Assembly: GCF_964213995.1 (NCBI RefSeq)
Contig: NC_135825.1
Location: 12,896,001-12,960,000, forward strand
DNA from: Mustelus asterias
Lineage: Eukaryota
Reading direction: 5' to 3'
Length of the DNA stretch: 64,000 nucleotides
Numbering within the stretch: position 1 is the stretch's first letter; the number at the start of each line of letters is the position of its first letter. The notes beneath the pieces were generated by a model. The model did no database searches. It was not told the origin of the DNA and was given only the letters and a program-made list of their open reading frames with translations. Positions 1 through 64,000 of this stretch are shown one piece after another. The translations under genes and the position numbers were made by a program.

Positions 1-99
1 CGGAGGAAACCCACGCAGACACGAGGAGAATGTGCAAACTCCACACAGACAGTGACCCGAGCCGGGAATCGAACCCTGGACCTTGGAGCTGTGAAAAAA

Positions 100-727
100 A
101 AGCGGGGACCTGGGGTGGAGGGTGATGCATGCAGCAGTTCCGCACAACCGTAGGGTTCACTGGTTCACGGGCTCCGAAGACTGCCCTTTCTGCGGCCTTG
201 TGGAGTCCGTGGACCACGTCTTTGTTGTGTGTCTTAGGCTGCACTCCCTTTATGTTTTCCTGAAGAACCTTTTGTTGATGTTTTGTCTGCACTTCAGTCC
301 CACGCTCCTGATCTACGGACACCCGGTGCGGAGAGGGGAGGGTCGGGATGGCGATCTCCTCGTGAACCTGCTCCTGGGCCTGGCGAAACGCGCCATTTAC
401 CGGTCCAGGCTGTGGGCGATCGAGGGGGCCGTCCATCCTGACTGTCTTCCCCTCTACCGCGGCTACGTTCGCGGCCAGGTGTCCCTGGAGAGGGAGCATG
501 CGGTGTCCACGGGCGAGGTTGACGCTTTCCGCGCCCGCTGGGCACCGCAGGGGTTGGGGTGCATCATTGACCCCAATAATCACATTTTAATTTGATGTTT
601 TTAAGTTTCCTTTGTACTTTGATTTCTGTTCTGGCTGTTCCCCCTCCTTTTTGGGGAGCTGCCCCTTTTACTTTGTCCGGATTTAATCTGAGTTTGTTTA
701 CTTGGTTTGGTTTGACCTAAAAAGAGA
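100..727 (+). mobile_element. Tx1-clade LINE 3' fragment inserted in a SINE
   Basis: ORF 122..595 with CPFCG..ESVDHVFVVC zinc finger and NLLLGLAKRAIY motif; the SINE halves flank it. Confidence 0.8.
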
Positions 728-754
728 GCAACAGTGCTAACCACTGTGCTACCG

Positions 755-1925
755 TGATGTGCCATTGTCCGACACAACCACTTCCGGAATGCCACGGATA
801 GCAGAGAATTTCCTCAATCGATCAATGGTGTCCGTGGCTGTTGGGGACTTCATCAACTGCATATCCAACTACAACTAACATATGGCCCAGAAATGGCCGG
901 CAAAATCTATATGTAACTTCGACCAAGGTTGACCAGGTCATTCCCAATGGTGGTGAAGCCCATTGAGCTTCGTAACTATGGCATTGACGAACCATCTGTT
1001 CTGTTTCCCTGCCAATGCCTGGTGAAAACACATATGCCTGGGGCCTTCATTCTACTTTGACCTCGATGAGAGTGGTGCAGTTCTTGTAACAGGAGTTAAA
1101 GTTAAAGTCACAAGTAGGCTCACATTCACACCAATGAAGTTACTGTGAAAATCTCCATGTCACCACAATCCGGCGCCCGTTTGGGTACACTGAGGGAGAA
1201 TTTAGCGTGGCCAATTCATCTAACCAGCACGTCTTTGGAGTGTGGGAGGAAACCAGAGCACCCGGAGGAAACCCACACAGACACGGGAAGAACATGCAGA
1301 CACGACTCAGACAGTGATCCAAGCCGGGAATCAAACCCTGGTCCCTGGCGCTGCGACACAGCAGTGCTAACCACTGTGCCACCGTACCTTCCTGGAGTCA
1401 TCTCCCCAGGGGTGGCACGAGAAACTCTAGCCACCCACAGCAACACCCCATCTTCACAGGTTATCTCCATCCTTCTACTTTGGTAGGGTTTGAGCTACTC
1501 TGACTTATATCGCCACCCTCGCATTACCATCTTCTTTACTTCTGACCATACCGGATCTCTTTTTTCCACAGTTTTATATGTTTCGCTGAGACTGGCAAGG
1601 TCTCTACCAGATGCAGAGCCAGTATAATCTCTTGAGGAACCGGTGGTGGTGCGACTGTTTGTGGCAAAGGCAACGGCTAATTGCATCTGCTCGTGATATC
1701 TGCGTTCCAGGGTGATGCTGAAACGTATAACTGTACGCTACAAACAAAGGAGCCCATCTCTGCATCCTTGCAGTGGCAATTAGTGGCACCGGCTTCTCTA
1801 AATAGACCTAACAATGGCTTGTGGTCTGAAACTATTGTAAAATGTTGCCCATAAATGACCAGCAAGTTTTCCTCATCTCTCTGGGAGTATTTCTTTTCCA
1901 CATTTGATCCTGTCTCTCTCTCACA
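755..1925 (-). mobile_element. Local duplicate of the Gypsy plus SINE block at 5370-6540
   Basis: Near-identical sequence and ORFs (822..1031 vs 5437..5646; 1145..1486 vs 5760..6101). Confidence 0.9.
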
Positions 1926-2241
1926 CACACACTCTCCCCCTCACTCTCTCTCACTCTCTCGCTCACAAACTTTCTCTCACTCACAAACTTTCTCTCACTC
2001 TCACTACCACACACACACACTCTATCTGTCTCTTATTCTCTCTCGCAATCACACAAGCACTCTACCTTTCTCTCACTCTCTCTCACTCTCTCCACACACA
2101 CACACGCACACACACACACTCTCCTTCTCACTCTCCTCCAACCGCTCCACACACACATGCACACACTCTCTCTCTCTCTCTCTCTCTCACTTACTCTCCC
2201 CCTCACACACACACTCTCTCTCACTCCTGCGCACACATACA

Positions 2242-2272
<31 letters not shown>
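1913..2272. repeat. Compound (CA)n/(CT)n microsatellite; similar tracts at 6530-6812, 41842-42195, 42743-42950 and 47363-47540
   Basis: Read directly. Confidence 0.95.
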
Positions 2273-2273
<1 letters not shown>

Positions 2274-2789
2274 GCAGTCACCCTCTTCCACCCTCCATCC
2301 TGTCCTAGGACTTTGCTCAACAGAGTCTCACTCTTGGGCCTTGTGGCCATCTCTCCTCCCCAGGGTCTCCTCACGCTTGTCCCCGGGCCCAGTTTGGAGA
2401 TGCTGGAGTTGGGTTCCGGTGCACTCTGTTAGCAACACCCCACTAGTGGAAGGGCAGGTTGAGACGCAGTTGTGCGATTCTTGGGGACAGCACGGTGGCA
2501 CAGTGGTTAGCACTGCTGCCTCACAGCACCAGGGACCTGGGGTCAATTCCTGGCTTGGCTCACTGTCTGTGCAGAGTCTGCACATTCTCCCCGTCACTGT
2601 GTGGGTGTCCTCTGGGTGCTCTGGTTTCCTCCCACAGACCAAAAGACGTGCTGGTTAGGTGCATTGGCCATGCTTAATTCTCCCTCAGTGCACCCAAGCA
2701 GGTGCCGGAGTGTGGCGACTCGGGGATTTTCACAGTAACTTCGTTGCAGTGTTAATATAAGCCTACCTGTGATAATAAAATAAATAAAT

Positions 2790-3210
2790 AAAATTGGAGT
2801 ATTAATTAGAGAAATGAGGAGTTCCACTGAACCTTTACTAATCACTGATTAGGTCTCTGCTGGAGTATTGGGTTCAATTCTGGGCACCACACTCGAGGAA
2901 GGAGGTCAAGGCCCTGGCAAGGGCACAGAGCAGATTTACCAGGATGATGCCAAGGATGAGGGTGTTTGGTTATGTGGACCGATTGGAGAAACAGGGATTA
3001 TTGTTCTTGAAACAGAAAATATTAAAGAGAAACCGAATCAATGTATTGAAAATGAGGAAGGGATTTAAAAGGCAGCTGGACATGTGTTTGGAGGGGATTA
3101 ATGTGCAGGGTTGTGGGGGAAGCTGGGCCGTGGGATTCAATTGGACAATAAATTTCCAAAGAGCTAGCACAGTCATGATAGGCCGAATGTCCTCCTTCTC
3201 TGCTTTAAGA
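2790..3210 (+). mobile_element. Old CR1 fragment upstream of the D1 exon (longer version at ~43140-44070)
   Basis: Degenerate CR1 ORF2 C-terminus (RFTRMMP..LEKQGL..FKRQLD). Confidence 0.7.
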
Positions 3211-3346
3211 TTCTTGATTCCAGTCCCACCCAGGACTTGTGTGTGTCCCCTTGTGAAGCACTGGCTAGCATTGGACCAAAAGGATTGTCTACAATTGGTT
3301 GTTGGGATATTTCCAGCTTTCTTAAAATGGTATGTTTCACCAACAG

Positions 3347-3673
3347 TTTTATGGACACAAACTGCCTCGATAGTGATGAAAGCTGCAGTGGGAGAAACCA
3401 TCACTGTGGAATGTCCACAGGCAACACAGCACAAACACCGAGAAATCTGGTGGTGTAAGAAAACTTCTGAAATTCGTTGCAATCAGATATCGAGCATTGA
3501 CGGAGACAGAGTCTGGAATGATGATGCAAGAACATCGATCGCTAATACCAACGGTAACATTGCTCTAACCATACACCGACTTGAGGAGACAGACACAGGA
3601 ATATACTGGTGTGGACCTCTATATCAAAACACTCTCCGTGCTTTAGATGTTGTCATACTGAAGGTTTTCTCAG
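3347..3673 (+). CDS. Receptor gene copy 1, IgV domain D1 exon, CD300/pIgR-like
   Basis: Part of ORF 2944..3696; caacag| and G|GTAAGA sites; GETITVEC, WWCKKTSEIRC and DTGIYWC motifs. Confidence 0.92.
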
Positions 3674-4210
3674 GTAAGAATATTTCAGAAGATTGATTAT
3701 AGCTCTGATAATGTGATCTGGCTGCAATAACACAAGACAGCTGCTGTGTGCTGTGTGAACTCAGATTAATAAAGTATTATCACAACTCCTCATGTACAAG
3801 TAGTGACCTCCCATATTCCCATTTCTATCATTTTCCATTAACCTATTTCCACATCCCTTCCATTTATACTCTTCCAAACCAAAAATCATATTCCGCCCAA
3901 GCCTCTTTTATTGATACTTTTATGAAAAGTGAGTGTCGAGAACTGCACTTATAGTCCATCCCTAATTATCCTTGAACTGCCTTCTTGAATCACTGCAGCT
4001 CACGAGGTGTACGTACACCCACAGTGCTGTTAGGGAGGAAGTTCCAGGATTGAGCCAGTGACAGTGAAGGAACGGCGATATATTTCCCAGTCTGGATGGT
4101 GTGTGTTTTGGAGGGGAGCTTGTAAGTGGTGGTGTTCCCATGCACCTGCTTCCCTCCTCCTTCTAGGTGTTAGATGTTGCAGGTTTGGAAGGAGATTTAA
4201 ATCATTGCTT

Positions 4211-6495
4211 TGTAATAGATCGAGGGCGACTCGATCTGGATTGAATCAATTAAGGCTTTATTGCCAACAATAAGAGTATACCTATATATACAATAAGAGT
4301 ATACCTATATATACATATACATATACAGGTCAGACTGAATTACAATGCGAATCTACTACTCGGCTCCAACTGCAAAACGTTCCTTCATCCGTGGTTCGCA
4401 ACCTCTTGCCGATTGGCTCAGCTTCCCACCTTGACAATCCACAGCGCCTGACCCAATCACATGGCCCTCTAAACACTCCCCCACCCCAATTAAAGGGCCA
4501 CAATCATTCCCCCTAAAATCCGAAATACAACTATGGAGGAATAAAGAACAGGATTAGTGTTAAAGCGAAAAGAGTAACAGAAATGGAAAACTCATTAAAG
4601 GTTTAATCAGTCCAGAGGATTCCGGTCTCTGGCAGAGCGCCTCAGTTCAGTGGTTTGCTCTCCGAAGTTTAAAGGGCCAGACGGGACAGATGGGAAAGGC
4701 AGACTCATCAATCCAGGGTCTGGTGGCTCTTCAGCAGCTTCTGGTTCCTCAGTCTCCACAACCAGCGGTTGCTGCGCTCCCACATTCTCCACCAAAATCC
4801 CAGTAACCAACCCCGGCAAAGTTCAACCAACTGCAGGGGGCACCTGTTGATCCTCTGCGTCCATCACTCTCTCCTCCTTCGATGGTCTACCTGTTTCCTG
4901 AGCTGACAGCTTTGTATCTCCACAACATCGGAGACCGGTCCTGTTCTCTCCACAATTTTACCAGCCACCCAGGACGGGCCTGGTGTAAAATATCTGACCA
5001 AGACTGCACCCCCACTTGAAACACTCTGTTTCCTTTTCTTGAATCACAGTTTTCCTTCTGAAAGACTAACCTAGCCTGCACACTCCCTGGCGAATTTGGA
5101 AACATCATGTCCAGTTGTGTTCTGAACTCGCATCCCATCAGCAACTCTGCTGGAATAACCCCTGTGGTCACGTTTGGGGTGGGGTTATAAGACAACAAAA
5201 AACTGTCCATACAAAAAGGAAGAGAACAGTTTACTTGTTTTATTATTGATGATTTGAATGTTTGTACCACACTCTCCACTGGTCCATTTGAGGCTGCGTG
5301 GGAAGGTGTTGATCTCACATGGTGAATGCCATTGGGCTTGAGGAATTTTTGGAATTCTTCCACAGTGAATGATGTGCCATTGTCCGACACAACTACTTCC
5401 GGAATGCCATGGATAGCAGAGAATTTCCTCAATCCATCAATGGTGTCCGTGGCTGTTGGGGACTTCATCAACTGCATATCCAACTACAACTAACATATGG
5501 CCCAGAAATGGCCGGCAAAATCTATATGTAACTTCGACCAAGGTTGACCAGGTCATTCCCAATGGTGGTGAAGCCCATTGAGCTTCGTAACTATGGCATT
5601 GATGAACCATCCGTTCTGTTTCCCTGCCAATTCCTGGTGAAAACACATATACCTGGAGCCTTCATTCTACTTTGACCTCGATGAGAGTGGTGCAGTTCTT
5701 CTAACAGGAGTTAAAGTTAAAGTCACAAGTAGGCTCACATTCACACCAATGAAGTTACTGTGAAAATCTCCATGTCACCACAATCCGGCGCCCGTTCGGG
5801 TACACTGAGGGAGAATTTAGCGTGGCCAATTCATCTAACCAGCACGTCTTTGGAGTGTGGGAGGAAATCAGAGCACCCGGAGGAAACCCACACAGACACG
5901 GGAAGAACATGCAGACACGACTCAGACAGTGATCCAAGCTGGGAATCAAACCTTGGTCCCTGGCGCTGCGACGCAGCAGTGCTAACCACTGTGCCACCAT
6001 ACCTTCCTGGAGTCATCTCCCCAGGGGTGGCACGAGAAACTCTAGCCACCCACAGCAACACCCCATCTTCACAGGTTATCTCCATCCTTCTACTTTGGTA
6101 GGGTTTGAGCTACTCTGACTGATATCACCACCCTCGCATTACCATCTTCTTTACTTCTGACCATACCGGCTCTCTTTTTTCCACAGTTTTATATGTTTCG
6201 CTGAGACTGGCAAGGTCTCTACCAGATGCAGAGCCAGTATAATCTCTTGAGGAACCGGTGGTGGTGCGACTGTTTGTGGCAAAGGCAACGGCTAATTGCA
6301 TCTGCTCGTGATATCTGCGTTCCAGGGTGATGCTGAAACGTATAACTGTACGCTGCAAACAAAGGAGCCCATCTCTGCATCCTTGCAGAGGCAATTAGTG
6401 GCACCGGCTTCTCTAACTAGACCTAACAATGGCTTGTGGCCTGAAACTATTGTAAAATGTCGCCCATAAATGACCAGCAAGTTTTCCTCATCCCT
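4211..6495 (-). mobile_element. Gypsy-type LTR retrotransposon remnant (RNase H-like region, integrase, probable LTR ~4211-4530), interrupted by a SINE
   Basis: HGIPEVVVSDNGTSFT..NGPVESVVQTFK..TTGVIPAELLMG; ASARMQRWA..HHPG..ADAISR. Confidence 0.85.
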
Positions 6496-6814
6496 CTGGA
6501 AGGATTTCTTTTCCACATTTGATCATGTCCCTCTCTCACACACACACTCTCCCCCTCACTCTCTCACACTCTCTCTCTCACATTCTCTCTCTCATTCTCT
6601 CGCTCACACACCTTCTCCCACTCTCACTCCCACACACACACACACTCTATCTCTCTCTTATTCTTTCTCCCAATTACACACACACTCTAACTTTCTCTCA
6701 CTCACTCTCACTCTCACTCTCTCTATACACACACACACACACACACTCCTTCTCACTCTCTCCCCACCCCCCACACACTCATGCACACACTCTCTCTCTC
6801 TCTCTCTCACACGC

Positions 6815-7762
6815 TTACAGAACAAAGAGATCGAGGGGTACATGTTCATAGCTCCTTGAAAGTGGAGTCACAGGTGGACAGAGTGGTGAAGAAGGCATTC
6901 GGCATGCTTGGTTCCATCAGTCAGAACATTGAATACAGGAGTTGGGACGTCTTGTTAAAGTTGTACAAAACATTGGTAAGGCCACACTTGGAATGCTGTG
7001 TGCAATTCTGGTCACCCTATTATAGAAAGGGTATTATTAAACTAGAAAGAGTGCAGAAAACTGCACTATAAGTGCAGTTCTCGACACTCACTTTTCATAA
7101 AAGTATCAATAAAAGAGGCTTGGGCGGAATATGATTTTTGGTTTGTAAGAGTATAAATGGAAGGGATTTGGAAATAGGTTAATGGAAAATGATAGAAATG
7201 GGAATATGGGAGGTCACTACTTGTACATGAGGAGTTGTGATAATACTTTATTAATCTGAGTTCACACAGCACACAGCAGCTGTCCTGTGTTATTTTCTGG
7301 GATGCTACCGGGACTTAATGAATTGAGTTATAAGGAGAGGCTGAATAGACTGGGACTGTTTTCTCTGGAGCGTAGGAGGCTGAGGGGTGATCTTATAGAG
7401 GTCTATAAAATAATGAGGGGCATAGACAAGGTAGATAGTCAATATCTTTTCCCAAAGGTAGGGGAGTCTAAAACTAGAGGGCATAGGTTTAAGGTGAGAG
7501 GGGAGAGATACAAAAGTGTCCAGAGGGGCACTTTTTTCACACAGAGGGTGGTGAGTGTCTGGAACAAGCTGCCAGAGGTAGTAGTAGAGGCGGGTACAAT
7601 TTTATCTTTTAAAAAGCATTTAGATAGTTACATGGGTACGATGGGTATAGAGGGATATGGGCCAAATGCGGGCAATTGGTATTAGTTTAGGGGATTTTTT
7701 AAAAAAGGGCGGCATGGACAAGTTGGGCTAAAGGGCCTGTTTCCATGCTGTAAACCTCTATG
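6815..7762 (+). mobile_element. CR1 LINE 3' fragment (copy at ~47545-48490), interrupted by an inverted insert
   Basis: LYKTLVRPHLEC CVQFWSPYY..LERVQK; LGLFSLERRRLRGDLIEVYKIM. Confidence 0.92.
7065..7294 (-). repeat. Inverted copy of intron sequence 3726-3955 (also 47792-48021 vs 44583-44812)
   Basis: Near-identical 68-aa pseudo-ORF on opposite strands (3748..3954 + and 7066..7272 -). Confidence 0.92.
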
Positions 7763-8491
7763 ACTCTCCCTCTCACACACAAACACACACACAGTCGTCA
7801 TTCTCTTCCACCCTCCATCCCAGCCTAGGGCTTTGCCCAACAGAGTCTCATTCCTGGGCCTTGTGGCCAACTCTCCTCCCCAGGCCTCCTCAAACTTGTC
7901 CGCAGGCCCAGTCTGGAGATGCTGGAGTTGGGTTCCGGTGCATTCTGACAGCAACACCCCACTGGTGGAAGGGCAGGTTGAGAGGCAGTTGTGGGATTCT
8001 TGAGGACGGCACAGTGGCACAGTGGTTAGCCTCACAGCACCAGGGACCTGGGTTTGATTCCAGGCTTGGGTCACTGTCTATGTGGAGTTTGCACATTCAC
8101 CCCGTGTCTGTTTGGGTTTTCTCCGGGTGTTCCGTTTTCCTCCCACAGACCGAAAGATGTGCTGGTTAGGTGCATTGGCTTTCTAGTTTAATAATATCCT
8201 TTCAATAATAGGGTGACCAGAATTGCACACAGTATTCCAAATGTGGCCTTACCAATGTTTTGGTATGACTCCCCCATTCCCCAACCAACCTCCACCTTAA
8301 ACAAATCTATCAGCAAAATCCAGCTTGTTGTTACCACTCGATACCAGGAGGGTGATCCAGTCTGGAAAGTGCCTGCCTGGTTCAGCGAAGACAGATAAAC
8401 TGCCTGTCTGAAGGTTTCTGCATTAAGTTAACTGTAAGACTTTAGAAGTGGCCTCTCTTATTAGCAAGCTTGCTGTGAGATGTTACCCTGG

Positions 8492-8591
8492 CCTTCTTGT
8501 GACATGTTAAAACCGACCTTCCTGTGATATGTTAAAAATGGCCTTCCTGTCACATGTTAAAACCGACCTTCCTGTGACGTGTTAAAACTGG
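8492..8591. repeat. Four tandem 25-bp units CCTTCCTGTGACATGTTAAAA(CCGA/ATGG); copy at ~49219-49318
   Basis: Read directly; units alternate in a 50-bp dimer. Confidence 0.85.
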
Positions 8592-10845
8592 CCTCTCTGC
8601 TTCTGCGGGAGTTGGCAATTATACCCTGGCTATCTTTGATTCTGCTCACTGTTTTCTGAACTGTCTGCCTCTCCCACATTCCTTGACCCTCGAAAATTAG
8701 GATCTGTATGCCACCCCTGATGCTACAGATATCTCGCGAAACCACTTCCTGATAACAGGGCCATTTACGTCTGAACTTATCTAGATGGTTGCTAGGGAAC
8801 ACATCTCATCAGCCCATTTGAATGTGGGTTCCTGCTGTTGCCAGGCAGATTCTTCCTATTTTGCGAAGGGCACTGCCCCCGACCACCCAGGAGGCTTCAA
8901 TGGTCTCCACTCCCACTGCCGAGGCAATCACATCTGGTACCTGTTGCTGGGGAACCGTACGTGATCCTCGCAAGTAAGGACCTCGACTGCTGGCAAGGTA
9001 AGGGCAAGTGAACCCAGACAATAGCGTGTGGTACTCACTAATTACTCAAGCACTCTCAAAGATTCCTCTCACGCCGCCCTCCCCCCTCCTCAACCCCCCA
9101 TCCAGACACCACTCCCCCACTCCTGGATTGCACCAGTCTTCTTTCCTCATAAGGGCCATGGGCCCAGTGCAGGAAGGTGGGATTACAAAGTGAACCTGGG
9201 TGTCCTCGGGCTGGCATGGACAAGATGGGCCAAATGACCTACTTCTGAGCTGTAATTTTTCGATGGTTCTGTCCTACCCCTGTTTCCCACTTCCTCCTCC
9301 CTCTACCCCCCCTCTCCTCCACCCCACTCTTCTGCTCTCCTCTCGCCATCCCCCACTCTACGCCCAGGGCCACCGAGACTCACTCCTCCAATCCTGAATA
9401 CAGCATAATAGTAATGCATACATTAATAAAATGAACTAAGAACTAATGGGGATCTGATGGTGGTTTTGAACACCTGGACTGATAGCTTTTTTGGACTAAA
9501 TAAAAATAAATAAATTCAGGTTTTATTTAATTCATTTCCTTGTGTTTTGATGCAGGTTTTCTGAGCGAATTCGATGCCTTTGATCACATTTGATGTCAAA
9601 TGACAGTTGATCATTTTTAGCTCAAAAATAATGTCAACATTTTCTTGTAGCTTTTGATCTCAATGGGTGAGATTTCAACATTCTAGAATTTACCAGTGAC
9701 CAGAATCTGAACTGGACTAGCCATGTAAACACTGTGGCTACTGGAGTAGGTCAAAGGCTAGGAATCCTGAGGCGAGTAACCCACCACCTGACTTTTCAAG
9801 GCTGACCATAGAACCACAGAAATGATACAGCACAGAAGGGGGCCATTCAGCCCATCTTGTCCATGCTGAGCCAAAGACACTCAAGTGCCCTTTCTAATCC
9901 CATATTCATGCACACGGCCCATAGCCTGTAGCTTACAGGACTTAAGGTGCAGATCTGCCTCCACCACCAACTCAGGCACTGAATTCCATACCCACCATTG
10001 AGTGGGTATGGAAGTCAGGAAAGAGATGGAATACTCTCCATTTGTTTGGATGTGTGTAGCACCAACACTTAAGAAGCTCAACACTGTCCAGGACAAAACA
10101 GCCCACTTGATTGCTATCCCTTCCACAAAAAAACTCAATCCCTCCCCCATCAATGAACAGTGACAGTGTACCATCTACAAGATGCACTGCATGAACTTAC
10201 CAAGACTCCTTAGGCAGCACCTTCCAAACCCACGACCACCACCATCTAGAAGGACAAGAGTAACAAAAACCTGGGAACACCTTTCACCTGGAGGCTCCCC
10301 TCCAAGCCACTCAGCATCCTAATTTGGAAATGTATTGCTGTTCCTTTACTATCGCTGTGTCAAAGTCCTGGAATTCTCACCCTAACAGCACAGTGGGTAT
10401 ACTTTGCAATGAAGATTCAAACTCTATTTGACCTACAAGTAACAAACTCATGTTGCTTGTAAGTCTTTCATGTTCATCCAAAACTAGACCCAGTTCCTGT
10501 AGAACAGGCCTGGAGTTGGATACCATCCATCAACTTTGAAAATTCACCCAGACATGCTGAGCAATTTCATTGCAGCTGCAGAAAATAGAAATGGTTTTTA
10601 TTAACCTTAGACCCAGACACCTCTGAAATTTTAAATGAAGTGTTTAGAATGAGCAAGAATTGAATACAGGAGCGTTTAACAATTACACTGCATTTTATGA
10701 CTATAATCCTTTTCGTACTTTAAAAACAGAAAATATTGTTGACATTTTCAATGTTTGGTTAATTTATCATGTTTTGGGCAATGAAAAATGTTCAGTTTTT
10801 CACCATTTTGAACTTTTCAAAACTCTTTTTCTCATTTATCAACAG

Positions 10846-11172
10846 GTAGATGGGAACCAATCCTATCAGAGGTCAGTGGTGTTGTGGGAAATGCCGCCAT
10901 TATACCGTGTCTGTTCACGGAGAAGGAGAGACTCTATCAGAAATTCTTGTGTAAAGCAACCTCTGTAAATAAATGTATTATTATTGCCAGCTCTAATGGA
11001 GTTCCAGAGAATCGGAATAACGGGAACGTTTCAATCACTATTGATAATTCTTATAATTTTATCGTTACCATGAATAACATAGACAAAGGCAATGAAGGAG
11101 AGTATTGGTGTGGAGCAGAAAAAATCAATGACATAAAGATCGTAGCGATCAGAAACTTGACAATTACTGAAG
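10846..11172 (+). CDS. Copy 1 IgV domain D2 exon
   Basis: Part of ORF 10884..11417; canonical AG/GT, 327 nt, B-strand Cys, Cx7C, EGEYWC. Confidence 0.92.
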
Positions 11173-11662
11173 GTAAGGATCAATATAAAATTATTATAAT
11201 TCAATCAGTATTGTATAAAACTCACAAAACAATAACAGAGGCTGGCATGGTGGTGCAGTGGTTTGCACTGCTGCCTCACAGCACCAGGGACCCGGGTTCC
11301 ATTCCAGCCTCGGGTCACTGTCTGTGTGGAGTTTGCACATTCTCCCAGTGTCTGTGTGGGTTTCCTCCGGGTGCTCCGGTTTCCTCCCACACTCCAAAGA
11401 TGTGCGGGTTAGGTTGATTGGCCATGCTAAATTGACCCAAGCGTCAGGGGCATTACCAGGGTTAATATAGGTTACGGGAATAGGGCCTCGGTGGGATTGT
11501 AGTCAGTACAGACTCGATGGGCCAAATGGCCTCCTTCTGTCCTGTAGGGATTCTATGATTCTTTGAACAATTGGTCAATGCTGTTGTTCATGTTTTACAC
11601 AAGGCTATCACCCTATTTCATCTCAATCTTGCAGCATATCCTTCTATTCTTTTCCCCCTCAG

Positions 11663-11728
11663 TAAGTTCCTCTCGATTCACCCGAAAAGTATCGACAATA
11701 TTTGGCACAACTGCACCTTATGGTGCAG
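11663..11728 (+). CDS. Copy 1 predicted Ser/Thr stalk exon (VSSSRFTRKVSTIFGTTAPYGA)
   Basis: ttcttttccccctcag| acceptor, G|GTAAAC donor, 66 nt phase 1-1; lies within an antisense CR1 remnant. Confidence 0.55.
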
Positions 11729-12610
11729 GTAAACACAGAAACATAGGAAATGGGAGCAAGAGTATTCCTTCAGAATATCTCAGATTCACTAACCAAAAAC
11801 CAGCAAAGTGCATAAGCTGGACATTTTTAAGACGTTCTGTGCACCAATTTTAACCGAGTAAGTGTTTTTTTAAACTTACCTGGACAATTCTGCCTCGGCA
11901 CTGTGTTCGCCGTCATGTAGCTCTCGACTAGTTACTGGCTTCACTGCTTCATATTCCACTCTCTCCGCCACTCCAAGTGACCCTTACACCAGCCGACCCA
12001 GAGAGACATGAACCACCCGTGGCCTGAACCACCCGACCGCATTCCAGCAAGGTCTGAAATCCAGCAGGACTGGATTTGAGCGATTCCACCCAATTCCACA
12101 TTGAACAAGTTCCACCTTCTAACAACTCTCTGGGTAAGGAGATTAGAAACTTTCACTGATACTAATAGTAACCGTCAATAATAAAAATATATTGAAAGTT
12201 CATAGAATCGCTACAATGCAGATGGAGGCCATTCAGCCCACACTCACAACAATCCCACCCAGACCCTATCCTCGTAACCCCACACATTTACCCTGCTAAT
12301 TCCCCAACACCAAGGGGTAATTTAGCATGACCAATCAACCTTAACCTACACATCTTTGTTGTGTAGGAGGAAACCAGAGCACTCAGAGGAAACCCACGCA
12401 GACACGGGGAGAATGTGCAAACTCCACACAGACAGTGACACAAGCCAGGAATCGAATCCGGGTCCCTAGCACTGTGAGGCAGCAGTGCTAACCACCATGC
12501 CACTGTGCTGCACCTCACAGATTATTGTCCATCCGACACTATTAGCCCCCTGTGAAGCCCCCTCAGAATCTACCTTCTCCTCAGCCTTTTCACAAGATTA
12601 TATACGTTAG

Positions 12611-12770
12611 TTAATTTTATTGTTACCAAGAGGAAAGGAAATGAAGGAGTGTTCTGGTGTGGAACAGCAAAAATAAATGGTGTAAACCTTGTAAAGATAA
12701 GAGAATCGGACAGTTGCTGACGGTAAGATTCTATGTAAGATTATTATAATTCAGTCGGTATTGAATCGAA
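12611..12770 (+). pseudogene. Decayed duplicate of the 3' half of the D2 exon plus donor and intron start (copy 1)
   Basis: AATTTTATTGTTACCA..GGAAATGAAGGAGTGTTCTGGTGTGGAACAGCAAAAATAAATG..G|GTAAGATT..ATTATTATAATTCA aligns with 11055-11225. Confidence 0.8.
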
Positions 12771-13477
12771 CTCGGAACGGAAACTTGGCCAATACCAGTG
12801 CTTGTGCTTCACATGAGGCCCATTCTAGTCACCCCTTATCTCACACTTTTAGCATCCCCTTTGGTTCATTTCCGTCTATATGCCTTTATCTCGCTCCCCA
12901 TTAAAAGCATCTATGACTTTTGCCACAACTTCTGCTTACGGTAGCAAGTTTCACATTTCGCAGGTTCCACATTCTAACAATTCTGAGTTAAGAATTTTCT
13001 TCCTGAATTCCTCATCGGTTATTTTAGTAACCATTTTAGATTTTGGTTCTGTCATAATCATAGAATCACTGAATCCCTGCAGTGCAGAAGGAGGCCATTT
13101 GGCCCATCGAGTCTGCACCAAACACAATCCCACCCAGGCCCTATTCCCGTCACCCCTCTTTTTTATCCTGTTAACTCCCCTGACACTAATTTAGCACGGC
13201 CAATCAACCTAACCCGCACATCTTTGGACTGTGGAAGGAAACCGGAGCGCCCGGAGGAAACCCATGCAGACACGGGGAGAATGTGCAAACACCACACAAA
13301 CAGTGACTCGAGGCCGGGATTGAACCCGGGTACTTGGCGCTGTGAGGCAGCAGTGCTAACCACTGTGCCGTGCCACCCCAGTGCATAAGTGGAAACATCT
13401 CATGTCTTATGATTTTTTTCCCCACCATGCATGGGATGTTGGTGCCTCTGAGGAGGCCAGCTCTAATTAAATTTGAT

Positions 13478-14492
13478 TTGATTTGATTTATCATTGTCAC
13501 ATGTATTACTATACAATGAAAAGCATTGCTTCCTGCATGCTATACAGACAAGGCATACCATTCAGAGATCAGGAAAGGAGAGAGTGCAGAATGTAGTGTT
13601 ACATTCATAGCTAGGGTGTAGAGAAAGATCAGCTGAGTGCAAGGTGGGCCCATTGTAGAGTCTGGTGGCAGCAGGGGAGCAGCTGTTCTTGAGTCGGTTG
13701 GTACATGTCCTCCGACTTTTGTATCTTTTTCCGACAGAAGAAGGTGGAAGAGAGTATGTCTAGGGTGCGTGGGGTTCTTGAAAGCTGGCTGCATTTCCGA
13801 GGCAGCAGGAGGTGTAGACAGACTCAACGGATGGGAGGCTGATGGACTGGGCTTCATTCATGACCCTTTGTCGTTTTTTACGGTCTTGGGTAGAGCAGGA
13901 GCCATACCAAGCTGTGATACAACCAGAAAGAATGCTTTCTGTGGTGCATCTGTAAAAGTTGGCGAGAGTCGTAGTGGACATGCCAAATTTCCTTAGTCTT
14001 CTGAGAAAGTAGAGGCTTTGGGGGGCTTTCTGAACTATAGTGTTGGCATGGGCAGACCAGGACAGGTTGTTGGTGATCTGGATACCTAAAAGCTTGAAGC
14101 TCTCGACCATTTCTACTTCGTCCCCATTGATGTAGACAGGGGCATGTCCTCTACTACGCTTCCTGAAGTCAATGACTCTCTCCTTCATTTTGTTGACATT
14201 GAGGGAGAGATTGTTGTTGCCGCACCAGTTCACCAGATTCTCTATCTCTTTCCTGTACTCCGTCTCATCATTATTTGAGATCCGACCCATTGGTGGTGAT
14301 GCCATCAGCAAACTTGAAAATTGAGTTGGAGTGGAATTTGTCCACACAGTCATAGGTGTATAAGGAGTATAATAGGGGGTTAAGAACACAGCCTTGTTGG
14401 GCACCGGTGTTGAGGATGATCGTGGAGGAGGTGTTGTTGCCTATCCTTACTGATTGCGATCTGTGGGTTAGGAAGTTCAGGATCCAGTCGCA
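13478..14492 (-). mobile_element. Rex1/Babar-type LINE 3' fragment (copy at ~54200-55232; a shorter + strand tail at 17280-17655)
   Basis: [25 protein letters not shown]; LYFLRRLRKFG..ESILSGCITAWYG; (ATCAA)n tail. Confidence 0.85.
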
Positions 14493-16622
14493 AATGTGAA
14501 CATTTGGTGGCAGGTCACTGCTGCAATCCATGTAGTGTTGGTGCTGTTTGGGAGAGAATCCCAGGATCCGAATCCAGTGAGAGTGAGATAACAACGATGC
14601 ATTCCTGAACCTGGGTAGAATATTACACATACTTATTTGGTCAGGCAGCACGGTGGCACAGTGGTCAGCACTGCTGCCTCACAGCGCCAGGGACCTGGGT
14701 TCAATTCTGGCCTTGGGTCAGTGCCGGTGTGGAGTTTGCACATTCTCCCCATGTCTATGTGGGTTTCCCCCGGGGGGTTCGGTTTCCTCCCACAGTCCAA
14801 AGGTGTACAGCAAAGGTTGATTGGCCATGCTAAATTGCCCCTTAGTGTCAGAGGAATTAGCATGGTAAAAACATGGGGTTATGGGGATAGGGCCTGGGTG
14901 GGATTGTGGTCGGTGCAGACTCAATGGGCCGAATGGCCTCTTGCTTCACTGTTGGGAATCTATGACTCTAATCCATCTATGAGCTTTCGTGAAATCATTG
15001 CTTGCGGTAGTACATAGAATTCAGTAAATGGAGATGAATTGGCATCTTAATCTGGACATAAAAACATTTGCAAGTCATCACTTCGATTTCGAATGAGCAA
15101 CAAGTGAGGCCACGATTATTTCTCTTTGTTTCAGCCTCACTTTATGATGAAAGAAGATAACCTCATTCTGTGTTATGGGGCAGAAACATGTATTGAAGAA
15201 GCTCTGTGGCAAATCCATCCTCATTTTGAGTTTGACCACATTGGACAGTGAGGCATCAAGTAATCTTTCCCTGCACAAGGGAAGAAAAGATTAAGGGTGC
15301 AGTCACGGCTCGGCGCTTTGGATGGATTCTTACCAGTGCCATTAGCATTGCCAACTTTGAATCGGGTGGCACAGTGGCACAATGGATAGCACTGCTACCT
15401 CACAGCACCAGGGACCCAGGTTCAATTCCAGCTTTGGGTATCTGCCTGTGTGGAGTCTGCACGTTCTCCCCATATCTGCGTGGGTTTCCTCCGGGTGCTC
15501 CGGTTTCCACCCACAGTCCAAAGATGTGCTGGTTAGGTGGATTAACCATGATAAATTGACCCTTAGTGTTCAGGAATTTGTAGGTTTAGTGAATTGGCCA
15601 TGGTAAATTTACAGGGTTACGGGAATAGGACGGTGGGGAGGGGGGGGGGGTGGAATGGCCTCCTTCTGCACTGTAGGAAGTTTATAGAAATATACTTCTC
15701 CAACCATGCTCCAACCATCAGTCACTCAACACATGCATCTCGTGACATACCACCTTCCTACGCTAATTGGAAAACAAAAAGGCTCATTTTTTGAGTGGAT
15801 GATGCATGATTGTCAATGAAATAGCATTTCCACTGCACCCCTCTGTCACCCCCACCTTTTTCAATATTTTTACAACCAGTAAAGAGAAGTGTTCGAAGAA
15901 AATGACCAAAGAAAATCTTTTTTAATGTCCGGATGATTTTTCTCCAGTGTCCTGGAGATTCCAGATCAATCCAGGAGGGTTGGTGACCCTAACTCCCTGG
16001 AGGTGATGTTACAGGTGGAGGCAAGGGGAATTTCAGACAGTTGAGTGTTGGGACAGTTCTCCACTGTTGTCCCACCTCTGGGCCAGTATCCCATGGGCAG
16101 ACTACCATGGGAACTGTCAGCCTACTCCCTGGAGACAGGCAGTCAACAAAGCCAATTAAGGGTCTACTCAGCAGCCATTTTCAGCAGTCACTGGAATTTT
16201 CCTGGTATCAAGCCCCAACCTCCACTGTTCCTCCCCCCCCCAACCACCCATCCCTTCCCATCCCCCGCACCCCACTCCTCCTACTGGGGCCAGAGCCAGC
16301 TCTTTGAAGACAACCTCCCAGCAGGTGGAAGGCCATTGGACCCTCTTCTCAATCCCCCTATTCATGGAGCCACACAAACTAAAGAGCCACAACCACAATA
16401 ACTCCTGCCAGGGAGATCCCCCTTCAATCTGATAGCCCAAATGGATGTGGGCCTTCTTCAATTGCAAATTCTCGACAGGCCTCTGAGGTCACCTCCATTT
16501 TGATAAAACCCTCTCAGTCCTCTAGCTGCCTGTTTGACCATAAACTAAATCTATCTCTTCCTCTGCTCCCCTTGCACAAGATTATGCGACAATTCAAGAC
16601 AAGGAAATCCGTTCAACCAACG

Positions 16623-16743
16623 TCCATCCGTCCATCCATCCATCCATCCATCCATCCATGTCTATTCATCCATCCAGCCAAATCTATTCATCCAAGTCTA
16701 TTCATCCATCCATATATATCCATCCATATCTATCCATCCATCC
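16623..16743. repeat. (CATC)n microsatellite (copy at ~57426-57538)
   Basis: Read directly. Confidence 0.9.
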
Positions 16744-16777
16744 AGAATTTGACCAGTTGGCTCAAGGAAACTGAAAG

Positions 16778-17122
16778 GGCGGCACGGTAGTACAGTGGTT
16801 AGCACTGCTGCTTCACAGCTCCAGGGACCCGGGTTCGATTCCCGGCTTGGGTCACTGTCTGTGTGGAATTTGCACATTCTCCCCGTGTCTGCGTGGGTTT
16901 CCTCCGGGTGTTCCGGTTTCCTCCCACAGTCCAAAGATGTGCGGGTTAGGTTGATTGGCCGTGTTAAAATTGCCCCTTAGTGTCCTGAGATGCGGAGGTT
17001 AGAGGGATTAGCGGGTAAATGTGTGGGGATACGGGGGTAGGGCCTGGGTGGGATTGTGGTCGGTGCAGACTCGATGGGTCAAATGGCCTCTTTCTGCACT
17101 GTAGGGTTTCTATGAATCTATG
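16778..17122 (+). mobile_element. Full-length HE1-type V-SINE (tRNA head, CR1-like tail); representative of many copies, e.g. 11241-11562, 12200-12510, 13055-13375, 14644-14968, 15364-15680, 18858-19198 and their unit-2 paralogues
   Basis: A box (TACAGTGGTTAG here), B box GGTTCGATTCC, V-domain GGGTTTCCTCCGGGTG..CCGGTTTCCTCCC, tail (CTATGAT)n. Confidence 0.9.
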
Positions 17123-17929
17123 AAAGAGCCAGTGATCAGAACAACTCTCTGGGTAAAGAGTTTAGAAACTTTCACTGATATTAATAACAACCACTAATAA
17201 TAAAACGACATTGAAAGTTTATGCTATACTTCACAGAATATTGTCTTTCCAACACTATTAGCCCCTTGTGAAACCCCCTCAGAAAACCAGCCTCCCACCC
17301 ATTGACTCTGTCTACACTTCCCGCTGCTTCGGAAAAGCAGCCAGAGTTATCAAGGACCCCACGCACTCCGGGCATTCTCTCTTCCACCTTCTTCCATCGG
17401 GAAAAAGATACAAAAGTCTGAGGTCACATACCAGCCGAATCAAGAACAGCTTCTTCCCTGCTGCCATCAGACTTTTGAATGGACCTACTTCGTATTACGA
17501 TGATCTTTCTCTACACCTGAGCAATGGTTGTAACACTACATTCTACACTCTCTCCTTCCTGTCACCATGTTAGGGATGCTTAGTCGGTCCAGCGCGCAAG
17601 AACCAATACTTTTCACTGCATGCTAATACATGTGACAATAATAAATCAAATCAAAAACTTCTCCTCAGCTCACTTTTCAATATGTTAGTTAAGGACACAG
17701 AATCCATTCAAAAAAATCGCTCTTCATTCATCCTGTATTTGACCAATTGATGTAAGGAAACTTAACCAGCCAGTGTTCAGAATGAATTAAACCCCTGCCC
17801 CCACCACCAACCTGCCTTTCCCCCACTCACAACACCCAGGCTCACTTTCTATAAGTACTGTCTACTGAAGAGAATTGTGGTGGTTATCAGTTCTTCATTG
17901 AATTATTCATTCATGTTCATTTGCTACAG

Positions 17930-17963
17930 TAGGAAATTCAGAAGTTTCCAACAATACCTCAAG
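17930..17963 (+). CDS. Copy 1 short juxtamembrane exon
   Basis: 34 nt, AG/GT, phase 1 to phase 2. Confidence 0.75.
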
Positions 17964-19273
17964 GTAAGATTTGAATTTGCATCTTATAAATAACAATTGT
18001 TGAGCCATTCTGAATGAAGCCACAGTTGATAGATAATCCAGCTTCCCTCACAAGTCATGGTGAGCAATGCAATGTCTTTATATTACCACAGACCAGATAG
18101 CGGCAATCTTGGTGCCATATTTTTCCTCAGGATTCTTCCATTGATTGCCTTCCCATTTAAGACACACAACATCGAAGTCAGGAAGTAAAGTTCTTGCATG
18201 TCCTGCCAATAATCATTCAGTACAATAATATGTGAGGATCGCATTGCAACTTTCTGCTGATTCCTTCCACCATGGAACACCCGTCACCTCAGCCCGGTGT
18301 TTCATTCATTCCCGGGATGTGGGCGCTGCTGACAGAGCCTGCATTTATTCCCAATCCCTCATTGCCCTTGAGAAAGAGTTGGTAAGTTGCCAACTTTCAA
18401 CCCCTGCTGTCCATGTGATGTCGGTGCACCCACAGTGTTATTCAGTGGAGAGGGTTTCGACCCAGAAAAGGTGAGGAAACCATGATACACTTCCAATTCA
18501 AGTTAGCGTGGGAGTTAAAAGGGGAATTACAGGTGGCGCTGTCATGCCTGCTGCCCTTGTCTCTGTAAATGGCGATGGTCACAGGTTTGGAAGGTCATGT
18601 TGAAGAAGCCTCAGAAAATTGCTGCAAAGTATCGTCAACAACGAGATGTAATCTCACCAGAACATTGCTCAGCTCTCAGCTCAGGAGTAAGTAAATGAAT
18701 TCCTCAAGTTGGTTCAATCTGTTGGAGATATTTTCCCTGTGCACACACAGCCCAATAACTCCGCAATGTGATTACACGTTGTAAATCAGCCCACAGCTTG
18801 TACAAACTGTCTGTGCTTTCAATATGATGTTGCACACATTTTGGGAAGTTGAATGTGGTCATAGAATCCCTACAACGCAGAAGTGTCCATTCGGCCCATC
18901 AAATCAGCACTGACTCTCTGCCAGGCCCTCTGCTCTGCCCTATCCCCATAAACCCACTCATCTACCATAGCCAATCCGTCTAACCTACACACCTTTGGAC
19001 ACTAAGGGGCAAATATAGTATGGCCAATCCACATAACCTGCATATCTTTGGACTGTGGGAAGAAACCGGAGCATCCGGAGGAAGCCCACACAGACACAGG
19101 GAGAACGGGCAAACTCCACACAGACAGTGATCCAAGCCGGGAATTGAACCCGGGTCCTTGGAGCTGTGAGGCAGCAGTGCGAACCACTGTGCCACCGTGT
19201 TTATCACACAAGTTTATCACATAAACTTTGGGATAAGTTATCTTGTATTAATTATAGCTCCTTGTTTTGTCAG

Positions 19274-19380
19274 AGACGTTCTGTTGGAGATATGGGCGAT
19301 ATTCCGCTGGCTGCTCTTCAGTGCTCTGGTTGCTTGCACTGTTTCAGTCACGTGCTATGCACATTGTGCAAAAGACCCAG
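19274..19380 (+). CDS. Copy 1 transmembrane exon with intramembrane Arg
   Basis: Within ORF 19197..19394: RDVLLEIWAIFRWLLFSALVACTVSVTCYAHCAKDP; AG/GT flanks. Confidence 0.85.
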
Positions 19381-19734
19381 GTATAATATTTTAAATCTGT
19401 TTCCTCTCATATTTATAGATATTTAACTTCAACCTAAAAGCTGAGGCACTTTGAAAGTTGCTGAAAAAACACAGCAAAAAAATCTACAAGAAAATGACTC
19501 CTCCTCGAGAAATCTAACCGAATGAACCATTGTCACCAGGCCAGTGTTAGAATAAGAACTGCTGGAGTGAATTTTAGGTTTGTTAATAGAAAGGATAAAA
19601 TGTCAGTTCATCTGCAGTTTTTGGTTTACACATGGGAGTCCAAGATGGGAAAATTCCAAGTAGGCAGTGGATACAAAGCACTCAGTTTCATTCAATGTTT
19701 ATTTAAAATGCACGCTTGTGGACAAAGGTGGCCA

Positions 19735-20100
19735 TAAGACCATAAGAAACAGGAACAGGAGAAGGCTGTTCGGCCCCTCAAGCCTGCTCCACCAATCAAA
19801 AGGATCATGGCTGATCCCAACATTCCTCATGTCCACTTTCCTGCCCTTTCCCGTAATTCCCGTAATTCCTTTACTGATCAAAAATCTATCTATTTCGGTC
19901 TTAAATATACACAAGGACTCTGCCCCCACAGCTCTCTGTGGCAAGGAGTTCCAAAGACTCACAGCCCTCTGAGAGAAGAAATTCCTCCTCATCTCAGTCT
20001 TAAGTTGGTGCCCCTTTATTCTGAGACCGTGCCCTCTGGCCCTAGACTCTCCCATGATGGGAAGCATTCTCTCAGCATTTACCCTGTCAAGCCCCTTAAG
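19735..20100 (-). mobile_element. CR1 LINE 3' fragment (copy at ~60530-60895)
   Basis: KTEMRRNFFSQRAVSLWNSLPQRAV..FKTEIDRFL. Confidence 0.88.
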
Positions 20101-20553
20101 AATCCAAGATGACTCAATGGCCTGGAACATGGATAAAAGAACACCAGCAGTGTTCCCGGATCAGAAACAGTTGGCGGACTTTTCCCGTCCGGCCCGCCGT
20201 GGGAATCGGAGCAGGTGGGGGGCGGACCATGCAAATGGCCATTGACTTCTAGTGAGATTTTCCAGTCTTGGGGCGAGCGCGGCCGGAAAATCCCACCCAG
20301 TATATTGCATTGTAGAACCTGGAACCCCAAGATGGGCGCCAGAGCTTTGGGCACCGCACGCAAAATAGAAAGCTCCCCCTACCTCAGGAAACTTGAACAA
20401 TATCACTGTTTGAGATTATGGCAAACACGCTTCAGCACTTATGTGAGGATATACCCAACCATTCCTTCACCTATTTTTTTGCCAGTGTCTCTCAAAGTAT
20501 TTCACTTCATCCATTTTCAACAGTCTAGTTGCTTAAATTAATTTCTCCTTCAG

Positions 20554-20573
20554 CTCCCCAGGTGAGCAAATGA
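20554..20573 (+). CDS. Copy 1 probable terminal coding exon (APQVSK*); alternative frame ends at 20623
   Basis: atttctccttcag| acceptor, followed by an AT-rich 3' UTR. Confidence 0.55.
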
Positions 20574-20786
20574 TGGGTTATGTGGAAACCTCAACCACAG
20601 AACATAAATGGATCAGAGTTTGATTCGAAGATTGCTCGGAAGATTGACTAATTCCTACACGAATGTCCAGAATATTCCCACTTGCTTTTGGAAGTTACTT
20701 TGCAATATTGCAGTATTTTATACTTTATGACAATCTGAAATGCTTTGTACCGCCTCCAGAAATTGTGTGCAAACTCCTTTTATTCT

Positions 20787-20792
20787 AATAAA
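20787..20792 (+). terminator. Probable polyadenylation signal of copy 1 (copy 2 at 61582-61587)
   Basis: AATAAA about 210 nt after the stop, with T/GT-rich sequence downstream. Confidence 0.55.
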
Positions 20793-21943
20793 AAATAGAT
20801 AAACTTTCTTGATATTTTTATTTTAAGGAGTCAAGTTGTTTTTTGCCATGGTCACAAATGTCTAAGTTTTAAAGTTTATTTATTAGTGTCGCAAGTAGGC
20901 TTACACTAACAATGCAATGAAGTTACTGTGGAAATCCCCTCGTCGCCACACTCCAGCGCCTGTTCGGGTACACTGAGGGAGAATTTAGCACGGCCAATGC
21001 ACCTAACTAGCACATCCTTCGGATTGTGGGGGGAAACCGGAGCACCGAGGAAACCCACGCTGACTCTGGAAGAACATGCAGACTCCGCACAGACAATGAC
21101 CCAAACCGGGGATCGAATTCAGGTCCCTGGCACTGTGAGGTAGCAGCATTAACCACTGCGCCACCGTGCAAATGATAGGATTCATGCTGATAATTGTCCC
21201 CAGTTTGCATTAATCAGCACAAACTGGTTAAAAAGATGTCATAGTTTGATTTTGAAATAATACAATGAAATTGGAGGAAAATGGAAAGACAAGGGGAAGT
21301 GGCTTTGAGCGCATGTGGAGAGTTTAATCCCCTTAAAGTCACAGAAGACCAGGATCCCAATACCAAAAAATCCCAATAACAAAAATTTATTCACATATGG
21401 ACTTGGAGTTTTGGCCACCTGGAACTGGATTCACCAACCTCGCTTGCAGCTGGGATTTTCCAGACCCGCTGAGGGCCAATTTCTCCGTTCTTGCTGACAT
21501 CGGCCACGGGGCATGAACGGATGGAGAATTCTTGCCCTGGGTCTTTAAAGGCAAAGATAACACTGCCTCACCTGCTGCAGCTGGCATCTTTCCTGGCGTT
21601 TTCTGAAGACTGAGGACGGGATTTTCCGGCCATTCTTGTCAGCGGGATTTTCCGGTCCCGCTGCAGTGAACAGAGATTTGGCTGAGCACCAAATTCTCCA
21701 TCCTCGCTTGCAGCGGCAGTGGGGCGTGAACGACCGGTAAGATCGTGCCCTGAATCTTTGAATAAAAGGGGGCAGCACAAAAACTGGTCTTCCTCACCAC
21801 GTGGTTATTTATCGCCACCTTCCAAATATAGTCTTGTGTTTTCTTTGATGAGCTACAAGCTCTTGTTTGATAGAATCATAGAATCCCTACAGTGCAGAAA
21901 GAGGCCATTCGGCCCATCGGGTCTGCACTGATCACAATCCCAC

Positions 21944-22640
21944 TGTTGTAGCGCAATATCAGAAATTGTATCTTGTATATTAATTGTAAATTGTATAATG
22001 TACATGTCCATTCATATTTTATTTAATTTCAGTATAACACATGCAGGGCTACATAGAGCAAGCCCAGAGAGCCAGGCCTCACCAGAGGGAAGGAAAGGGT
22101 TAATGCAGACAGCTCGAGGCCTGCTCTCCCAACAGGTAACAATTAACGTGTGCCATCAAATTCTGATGTGCAGGAGATCATTCAAATTATCACAACAATG
22201 GGAGAACTGACATTAAGACAGCCAGACTCCATATAGTCCAGGGACGGCATCGTCTTCTGTAAAACACGATCATCTAGCAGAGGGGGGGAACGATTCAGTG
22301 CAAATTGGTTGAGCAAATACAGTGCTTTCACATTATAATCGGGTAATCGGAACCGACAAAGAACTGATTAACGAAGTTGTACTTAACAATGCAGTCTGCA
22401 TAACAAGATTAGAAGAACCATCTTGTATCCAACTCAAGGAATTAATATGTTAATGCAAACCTTTGTGACTTGAAAAAGCATATTAACCTGAACCAACCTA
22501 TAAGGCCAGAGAAAGACTGGCAGGAAACCTGAGATTTCAGGCCGGAGTCCAGCTCTCCCTCATGCATGTGGAATAAAAACATTTCTTGAAGTTCAACACA
22601 GCCTCCAAGGCTCAACTCGCTTTATTTCCCTCCTACATCA
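21944..22640 (+). mobile_element. Solo LTR inserted into a SINE
   Basis: TGTTGTAG...CTACATCA termini, AATAAA near 22572, splits a minus-strand HE1-type SINE (21870-21943 and 22641-22850). Confidence 0.75.
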
Positions 22641-22849
22641 CCCAGGCCCTATCCCTATCACACCCACTTATTTACCCTGCTCACTCCCTGACACTGAGGG
22701 GCGATTTAGCATGGCCAATCTACCTGACCTGTCTGTCATTGGACTGTGGGAAGAAACCAGAGCACCCGGAGGAAACCCACGCAGACACAGGGAGAATGTG
22801 CAAACTCTACACAGACAGTGACCCAAGCCGGCATTGAACCCGGGCACCT

Positions 22850-23950
22850 GGGAGACTCGAACAGAGGCAGTTTCTGGGGCTCCTCACTGGGCGTCACGGC
22901 CGCTGCGCATCTCCTGTAGCCGGAGTTTTGGTGCAGTCAGCTCCGCGCCGGAAATCGGGCAGTTGCATAATGTCTGCAGACCCTCATTTGAATATGTTTA
23001 AAATCAGCCTCTCACCCCCCCCTGCCAGGAGTATTTCACTCCAGCCGGGTTTAGCATCGTTCCCCACTTGAGGGGAGCCCGTGACCCGAGCCCGCTCGAG
23101 TGAAGAGGGGCCATCGAGGCCCCCCACAGGATCGGGTGCAGTGGGGGAGGTTCCCCCTGGGCATTGCCACCTAGGCAGTGCCAACCTGGCCCCCAGCAAT
23201 GCCTGAGGGGCAAAGTGCCAATGCCCAGGGGGCTTCTTGGCCCTGCCCACTGGGCATAGGGCAGTGCCGAGTGGAGGGGCCTATTGGGGGTGGGGCCTGA
23301 TGGGGGGGACCTCGGCGTGGGGGTTGCGATCTGTGAGGGTGTGGGGTCCTGTTGCCACTCTGCACTTTGGGCTGAGTGACAGAGGGAGGGAGGGAGGCCA
23401 GCGATCGGGGCTGGCCAGCGAGGTGGGAGGGGGCAGCCTGCTGGGTCTGTCAGGGCTGCAGGGAGGGAGTTACGACTGCGGGGAGGGGGTGTCGGGGCTG
23501 CGGGGTGGGGGGGAAACGGGATGGATCGGGAGATCGGGGTTGCCGGGGATGGGTGGAGGTGGGAGGGGGTGGTCGTTCAAGCTTGGTGCGAGCATGTTGG
23601 GGGGGCCGGAAATCGGGCCATGGGGGGGCGGGGGGGTCGCACGGTCAGCGATGCGGGGGTTGTGGGGCTGGCCAGCAATCGGGAGGCCGGCAGTGCGGGA
23701 CTACAACAGATGCATCAATCTCTGCTCTGACCAATCAGCGTATGCACAGTGGCCCGCTCAGCGCTACGCTGCCGACCTCTCCAATGGGAATAGGCACCGC
23801 CCACTGATTTTCAGTGTGATTCATGCGAGTGCACTCTGCAATGCACAATGTGGGAGATTCATTTGGAAACCCCCGCTGAAAAATCCAGCAGGATTTGCTC
23901 CAGTTTTTACGTGAATTCAACAATTAAATATTTTTGGGGAGAATCACCCC
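22850..23950. mobile_element. GC-rich non-autonomous DNA-transposon-like repeat; related short MITE-like elements at ~20171-20298, 21449-21750 and 24440-24612
   Basis: Ends GGGAGAATCACCCC; the short copies have GGGATTTTCC...GGAAAATCCC-type imperfect inverted termini; no coding motif. Confidence 0.5.
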
Positions 23951-24703
23951 CGACTCATCCCAAAGATTTCAGAGATGCAAACTGAAAGCAAAACAAATCA
24001 TACGGTGTTGGTAAAAGTGCTCCCTGGAAAGTTCTTTAAGGTTCCCAAGAGAATTCCCAAGCGGGCAGACACAAATTGATGGAGACGCCTCACCCGATTG
24101 TAGCACCACAGAGGGTTCAGCAAAACCTGGCTGACGCCTGAGGGCAGTAATGTCCCAGGGAACATGGAATAGATTGGGGGAAAATCCCTCCCTGAGGTAA
24201 GTGGAGAAGGGGAGATGCCATACCCGAAGACAAACAGCACCTTGTGAAAACCACGGGGGAAATAAAAGTCTGTGTCGAATTATCCACAAACATATCACAG
24301 GGCAAAGTTCAAATTTCTAATCTCACTCAACCCAACAATGCACCTTCACAACCCACTGAGGACAACATGCAGGAGTTGAACTCAAATGTCTCACAAGGAT
24401 TTAAAAATAATTAATTTCCCAACAACGCGCGACAAATAAGTGGCATATTTCTGGCGATGGAGGTGGTCTGCCATTGGCTGTTGGTGGGATCTTCCAGTCC
24501 CGCCAATGTCTGCAGTGTTTTGGATGCACCACACCTACTGCCCCCAGGATCGCACCGTGACTGGTCACCATGACAGGGCCGGAGGATCCCATTGGAGGAA
24601 TGGCTGGAAAATTTATACATAGACCAGAAACAGAACAATGTAACTAAGGGGTTGTAGAAGCACCAATCAAAGGGTTAAACTAAGGCTTCCTACCTACAAC
24701 AAT

Positions 24704-24721
24704 TGGGGGCTCGTCCGGGAT
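24704..24721 (+). promoter_or_regulatory. Retroviral primer binding site, tRNA-Pro
   Basis: TGGGGGCTCGTCCGGGAT, 2 nt after an LTR-like end ...CTACAACA. Confidence 0.92.
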
Positions 24722-25089
24722 AATCTGTTTACGGTCCGGTTGAATGGCCACGACCGGGACACCGGAATAGATTATCGAACTTTAAATTGAATGGGTCAAA
24801 ATGCAGTGGGAATCATCTGTGATAAGAGTGTGTGATGTTCTGACGTGAGTGAGATGGAGACTGTCTGAGTGATCGCCGGAGTTTGAAGGAAAAGCCTTCA
24901 TGTGTAAGAGTTAGAAGGAAAGGCCTTCTAAGGTGAAGCCGGCTTAAAAAAATAGTATAAGCAGTGGTACGGAGGGATCTGATCAACCCTTACAGGTATC
25001 ACCGGACTCCGATAAGAGCGACCTGGGAGGGGGAGAGCGAGAAGGGAGAATAAATCACTCCAGGTGGTGAGTATAAACTTATCAGTGTT

Positions 25090-26100
25090 ATGGCGGGACA
25101 AAGACAGTGGGGACCCCCTGGGTCCCTAATAAATGAATTTATGATTAAGAGGGACAGACTCATAAAACAGATGATAAAAGGGGGATGGGATTTAGACCAC
25201 CCACTAGACCAACAACGAAAATGGTTGGAAAAGGAAAAGAAAAACAAAACTAAGAAAATTGGAGTTCTCTTAATTCATCAATTGGCCGGATTAATTGAAC
25301 AGGTTTCAGTCTCGGGTAAGAAATGGGCTGATATCAAAGAAAAAATTAAAATGTTAATCAACAAAGGGGTGAAAGAGCCTATGAATTTGCGGAGCGACTC
25401 TTTAGAGTATACCAAGAATGTTGGGGAGTACCCGAAACTGCCCGAACAGATAGAGCCTTTTTACAAGCATTTAAAGACGGGCTGTCGCCAGCTCACCAAA
25501 AAAATCCTTAAAATGGGAGTTCTCAATACCCAGACTTATGATGAATTAGTGGAATGGGCATCTGGAATTAGAGATGGACCAGATGAGAAACCATACCTAC
25601 AAATAAAACAGGAAAACGTTGGTGCAAGCAGTAGAGAAGATAAATCAAAGGGTGCGTGCCATAATTGTAGGAAACTGGGTCACTTTGTCAGGCACTGTAG
25701 GGCTCCAAAGGGGGGTAGTGAAGTCTGCAAAATGGCAGATAATGAAGTAATGAGGGGATCTGCAGGTCCTCTCATTGACGTGTACTTATCAAAGAAAAAA
25801 GCATTAATAAAGAGGATGCAAAAGGATGGCTGGGATACGTCTCAGACCTTAGAGTAGCAGAAAACGTGGATATATAAAGAAAAGAGAAACGAGGCAGAGA
25901 AGATAGGAGTATTGTTAATGCATCAGTTAGCTGGACTAATTGAGCAAGATAGAAAAAAGATTAGAGAACTAGAATTCAGAATAAGAGAATTGGAGAAACA
26001 AAACCAAGTCTTCGAAGAAAAACAATAGAGAGGGGAAACTGTTCCTCTACCTCCTAATGAGTCCAGACAGGGACCAACCACTCCTCCAGAGGAGTAGGAA
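25090..26100 (+). pseudogene. gag: ERV gag remnant (N-terminal domain, probable capsid C-terminus, nucleocapsid, second N-terminal-like domain)
   Basis: ORF 25090..25857 with CHNCRKLGHFVRHC (CX2CX4HX4C); continues past stops as KIGVLLMHQLAGLIEQ. Confidence 0.85.
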
Positions 26101-26364
26101 GTGCTAGAATACAACTCAGCACCAGTAACCCAGAGGGGAACTGGTGCACGGCCAAAAGCAAAATTATAAACCCGTCACCCAGTGTAAAACAGAGATTCAG
26201 AGAGTATTAGGGAATGCTCCCACTTATTGGAGCAGAATTACCACAATAAAACAATTAAGAGGGATCAATGAATGTGAGAATCAAAGGAAAGATAAAGAGG
26301 TATCTGGCTTGCCAATGTTGTTCCAAAATCCCGATACGAATGAACAGGAGTGGTGGAATTGATC

Positions 26365-27613
26365 CAGTGTAGATAATCACCAGACGGCACTATACTCAGT
26401 CCTGAAACACTTAGAAGAACAGGGACTAAAGGCGAGCCCCAGGAAGGCCCAAATAGGGAAAGCGCAGGTGTTATATTTGGGACACCTGATATCCCAGGGG
26501 ACCAAAGAAATGCCATTGGACAGGAAAACAGCCATACAGCAAATGCCAAGACCAGTAACCGTCCGGGGGGTAAGGAAGGTTTTGGGGTTGTTTAATTACA
26601 GCCGCAACTTTATACCAGAATTCGCAAGGCTCGCCGAACCAATACAAAGGCTCGTAAAAGGGGGGAAACCCGCTCTAGAAGTTATAGAATGGGGATCAGA
26701 ACAGGAAAGGGCATATAGTAAACTAAAAGTAGAACTAATGAAGGCTCCAGGACTTGGACTGCCTGACTCTCGTAAAGATTTTCACATCTATTGTAATAAC
26801 GAGGGGGGGTTTTATTCGGCAGTAGTCACACAGGTCCATGGGGACAAACAGCGACCCGTGGGTTATTATTCCACAGTGGAGGGCCCCGTAGTAACCGGGT
26901 TACCCAGATGTATAGCCGCACTAGATTGCGCGGCATGGGCAGTAAAGGTCAGCGAGCCCATCATAATGACGGGGAATATTGTTTTACACACCAAACACAC
27001 CTTGGTGGAAATGCTGAACACAGGAAAATTGCGGTCTGTCTCAAACATGAGAAGGGCGAAGTGGGAGGCAGTGCTTCTCCCACCCACTAAGTCCATCACC
27101 ATTGTACAAGACATGGGAATGAACCCCGCAGAAGGAATGTTAGGTGAAGGGTCTCCCCACTCATGTGGGGACGTAGACGAAGAGGTAGAGGAGAGTAGAA
27201 TAAAAGATGTGCCCCTGGAGGCACCAGATTTGGTCCTGTTTGTGGATGGATCACGGAAATATGCAGATGTAGGCCCATTACAGGACAGGATTAGACGGTA
27301 TGTATTAGAGTTAAGCTCCCAATTGAAAGATATGCGGAAAACAGTATGGGACAAACAAATAGTGACGGATGAGCACAATAAACTAGAACAGACCCCGGAG
27401 GTACCCCCGACGGGCAGCAAGGTTATGGTAAAAACACGACCAGGAAAACCTGGATTTGCCCCCAAATGGAAAGGCCCCTATGAGGTCATTATCAGTGGAG
27501 ACACCTGTGCCTGCATAGATATGCAAGGTAGGGGTGTCTGGAAGCATTGGACTCAGTTAAAGGAATACACCAATTACCGCAACAAAACAGTTAAAAAGGG
27601 AATAAAAGGTTAA
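26365..27613 (+). pseudogene. pol: ERV pol remnant: RT C-terminal half, connection domain and RNase H start, fused in frame to the integrase C-terminus
   Basis: GLKASPRKAQ..VLYLGH..LGLFNYSRNFIP..APGLGLPD..RPVGYYS..LFVDGS, then PKWKGPYEV; no protease, no YxDD, no integrase DDE core. Confidence 0.9.
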
Positions 27614-27900
27614 AAGAAAACAAGCAGGCTATGAATCTCTCTCTTACTTAAGAGAGAGAGAGAGAGATGTAAGATGTAATTGCGATCGAGAACCTCATGT
27701 GGTGGAATGGGGTATAGCAGATCAATGCGAGTTTAATAAATTAATAAATTTTACGATAGGGGCATCGGACAGAGATTTGGGGAATGTGGGAATAATAGCA
27801 TTAGATTACATCTGAAGAGTCGTAAGGAGAGTTAACCATCTAAGCACGCAGTAGATTCGATCTTGCATCTGCCTGTGTAAAGATAAATATTTTAGTAGGG

Positions 27901-28238
27901 ATCATAGAAATCATAGAAACCCTACAGTGCAGAAGGAGGCCATTCGGCCCATCGAGTCTGCACCGACCACAATCCCACCCAGGCCCTACCCCCACATATT
28001 TACCCGCTAATCCCTCTAACCTACGCATCTTAGGGGCAATTTTATTTTTAACCTGGCCAATCAACCTAACCCGCACATCTTTGGACTGTGGGAGGAAACC
28101 GGAGCACCCGGAGGAAACCCACGCAGACACGAGGAGAATGTGCAAACTCCACACAGACAGTGACCCGAGCCAGGAATCGAACCCGGGACCCTGGAGCTGT
28201 GAAGCAGCAGTGCTAACCACTGTGCTACCGTGCCGCCC
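27901..28238 (-). mobile_element. Near-intact HE1-type SINE inserted inside the ERV
   Basis: Complete head, V-domain and tail on the minus strand. Confidence 0.9.
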
Positions 28239-30469
28239 AAAAGTGATAAAATAAATGGATTATTTGGATCAGGCTTTTGTTAAATTTGAAAATGTATTTT
28301 TGATAGAACTGAAGTTGAAAAGATAAATAGAAAGAATTATTCCTGCGTATTTGAAATGATGATTAATCACTTGTTTATGTTCCTCTGAGTTATAAGACTT
28401 GCAGTAATTTTAAGATATAGTCAAAATTTAACAGAGAAGAGAGTTACATAAGGTAGAATGGGAGTGCGTGTGTCATACTGGGAATTATTATACTGCCATA
28501 ATGCATTCTAATTAAAATGTGTTACATGGATCAACCATGAAACTGTATTAAATGACAGACAGGCTAAAAGGGAGTGCCCGCCTATAATACCAAATTGACA
28601 AATCAATATAATTAGAGATGAGGGAAATAATTCAGTGGAATAATGAGATAAGAAAATGCTGGGGAAGTATTTGTTACAAACGGTTAAAGATTAAAGTGAT
28701 AAGATTTCTTGAATTTACTTCTGTTTTGAGTTGAATTACAGCTTGGAAGGCAGCAGAATAAAAGTGACTGTTAATCAACGGTCTGTATTCTTAAATGTTT
28801 TACTTCCATCCCAGTTTAAGATGTTAAGTCTGAATAAATGTTGGAAGCTTCCATGTGTACCTGTGTGTTTAACAACGTGATTGCGTGAATGTTTTGTTGT
28901 TGTTCGTTTTAATGTTGAGAAAGGAGTTAAACCTTGGAAGGACCATGTGCTCTTTCCTTGTCTTGAAGTTGAAATTATAAGAGTGTAGTTGAGAAGTTTA
29001 AAAAAAATAAATAATTTTGTGAAAAATAGAAAAGCAGGCACAAAAAAATGAGGTGAATATACTGTCTATGAGTCAGTTTAAAGTCTATCAAATCAATGAA
29101 TCGTAGTTCCGATTATCCCAAGTTACAGCAGGAGATTAATCAATTAAAACCTCAGTTGTTAATACAAATAAAGATGTTGTCCTTGAGTATTTTTAATTTG
29201 CATTTGATGCCAACCATTGAACACCATGAATTATTGGAACTTGTGTTGCCGGTTAGTTAGCGATATGAAATTCAAGACTTGTGTGATGTTCCGATAACAT
29301 GCAACAACTTACATCATTTAAATCATCTAACATTGATGATAGTTCTGATAGTGTAACTAGTTAAAACTATATACTGCCATTGGAATTGTGCCATCTATTG
29401 TTCAAGGTTTTCCAAATCTAAGAACACTGCAAAGCTCAGAACCTAGCCAGCTAGGAAGCAAACCAAATCATTTCTAATCAAGTAACTCTTGTTATTGTTA
29501 TATGTATTGTGCTTGTTATTGTTCTAAAAGTGCAAGGAATTCTGATCTGGAGCTCAGTTTAAAAATGGAAACAAATTAATTTAAAAATTAAATTAAGAAG
29601 GTTTTGAGATACCCGATATAATATATATTGTGTATTGATAAAAACATAAGTCTGTGAAAAAAAAGTCTAGTTATTCCAAACATGTAACCATTCTTTGCCA
29701 TAATTTGTAATAGCTTGAACAATTAATATTAACATGACAGGAAGTGAAACCGGATTACTTAAGAGAGAGAGAAAAAGAGTTGGAGACTGGCTTTGCAGCC
29801 AGACTCAGAAATCTTGCATCATTTCGGTTATCTGTGTTTTTAAAGAGCTGTGTGTGGCAGCATAAACTATTGGCATCTGTGAGACCTTATGAGACAATCT
29901 GTCTATAGAAGAATCATTTCTGCTTAAACATTGCACTTTCAAATGTGGACAAACAAATGATCAAATTAGATATAATGTAAGAATACATCATACAAAGATC
30001 GGAGTTGTATGGTATGTGATTTAAATGAGAAAAGCGATGTCTTTTGATAGAATGTCCGGCTGCAGCCAGTGCAAAGTGTTGTGTGATTCGCACTAAGCCA
30101 ACTGAAGGGTCTGTTTATTTCTTCAGAATAAACTCGACTGATCTGAAGTAAATATGCCTTTCTTTAAGCATTGCTTTCGAAATAACGGTTATTTTAGAAA
30201 AAGGAGAGAGAGACCAACCAAAAACCAGCGCTGAGATTTTTTAAAAAACATCTGTTGCGAAAGCATAACTAAATTAGATATTATTATTACATACAAGCAG
30301 TCTCCAGCTACATCAACAACTTGGCCATGAGAAAGTTTGTTTACCTTACATTGTACTATCAGAGAATGCAGCTAAGTTTCTAAGTTGGACTCAGAATTCC
30401 AAGCTGCTGAGGCCAAATTAGCTTCAATTAACTTAAAGCATAGCACAATTAATTACATTGGGCAAAAAT

Positions 30470-30920
30470 ACTTTGACCTGGCGAAGGCCATACAGACATC
30501 GGGGAAAAAAACGTGGATGAAGGTATTGCCCACCATACTAAATGAGATTAAGGGTTGCTACAAACCAAACAACCGGATTAACCCCTTATGAGCTAATGAC
30601 AGGACGGACGACGCAATTACCAAAAAGCATCATAACAGGTGGGACCGATGTAGGTCCACTAAAAGATAAAATCAGGAGATATGTTTTGGAACTAAGCACC
30701 CAACATAAATCGGTAAAAGACAATCAAGAAATAAGAGATGCAGAGAGAGCTTGAAATGCTCCCTGACAGTCCCAACAGTGGGATGTCCTAGTAAAAATAT
30801 TACCTAACAAATCAGGGCTTGTACAAAAATGAAATGAGCCGCATGAAGTATGATATCTGTGCCTGTATGTACTCAGTTGAATATGCTGAAATTAATTGGA
30901 AAAATATGTGATATACTCCA
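30470..30920 (+). pseudogene. pol: Second, diverged ERV integrase C-terminal remnant
   Basis: WMKVLPTIL/MRLRVATNQTTGLTPYELMTGR..DVGPLKDKIRRYVLELS, homologous to DVGPLQDRIRRYVLELS at ~27265. Confidence 0.85.
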
Positions 30921-31049
30921 ATTGCAGATATAAAGAAACAACAACTGACCTCCAAGCAAGCTGAACGGGCGCGCGGAAACTTTGCGCGTGGGCGATATAG
31001 CCTTCGGACCATTGTATAACGGTCACGCGGGATATTAGTAAGTGATAAG

Positions 31050-32467
31050 ATGCTTCTCATGCTGATACTCACGACCCTGGCCCTGTTAGCCATAGCGGGA
31101 GAATATAAATTGAATTATGAGGAGTTAGGGGATGAAGTACAGTGATCATCTCTGTAACGATGACTCTGTCTATTGTATGAACAACTTTGTGTATATGTCT
31201 TATCTGTATGCATCACAATCGAATCTGAGCAAGTGCTGGGTCTGTTCACACATTCCCACGCACGGAGGAAAGGGAGGAATTCCCTTATTTCCTATCCCTT
31301 TATCAGCTCCAGAAGTAATTGAATGGGTTTTAAATAAGGAATGGAACCCAGAAAGGGACAAGGAAACTGACATTTAAAACCCCATCGGGTACCACTATGC
31401 AGGGTATCAGCAACAGTGATGTTGTTTCAAGGCTCGGGGGCGGAGGGTGCTCTTTATCGACCTTTAAGAAGAATTACCAGCCCCGCTACAACAGATCAGA
31501 TTCCCCACCCGACTTCATTGTGAAAAATCAACAAAGGGGAGTTATCTGCCTGACAAGAAATGGAACCATACCTGTTGGCCGTAGCTACTGTATACAGCAG
31601 GTTGATATCACTGATGACGCTGAGGCCATGATACAGGTCACAATCCGGTGCCCCATAGCCACCGTCCCGGTTAACCTCTCCTCCGCTTATATAAGCACGA
31701 TGACTGCATATAATGATACCTATTTTGTCTGTGGAAACAATGCCTATCTGTGGCTTCCCTGGAATTGGACAGGATCGTGTTATTTGGCTTATGTGGTGCC
31801 TTAAATTCACCATTACACTGACTTACGGGACCACCCCGAGATACACATGCTTAGGGCTAAGTGAGCCATTAGTGAGACAGAACGATTCTTCATGATAGCC
31901 TACCCATTTTTTGGGACGGCAAAGGCAGCACAGGAACTTATACGGATGGCCTCAACCCTAGAGAAAGTTGCAAATAAGACTAAGGATGGATTCGAGGAGG
32001 TGAGCACGGCCGTCTCTGAAATGTCAGCAGAGGTCGTAGCTATTCAAACTATGGCGTTACAGAACTGATTGGAACTCGATTATGTGCTAGCCTCCCAAGG
32101 TGGAACATGTGCCATAGTTGGCTCGAAGTGCTGTACGTATATCCCCGAAGCTTCTGAGAATATAACTCACTTAGCAGATCATATTAAACAAGTAGCAAAA
32201 GCAATACAGGAAGAAGGGAACCAATAGCATGATTATAACCCTCCGGGCTGGCTGGGGCAATGGTTCGGGTCGTGGGGTTCATACCTGATGCATGGATTGA
32301 TTGTATTAATTGTAATTGTAATTACTTGCTGTGTTTGTATGGCATTATTGAACGCCTGTAGCAAAACAGTAACAGCACGAATTATGACGGTCGCAAGTGT
32401 ACAGGTGGAGGGGGCAGACCTCCCGACTAAGGAGCTAGGCCCATTCCCCGATAACATGTGGTTCTGA
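31050..32467 (+). pseudogene. env: ERV env pseudogene, gamma-type
   Basis: Signal peptide MLLMLILTTLALLAIAG, CWVC, CGNNAYLWLPWNWTGSCYL, furin site RAK* (likely CGA>TGA), ISD LQN*LELDYVLASQGG, CX6CC (CAIVGSKCC), TM anchor; several stops and frameshifts. Confidence 0.92.
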
Positions 32468-32518
32468 GTTGGTCCTAAATGCCATGGTTGGACCTGGCAT
32501 CCGACCAAAATGGGGGAA

Positions 32519-33186
32519 TGAAGTCGGGAATGGGTTAATGAACTTTGTCACACTTAAGCATTAAAACCCGAACTCTGTGATTTTGTTGAGAACACTGCAG
32601 AGTCCATGTTTTTGTCAGAGTTCGGTGTTTTTCATGTCTGTGCCAGAATAGAGGAACAGCTATTCTTGTTATTAAGAAATGCGATTAACCCAGCTCGAAA
32701 TAAGCTAAACAGTCTCCATTTTTATGTACCTTTGTTTAACACGATGGAGTTGACATGTATGCCTTCTGTCTTTGTATAACCATAGATTTATATATATATA
32801 TATATATTCATCATACGTTATTCATTTTATCCTGATATAAAGTATTATACAAACTTGTATGTATATTAGTTAACTTGTTTGTGCAAAACCTGTGATGTTG
32901 TTTCAAGGATATAAATGACGAACAATCGTGGCCTTGGAGATCAAACAAACTACGCAGAGGAAGATACTGCTAATACAACAAGAATCTCACCATGAACGAT
33001 GACAGACATCTTAGAGAATTGCAATGTAATGAGGGCAGGGCCCGGGACATATATAAACTCTGTTCTTACTTGTGTTCGATGAGAAGGCTGGGGGTCCACT
33101 GTTAGGAACCTCACTTCTCCCACAATTGTGAAAATAAACACTGCATTTTGAACCACTAATAGTGTCAGAGGTTTTTACCGACAACA
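32519..33186 (+). mobile_element. ERV 3' LTR
   Basis: Follows PPT AAAATGGGGGAA; TGAAGTCGG...CCGACAACA imperfect terminal inverted repeat; TATATAAA near 33050; AATAAA near 33133. Confidence 0.75.
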
Positions 33187-33469
33187 GCTCGAACATAAAT
33201 TTGCATCGTGTAGGCGCTGTCCTCCAACAGCCTGTGAAGTCCAATTCTTTCCAGCATTGCAGAATTAAGCTGGACACTCCATGAACCCACAACTCACCAG
33301 AAGCCATATGACTGCTTTTGATGGTTTCCCAAGCACTTCATCCATCAATATTTCTTCTTTGAACAGTGGCAAATCGGTCTGTTTATTCTTCCCTGCTCTC
33401 TTTTTCTCTGGAGATTGATTCTGTTTCATCCACCTCCACCTCATCTCTCTCGAGCTTGTGGGAATTATT

Positions 33470-35360
33470 AAATCCATCTTCACTCTGAGTGAGGAGTTTG
33501 TGAATCAATTCGTTGTCACTGGGCAGGGTGGCTGTTCCTCTGGCTTTGGAATCTCCTTGTTCCTCCACATGAGCTTTAGGGTTGGACGAGAGGAGGTTTT
33601 TGAAATCCTGCAAAAGGATTATTTCACTTAATCCCTCAGACAAGCGGTCTGTTGTGAGAGCTCGCACCCTCCAGTGGCACAGTGTTTAGCACTGCTGCTC
33701 CACAACGCCAGGGACCTGGGTTTGATTCCCAGCTTGGGTCACTGTCTGTGTGGAGTTTACACGTTCTCCCCATGTCTGCATGGGTTTCCTCTGGGTGCTC
33801 CGGTTTCCTCCCACACTCTAGAAGACATGTTGGTTAGGTGCATTGGCCATGCTAAATTCTCCCTCAGTGTACCTGAACAGGTGCCGGAGTGTGGCGACTA
33901 GGGAATTTTCACATTAACTTCATTGCAGTGTTAATGTAAGCCAATTTGTGACATTAATAAATAAACTTTAAACAAATGCCAACTGTTTAATTCTTTCAAA
34001 TTCAAGGATGGTCGCGTGGATTTTTTGCACCAATTCCTAAATCTCTGATGGTGCTTCTGGTACTAACTGATCAGCTCAATCTAGCTCTTCACTGCTGTTG
34101 ATATCTTGCAGAGCATTCTGCAGGCAGTCTGGAATAAACTGTGGGCACTTCGCCAACTAGCCAACCTGCATCAGGAGAGTCCAAGTCTCTGCCACCCACT
34201 TGAACCAATCAGCCAGCTTCTCGAAGGCTGTGAAGGAGGTTTCCACAGCATCATCTTCAAACCTGGGGGTGAATCAGAAATACTTCGAGAGGTCAAAGTG
34301 TGTCTCTGAGCTCCGGGGGGTTTAAATTACCAGTGGTGCCTTTTTCTAATTCATTCGTGGGACATAGGTGTCGCTGGTTGGCCAGCATTTATTGCCCATC
34401 CCTAGTTGCCCCTGAGAAGGTGGTGGTGAGCTGCCTTCTTGAATCGCTGCAGTCCACGTGCTGTGGGTTGACCCACAATGCTGTGAGGGAGGGAATTCCA
34501 GGATTTTGACCCAGCGACTGCGAAGGAACGGTGATATATTTCCAAGTCAGGATGGCAAGTGGCTTGGAGGGGAACTTTCAGGTGGTGGTTTTCCCATGTA
34601 TCTGCTGCCCTCGTCCTTCTAGATGGAAGTGGTCGTGGGTTTGGAAGGTGCTGTCTAAGGATCTTTGGTGAGTTGCTGCAGTGTATTGTGTAGATGGTAC
34701 ACACTGCTGCTACTGAGCGTCGGTGTTGCGGGGAGTGGGTGTTTGTGGATGTGGTGCCAATCAAGCGGTGTCTCTCCTGGATAAAGACAATTTCTCCAAA
34801 GCTGCTTCAATCTGCTTTGGTTCCCTCTCGTTTGGTGCCTGTAATTCATCCTCAAGCTTCTCCAGCGGGAAGGCTCACTCCAACTCTCTTTCCTGGAATC
34901 CCCCTTTTCCTTCCCCGCCTGGAACTCTAACTCTTGCCTCTGCTCCTCCAGCTGAATCTTGCCGAGGGTAACCTGGTCCGTGTCAGGCTTGTGTCTTCTG
35001 CCTGTTCCAGTTGAGGCCAAGTTCCTCAGCCAGTATTTCTAGTTCCTCAGTGTGTTGTGCCCATTTCCTCACAGTGAGTCCCACCGGGCTAGTTATTGCT
35101 TGAAGCTGCTCTGTTGTTGGGGCTGGTAACCTTTGCTGAGTTAAATCCTCCACTTCCACAAATGAGTTCACATTGAATCGAGCCACTCCACCCTCTAGTG
35201 GTGACAAACGCACAAAACATGCTGCTCGAGGCTTTTCATTTCAAAGAAACACTTTCAGCTGCTGCACTTTCCCTTCTTGTTCCCAGTTTATTCTTTTAAC
35301 CTCAGATTTGCCTCATTTCAGTTCAATTGGTTCCAATCTTGGCTGCAGCAGCAAATTCTG
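33470..35360 (-). mobile_element. Gypsy-like gag remnant interrupted by a SINE and a LINE
   Basis: RAL..EIILLQDFKN..AHVEEQ..DNELIHK resembles SCAN-like Gypsy gag; coiled-coil-like fragments at 34770-35210. Confidence 0.5.
34345..34770 (-). mobile_element. LINE 3' end; related fragments at ~3950-4195 (-), ~10050-10400 (+) and ~18300-18640 (-)
   Basis: Shared RQHLPNPRPLPSRRTRAA..SWNSLP..GLQRFKKAAHHHLL motif. Confidence 0.7.
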
Positions 35361-36056
35361 ATATGGACAGGAGAACAGTGGTTAGCACTGCTGCCACAGT
35401 AATAAGCCTCACAACACCAGGTTAAAGTCCAACAGGTTTATTTGGTCGCACTTTAACCTGATGTTGTGAGACTTCTTTACTGTGCTGACCCCAGTCCAAT
35501 GCCGGTGTCTCCACATCATGGCCTCACAGCGCCAGGGACCCAGGTTAGATTCCCGGCTTGGGTCACTGTCTGTGCAGAGTCTGCATGTTCTCCCCGTGTC
35601 TGCGTGGGTTTCCTCCGGGTACGACTGTTTCCTCCCACAGTCTGAAAGACATGCTAGTTCGGTGCATTGACCCCAAACAGGCACCAAACTGTGGTGACTA
35701 TGGGAATTTCACAGTAACTTCATTGCAGTGTTAATGTAAGCCTGACTTGTGACTAATAAATCAATAAACTTTAAACTTTATCAACAGGTACCCTCCAGTT
35801 CCCTTCCCTTCCTGCCGGGAATCAGTGTGGCTGTTTTTGGAACGGTTTCTCTGTGTGATTCTAAGCTCCCTTTAGCACCTGGTCAGTTTAAAGGAACAGC
35901 AGGAGGCTTTCATGTGTTTAAAAATAAAGATTATTTCTTCACGCACTCACTCTGAAGAAGCCTAAATGTCACATCATTCACACACTGAGTAGGGCGTTAC
36001 TGGATTAAATATTTATTTCAGCTCCAAGCAGCCGAGCCTGTGATGACAGGCTGAAA

Positions 36057-36250
36057 ATGGTGCTCCAACCTTTGGAAAAGCATGGAGTTTGGGGAAAGGC
36101 GCTCAAATGTGAATTGTTTCCAATTTCTGTGAAGCGTTTGGGTCACAGGGTGGATAAAGAATGGTTACATCCTACCGGGGGTGAAGTTCAAGATTTAAGA
36201 AGTGTTCAGGATATCTCTGAGCCCAGATCTGCTTTGGGGCTTAACCACAT
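36057..36250 (+). mobile_element. Degenerate Gypsy reverse transcriptase fragment
   Basis: VLQPLEKHG..KCELF..V..LGHRVD..LHPT. Confidence 0.55.
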
Positions 36251-38056
36251 CTTCTAGAACAGAATGCTGCTTTCCAGAGAGTTTCTCTTATCAGCTGGGC
36301 GTGGAGATGATCTTAACCACTCACCAGTACCCTGCTACTGACATATCATACTTCCATTTTGATCTCACAGTCTCGATAGGACTCACCTGAGAAGCCATGC
36401 TTTTAGCATGTAAGTGTGACCCGCTTTCATATGTCTACACTTTGAACATATCTCTTCCTCAGTTTTACAACTCCATACCCTATTGTTCTCCACCTCACTG
36501 TGGTAAATATCTGTTTGCCTTGCTGCTAAGCTAATTCAGATATCAAAACCCTCCAGACAACTGCAATGCCCTTTTATCCAATTCTTTAAACATCATTTTA
36601 TCGGAACGACCTTCATCTTTATTTCATCCAATTCTTAAATCTTTACTTTATTCAAGCTTAAGCTACAAGTTTAAAATTTTATTTAAAGTTTATTTATTAG
36701 TGTCACAAGCAGGCTTAATTTAACACTGCAACAGAGCCAGGGACCCGGGTTCCATTCCCAGCTTGAGTCACTGTATGTGTGGAGTTTGCACTTTCTTCCC
36801 ATGTCGGCATGGGTTTCCTCCGAGTGCTCCGGTTTCCTCCCACATTCAGAAAGACGTGCTGGTTATGTGCATTGGCCGTGCTAAATTCTCCCTCAGTTTA
36901 CCCAAACAGCCGCCAGAGTGTGGCGACTCAGGGAATTTCACAGTAACTTTGTTGCTCTGTTAATGTAAGCCTTACTTGTGACTAACAAATAAACTTTACT
37001 TTAAGTTAGTGTGAAAACCCCCTGGTCGCCACATTCCAGCACCTGTTCGGGTGCACTGAGGGCGCATTTAGCATTCCAACGCACCTAACCAGCACATCTT
37101 TTGAACTACGGGACGAACTGGAGCAGCTCAAGGCTTCCTGACACTTTACAAAGTCACGATGATTAGAGTCCAGCCTTTGCATTTTCCGTGTCTTCCTTTC
37201 AAGTGTCTCTGCTTGAAATGGGCCTTTGCACCTTTTCAAGTGCCAAATTCCATGTCCTCTCAGGGGAGGGTACAGTCCAAATTCCCCTTTTCAGAAGTTG
37301 GACACGTTACAGCATCAACAGTTTGTGATCCATGACTTTACTTGTACTTTTTTTTTAACCAGGTCTTCTTCCAACACTTCAATATGCCCTCAATCAGTTG
37401 GTGAAGCGTCGCTGGCACTCTGTCATCGTGTCCATTTTCCTGAGAACATTTAGCACAGTGAGTAGAAGAGGGACAAAACCAGACAGAAAGAGAATCCTGA
37501 TCGGGGTGGAGTAAGAGAAACAAGTCTGAAGTTAAACCAGGAAGTTAAGATGAAACAACATCATCATAAGTGGCTGAGAAGACTCCCAAGAGTAGTCATG
37601 AAAATGTGTGATCCTTGCACATGTTTAGTCAAGATGTTTGATGCTGGAAATGTTACGTTTGTACACATACTTCTTGTTTTAATTTCAGAGATTCACAAAG
37701 GTTAAGAAGGTGAGAAAGAATCAAGTGAGTTTGATGAATTGGACAGTTGGGATGCGGGTAAAGTACCAATAGTTACTGCAACACAAGGGACGGCTGAATC
37801 CTGTTCAGATCCAAGTCAGAGTCAGACAGACAGACGTGTCTGGGGAGGTGGGGTTTTGGAGGGGGGGTGGGTGGGGGGCAGGGACACGAATGATGCACTG
37901 ATCCAGTGAATCTTCAGCGAGGTCTACAGGGAATGGAGACTGACTCAACCCAGTGACAATGTTCTACTCACGATAAAACCTTATTTAAAACCCAAATGCT
38001 GCACCACACAAAGCTCTCAGCTGACAAGCCTGTGACAACATCTGGCCAATGTAGAA

Positions 38057-38175
38057 AGTAAGAAGTCTCACAACACCAGGTTAAAGTCCAACAGGTTTAT
38101 TTGGCTGGACTTTAACCTGGTGTTGTGAGACTTCTTACTGTGCTTACCCCAGTCCAACGCCGGCATCTCCACATC
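38057..38175. mobile_element. Penelope-like inverted mini-element with target-site duplication; second copy ~35397-35520 inside a SINE
   Basis: 34-bp perfect inverted arms 38057-38090 and 38106-38139, flanked by the direct repeat CAATGTAGAAA; family assignment from recall. Confidence 0.65.
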
Positions 38176-39002
38176 AATGTAGAAAACCCATTGAACTGAG
38201 GAAAATATTCATGTGACTTCAGCTAAGTGAATGTGGGATGGACCATTGATCACATCCAATGCTTCAGCTGAGGAACATTGGCATTTTCAGCTGGGTTGGA
38301 GATTTGGAAGGGGCAGGGGAGGGGCACAGAGTTTCATCATGGCTGGTTAGGTGGTCTCACTAAAGTTACATGTCAGATTTTGAGTGTCGCACTGTCAGCC
38401 TCTGTAATTGATTTGATTTATTTTTATTTATTATTGTCACCTGGATTGGGATACAGTGAAAAGTATTGTTTCTTGCACGCTATACAGACAATGCATACCG
38501 TTCACAGAGTATATAGGGGCGGAGGAAAGGAGAGGGTGCTGAATATAGTGTTACAGTCAGAGCTGGGGTGTAGAGAAAGAATCATTCAAACATTAAAGGT
38601 CGATAGATCTCTGATAATAAATGAATAGAAATCTGATAAGCTCGGTCTCTCTTTGGATCTCGTAAACCTGAGGGAGCAAACAGCCCAGTTCAAAATACTA
38701 TATATGTGCTTTAAGTTAAAACACCCTCAGTCCTGTTCCTCTTCACACTCCCTGAAAACCAAGTCACACTGATTCCCATTCCTCAAATTGAATTGTTGTT
38801 CATGATTCAAACAGGATGCATTGGAATTAATTTCCGACGGAAAGCACCAAGGAGGGTGATTTATTGCTTCAATGCACATTCCAGCAAAAAGCAGAACAAA
38901 CAGAAGTTCCAACTGAAAATGTCTTTACAAAGAAGATGTCTTTCCTTGGATAACATCTTTATGTAACGTTGTACTTTGACAACAGTCAGCCAAGAACAGA
39001 TC

Positions 39003-39130
39003 ATTTCCTGCAACTGCAACCGTTGACATCAACCCAAACCAAGTTGTGAAAGAGTGTGGTTGGTCAACTTCTCTGAACCTTTGGGTGTGGGGGAGATAAT
39101 TCCACTGCTATGAGGAAGTAAATGATTCAG
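39003..39130 (+). promoter_or_regulatory. Probable TATA-less haematopoietic/myeloid-type promoter
   Basis: ATTTCCTG (ETS, 39003), TGTGGTT (RUNX, 39055), GGGTGTGGG (KLF, 39083), AGATAA (GATA, 39094), GAGGAAGT (PU.1, 39112), TGATTCA (AP-1-like, 39123), all within 200 bp of the ATG. Confidence 0.55.
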
Positions 39131-39194
39131 TGCAGATCCTTTGACCGATTTAGAGACACTTGTGCTGAAAACTGTGGATACTGTTGCCGGGACC

Positions 39195-39234
39195 ATGAGG
39201 TTCACCGCGTTGCTGCTCCTCACTTTGATATCAA
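39195..39234 (+). CDS. Receptor gene copy 2, exon 1 (signal peptide MRFTALLLLTLIS), phase-1 donor
   Basis: GACCATGA Kozak-like start, hydrophobic leader, A|GTAAGA donor in phase 1 matching the phase-1 acceptor of the IgV exon at 44204. The link crosses N gaps. Confidence 0.8.
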
Positions 39235-40284
39235 GTAAGATTTTCCTGTTCTATATTTGGAATGACAATTCACGTTTATGTTGAATCTTCATCTGAGGAA
39301 AATGGTTCAAAGTTGTTCACAGAGGAGTGAAGAAACACAGACTCTGGGCCAAAGGAGGGCAGGTGGAAAGGGTGAACCAAAAGCTCAGTCGAAGAGATGG
39401 GTGTTGAAGAGGGGGAGAGGGAATTGGCGAGGAGGAGAGGTTTGACAACAGAGTCTCAAAATGTTGGATCTAATTGAAAACACGACCATTAATGGTGGGG
39501 CACTTGGTTTCAGAGGAATGGAGAGTCCCCTCAGGGAGGGGGATAGTGGAATATCGGAGGACATTACAGGAATGTGAACAGATTCGTATAATTTGCAAAT
39601 TAACCTAGAAACCCACATGGCGCTCACTCCTGCCACCTAGAGATAGCGACAGGAATAGAATCCATCATGCCTGTCATATCTGAAGTAAAAAAAAGAGAGG
39701 AAGATGGGGAATAGGACAGCCTGGATAGTTCTTCCTGAGAGTTCTGCAGTTTCAATGATGGGCAGTAGAGTTTCTTTCTGTGCTGTGAAATACGGTGACA
39801 GAGTGGTTAGCACTGCTGCCTCACAGTGCCAGGGACTTGGGTTTGATTCACAGCTTGGGTCACTGCCTGTGCGGAGTCTGCACGTTCTCCCCGTGTCTGT
39901 GGGCTTCCTCCGGGTGCTCTGGTTTCCTCCCGCAGTTTGAAAGATGTGCTGCTTAGATGCCATTGGCCATGCTAAATTCTCCCTCAGGCACCTGAGTGTG
40001 GCGACTAGGGGATTTTCACAGTAACTTCATTGCAATGTCAATATCAGCCGACTTGTGACACGAATAAATAAACTTTACTACTTTGCCCACATGGAAATCA
40101 AATATCTCGGGATACGGATTAAACCCATTACTTCCCAACATGTTGAGCAAATATCATGTTGAAGAAATTCTTGCCTGCGCCCTCAACTATCCTCCCTGCC
40201 ATCCTATCTGTTGAATAAGTTAACACACCGTCATTTCTGACCAATTAACATCGCTTCATAATATATATTATCTTTGCAATTTAG

Positions 40285-40465
40285 ATATTGCGTTTCTGCT
40301 TCAAATACGATTAAAGAAACGCAGACAAAACTTCTGGGGTCTAAAGGAGCCACTATATTCATCGAGAATGTGGCTTCACATGACCCAGGTTTTTATCTTT
40401 GTAAAATATTTATCAGGCTGGGAAGATGAACGAGATCACAGCCCTGGTGCTGAGGTTCTATAATT
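40285..40465 (+). pseudogene. Decayed, internally deleted IgV pseudo-exon in intron 1 of copy 2
   Basis: After tttgcaatttag: SASNTIKETQTKLLGSKGATIFIE, then NVASHDPGFYLCK (DxGxYxC), then a frameshift to IYQAGKMNEITALVLRFY (G-strand-like). Confidence 0.6.
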
Positions 40466-40769
40466 GAGGCCATTACCTGATTCACTCCTGCTTGTGATAA
40501 CACAAAGGAAGAAAGGACATTACTCGAAAAGCAGGATATATTGTTCCTTCTGGAAGAGTACAGGCTTGAAATCGACTGGCTTGGCCTCACCCCAGTGCTA
40601 GGCTGAGGGGCTGACCTGCAGAATGTGCTTCTCTCTCTCGGTGAGTTGGTGTCGCATTCCTGTACCCCACATCCTACTGCGAAGGCAGCTGTCCCAGAAC
40701 ACATCCAGTCACCAAATGCATCACAAAGATGGCCGCTGTCACGATTGGCTCAATCCTGAAGGAGCAGGC

Positions 40770-41319
40770 CCAAAGTTTGTATGTACTTGGAATATAGTGT
40801 TCAATTCTGGTCGCCACACTACCAGAAGGATGTGGAGGCTTTGGAGAAGGTGCAGAAAAGATTTACCAGGATGTTGCCTGGAATGGAGGGCATTAGCTCT
40901 GAGGAGAGGTTGGAGAAACTTGCTTTGTTCTCACTGGAGCGACGGAGGTTGAGGGGAGACCTGATAGAAGTCTACAAGATTATGAGAGGCATGGACAGAG
41001 TGGATAGTCAGAAGCTTTTTCCCAGGGTGGAAGAGTCAATTACTAGGGGGCACAGGTTTAAGGTGCGAGGGGCAAGGGTTAAAGGAGATGTACGAGGCAG
41101 ATTTATTACACAGAGAGTAGTGGGTGCCTGCAACTCGTTGCCGGGGGAGGTAGTGGAAGCGGATACGATAGTGAGTTTTAAGGGGTGTCTTGACAAGTAC
41201 ATGAATAGGATGGGAATAGAGGGATCTGATCCCCGGAAGGGTGGGAGTTTTAGTTAAGTCGGGCAGCATGGTCGGTGCAGGCTTGGAGGGCCGAAGGGCC
41301 TGTTCCTGTGCTGTAATTT
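40770..41319 (+). mobile_element. CR1 LINE 3' fragment
   Basis: LEYSVQFWSPHYQKDVEALEKVQKRFTRM..LERRRLRGDLIEVYKIM. Confidence 0.92.
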
Positions 41320-42742
41320 NNNNNNNNNNNNNNNNNNNNNNNNNNNNNNNNNNNNNNNNNNNNNNNNNNNNNNNNNNNNNNNNNNNNNNNNNNNNNNNNN
41401 NNNNNNNNNNNNNNNNNNNNNNNNNNNNNNNNNNNNNNNNNNNNNNNNNNNNNNNNNNNNNNNNNNNNNNNNNNNNNNNNNNNNNNNNNNNNNNNNNNNN
41501 NNNNNNNNNNNNNNNNNNNNNNNNNNNNNNNNNNNNNNNNNNNNNNNNNNNNNNNNNNNNNNNNNNNNNNNNNNNNNNNNNNNNNNNNNNNNNNNNNNNN
41601 NNNNNNNNNNNNNNNNNNNNNNNNNNNNNNNNNNNNNNNNNNNNNNNNNNNNNNNNNNNNNNNNNNNNNNNNNNNNNNNNNNNNNNNNNNNNNNNNNNNN
41701 NNNNNNNNNNNNNNNNNNNNNNNNNNNNNNNNNNNNNNNNNNNNNNNNNNNNNNNNNNNNNNNNNNNNNNNNNNNNNNNNNNNNNNNNNNNNNNNNNNNN
41801 NNNNNNNNNNNNNNNNNNNNNNNNNNNNNNNNNNNNNNNNNGACACATACACACGCACATACACATACACAAACATGCACATACACACACACAAAAACAC
41901 GCACACGCACACACACTTACACACACATGCATGCGCGCACACACACACAAGCCCATACATGCACACACTCACACAAACATATGCACACGCACACACATGC
42001 ACACACTCACAGACACATGCACACACACGCGCACATATACATAAACACGTACACACACATACACGCCCGTACGCACGCAAACTCACATACACACGCACAT
42101 AAATGCACTTACATACACACACACGCACATGCACGCACGCACACACACACACACACATGAACATACATGCACACACACTCACATACACATGCGCANNNNN
42201 NNNNNNNNNNNNNNNNNNNNNNNNNNNNNNNNNNNNNNNNNNNNNNNNNNNNNNNNNNNNNNNNNNNNNNNNNNNNNNNNNNNNNNNNNNNNNNNNNNNN
42301 NNNNNNNNNNNNNNNNNNNNNNNNNNNNNNNNNNNNNNNNNNNNNNNNNNNNNNNNNNNNNNNNNNNNNNNNNNNNNNNNNNNNNNNNNNNNNNNNNNNN
42401 NNNNNNNNNNNNNNNNNNNNNNNNNNNNNNNNNNNNNNNNNNNNNNNNNNNNNNNNNNNNNNNNNNNNNNNNNNNNNNNNNNNNNNNNNNNNNNNNNNNN
42501 NNNNNNNNNNNNNNNNNNNNNNNNNNNNNNNNNNNNNNNNNNNNNNNNNNNNNNNNNNNNNNNNNNNNNNNNNNNNNNNNNNNNNNNNNNNNNNAGCACT
42601 CATACNNNNNNNNNNNNNNNNNNNNNNNNNNNNNNNNNNNNNNNNNNNNNNNNNNNNNNNNNNNNNNNNNNNNNNNNNNNNNNNNNNNNNNNNNNNNNNN
42701 NNNNNNNNNNNNNNNNNNNNNNNNNNNNNNNNNNNNNNNNNN
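41320..42742. other. Assembly gaps (N runs 41320-41841, 42196-42594, 42606-42742) within CA-rich sequence
   Basis: Ns in the sequence. Confidence 1.
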
Positions 42743-43246
42743 AGACACACACACTCTCACTCCCAAGGACACACACCCACACAATCCCTCACACAGACAT
42801 AGACGCACACTCACTCATTCCCTCACACACAGACTCTCACTTACTCTCTCACTCTCTCACACGCACACACACACACACACACACTCTCTCTCACTCTCCC
42901 TCCCACAAAAACACTCTCCTTCTCTCACTCCCACACACACTCACTCACACATTTGGGGCTCTGCTCAACAGAGTCTCACCCCTGGGCCTTGTGGCCAGCT
43001 CTCCTCCCCAGGACCTCCTCATGCTTGTCCCCAGGCCCAGTTTGGAGGTGCTGGAGTTGGGTTCCGTGCACTCTGACAACAACACCCCACTGGTGGAAGG
43101 GCACGATGAGAGGTAGTTGTGGAAATCTTGGGATTTTAAAAATGAATATTAATTCTAAAAATGAGGAGTTACATTAACCCTTTACTGCTCACTTGTTACA
43201 TCTCTGCTGGAGTATTGGGTACTTCAAGTATGGGGATATAAAAAGG

Positions 43247-43555
43247 GGTGGCACGGTGGCACAGTGGTTAGCACTGCTGCCTCACAGTGCCAGGGACCTG
43301 GGTTCAATTCCCGGCTTGGGTGACTGTCTGTGTGGAGTCTGCACGTTCTCCCCGTGTCTGCGTGGGTTTCCTCAGAGTGCTCCGGTTTCCTCCCACAGTC
43401 TGAAAGGCTTGCTGGTTAGATGCATTGGCCAGGCTAAATTCTCCCTCGGTGTACCTGAACAGGTGCCGGTGTGTGGCGACGAGGGGATTTTCACAGTAAC
43501 TTCATTGCAGTGTTAATGTAAATCTACTTGTGACTAATAAATAAACTTTACTTTA
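43247..43555 (+). mobile_element. V-SINE variant with a different tail (..TGTGACTAATAAATAAACTTTA); also at 2487-2790, 20868-21168, 33673-33970, 35375-35777 and 39790-40080
   Basis: Same tRNA head and V-domain, distinct 3' module. Confidence 0.85.
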
Positions 43556-44203
43556 CAATTCTGGGCACCACACTCGAGGAAGGGGGCAAGGGCACAGAGT
43601 GGATTTACCAGGATGATGCCAGGGATGAGGGAGTTTAGTTATGTGAACAGATTGGAGAAACCGGGATAATAGTCCTTGGAACAGAGCAGATTAAAGGGAA
43701 ATCTAATCAATGTATTGAAAATGAGGAAGGGTTTTAATACAGCAAGTGGAGAGAGCAATTATTTCCTCTCGCTGGTGGATTGGTCACCAGAGAACATAGA
43801 TTTCAAATAGTTGGAATACAAACCAGTGGATAAATGAGGGGAAATTGTTTCATGCAGAAGATTGTTATGATGCGGAATACACCACCTGGAATGGTGATGG
43901 AATGAGATTCCAAAGGAACTTTCAGAAGGCAGTTGGACATGTGTTTGGAGGGGATTAATGTGCAGGGTTGTGGGGGAAGCTGGGCCGTGGGATTCAATTG
44001 GACAATAAATTTCCAAAGAGCTGGCACAGCCATGACAGGCCGAATGTCCTCCATCTCTGCTTTAAGATTCTTGATTCCAGTCCCACCCAGGACTTGTGTG
44101 GGTCCCCTTGAGAAGCACTGGCTAGCATTGGACCAAAAGGATTGTCTACAATTGGTTGTTGGGATATTTCCAGCTTTCTTAAAATGTTATGTTTCACCAA
44201 CAG

Positions 44204-44530
44204 TTTTACGGACACAAACTGCCTCGATAGTGATGAAAGCTGCAGTGGGAGAAACCATCACTGTGGAATGTCCACAGGCAACACAGTACAAACACTTTGA
44301 AATCTGGTGGTGTAAGAAAACTTCAGAAACTCGTTGCAATCAGATATCGAGCATTGACGGAGACAGAGTCTGGAATGTTGATGCAAGAACATCGATCGCT
44401 AATACCCACGGTAACATTTCTGTAACCATACAACGACTTGAGGAGACAGACACAGGAACATACTGGTGTGGACCTCTATATCAAAACACTCTCCATGCTT
44501 TAGATGTTGTCATACTGAAGGTTTTCTCAG
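44204..44530 (+). CDS. Copy 2 IgV domain D1 exon, CD300/pIgR-like
   Basis: caacag| acceptor, G|GTAAGA donor, 327 nt phase 1-1; GETITVEC...WWCKKTSETRC (Cx7C extra disulfide)...DTGTYWC. Confidence 0.92.
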
Positions 44531-45067
44531 GTAAGAATATTTCAGAAGATTGATTATAGCTCTGATAATGTGATCTGGCTGCAATAACACAGGACAGCTG
44601 CTGTGTGCTGTGTGAACTCAGATTAATAAAATATTATCACAACTCCTCATGTACAAGTGGTGACCTCCCATATTCCCATTTCTATCATTTTCCATTAACC
44701 TATTTCCACATCCCTTCCATTTATACTCTTACAAACCAAAAATCATATTCCGCCCAAGCCTCTTTTATTGATACTTTTATGAAAAGTGAGTGTCGAGAAC
44801 TGCACTTATAGTCCATCCCTAATTATCCTTGAACTGCCTTCTTGAATCACTGCAGCTCACGAGGTGTACGTACACCCACAGTGCTGTTAGGGAGGAAGTT
44901 CCAGGATTGAGCCAGTGACAGTGAAGGAACGGCGATATATTTCCCAGTCTCGATGGTGTGTGTTTTGGAGGGGAGCTTGTAAGTGGTGGTGTTCCCATGC
45001 ACCTGCTTCCCTCCTCCTTCTAGGTGTTAGATGTTGCAGGTTTGGAAGGAGATTTAAATCATTGCTT

Positions 45068-47350
45068 TGTAATAGATCGAGGGCGACTCGATCTGGATTG
45101 AATCAATTAAGGCTTTATTGCCAACAATAAGAGTATACCTATATATACATATACATGTGCAACAAGGTCAGACTGAATTACAATGCAAATCTACTACTCA
45201 GATCCCTGGCTCCAACTGCAAAACGTTCCTTCATCCGTGGTTCGCACCCCCTTACCGATTGGCTCAGCTTCCCACCTTGACAATCCACAGCGCCTGACCC
45301 AATCACATGGCCCTCTAAACACTCCCCCACCCCAATTAATGGGCCACAATCATTCCCACTAAAATCCGAAATACAACTATGGAGGAATAAAGAACAGGCT
45401 CAGTGTTAAAGCGAAAAGAGTCACAGAAATGGAAAACTCATCAAAGGTTTAATCAGTCCGGAGGATTCCGGTCTCTGGCAGAGCGCCTCAGTTCAGTGGT
45501 TTGCTCTCCTAAGTTTAAAGGGCCAGACGGGACAGACGAGAAAGTCAGACTCATCAATCCAGGGTCTGGTGGCTCTTCAGCAGCTTCTGGTTCCTCAGTC
45601 TCCACAACCAGCGGTTGCTGCGCTCCCACATTCTCCACCAAAATCCCAGTAACCAACCCCGGCAAAGTTCAACCAACTGCAGGGGGTACCTGTTGATCCT
45701 CTGCGTCCATCACTCGCTCCTCCTCCGATGTTCTACCTGTTTCCTGAGCTGACAGCCTTGTATCTCCACAACGTCGGAGACCAGTCCTGTTCTCTCCACA
45801 ATTTTACCAGCCACCCAGGACGGGCCTGGTGTAAAATATCTGACCAAGACTGCACCCCCCGCTTGAAACACTCTGTTTCCTTTTCTTGAATCACAGTTTT
45901 CCTTCTGAAAGACTAACCTAGCCTGCACACTCCCTGGCGAATTTGGAAACATCATGTCCAGTTGTGTTCTTAACTGGCATCCCATCAGCAACTCTGCTGG
46001 AGTAACCCCTGTGGTCACGTTTGGGGTGGGGTTATAAGACAACAAAAAACTGTCCATACATAAAGGAAGAGGACAGTTTACTTGTTTTATTATTGATGAT
46101 TTGAATGTTTGTACCGCACTCTCCACTGGTCCATTTGCGGCTTCGTGGGAAGGTGCTGACCTCACATGGTGAATGCCATTGGACTTGAGGAATTTTTGGA
46201 ATTCTTCCACAGTGAATGATGTGCCATTGTCCGACACAACCACTTCCCGGAATGCCATGGATAGCAGAGAATTTCCTCAATCGATCAATGGTGTCCGTGG
46301 CTGTTGGGGACTTCATCAACTGCATATCCAACTACAACTAATATAAGAAACATATGACCCAGAAATGGCCGGCAAAATCTATATGTAACTTCGACCAAGG
46401 TTGACCAGGCCATTCCCAATGGTGGTGAAGCCCATTGAGCTTCGTAACTATGGCATTGACGAACCATCCGTTCTGTTTCCCTGCCAATGCCTGGTGAAAA
46501 CACATATGCCTGGGGCCTTCATTCTACTTTGACCTCGATGAGAGTGGTGCAGTTCTTGTAACAGGAGTTAAAGTTAAAGTCACAAGTAGGCTCACATTCA
46601 CACTGCAATGAATTTTCTGTGAAAATCTCCAAGTCACCACAATCCGGCGCCCGTTCGGGTACACTGAGGGATAATTTAGCGTGGCCAATTCATCTAACCA
46701 GCATGTCTTTGGAGTGTGGGAGGAAACCAGAGCACCGAGAGGAAACCCAACAGACACGGAGAGAACATGCAGACACAACTCAGACAGTGATCCAAGCTGG
46801 GAATCAAACCTTGGTCCCTGGCGCTGTGACGCAGCCGTGCTAACCACTGTGCCACCATACCTTCGTGGAGTCATCTACCCAGGGGTGGCACGAGAAACTC
46901 TCGCCACCCGCAGCAACACCCCATCTTCACAGGTTATCTCCATCCTTCTACTTTGGTAGGGTTTGAGCTACTCTGACTTATATCGCCACCCTCGCATTAC
47001 CATCTTCTTTACTTCTGACCATACCGGCTCTCTTTTCTCCACAGTTTTATCTGTTTCGCCGAGACTGGCAAGGTCTCTACCAGATGCAGAGCCAGTATAA
47101 TCTCTTGAGGAACCGGTGGTGGTGCGACTGTTTGTGGCAAAGGCAACCGCTAATTGCATCTGCTCATGGTATCTGCGTTCCAGGGTGATGCTGAAACGTA
47201 TAACTGTACGCTGCAAACAAAGGAGCCCATCTCTGCATCCTTGCAGAGGCAATTAGTGGCACCGGCTTCTCTAAATATACCTAACAATGGCTTGTGGTCT
47301 GAAACTATTGTAAAATGTCGCCCATAAATGACCAGCAAGTTTTCCTCATC
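45068..47350 (-). mobile_element. Gypsy-type remnant, duplication unit 2
   Basis: ORF 45710..46258 and neighbours, paralogous to 4211-6495. Confidence 0.85.
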
Positions 47351-50300
47351 TCTCTGGAAGGATGACACACACACTCTATCTCTCTCTTATTCTTTCTCCC
47401 AATTACACACACACTCTAACTTTCTCTCACTCACTCTCACTCTCACTCTCTCTATACACACACACACACACACTCCTTCTCACTCTCTCCCCACCCCCCA
47501 CACACTCATGCACACACTCTCTCTCTCTCTCTCTCACACGCTTACAGAACAAAGAGATCTAGGGGTACATGTTCATAGCTCCTTGAAAGTGGAGTCACAG
47601 GTGGACAGAGTGGTGAAGAAGGCATTCGGCATGCTTGGTTTCATCAGTCAGAACATTGAATACAGGAGTTGGGACGTCTTGTTAAAGTTGTACAAGACAT
47701 TGGTAAGGCCACACTTGGAATGCTGTGTGCAATTCTGGTCACCCTATTATAGAAAGGGTATTATTAAACTAGAAAGAGTGCAGAAAACTGCACAATAAGT
47801 GCAGTTCTCGACACTCACTTTTCATAAAAGTATCAATAAAAGAGGCTTGGGCGGAATATGATTTTTGGTTTGTAAGAGTATAAATGGAAGGGATTTGGAA
47901 ATAGGTTAATGGAAAATGATAGAAATGGGAATATGGGAGGTCACTACTTGTACATGAGGAGTTGTGATAATACTTTATTAATCTGAGTTCACACAGCACA
48001 CAGCAGCTGTCCTGTGTCATTTTCTGGGATGCTACCGGGACTTAATGAATTGAGTTATAAGGAGAGGCTGAATAGACTGGGACTTTTTTCTCTGGAGCGT
48101 AGGAGGCTGAGGGGTGATCTTATAGAGGTCTATAAAATAATGAGGGGCATAGACAAGGTAGATAGTCAATATCTTTTCCCAAAGGTAGGGGAGTCTAAAA
48201 CTAGAGGGCATAGGTTTAAGGTGAGAGGGGAGAGATACAAAAGTGTCCAGAGGGGCACTTTTTTCACACAGAGGGTGGTGAGTGTCTGGAACAAGCTGCC
48301 AGAGGTAGTAGTAGAGGCGGGTACAATTTTATCTTTTAAAAAGCATTTAGATAGTTACATGGGTACGATGGGTATAGAGGGATATGGGCCAAATGCGGGC
48401 AATTGGTATTAGTTTAGGGGATTTTTTAAAAAAGGGCGGCATGGACAAGTTGGGCTGAAGGGCCTGTTTCCATGCTGTAAACCTCTATGACTCTCCCTCT
48501 CACACACAAACACACACACAGTCATCAGCCTCTTCCACCCTCCATCCCAGCCTAGGGCTTTGCCCAACAGAGTCTCACTCCTGGGCCTTGTGGCCAACTC
48601 TCCTCCCCAGGCCTCCTCAAACTTGTCCGCAGGCCCAGTCTGGAGATGCTGGAGTTGGGTTCCGGTGCATTCTGACAGCAACACCCCACTGGTGGAAGGG
48701 CAGGTTGAAAGGCAGTTGTGGGATTCTTGAGGACGGCACAGTGGCACAGTGGTTAGCCTCACAGCACCAGGGACCTGGGTTTGATTCCTGGCTTGGGTCA
48801 CTGTCTATGTGGAGTCTGCACATTCACCCCGTGTCTGTTTGGGTTTTCTCCGGGTGTTCCGTTTTCCTCCCACAGACCGAAAGATGTGCTGGTTAGGTGC
48901 ATTGGCTTTCTAGTTTAATAATATCCTTTCAATAATAGGGTGACCAGAATTGCACACAGTATTCCAAATGTGGCCTTACCAATGTTTTGGTAAGACTCCC
49001 CCATTCCCCAACCAACCTCCACCTGAAACAAATCTATCAGCAAAATCCAGCTTGTTGTTACCACTCGATACCAGGAGGGTGATCCAGTCTGGAAAGTGCC
49101 TGCCTGGTTCAGCGAAGACAGATAAACTGCCTGTCTGAAGGTTTCTGCATTAAGTTAACTGTAAGACTTTAGAAGTGGCCTCTCTTATTAGCAAGCTTGC
49201 TGTGAGATGTTACCCTGGCCTTCTTGTGACATGTTAAAACCGACCTTCCTGTGACATGTTAAAAATGGCCTTCCTGTCACATGTTAAAACCGACCTTCCT
49301 GTGACGTGTTAAAACTGGCCTCTCTGCTTCTGCGGGAGTTGGCAATTATACCCTGGCTATCTTTGATTCTGCTCACTGTTTTCTGAACTGTCTGCCTCTC
49401 CCACATTCCTTGACCCTCGAAAATTAGGATCTGTATGCCACCCCTGATGCTACAGATATCTCGCGAAACCACTTCCTGATAACAGGGCCATTTACGTCTG
49501 AACTTATCTAGATGGTTGCTAGGGAACACATCTCATCAGCCCATTTGAATGTGGGTTCCTGCTGTTGCCAGGCAGATTCTTCCTATTTTGCGAAGGGCAC
49601 TGCCCCCGACCACCCAGGAGGCTTCAATGGTCTCCACTCCCACTGCCGAGGCAATCACATCTGGTACCCGTTGCTGGGGAACCGTACGTGATCCTCGCAA
49701 GTAAGGACCTCGACTAGTGGCAAGGTAAGGGCAAGTGAACCCAGACAATAGCGTGTGGTACTCACTAATTACTCACGCACTCTCAAAGATTCCTCTCACG
49801 CCGCCCTCCCCCCTCCTCAACCCCCCATCCAGACACCACTCCCCCACTCCTGGATTGCGCCAGTCTTCTTTCCTCATAAGGGCAATGGGCCCAGTGCAGG
49901 AAGGTGGGATTACAAAGTGAACCTGGGTGTCCTCGGGCTGGCATGGACAAGATGGGCCAAATGACCTACTTCTGAGCTGTAATTTTTCAATGGTTCTGTC
50001 CTACCCCCGTTTCCCACTTCCTCCTCCCTCTGCCCCTCTCTCCTCCACCCCACTCTTCTGCTCTCCTCTCGCCATCCCCCACTCTACGCCCAGGGCCACC
50101 GAGACTCACTCCTCCAATCCTGAATACAGCATAATAGTAATGCATACATTAATAAAATGAACTAAGAACTAATGGGGATCTGATGGTGGTTTTGAACATC
50201 TGGACTGATAGCTTTTTTGGACTAAATAAAAATAAATAAATTCAGGTTTTATTTAATTCATTTCCTTGTGTTTTGATGCAGGTTTTCTGAGCGAATTCGA

Positions 50301-51571
50301 TGCCTTTGATCACAATTGATGTCAAATGACAGTTGATCATTTTTAGCTCAAAAATAATGTCAACATTTTCTTGTAGCTTTTGATCTCAATGGGTGAGATT
50401 TCAACATTCTAGAATTTACCAGTGACCAGAATCTGAACTGGACTAGCCATGTAAACACTGTGGCTACTGGAGTAGGTCAAAGGCTAGGAATCCTGAGGCG
50501 AGTAACCCACCACCTGACTTTTCAAGGCTGACCATAGAACCACAGAAATGATACAGCACAGAAGGGGGCCATTCAGCCCATCTTGTCCATGCTGAGCCAA
50601 AGACACTCAAGTGCCCTTTCTAATCCCATATTCATGCACACGGCCCATAGCCTGTAGCTTACAGGACTTAAGGTGCAGATCTGCCTCCACCACCAACTCA
50701 GGCACTGAATTCCATACCCACCATTGAGTGGGTATGGAAGTCAGGAAAGAGATGGAATACTCTCCATTTGTTTGGATGTGTGTAGCACCAACACTTAAGA
50801 AGCTCAACACTGTCCAGGACAAAACAGCCCACTTGATTGCTATCCCTTCCACAAAAAAACTCAATCCCTCCCCCATCAATGAACAGTGACAGTGTACCAT
50901 CTACAAGATGCACTGCATGAACTTACCAAGACTCCTTAGGCAGCACCTTCCAAACCCACGACCACCACCATCTAGAAGGACAAGAGCAACAAAAACCTGG
51001 GAACACCTTTCACCTGGAGGCTCCCCTCCAAGCCACTCAGCATCCTAATTTGGAAATGTATTGCTGTTCCTTTACTATCGCTGTGTCAAAGTCCTGGAAT
51101 TCTCACCCTAACAGCACAGTGGGTATACTTTGCAATGAAGATTCAAACTCTATTTGACCTACAAGTAACAAACTCATGTTGCTTGTAAGTCTTTCATGTT
51201 CATCCAAAACTAGACCCAGTTCCTGTAGAACAGGCCTGGAGTTGGATACCATCCATCAACTTTGAAAATTCACCCAGACATGCTGAGCAATTTCATTGCA
51301 GCTGCAGAAAATAGAAATGGTTTTTATTAACCTTAGACCCAGACACCTCTGAAATTTTAAATGAAGTGTTTAGAATGAGCAAGAATTGAATACAGGAGCG
51401 TTTAACAATTACACTGCATTTTATGACTATAATCCTTTTCGTACTTTAAAAACAGAAAATATTGTTGACATTTTCAATGTTTGGTTAATTTATCATGTTT
51501 TGGGCAATGAAAAATGTTCAGTTTTTCACCATTTTGAACTTTTAATGGCTCTTTTTCTCATTTATCAACAG

Positions 51572-51898
51572 GTAGATGGGAACCAATCCTATCAGAGGTC
51601 AGTGGTGTTGTGGGAAATGCCGCCATTATACCGTGTCTGTTCACGGAGAAGGAGAGACTCTATCAGAAATTCTTGTGTAAAGCAACCTCTGTAAATAAAT
51701 GTATTATTATTGCCAGCTCTAATGGAGTTCCAGAGAATCGGAATAACGGGAACGTTTCAATCACTATTGATAATTCTTATAATTTTATCGTTACCATGAA
51801 TAACATAGACAAAGGCAATGAAGGAGAGTATTGGTGTGGAGCAGAAAAAATCAATGACATAAAGATCGTAGCGATCAGAAACTTGACAATTACTGAAG
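51572..51898 (+). CDS. Copy 2 IgV domain D2 exon
   Basis: tttatcaacag| acceptor, G|GTAAGG donor, 327 nt phase 1-1; GNAAIIPC...KFLCKATSVNKC (Cx7C)...NEGEYWC. Confidence 0.92.
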
Positions 51899-52388
51899 GT
51901 AAGGATCAATATAAAATTATTATAATTCAATCAGTATTGTATAAAACTCACAAAACAATAACAGAGGCTGGCATGGTGGTGCAGTGGTTAGCACTGCTGC
52001 CTCACAGCACCAGGGACCCGGATTCCATTCCAGCCTCGGGTCACTGTCTGTGTGGAGTTTGCACATTCTCCCAGTGTCTGTGTGGGTTTCCTCCGGGTGA
52101 TCAAGTTTCCTCCCACACTCCAAAGATGTGCGGGTTAGGTTGATTGGCCATGCTAAATTGACCCAAGCGTCAGGGGAATTACCAGGGTTAATATAGGTTA
52201 CGGGAATAGGGCCTCGGTGGGATTGTAGTCGGTACAGACTCGATGGGCCAAATGGCCTCCTTCTGTCCTGTAGGGATTCTATGATTCTTTGAACAATTGG
52301 TCAATGCTGTTGTTCATGTTTTACACAAGGCTATCACCCTATTTCATCTCAATCTTGCAGCATATCCTTCTATTCTTTTCCCCCTCAG

Positions 52389-52454
52389 TAAGTTCCTCTC
52401 GATTCACCCGAAAAGTATCTACAATATTTGGCACCACTGCACCTTATGGTACAG
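52389..52454 (+). CDS. Copy 2 predicted Ser/Thr stalk exon (VSSSRFTRKVSTIFGTTAPYGT)
   Basis: Polypyrimidine tract plus CAG, G|GTAAAC donor, 66 nt symmetric phase 1-1, open frame. Confidence 0.55.
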
Positions 52455-53336
52455 GTAAACACAGAAACATAGGAAATGGGAGCAAGAGTATTCCTTCAGC
52501 ATACCTCAGATTCACTAAACAAAAACCAGCAATGTCCATAAGCTGGACATTTTTAAGACGTTCTGTGCACCAATTTTAACCGAGTAAGTGTTTTTTTAAA
52601 CTTACCTGGACAATTCTGCCTCGGCACTGTGTTCGCCGTCATGTAGCTCTCGACTAGTTACTGGCTTCACTGCTTCATATTCCACTCTCTCCGCCACTCC
52701 AAGTGACCCTTACACCAGCCGACCCAGAGAGACATGAACCACCCGTGGCCTGAACCACCCGACCGCATTCCAGCAAGGTCTGAAATCCAGCAGGACTGGA
52801 TTTGAGCGATTGCACCCAATTCCACATTGAACAAGTTCCACCTTCTAACAACTCTCTGGGTAAGGAGATTAGAAACTTTCACTGATACTAATAGTAACCG
52901 TCAATAATAAAAATACATTGAAAGTTCATAGAATCGCTACAATGCAGATGGAGGCCATTCAGCCCACACTCACAACAATCCCACCCAGGCCCTATCCTCG
53001 TAACCCCACACATTTACCCTGCTAATTCCCCAACACCAAGGGATAATTTAGCATGACCAATCAACCTTAACCTACACATCTTTGTTGTGTAGGAGGAAAC
53101 CAGAGCACCCAGAGGAAACCCACGCAGACACGGGGAGAATGTGCAACCTCCATGCAGACGGTGCCCCAAGCCAGGAATCGAATCCGGGTCCCTAGCGCTG
53201 TGAGGCAGCAATGCTAACCACCATGCCACTGTGCTGCACCTCACAGATTATTGTCCATCCGACACTATTAGCCCCCTGTGAAGCCCCCTCAGAATCTACC
53301 TTCTCCTCAGCCTTTTCACAAGATTATATACGTTAG

Positions 53337-53497
53337 TTAATTTTATTGTTACCAAGAGGAAAGGAAATGAAGGAGTGTTCTGGTGTGGAACAGCAAAAAT
53401 AAATGGTGGAAACCTTGTAAAGATAAGAGAATCGGACAATTCCTGACGGTAAGATTCTATGTAAGATTATTATAATTCAGTCGGTATTGAATCGAAC
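53337..53497 (+). pseudogene. Decayed D2-like pseudo-exon (copy 2)
   Basis: Paralogous to 12611-12770. Confidence 0.8.
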
Positions 53498-56400
53498 TCG
53501 GAACGGAAACTTGGCCAATACCAGTGCTTGTGCTTCACATGAGGCCCATTCTAGTCACCCCTTATCTCACTCTTTTAGCATCCCCTTTGGTTCATTTCCG
53601 TCTAAATGCCTTTATCTCGCTCCCCATTAAAAGCATCTATGACTTTTGCCACAACTTCTGCTTACGGTAGCAAGTTTCACATTTCGCAGGTTCCACATTC
53701 TAACAATTCTGAGTAAAGAACTTTCTTCCTGAATTCCTCATCGGTTATTTTAGTAACCATTTTAGATTTTGGTTCTGTCATAATCATAGAATCACAGAAT
53801 CCCTGCAGTGCTGAAGGAGGCCATTTGGCCCATCGAGTCTGCACCGAACACAGTCCCACCAAGGCCCTATTCCCGTAACCCCTCTTTTTTATCCTGTTAA
53901 CTCCCCTGACACTAATTTAGCATGGCCAATCAACCGAACCCGCACATATTTGGACTGTGGAAGGAAACCGGAGCGCCCGGAGGAAACCCATGCAGACACG
54001 GGGAGAATGTGCAAACACTACACAAACAGTGACTCGAGGCCGGGATCGAACCTGGGTACTTGGCGCTGTGAGGCAGCAGTGCTAACCACTGTGCCATGCA
54101 ACCCCAGTGCATAAGTGGAAACATCTCTTATGTCTTATGATTTTTTTCCCCACCATGCATGGGATGTTGGTGCCTCTGAGGAGGCCAGCTCTAACTAAAT
54201 TTGATTTGATTTGATATATCATTGTCACATGTATTACTATACAATGAAAAGCATTGCTTCCTGCATGCTATACAGACAAGGCATACCGTTCAGAGATAAG
54301 GAAAGGAGAGAGTGCAGAATGTAATGTTACATTCATAGCTAAGGTGTAGAGAAAGATCAGCTGAGTGCAAGGTGGGCCCATTGTAGAGTCTGTTTGCAGC
54401 AGGGGAGCAGCAGCTGTTCTTGAGTCGGTTGGTACATGTCCTCCGACTTTTGTATCTTTTTCCGACAGAAGAAGGTGGAAGAGAGTATGTCCTGGGTGCG
54501 TGGGGTTCTTGAAAGCTGGCTGCTTTTCTGAGGCAGCAGGAGGTGTAGACAGACTCAACGGATGGGAGGCTGGTTTGCGTGATGGACTGGGCTTCATTCA
54601 TGACCCTTTGTCATTTTTTGCGGTCTTGGGTAGAGCAGGAGCCACACCAAGCTGTGATACAACCAGAAAGAATGTTTTCTGTGGTGCATCTGTAAAAGTT
54701 GGCGAGAGTCGTAGTGGACATGCCAAATTTCCTTAGTCTTCTGAGAAAGTAGAGCCTTTGGGGGGCTTTCTGAACTATAGTGTTGTCATGGGAAGACCAG
54801 GACAGGTTGTTGGTGATCTGGATACCTAAAAGCTTGAAGCTCTTGACCATTTCTACTTCGTCCCCATTGATGTAGACAGGGGCATGTCCTTTACTACGCT
54901 TCCTGAAGTCAATGACTCTCTCCTTCATTTTGTTGACATTGAGGAAGAGATTGTTGTTGTCACACCAGTTCACCAGATTCTCTATCTCTTTCCTGTACTC
55001 CGTCTCATCATTATGTGAGATTCGACCCATTGGTGGTGATGTCATCAGCAAACGTGAAAATTGAGTTGGAGTGGAATTTGTCCACACAGTCATAGGTGTA
55101 TAAGGAGTATAAAAGGGTGTTAAGAACACAGCCTTGTTGGGCACCGGTGTTGAGGATGATCGTGGAGGAGGTGTTGTTGCCTATCCTTACTGATTGCGAT
55201 CTGTGGGTTCGGAAGTCCAGGATCCAGTCCAAATGTGAACATTTGGTGGCAGGTCACTGCTGCAATCCATGTAGTGTTGGTGCTGTTTGGGAGAGAATCC
55301 CAGGATCCGAATCCAGTGAGAGTGAGATAACAACGATGCATTTCTAAACCTGGGTAGAATATTACACATACTTATTTGATCAGGCAGCACGGTGGCACAG
55401 TGGTCAGCACTGCTGCTTCACAGCGCCAGGGACCCAGGTTCAATTCCGGCCTTGGGTCAGTGCCAGTGTGGAGTTTGCACATTCTCCCCATGTCTATGTG
55501 GGTTTCCCCCGGGGGGTTCGGTTTCCTCCCACAGTCCAAAGGTGTACAGCAAAGGTTGATTGGCCATGCTAAATTGCCCCTTAGTGTCAGAGGAATTAGC
55601 ATGGTAAATACATGGGGTTATGGGGATAGGGCCTGGGTGGGATTGTGGTTGGTGCAGACTCAATGGGCCGAATGGCCTCTTGCTTCACTGTTGGGAATCT
55701 ATGACTCTAATCCATCTATGAGCTTTAGTGAAATCATTGCTTGCGGTAGCACGTAGAATTCAGTAAATGTAGATAAATTGGCATCTTAATCTGGACATAA
55801 AAACATTTGCAAGTCATCACTTCGATTTCGAATGAGCAACAAGTGAGGCCACGATTATTTCTCTTTGTTTCAGCCTCACTTTATGATGAAAGAAGATAAC
55901 CTCATTCTGTGTTATGGGGTAGAAACATATATTGAAGAAGCTCTGTGGCAAATCCACCCTCATTTTGAGTTTGACCACATTGGACAGTGAGGCATCAAGT
56001 AATCTTTCCCTGCACAAGGGAAGAAAAGATTAAGGGTGCAGTCACGGCTCGGCGCTTTGGATGGATTCTTACCAGTGCCATTAGCGTTGCCAACTTTGAT
56101 TAGGGTGGCACGATGGCACAATAGATAGCACTGCTACCTCACAGCACCAGGGACCCAGGTTCAATTCCAGCTTTGGGTGTCTGTCTGTGTGGAGCCTGCA
56201 CGTTCTCCCCATACCTGCGTGGGTTTCTTCCGGGTGCTCCGGTTTCCGCCCACAGTCCAAAGATGTGCTGGTTAGGTGAGTTAACCATGCTAAATTGATC
56301 CTCAGTGTCCAGGAATTTGTAGGTTTAGTGAATTGGCCATGGTAAATTTACAGGGTTACGGGAATAGGACAGTGGGGGGGTGAGGGGGGGTGTTAGGGGC

Positions 56401-58724
56401 ATAAGGCTAGTAAGATGCTCTTTCAGAGAGTCAGTGCAGGCTCAATGAGCCAAATGGCCTCCTTCTGCACTGTAGGAAGTTTATAGAAATATACTTCTCC
56501 AACCATGCTCCAACCATCAGTCACCCAACACATGCATCTCGTGACATACCACCTTCCTACGCGAATTGGAAAACATAAAGGCTCATTTTTTGAGTGGATG
56601 ATGCATGATTGTCAGTGAAATAGCATTTCCACTGCCCCCCTCCGTCACCCCCACCATTTTCAATATTTTTATAACCAATAAAGAGAAGTGTTCGAAGGAA
56701 ATGACCAAAAGAAATCTTTTTTAATGTCCGGATGATTTTTCTCCAGTGTCCTGGAGATTCCAGATCAATCCAGGAGGGTTGGTGACCCTAACTCCCTGGA
56801 GGTGATGTTACAGGTGGAGGCAAGGGGAATTTCAGACAGTTGAGTGTTGGGACAGTTCTCCACTGTTGTCCCACCTCTGGGCCAGTATCCCATGGGCAGA
56901 CTACCATGGGAACTGTCAGCCTACTCCCTGGAGACAGGCAGTCAACAAAGCCAATTAAGGGTCTACTTAGCAGCCATTTTCAGCAGTCACTGGAATTTTC
57001 CTGGTATCAAGCCCCAACCTCCACTGTTCCCCCCCCCCCCCCCCAACCATCCATCCCTTCCCATCCCCCGCACCCCACTCCTCCTACTGGGGCCAGAGCC
57101 AGCTCTTTGAAGACAACCTCCCAGCAGGTGGAAGGCCATTGGACCCTCTTCTCAATCCCCCTATTCATGGAGCCACACAAACTAAAGAGCCACAACCACA
57201 ATAACTCCTGCCAGGGAGATCCCCCTTCAATCTAATAGCCCAAATGGATGTGGGCCTTCTTCAATTGCAAATTCTCGACAGGCCTCTGAGGTCACCTCCA
57301 TTTTGATAAAACCCTCTCAGTCCTCTAGCTGCCTGTTTGACCATAAACTAAATCTATCTCTTCCTCTGCTCCCCTTGCACAAGATTATGCGACAATTCAA
57401 GACAAGGAAATCCGTTCAACCAACGTCCATCCGTCCATCCATCCATCCATCCATGTCTATTCATCCATCCAGCCAAATCTATTCATCCAAGTCTATTCAT
57501 CCATCCATATATATCCATCCATATCTATCCATCCATCCAGAATTTGACCAGTTGGCTCAAGGAAACTGAAAGTGCGGCACGGTAGTACAGTGGTTAGCAC
57601 TGCTGCTTCACAGCTCCAGGGACCCGGGTTCGATTCCCGGCTTGGGTCACTGTCTGTGTGGAATTTGCACATTCTCCCCGTGTCTGCGTGGGTTTCCTCC
57701 GGGTGTTCCGGTTTCCTCCCACAGTCCAAAGATGTGCGGGTTAGGTTGATTGGCCGTGTTAAAATTGCCCCTTAGTGTCCTGAGATGCGGAGGTTAGAGG
57801 GATTAGCGGGTAAATGTGTGGGGATACGGGGGTAGGGCCTGGGTGGGATTGTGGTCGGTGCAGACTCGATGGGTCAAATGGCCTCTTTCTGCACTGTAGG
57901 GTTTCTATGAATCTATGAAAGAGCCAGTGATCAGAACAACTCTCTGGGTAAAGAGTTTAGAAACTTTCACTGATACTAATAACAACCACTAATAATAAAA
58001 CGACATTGAAAGTTTATGCTATACTTCACAGAATATTGTCTTTCCAACACTATTAGCCCCTTGTGAAACCCCCTCAGAAAACCAGCCTCCCACCCATTGA
58101 CTCTGTCTACACTTCCCGCTGCTTCGGAAAAGCAGCCAGAGTTATCAAGGACCCCACGCACTCCGGGCATTCTCTCTTCCACCTTCTTCCATCGGGAAAA
58201 AGATACAAAAGTCTGAGGTCACATACCAGCCGAATCAAGAACAGCTTCTTCCCTGCTGCCATCAGACTTTTGAATGGACCTACTTCGTATTAAGATGATC
58301 TTTCTCTACACCCGAGCAATGGTTGTAACACTACATTCTACACTCTGTCCTTCCTGTCACCATGTTAGGGATGCTTAGTCGGTCCAGCGCGCAAGAACCA
58401 ATACTTTTCACTGCATGCTAATACATGTGACAATAATAAATCAAATCAAAACCTTCTCCTCAGCTCACTTTTCAATATGTCAGTTAAGGACACAGAATCC
58501 ATTCAAAAAATCGCTGTTCATTCATCCTGTATTTGACCAATTGATGTAAGGAAACTTAACCAGCCAGTGTTCAGAATGAATTAAACCCCTGCCCCCCACC
58601 ACCAACCTGCCATTCCCCCACTCACAACACCCAGGCTCACTTTCTATAAGTACTGTCTACTGAAGGGAATTGTGGTGGTTATCAGTTCTTCATTGAATTA
58701 TTCATTCATGTTCATTTGCTACAG

Positions 58725-58758
58725 TAGGAAATTCAGAAGTTTCCAACAATACCTCAAG
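58725..58758 (+). CDS. Copy 2 short juxtamembrane exon (VGNSEVSNNTSR)
   Basis: ttgctacag| acceptor, AG|GTAAGA donor, phase 1 to phase 2, matches the TM exon phase. Confidence 0.75.
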
Positions 58759-60068
58759 GTAAGATTTGAATTTGCATCTTATAAATAACAATTGTTGAGC
58801 CATTCTGAATGAAGCCACAGTTGATAGATAATCCTGCTTCCCTCACAAGTCATGGTGAGCAATGCAATGTCTTTATATTACCACAGTCCAGATAGCGGCA
58901 ATCTTGGTGCCATATTTTTCCTCAGGATTCTTCCATTGATTGTCTTCCCATTTAAGACACACAACATCGAAGTCAGGGAGCAAAGTTCTTGCATGTCCTG
59001 CCAATAATCATTCAGTACAATAATATGTGAGGATCGCATTGCAACTTTCTGCTGATTCCTTCCACCATGGAACACCCGTCACCTCAGCCCGGTGTTTCAT
59101 TCATTCCCGGGATGTGGGCGCTGCTGACAGAGCCTGCATTTATTCCCAATCCCTCATTGCCCTTGAGAAAGAGTTGGTAAGTTGCCAACTTTCAACCCCT
59201 GCTGTCCATGTGATGTCGGTGCACCCACAGTGTTATTCAGTGGAGAGGGTTTTGACCCAGAAAAGGTGAGGAAACCGTGATACACTTCCAATTCAAGTTA
59301 GCGTGGGAGTTAAAAGGGGAATTACAGGTGGCGCTGTCATGCCTGCTGCCCTTGTCTCTGTAAATGGCGATGGTCACAGGTTTGGAAGGTCATGTTGAAG
59401 AAGCCTCAGAAAATTGCTGCAAAGTATCGTCAACAACGAGATGTAATCTCACCAGAACATTGCTCAGCTCTCAGCTCAGGAGTAAGTAAATGAATTCCTC
59501 AAGTTGGTTCAATCTGTTGGAGATATTTTCCCTGTGCACACACAGCCCAATAACTCCGCAATGTGATTACACGTTGTAAATCAGCCCACAGCTTGTACAA
59601 ACTGTCTGTGCTTTCAATATGATGTTGCACACATTTTGGGAAGTTGAATGTGGTCATAGAATCCCTACAACGCAGAAGTGTCCATTCGGCCCATCAAATC
59701 AGCACTGACTCTCTGCCAGGCCCTCTGCTCTGCCCTATCCCCATAAACCCACTCATCTACCATAGCCAATCCGTCTAACCTACACACCTTTGGACACTAA
59801 GGGGCAAATATAGTATGGCCAATCCACATAACCTGCATATCTTTGGACTGTGGGAAGAAACCGGAGCATCCGGAGGAAGCCCACACAGACACAGGGAGAA
59901 CGGGCAAACTCCACACAGACAGTGATCCAAGCCGGGAATTGAACCCGGGTCCTTGGAGCTGTGAGGCAGCAGTGCGAACCACTGTGCCACCGTGTTTATC
60001 ACACAAGTTTATCACATAAACTTTGGGATAAGTTATCTTGTATTAATTATAGCTCCTTCTTTTGTCAG

Positions 60069-60175
60069 AGACGTTCTGTTGGAGATATGGGCGATATTCC
60101 GCTGGCTGCTCTTCAGTGCTCTGGTTGCTTGCACTGTTTCAGTCACGTGCTATGCAGATTGTGCAAAAGACCCAG
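60069..60175 (+). CDS. Copy 2 transmembrane exon with intramembrane Arg (DVLLEIWAIFRWLLFSALVACTVSVTCYADCAKDP)
   Basis: ttttgtcag| acceptor in phase 2, hydrophobic helix, G|GTATAA donor. Confidence 0.85.
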
Positions 60176-61348
60176 GTATAATATTTTAAATCTGTTTCCT
60201 CTCATATTTATAGATATTTAACTTCAACCTAAAAGCTTAGGCACTTTGAAAGTTGCTGAAAAAACACAGCAAAAAAATCTACAAGAAAATGACTCCTCCT
60301 CGAGAAATCTAACCGAATGAACCATTATCACCAGGCCAGTGTTAGAATAAGCACTGCTGGAGTGAATTTTATGTTTGTTAATAGAAAGGATAAAATGTCA
60401 GTTCATCTGCAGTTTTTGGTTTACACGTGGGAGTCCAAGATGGGAAAATTCCAAGTAGGCAGTGGATACAAAGCACTCAGTTTCATTCAATGTTTATTTA
60501 AAATGCACGCTTGTGGACAAAGGTGGCCATAAGACCATAAGAAACAGGAACAGGAGAAGGCTGTTCGGCCCCTCAAGCCTGCTCCACCAATCAAAAGGAT
60601 CATGGGTGATCCCAACATTCCTCATGTCCACTTTCCTGCCCTTTCCCGTAATTCCCGTAATTCCTTTACTGATCAAAAATCTATCTATTTTGGTCTTAAA
60701 TATACACAAGGACTCTGCCCCCACAGCTCTCTGTGGCAAGGAGTTCCAAAGACTCACAGCCCTCTGAGAGAAGAAATTCCTCCTCATCTCAGTCTTAAGT
60801 TGGTGCCCCTTTATTCTGAGACCGTGCCCTCTGGCCCTAGACTCTCCCATGATGGGAAGCATTCTCTCAGCATTTACCCTGTCAAGCCCCTTAAGAATCC
60901 AAGATGACTCAATGGCCTGGAACATGGATAAAAGAACACCAGCAGTGTTCCCGGATCAGAAACAGTTGGCGGACTTTTCCCGTCCGGCCCGCCGTGGGAA
61001 TCGGAGCAGGTGGGGGGCGGACCATGCAAATGGCCATTGACTTCTAGTGAGATTTTCCAGTCTTGGGGCGAGCGCGGCCGGAAAATCCCACCCAGTATAT
61101 TGCATTGTAGAACCTGGAACCCCAAGATGGGCGCCAGAGCTTTGGGCACCGCACGCAAAATAGAAAGCTCCCCCTACCTCAGGAAACTTGAACAATATCA
61201 CTGTTTGAGATTATGGCAAACACGCTTCAGCACTTATGTGAGGATATACCCAACCATTCCTTCACCTATTTTTTTGCCAGTGTCTCTCAAAGTATTTCAC
61301 TTCATCCATTTTCAACAGTCTAGTTGCTTAAATTAATTTCTCCTTCAG

Positions 61349-61368
61349 CTCCCCAGGTGAGCAAATGA
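61349..61368 (+). CDS. Copy 2 probable terminal coding exon (APQVSK*); alternative acceptor gives GEQMMGYVETSTTEHKWIRV* ending at 61418
   Basis: atttctccttcag| acceptor, phase 1, AATAAA at 61582-61587. Confidence 0.55.
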
Positions 61369-62739
61369 TGGGTTATGTGGAAACCTCAACCACAGAACAT
61401 AAATGGATCAGAGTTTGATTCGAAGATTGCTCGGAAGATTGACTAATTCCTACACGAATGTCCAGAATATTCCCACTTGCTTTGAGAAGTTACTTTGCAA
61501 TATTGCAGTATTTTATACTTTATGACAATCTGAAATGCTTTGTACCGCCTCCAGAAATTGTGTGCAAACTCCTTTTATTCTAATAAAAAATAGATAAACT
61601 TTCTTGATATTTTTATTTTAAGGAGTCAAGTTGTTTTTTGCCATGGTCACAAATGTCTAAGTTTTAAAGTTTATTTATTAGTGTCGCAAGTAGGCTTACA
61701 CTAACAATGCAATGAAGTTACTGTGGAAATCCCCTCGTCGCCACACTCCAGCGCCTGTTCGGGTACACTGAGGGAGAATTTAGCACGGCCAATGCACCGA
61801 ACTAGCACATCCTTCGGATTATGGGGGGAAACCGGAGCACCGAGGAAACCCACGCTGACTCTGGAAGAACATGCAGACTCCGCACAGACAATGACCCAAA
61901 CCGGGGATCGAATTCAGGTCCCTGGCACTGTGAGGTAGCAGCATTAACCACTGCGCCACCGTGCAAATGATAGGATTCATGCTGATAATTGTCCCCAGTT
62001 TGCATTAATCAGCACAAACTGGTTAAAAAGATGTCATAGTTTGATTTTGAAATAATACAATGAAATTGGAGGAAAATGGAAAGACAAGGGGAAGTGGCTT
62101 TGAGCGCATGTGGAGAGTTTAATCCCCTTAAAGTCACAGAAGACCTGGATCCCAATACCAAAAAATCCCCAATAACAAAATTTTATTCACATATGGACTT
62201 GGAGTTTTGGCCACCTGGAACTGGATTCACCAACCTCGCTTGCAGCTGGGATTTTCCAGACCCGCTGAGGGCCAATTTCTCCGTTCTTGCTGACATCGGC
62301 CACGGGGCATGAACGGATGGAGAATTCTTGCCCTGGGTCTTTAAAGACAAAGATAACACTGCCTCACCTGCTGCAGCTGGCATCTTTCCTGGCGTTATCT
62401 GAAGACTGAGGACGGGATTTTCCGGCCATTCTTGTCAGTGGGATTTTCCAGTCCCGCCGCAGTGAACAGAGATTTGGCTGAACACCAAATTCTCCATCCT
62501 CGCTTGCAGCGGCAGTGAGGCGTGAACGACCGGTAAGATCGTGCCCTGAATCTTTGAATAAAAGGGGGCAGCACAAAATCTGGGCTTCCTCACCACGTGG
62601 TTATTTATCGCCACCTTCCAAATATAGTCTTGTGTTTTCTTTGATGAGCTACAAGCTCTTGTTTGATAGAATCATAGAATCCCAACAGTGCAGAAAGAGA
62701 CCATTCGACCCATCGGGTCTGCACTGATCACAATCCCAC

Positions 62740-63425
62740 TGTTGTAGCGCAATATCGGACATTGCGTCTTTTATATTTTAATGTATATGTTCATTCATAT
62801 TTTATTTAATTTCAGTATAATACATGCAGGGCTACATAGAGCAAGCCCAGAGGGCGAGGCCTCAGCAGAGGGAAGGAAAGGGTTAATGCAGACAGCTAGA
62901 GGCCTGCTCTGCCGACAGGTAACAATTAACGCGTGCCATCAAATTCTGATGTACAGGAGATCGTTCCGAATTATCATGACAATGGGAGAACCGGCATTAA
63001 GACAGCCAGGCTTCATATAGTCCAGGGACGGCATAGTCTTCCATAAAACACAATCATCTAGCAGAGGGGGGGCATGATTCAGTGCAAATTGGTTGAGCAA
63101 ATACAGCGCTTTCACATTATAATCGGGTAAACGGAACCGACAAAGAACTGATGAACGAAGTTGTACTTAACAATACAGTCTGCATAACAAGATTAGAAGA
63201 ACCATCTTGTATCCAACTCAAGGAATTAATATGCAAATGTAAAGCTTTGTGACTCGAAAAAGTATATTAACCTGAACCAATCTTTCACGGGCAGAGAAGG
63301 ACTGGCAGGAAACCTGAGATTTCAGGCCAGAGTCCAGCTCTCCCTCATGCATGTGGAAGAAAAACATTTCTTGAAGTTCAAAACAGTCTCCAAGGCTCAA
63401 CTCGCTTTATTTCCCTCCTACATCA
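62740..63425 (+). mobile_element. Solo LTR at the same site in duplication unit 2
   Basis: Same termini and insertion point as 21944-22640. Confidence 0.75.
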
Positions 63426-64000
63426 CCCCGGCCCTATCCCTATAACACCCACTTATTTACCCTGCTCACTCCCTGACACTGAGGGGCGATTTAGCATGGC
63501 CAATCTACCTGACCTGTCTGTCATTGGACTGTGGGAAGAAACCAGAGCACCCGGAGGAAACCCACGCAGACACAGGGAGAATGTGCAAACTCTACACAGA
63601 CAGTGACCCAAGCCGGCATTGAACCCGGGCACCTGGGAGACTCGAGCAGAGGCAGTTTCTGGGGCTCCTCACTGGGCGTCACGGCCGCTGCGCATCTCCT
63701 GTAGCCGGGGTTTTGGTGCAGTCAGCTCCGCGCCGGAAATCGGGCAGTTGCATAATGTCTGCAGACCCTCATTTGAATATGTTTAAAATCAGCCTCTCCC
63801 CCCCCCTGCCAGGAGTATTTCACTCCAGCCGGGTTTAGCATCGTTCCCCACTTGAGGGGAGCCCGTGGCCTGAGCCCGCTCGAGTGAAGAGGGGCCATCG
63901 GGGCCCCCCACAGGATCGGGTGCAGTGGGGGGGGGGGGGGGTTCCACCTGGGCATTGCCACCTTGGCAGTGCCAACCTGGCCCCCAGAAATGCCCGAGGG

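Follow-up and report, generated by a model that had tools for sequence, protein, structure and literature searches.

Is the distal immunoglobulin (Ig) domain of the receptors encoded at this locus of the shark Mustelus asterias selected to change while the neighbouring domain is held constant? The question arises from a 64,000-nucleotide (nt) stretch of contig NC_135825.1 (positions 12,896,001 to 12,960,000, forward strand), here called the window; coordinates are counted from its first letter, with negative values lying upstream. An earlier note on this DNA compared two copies of a distal exon (D1; 3347-3673 and 44204-44530), found mostly amino-acid changes between them beside an unchanged membrane-proximal exon (D2), and proposed positive selection on a ligand-binding domain.

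Organization of the receptor gene cluster

Using annotated M. asterias proteins labelled pIgR-like, we mapped six pIgR/CD300-like genes (A, B, C, E, F and G) within 264 kb, with two or three Ig domains per gene. A genome search with D1 returned 13 matches, nine of which were D1-type exons (70-100% identity) inside 165 kb, and a search with D2 returned 24 matches, six of D2 type. Gene A runs in the order leader (-7251), D1a (-2211), D1b (3349), D2, stalk, transmembrane (TM) exon and short tail; gene B has the order leader (39195), one D1 (44206), D2, stalk, TM and short tail. Genes E, G and C (the last at 70084-105750) each have two D1 exons.

All window features of both genes lie on the plus strand. 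For gene A these are the second distal V-set exon D1b (3347-3673, AG/GT splice sites intact), the membrane-proximal V-set exon D2 (10846-11172, 327 nt), a short stalk exon (17930-17963, with a tandem acceptor at 17930 or 17933), the TM exon (19274-19380, whose hydrophobic segment has an Arg close to its outer end) and the last coding exon (20554-20573), which encodes a short tail lacking a tyrosine motif and ends in a stop. The leader and D1a (about -2213 to -1887, some 2 kb before the window start) lie upstream. Gene B comprises a leader exon (39195-39234), a single D1a-type distal exon (44204-44530, AG/GT ends intact), D2 (51572-51898), a stalk exon (58725-58758), a TM exon with Arg (60069-60175) and a last coding exon for a short tail (61349-61368). 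The two genes share a direct duplication of about 20 kb (3058-23209 versus 43913-64000; 373 differences in 19,716 sites), whose divergence is uneven, at 3.7% over 4300-6500, 0.7% over 6640-10800, and between 0 and 7% per 330 nt.

Several other features accompany the cluster. Between genes A and B lies an insertion resembling a retrovirus or LTR element (24700-33185, plus strand, ends approximate), with an RNase H match at 26363-27610 and a zinc-knuckle-like open reading frame at 25054-25854. A degenerate D2-like exon remnant (12613-12702 in gene A, plus strand; tblastn 58% over 33 amino acids) recurs downstream of D2 in gene B (53339-53428) and in gene C (89169-89258, beyond the window). A tandem array of about 3 kb with a 30-bp period occupies 99121-102072 (L028-L029) inside an intron of gene C. 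Gene F (L039, contig positions 12839226-12839501, minus strand) has a frameshifted D2 and intact stalk, TM and tail exons; no leader or D1 was found for it, and it is likely a pseudogene. At least 15 more distant V-set exons (25-37% identity) at 11.9-12.7 Mb of the same contig continue the cluster about 1 Mb upstream. The 936-residue database model P0002, spanning -41601 to 61368, strings together genes E, A and B as a single eight-domain protein, leaving out the leader, stalk and TM exons that belong to each, and a catshark model, P0003, similarly joins three D1-D2 units to an ITIM-type tail. These chains may be fused annotation or real read-through splicing.

Receptor type and family membership

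The paired-receptor architecture invoked in the earlier note is real. Five genes (A, B, E, F and G) encode a membrane segment with Arg near its outer end and a short tail free of tyrosine motifs; gene C encodes an uncharged membrane segment and a tail with the ITIM-like motifs ITYSTV, TIYANL and VEYSTL. According to PMC13107469, Arg near the N-terminal end of the membrane segment marks FcR-gamma/zeta-coupled receptors (CD89, NKp30, NKp46). Because their Arg sits in this position, genes A and B are both predicted to be activating; the same prediction extends to all five Arg-bearing genes, with gene C predicted to be inhibitory.

The D1 exons encode V-set Ig domains (Pfam V-set), and all nine can form a second disulfide between the C and C' strands (C36-X7-C44). 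A V-set with a C-C' disulfide (CX6-9C) characterizes the CD300/TREM/pIgR-like class, as described in bioRxiv 10.1101/2022.04.21.489081. A fold search with an AlphaFold model of D1 gave CD300c, TREM2 and NKp44 as the nearest structures, CD300c being the top match. Sequence matches were to pIgR and CD300, the best whole-sequence match among solved structures being multi-domain pIgR. The D1-D2 layout is also found in homologues from sharks, rays and chimaera, and a second homologue search, covering proteins of 773-2205 amino acids, added nothing further. No MDIR appeared by name among the named homologue matches, names being available for a minority of the 150 matches.

Synteny did not connect the cluster with the human CD300 locus, which has a TTYH gene (TTYH2) as a neighbour: by this one marker, no Tweety gene lies on the cluster's contig (C25), the matches falling on C5, C12, C23 and two small contigs. 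C25 carries NFYA at 9.78 Mb and a PFKFB gene at 20.7 Mb, genes that in humans lie beside the TREM and PIGR clusters. A search for the IL10 family gave no match anywhere and is uninformative. Nor does the locus look like a true single-copy Ig transporter pIgR, with six local genes and a variable D1.

The two-copy contrast arose from mismatched exons

The counts that prompted the question were exact. The two 327-nt exons differ at 14 nt and at 11 amino acids (W>R, H>Y, R>F, I>T, D>V, N>H, A>S, L>V, H>Q, I>T and R>H), TCT>TCA is the single purely synonymous codon, four cysteines (Cys 22, 36, 44 and 88) are kept in both, and the D2 exons of genes A and B are identical (0/328 columns). The imbalance of 14 to 0 is beyond chance (Fisher p 5e-5). 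These exons are not, however, the same D1 in two copies, as had been assumed: the counterpart of the 44204 exon is D1a of gene A, and D1b had been used in its place because D1a falls outside the window. D1a differs from 44204-44530 at 3/327 nt and two amino acids, and its region with flanks (-3674 to -215) is 98.3% identical to 42743-46217 on the plus strand of gene B. Between corresponding exons the count is three differences in D1 and none in D2, which is not significant (p 0.12). The contrast reported earlier thus arose from comparing D1b of gene A with a D1a-type exon.

Taken alone, the pair gave 12 nonsynonymous (Nd) and two synonymous (Sd) differences, with a pN/pS of 1.84 that was not significant (p 0.33). 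The flanking introns, fixed beforehand as the yardstick, went against selection on this pair: they differ at 59/1967 sites (3.0%) versus 14/327 (4.3%) in the exon (p 0.23), and their divergence is patchy (0.8-4.0%). A comparison of nonsynonymous sites with the nearest flank (12/248 versus 16/889, p 0.01) was discarded, that flank having been picked post hoc; against all of the flank, p was 0.13. The proposed concentration in loops did not hold up either. With loops assigned from the secondary structure of the AlphaFold model (pLDDT 91), 4 of the 11 changes fell in BC, CC' or FG, which make up 22 of the 108 residues (p 0.17), and seven lay elsewhere. Five of the 11 D1b residues (W2, R31, D58, L73 and R97) recur in other paralogues, and CGA>TTT need not be a single triple event, since CAA and CAT occur in other copies. 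The D1/D2 contrast is mostly a matter of age, with older exon duplicates set against a recently homogenised D2 tract, superimposed on a genuine trend, seen across the family, for D1 to diverge further than D2.

Support for diversifying selection across the D1 family

Positive selection on the distal domain type, which failed for the pair first quoted, held for the family of nine D1-type exons, all from one assembly. We used a tree-free count of distinct variants per column. It yielded 86.2 nonsynonymous variants over 241 sites (0.357) versus 11.8 synonymous variants over 83 sites (0.143), a ratio of 2.49 (p 0.001). The intron flanks of D1 carried 88 variants in 600 sites (0.147) in eight copies, E1b being left out because its downstream flank is not homologous. 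Synonymous density was therefore about that of introns, and nonsynonymous density was 2.4 times the intronic one (p 2e-10). The equality of synonymous and intronic densities also ruled out a raised local mutation rate (exon hypermutation).

The ratio was stable. Leaving out one exon at a time gave 2.2-2.7 in all nine sets (2.59 without D1b, labelled A1b in these sets), and disjoint sets gave 2.8 (A/B/C) and 2.4 (E/G). Restricted to 85 CpG-free codons it was 2.9, and varying kappa from 1 to 4 kept it at 2.2-2.7. We simulated neutral evolution under four settings, three of which gave each block its own tree and included hypermutable CpG sites and double mutations; 2 of 600 runs attained 2.49, and recombination did not inflate the tree-free ratio (means 0.96-1.07).

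Codon models, run in our own implementation rather than codeml, agreed with the proposal that dN/dS across paralogues exceeds 1: M0 omega was 2.68 for the nine exons, or 2.66 on an intron-derived tree. None of 53 recombining neutral simulations attained 2.68 (maximum 2.35), and six intron pseudo-frames gave omega 0.68-1.23 with likelihood-ratio test (LRT) values of 0.1-9.2. The site-model LRTs ranged from 48 to 51 for M1a/M2a and M7/M8, with 48.3 for M1a/M2a; this value was exceeded in 1 of the 53 simulations, and two more reached 44-46. Since neutral recombining simulations can match these LRTs, our conclusion is based on the tree-free result, and site posteriors serve as leads only.

Reading frame, splice sites and the four cysteines are intact in each of the nine D1 exons. 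The TM exon, compared across five genes, had a ratio of 0.38, and together with the near invariance of D1 residues 1-27 this indicates that the genes are under constraint. Among paralogues of two catshark species, D1 identity was 84% (five domains) and 75% (three domains) versus 91% and 96% for D2, although some of the S. canicula domains may be redundant models. Diversifying selection on the D1 family is thus well supported.

Distribution of variation within D1

Nonsynonymous density peaked in FG (0.87), CC' (0.65) and C' (0.62), and residues 1-27 and strand F had almost none. The BC, CC' and FG loops differed from the rest of D1 (p 0.044). Density was also 0.39 over D-E-EF, so the variation is not confined to one face, and an apparent contrast between front and back faces (0.49 versus 0.19) was set aside as driven by the invariant residues 1-27. 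Twelve sites had a posterior above 0.95 (2, 31, 38, 41, 46, 48, 51, 58, 76, 91, 92 and 98), four of which belong to the eleven changes listed earlier.

Two peculiarities of the alignment are recorded here. Codons 3-27 (75 nt; 3355-3429) contain zero variants, synonymous ones included, in the nine copies, in contrast to the high variability of the remaining exon. E1b (-31378) and G1b (-78810) both have a fifth cysteine (position 43, beside C44), and a deletion makes their FG loop two residues shorter.

D2 identity and the mosaic structure of gene B

The statement that D2 is unchanged applies to genes A, B and C, with gene C 1 nt off, but not to the other D2 copies, which differ at 11-19 of 328 nt, or at 11-18 when set against the copy in gene A. 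When gene B was painted against its neighbours, it showed an A-like 5' part, a middle closer to C and an A-like TM part, and A, B and C were nearly the same around D2. The intron tract at 51913-56912 (plus strand) groups with the inhibitory-type gene C and not with A, and by unique sites the counts were 115 A-unique versus 12 C-unique over 51.9-56.9 kb and 36 C-unique versus 0 A-unique over 56.9-57.9 kb. Gene B is therefore a mosaic of activating-type and inhibitory-type neighbours.

The identity of the D2 exon between A and B (0/328) compared with 21/2000 differences in the flanking kilobases gave p 0.06. Across six D2 copies there were 22 nonsynonymous and two synonymous variants (0.092 versus 0.025 per site, p 0.04), and the nonsynonymous density did not differ from that of introns (0.074, p 0.35). 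Because this density does not depart from the neutral one, D2 changes less than D1 but strong constraint on it is not demonstrated; its identity reflects a tract homogenised among three genes more than strong constraint.

Other sequencing runs

No RNA specific to genes A or B, D1b included, was seen in the runs searched. Run X17, which we guess to be RNA from another organism, gave contigs confined to D1- and D2-type exons and resembling other family members. In run X1, one contig matched 3520-3691 with a single difference (low depth, read as presence only), so the private 3' variants of D1b exist outside this assembly or in another haplotype. Contig 19 of run X2, also at low depth, covers 3428-3750. 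Its 5' half resembles D1b, its 3' residues are of the common type, and 6 nt are missing in frame at 3566; it is possibly a further mosaic allele.

Interpretation and alternatives

We consider it quite likely that this is a tandem pIgR/CD300/TREM-like cluster whose distal domains are under diversifying selection, probably from microbial ligands, and are reshuffled by crossing-over or conversion. The D1-type domains would face outward and bind a changing ligand, and new D1 surfaces would be favoured. Signalling would pass through an adaptor of FcR-gamma/zeta type in the Arg-bearing receptors, and in gene C it would depend on the ITIM-like tyrosines of the tail. D1 surfaces would be spread and reshuffled over activating and inhibitory genes by exons being duplicated in tandem, deleted or converted, and unequal crossing-over or gene conversion probably continues to shuffle and homogenise the genes. 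Given selection, by analogy we regard pathogens that bind these receptors as its reasonably probable cause, the main alternative being a variable host ligand.

An account without selection, in which the D1/D2 difference is age plus gene conversion and the high dN/dS a recombination artefact, fully explains the pair first compared, with its non-corresponding exons, its flanks at 3.0% versus 4.3% and a true counterpart differing at 3/327. The patchiness of the duplicated block (0-7% per 330 nt) also fits it, and recombination does inflate the site-model LRTs here. For the family it is largely refuted by a tree-free ratio that recombination leaves uninflated and that 2 of 600 simulations attained, and by a nonsynonymous density 2.4 times that of introns; overall we judge it unlikely. 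Less probable again is a relaxation of selection, whether on D1b as a superfluous or untranscribed additional exon or in activating genes undergoing decay. Relaxation would raise omega to 1 at most, and not to 2.5; all nine exons retain frame, cysteines and splice sites, and the ratio stays at 2.59 without D1b, with the TM exon purifying (0.38). To its credit stand gene F, with a frameshifted D2 and no leader or D1 found, and several traits of D1b: private changes (I42, A72, H76 and I85) mostly outside loops, no sequon at position 70 where three close copies have one, and no specific RNA seen. A false tandem assembly, with A and B representing alternative haplotypes of a single locus and their differences being allelic, is very improbable. 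Long stretches are 98-99.9% identical, but gene B is without one D1 exon and is composed of three tracts, some A-like and some C-like, and an insertion of 8 kb lies between the two genes on a contig of 58.7 Mb.

Diversification could instead track a host ligand that is polymorphic or has several isotypes (for example immunoglobulins of the shark, MHC or lipids), in which case the proteins would be Ig binders of pIgR or Fc-receptor type; we regard this as a lesser possibility. Multi-domain pIgR gave the best whole-sequence matches among solved structures, databases call the proteins pIgR-like, and the BC loop aligns with the corresponding loop of pIgR D1. However, the pIgR scores sum over five domains with weak per-domain E-values, CD300c, TREM2 and NKp44 lead the fold search, paired tails and BC-loop variation at 28 and 31 are more in keeping with a signalling sensor than with a transcytosis receptor, and a review table (PMC7916673) places the emergence of pIgR in bony fish. 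We also entertain, as an unlikely extension, a germline combinatorial sensor kit in which positively selected D1 exons are duplicated, deleted and swapped among genes that share a homogenised D2 as adaptor module. One sensor could then be moved between activating and inhibitory tails, and read-through splicing across neighbouring genes would add multi-sensor chains. Gene B would be a hybrid of this kind, and the chains are suggested by database models from two shark species, one with 8 domains and one with 6.

Comparison with known receptor families

Among cartilaginous fish, the skate MDIRs form a multigene activating and inhibitory family similar to CD300, TREM and pIgR (PMC3031540), and by description they resemble the present genes in having paired types, CD300/TREM/pIgR-like V domains and variable domain number. 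For CD300A and CD300C, PMC12447643 reports gene conversion in primates; the shared traits are a CX7C V-set, paired tails, conversion that keeps ectodomains alike and loss of activating copies, whereas CD300 has one Ig domain and the shark genes two or three, at about 25% identity. Xenopus CEACAMs combine conversion with a nonsynonymous excess that falls on the CC'C''FG face of their distal V domain (PMC5112662). Like them and mammalian CEACAMs, the shark cluster shows a nonsynonymous excess in the distal domain, densest in FG, CC' and C', and probable conversion between activating and inhibitory genes, but CEACAMs are an unrelated family, and in Xenopus conversion affects the distal N exon, whereas the tract shared by activating and inhibitory shark genes holds the proximal D2 and the distal exons diverge. 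With pIgR the genes share tandem CX7C V domains and the database name of the proteins, and they differ from it in being multi-copy, with paired signalling tails and a diversifying ectodomain. The literature searched, mostly outside subscription journals, contained no selection or conversion statistics for this shark cluster.

Implications

This cluster is a further case of a pattern familiar from other vertebrates, and it is what a specialist would expect. Residues 31, 38, 41, 46, 48, 51, 58, 91, 92 and 98 are candidate ligand contacts. Judged from their sequence features, the shark proteins annotated as pIgR-like would be sensors, not Ig transporters, and database model P0002 probably fuses three genes. 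The analysis quantifies diversifying selection and gene conversion in a paired receptor family of cartilaginous fish, and so extends the pattern of CEACAM and CD300 to the oldest lineage of jawed vertebrates.

Follow-up and report, generated by a model that had tools for sequence, protein, structure and literature searches.

A tandem pair of two-V-domain receptor genes of the pIgR/CD300 type in an elasmobranch, probably encoding the activating partner of a paired-receptor system

A 64-kb stretch of genomic DNA (hereafter the window) had been proposed, in a preliminary description, to carry an activating receptor gene of the pIgR/CD300 type from a cartilaginous fish, with a bearing on the origin of pIgR. 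Is this a complete gene, what kind of receptor would it encode, and what does it say about immunoglobulin receptors in sharks? Searches were run exon by exon or with natural relatives as queries. The interval contains one complete gene, referred to as copy B, with six coding exons on the plus strand (Table 1). These six, of the seven exons put forward earlier, have AG/GT boundaries and compatible phases (1,1,1,2,1), and each agrees with its counterpart in RefSeq models from Mustelus asterias and Scyliorhinus canicula, which are computed predictions. The residues at the junctions examined were those of P0001 (M. asterias, XP_078054025.1) and of P0163 and P0164 (S. canicula, 284 aa). The codon split between exons 1 and 2 (A|TT) yields Ile, matching TLIS-I-L in P0001 and in a second M. 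asterias model, P0161; the leader is identical to that of P0161 at 13 of 13 positions and to that of P0001 at 12 of 13. The 34-nt stalk exon, which with its split codons encodes VGNSEVSNNTSR, shares 12 of 13 residues with TEGNSEVSNNTSR of P0001 and is identical in an upstream copy of the gene (copy A); its tandem CAG-TAG acceptor also permits a 31-nt form starting at 58728. The transmembrane (TM) region is 89–92% identical to P0001 and 64% identical to P0163. The end of the gene had been placed at 61587 because the poly(A) signal closes at that position.

The seventh proposed exon, a 66-nt "stalk" segment probably located at 52389–52454 (+), found no support. It has good splice sites, yet it is one of 16 open phase-1 AG-66-GT candidates in 51900–58660; no Pfam family matched the ORF around it, and the segment is missing from all elasmobranch relatives whose sequence was read. 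Since this exon is unsupported, the product of copy B is probably about 284 aa rather than the 306 aa first announced.

Three runs of N interrupt the interval, and because all lie within intron 1, no reading frame crosses them; the nearest exon edges are 2,085 nt upstream and 1,461 nt downstream. ORF translations over the islands between and around the runs gave low-complexity strings, rich in His/Thr and in Cys/Val. Downstream of the runs the two gene copies are roughly collinear, whereas upstream they have repeats alone in common. An intronic D2-type relic (Table 1) is also present in copy A, at 12613–12702. A candidate "fossil IgV" at 40274–40429 was rejected, its V-set and I-set matches being all sub-threshold (E 0.04–0.09).

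Table 1. Positions of the features of copies A and B, counted from the first letter of the window.
Feature	Positions	Strand	Description
Copy B, exon 1	39195..39234	+	40 nt; ATG start, GT donor; leader MRFTALLLLTLIS and one further base (phase 1)
Copy B, exon 2	44204..44530	+	327 nt, AG/GT; membrane-distal V-set domain D1, C22...C88 and extra C36-x7-C44
Copy B, exon 3	51572..51898	+	327 nt, AG/GT; membrane-proximal V-set domain D2 with Cx7C pair
Copy B, stalk exon	58725..58758	+	34 nt, AG/GT; VGNSEVSNNTS, then AG of Arg codon
Copy B, TM exon	60069..60175	+	107 nt, AG/GT; (R)DVLLEIWAIFRWLLFSALVACTVSVTCYADCAKDP
Copy B, last coding exon	61349..61368	+	20 nt, AG acceptor; (A)PQVSK then TGA, 6/6 identical to P0001 C-terminus
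Copy B, poly(A) signal	61582..61587	+	AATAAA, read directly
Three N runs	41320-41841, 42196-42594, 42606-42742		522, 399 and 137 N with short read islands between; all in intron 1
D2-type relic	53339..53428	+	3' third of D2-type exon (F-G strands), ends in stop; tblastn 57.6% over 33 aa to D2
Copy A, minus leader	3347..20792	+	D1 3347-3673, D2 10846-11172, stalk 17930-17963, TM 19274-19380, last exon 20554-20573
Copy A, poly(A) signal	20787-20792	+	AATAAA, counterpart of copy B signal

We then asked how the protein is anchored. The TM segment reads IWAIFRWLLF..., with an Arg roughly six residues inside its outer boundary, and is followed by a cytoplasmic tail of about 15 aa (CYADCAKDP + APQVSK). 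The tail end is backed by P0001, P0163 and P0164, relatives' tails ending in the identical APQVSK or the similar VLQASK, and a search of the copy B tail with the ITIM pattern [SIVLT]xYxx[IVL] gave no match. The Arg-bearing TM and the short tail devoid of ITIM or ITAM, as first described, are thus borne out. The main product could instead be a soluble, secreted decoy or opsonin, made by skipping the TM exon or by using an AG 16 nt upstream, with a shift in frame and loss of the anchor. Such forms exist among the models: Scyliorhinus includes TM-less isoforms of the same gene type, S. canicula P0167 joining the stalk exon straight to the last exon, and in S. torazame P0005 and P0169 the TM exon is translated in a shifted frame. 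The upstream AG is present in the window as well, giving a start at 60053; no stop codon interrupts the shifted frame within the TM exon, and this frame aligns with P0005. We nevertheless consider a mainly soluble product quite unlikely: a better pyrimidine tract precedes the acceptor at 60069, sharks and rays alike conserve the Arg-TM reading, and the shifted-frame tail of the window differs from that of S. torazame in both length and frame.

On the outside, both Ig domains score above the curated cut-off of the Pfam V-set family PF07686 (26 bits), D1 with 50.2 bits and D2 with 39.7 bits. In alignments, their Cx7C motifs CKKTSETRC and CKATSVNKC fall on the Cys pair of pIgR domains and would each form a disulfide; among 20 family sequences, conservation of C22, C36, C44 and C88 is complete or reaches at least 90%. 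The AF2 model of D1 (pLDDT 90.4) gave TLT-1, two chains of TREM2 and mouse pIgR D1 as its top four Foldseek matches. These data agree with the assignment of two V-set domains, each with the extra pair, to the pIgR/CD300/TREM type.

Within that type, single-domain PDB sequences scored highest for CD300A (44.8/40.4 bits against D1/D2) and CMRF35-like molecule 6 (43.8/44.0 bits); the best single human pIgR domain gave 25.1–26.0/25.5 bits, none exceeding 26, and the teleost two-domain pIgR chain 5f1s gave 46.5/56.3 bits. Domain for domain, D1 and D2 thus resemble CD300A/C more than they do any single pIgR domain. The mammalian CD300 (CMRF35/LMIR/CLM) paired receptors have, as the shark protein does, a V domain with an extra Cys pair, and count among them both ITIM members and charged-TM, short-tail members. 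They differ in that CD300 proteins have one Ig domain, the crystallised ectodomain chains being 110–124 residues, against two in the shark protein, and in that activating CD300 members mostly carry Lys or Glu in the TM, where the shark protein has Arg. Tandem V domains are common to the shark protein and pIgR (five domains in tetrapods, two in teleosts), but there is no clear D1-to-D1, D2-to-D5 pairing, both shark domains matching human D5 and D1 about equally.

The gene could still be the shark counterpart of pIgR, moving polymeric IgM across epithelia. Summed scores to pIgR chains are the top PDB matches (E 1e-22 to 5e-26), RefSeq names the family "pIgR-like", and a J chain is present in sharks according to the excerpts of two papers (PMC4016189, PMC9321927). 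However, the summed scores are high because 3–5 domains are matched per chain; a single human pIgR domain reaches at most 26 bits, against 40–45 bits for CD300A/C. In addition, pIgR proper, a receptor for polymeric Ig/J chain, has an uncharged TM and a long cytoplasmic tail with sorting and transcytosis signals. The window gene has neither: its tail is too short to hold sorting signals, and Arg sits in its TM. Given the short tail, the gene is a poor candidate for an immunoglobulin transporter, and we regard the transport reading as extremely improbable.

To which family does the gene belong? Its best relatives are all elasmobranch, led by M. asterias, consistent with the cartilaginous-fish origin proposed at the outset. 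RefSeq annotates the family automatically in elasmobranchs as "polymeric immunoglobulin receptor-like" or "CMRF35-like molecule", and these models are computed and uncharacterised. P0001, P0163 and P0164 share with the window gene the leader, exon layout, D1/D2 type, stalk peptide, Arg-TM and APQVSK/VLQASK end, D2 being 88% identical to that of P0001; P0001 and P0161 have two D1-type domains, whereas the window gene has one in readable sequence. The window gene is therefore an ordinary, new member of this database-labelled family. A search with a skate family member, P0044, covering proteins of 0.55–1.75 times the query length, returned 8 proteins, none of them named MDIR. In the literature searched, which lay largely outside subscription journals, we found no paper describing the family in sharks. 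For comparison, the available text of two papers (PMC9321927, PMC3031540) describes the zebrafish PIGRL family, and presents the MDIRs of skate and zebrafish as multigene families of activating and inhibitory receptors with CD300/TREM/pIgR-like domains.

Two tail types occur in the elasmobranch family. The Arg-TM motif W-x-x-x-R-W-x-L-L was present in 8 of the 32 elasmobranch models classified, from five species (Mustelus, two Scyliorhinus and the rays Hypanus and Hemitrygon), and ITIMs in 13 of the 32 (10 species). In two of the eight Arg-TM models, isoforms from Hypanus, the tail is longer and holds a single ITIM-like match (SIYCLL). The preliminary description had suggested scanning the flanks for an ITIM-bearing partner. 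Such a partner exists in M. asterias: P0161 has an uncharged TM and the ITIMs ITYSTV, TIYANL and VEYSTL, and is identical to the window gene at 107 of 108 residues of D2 and 85.7% identical in D1b. It was not found in the window, where tblastn with its TM and tail portion (residues 345–482) returned nothing below E 1.9.

The second copy reported about 40.8 kb upstream is real: copy A is a tandem duplicate of copy B, at offsets of 40,729–40,855 and with 95.8–98.1% nucleotide identity across blocks of 3.5, 9.0 and 7.6 kb. Its five downstream exons are all intact with AG/GT, and its leader is expected upstream of the window start, outside the window. That copy A arose in the assembly, as two haplotypes set in tandem, is very improbable. 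The duplicated unit does contain N gaps, but the copies differ by 2–4% over 20 kb, unevenly (0.3 to 3.8% in the flanks sampled), D1 carries 11 amino-acid differences, and M. asterias has further paralogues.

Between the copies, nucleotide differences are concentrated in D1 (14), with one in the TM exon and none in D2, the stalk or the last exon. In D1, Nei-Gojobori counts gave Nd 12 and Sd 2 (pN/pS 1.75, Fisher p 0.74), which is no more than suggestive of diversifying selection, relaxed constraint fitting equally well. D2 has 0 differences in 327 nt, with flanks at 0.47% and 1.87%, a weakly informative contrast. These figures also bear on the possibility that both copies are young, silent or decaying duplicates of annotated neighbours, pseudogenes in the making. 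The rate of change in D1 equals or exceeds that of the flanking introns (pN 4.8% versus 2.2–3.8%), the introns hold relic Ig fragments, none of the five listed sequencing runs is on record as RNA, and the 64 named relatives found with P0001 do not include the window's own product. This last absence would be accounted for if the source annotation lacks these genes or if no annotation exists for the species. On the other hand, every exon seen (six for copy B, five for copy A) is open with canonical AG/GT, and the two copies have identical D2, stalk and last exons. Decay of both copies is therefore unlikely in our view.

Taken together, we consider that copies A and B probably encode elasmobranch type I membrane receptors that serve as activating members in a paired-receptor system. 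The protein expected at the cell surface would consist of a leader, two V-set domains each with the extra Cx7C pair, an 11-residue N-glycosylated stalk, an Arg-bearing TM and a short tail. Ligand binding would fall to D1, the variable domain farther from the membrane, while the Arg in the TM would provide the docking point for an Asp-bearing dimeric ITAM module of the zeta/gamma type. The ITIM-bearing sibling P0161, whose near-identical D2 supplies the inhibitory counterpart of such a pair, would deliver the opposing signal. The earlier labels "activating" and "FcR-gamma-coupled", both putative, are in keeping with a rule given in the excerpts of PMC13107469, where an Arg in the top half of the TM is assumed to mark zeta/gamma assembly and known DAP12 partners all have a central Lys. 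Coupling to FcR-gamma itself is countered by the available text of Akula et al. 2014 (PMC4016189), according to which FcR-gamma was not found in cartilaginous fish.

What, then, does the locus say about immunoglobulin receptors? Because the short tail makes the gene a poor candidate transporter, its bearing on pIgR origins is speculative. As excerpted, reviews from 2014 and 2026 describe cartilaginous fish as devoid of pIgR and of the Fc-receptor set, raising the question of how antibody-dependent functions are then carried out (PMC4016189, PMC13337447). One bolder reading, which we rate as improbable, sees in the elasmobranch family more than a CD300 look-alike: it would fill the place of the Ig-binding receptor system that cartilaginous fish seem to lack. 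The ligand of the variable D1 would then be polymeric IgM containing J chain, the oldest activating and inhibitory IgM Fc receptors would be represented by the Arg-TM and ITIM forms, and the TM-less isoforms would be a partner resembling secretory component. If true, this would overturn the repeated claim that sharks have no pIgR-type receptors. As it stands, the window adds two genes to a pIgR/CD300-type family whose database models show Arg-TM and ITIM forms in sharks and rays, and the family provides concrete candidates for the binding of IgM, lipids or pathogens in cartilaginous fish.

The exons of copy B, the candidate receptor gene on the + strand, were read directly from the sequence and checked by script; their positions are collected in the table. 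The preliminary description had joined seven exons into a 306-residue product. Six of these are found with AG/GT at every internal exon and compatible phases (1, 1, 1, 2, 1), but the remaining 66-nt stalk exon is unsupported, and the six-exon model sums to 855 nt, or 284 codons and a stop, instead of 306 residues. The S. canicula models P0163 and P0164 have the same size (284 aa). The 66-nt exon most likely corresponds to 52389-52454, where the acceptor tract is good and the donor reads GTAAAC. This candidate was rejected because it is one of 16 open phase-1 AG-66-GT candidates between the D2 and stalk exons, because Pfam gave no family for the ORF around it, and because the segment is missing from relatives: in all those whose sequence was inspected, the end of D2 leads directly into a stalk of 10-18 residues.

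Positions of the two gene copies, their alignment and neighbouring features (D1 and D2, membrane-distal and membrane-proximal V-set domains; TM, transmembrane)
Feature	Position	Strand	Length (nt)	Remarks
Copy B, exon 1	39195-39234	+	40	
Copy B, D1 exon	44204-44530	+	327	AG/GT
Copy B, D2 exon	51572-51898	+	327	AG/GT
Copy B, stalk exon	58725-58758	+	34	AG/GT
Copy B, TM exon	60069-60175	+	107	AG/GT
Copy B, last coding exon	61349-61368	+	20	APQVSK, then TGA
Copy B, AATAAA	61582-61587	+		
Copy A, D1 exon	3347-3673			AG/GT
Copy A, D2 exon	10846-11172			AG/GT
Copy A, stalk exon	17930-17963			AG/GT
Copy A, TM exon	19274-19380			AG/GT
Copy A, last exon	20554-20573			AG/GT
Self-alignment block 1	3058-6505 vs 43913-47363			95.8% identity
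Self-alignment block 2	6636-15652 vs 47365-56392			98.1% identity
Self-alignment block 3	15654-23209 vs 56453-64000			97.9% identity
N runs in intron 1 of copy B	41320-41841, 42196-42594, 42606-42742			
Reverse transcriptase RNase H domain, pol fragment	26468-27613			Pfam E 9.6e-11
Integrase fragment	45710-46258	-		Pfam, sub-threshold

The stalk and last exons of copy B gave non-significant BLAST matches in isolation (E 0.30 and 152). Their order, strand and phase are right and their splice sites good, and the small exons yield 'GNSEVSNNTSR' and, without a mismatch, the C-terminal 'APQVSK' of P0001 (XP_078054025.1), an M. asterias relative with an Arg in its TM and the same stalk and tail peptides as copy B; we calculated that a given 6-mer should turn up about 0.002 times in 64 kb read in six frames. 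The stalk acceptor is a tandem CAG-TAG (58722-58728) that allows a 34- or a 31-nt exon, one Val apart; P0001 is without the Val of the 34-nt form and corresponds to the 31-nt form starting at 58728. Within the last coding exon lies a consensus-like donor, CAG/GTGAGC, and the S. torazame model P0165 has a longer tail that reads on beyond this point. At the other end, just 5' of the ATG, two frames of 39122-39194 align with an extension at the N-terminus of Heterodontus P0006, to which that of Carcharodon P0166 is similar. The region is suggestive of a conserved shark 5' UTR, with an upstream ATG that is out of frame in the window.

All three N runs fall in intron 1 of copy B (39234 to 44204), with 2,085 nt separating them from exon 1 and 1,461 nt from exon 2, and they therefore interrupt no reading frame. 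The sequence islands that separate and flank them translate into low-complexity ORFs rich in His/Thr and Cys/Val. Collinearity of the two copies is limited to the sequence 3' of the gaps (copy B 42956-44203 vs copy A 2308-3346); 5' of them, only repeats are shared. The link between exons 1 and 2 is supported indirectly by the split codon A/TT, whose Ile matches the 'TLIS-I-L...' of two M. asterias models. In P0001 and the ITIM-bearing M. asterias relative P0161, the leader is followed by an additional D1-type exon, and the unread part of intron 1 may hold a further exon of this type. At 40274-40429 we observed an F-strand-like ...DPGFYLC, with sub-threshold V-set/I-set matches (E 0.04-0.09).

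The two Cx7C-bearing V domains of the preliminary description held up: the D1 and D2 exons both pass Pfam V-set, and the extra Cys pair of each aligns with that of pIgR domains. C22, C36, C44 and C88 are conserved across 20 family sequences. Among PDB sequences, the top matches of both domains were pIgR chains, with E-values (1e-22 to 5e-26) that combine 3-5 matched domains; taken one domain at a time, the human pIgR alignments shown reach at best 25.1-26.0 bits with D1 and 25.5 with D2. For D1 and D2, respectively, the scores were 44.8 and 40.4 bits with CD300A (2q87), 43.8 and 44.0 with CMRF35-like molecule 6 (9z0m), 32.1 and 22.8 with NKp44, 29.5 and 28.0 with mouse pIgR D1 alone (4nob), and 46.5 and 56.3 with the teleost two-domain pIgR chain 5f1s; TREM2 scored 25.6 bits with D1 and was unlisted for D2. 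Since the single-domain scores of CD300A and CMRF35-like molecule 6 are higher and the pIgR E-values sum several domains, the nearest solved relatives, domain for domain, are CD300A/C. The RefSeq name 'pIgR-like' may be partly due to the same summation. In Foldseek, the four best matches of an AF2 model of D1 (pLDDT 90.4) were to TLT-1, TREM2 and mouse pIgR D1, with antibody V domains next.

A HMMER full scan with D2 returned 687 proteins with E up to 1e-3. The closest relatives are all elasmobranch RefSeq/UniRef models named 'polymeric immunoglobulin receptor-like' or 'CMRF35-like molecule', from the genera Mustelus, Scyliorhinus, Carcharodon, Cetorhinus, Heterodontus, Hemiscyllium, Pristiophorus, Heptranchias, Pristis, Narcine, Leucoraja, Amblyraja, Hypanus and Hemitrygon. 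The relatives that support the gene model are computed models. The leader of copy B is identical to that of P0161 (13/13), as are 107 of the 108 residues of D2; together with the stalk and tail peptides shared with P0001, this points to M. asterias, or a species very near to it, as the source of the DNA. The window's own product was absent among the 64 proteins matched with P0001.

Tails were classified in 32 elasmobranch models. The TM Arg recognized earlier in copy B recurs here, as the motif (I/V)W-x-x-x-R-W-x-L-L is present in 8 of the 32 (M. asterias, S. canicula, S. torazame, Hypanus sabinus and Hemitrygon akajei); four of these have 19-residue tails, counted from where the best 21-residue hydrophobic window ends, and four have tails of 37-66 residues. 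ITIM or ITSM-like motifs occur in 13 models from 10 species, an uncharged TM without canonical ITIM in seven, several of them truncated, and no TM in four. The split into Arg-TM and ITIM forms is not clean, as two Hypanus Arg-TM isoforms each contain one ITIM-like match, SIYCLL. An ITIM-bearing partner does exist in M. asterias (P0161), but its TM and tail exons are absent from the window.

Because a charged residue (E, K or E) precedes the hydrophobic run in the three lineages, the Arg would be about the sixth of 23 TM residues, which puts it in the helix's outer half. A top-half TM Arg is taken as a mark of zeta/gamma assembly, and the DAP12 partners known so far all carry a central Lys, according to a 2026 review (PMC13107469). 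Coupling of copy B to an FcR-gamma-type adaptor would fit the top-half rule. FcR-gamma itself was reported as not found in cartilaginous fish in a passage of Akula et al. 2014 (PMC4016189).

Forms without a TM are also plausible for the window gene, because relatives have them and the sequence offers the same shifted open frame. In S. canicula P0167 the stalk exon is joined straight to the last exon, skipping the TM exon, and in S. torazame P0005 and P0169 the TM exon is read in a different frame. The TM exon is preceded by a pair of AG acceptors spaced 16 nt apart (60051-60069); the upstream one would start the exon at 60053, which from the phase-2 stalk exon gives a shifted, TM-less reading that is open across the exon and matches P0005 and P0169.

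The second copy noted about 40.8 kb upstream was recovered as three self-alignment blocks and five exons, its leader being expected before the window start. Copies A and B are, on this sequence evidence, a real, well-formed gene pair of an already known kind. Their D1 exons differ at 14 nt (Nd 12, Sd 2), with 11 codons changed and one silent, while D2 (0/327 nt), stalk and last exon show no difference and the TM exon a single one (His/Asp). For D1, pN/pS is 1.75 (Nei-Gojobori), which is non-significant (Fisher p 0.74), and flank divergence is mosaic, lowest near the TM exon (0.3%) and highest immediately 5' of D1 (3.8%). Given this p value and these flanks, 'D1 diversifies, D2 is frozen' is fair as a description, with no selection signal demonstrated. 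The mosaic may reflect gene conversion or a composite history. Among the D1 differences, position 42 lies between the Cx7C cysteines on the AF2 model, and positions 28, 31 and 97 lie in the BC and FG loops. About 1.4 kb 3' of D2, both copies contain a relic of a D2-type exon, the F-G strand end (53339-53428 and 12613-12702), closed by a stop and followed by intron-like sequence resembling that after D2.

The introns and the 18-kb spacer between the copies are repeat-rich, and no other cellular genes were seen in the window; one short stretch of intron was excluded from the later searches. Spacer positions 25090-31804 hold broken retroelement ORFs, including a gag-like one with a CCHC knuckle (by eye); a further ORF beside the gag-like and pol ones has no family.

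According to a 2014 paper and a 2026 review, cartilaginous fish lack both pIgR and the Fc-receptor set (PMC4016189, PMC13337447). In a search of largely open-access literature, we found no paper on shark members of the CD300/pIgR-type family. The skate MDIRs are described as activating and inhibitory families resembling CD300, TREM and pIgR (PMC3031540). Copies A and B belong to an elasmobranch paired-receptor family of CD300/pIgR type, as Arg-TM members with a short tail that are most likely activating.
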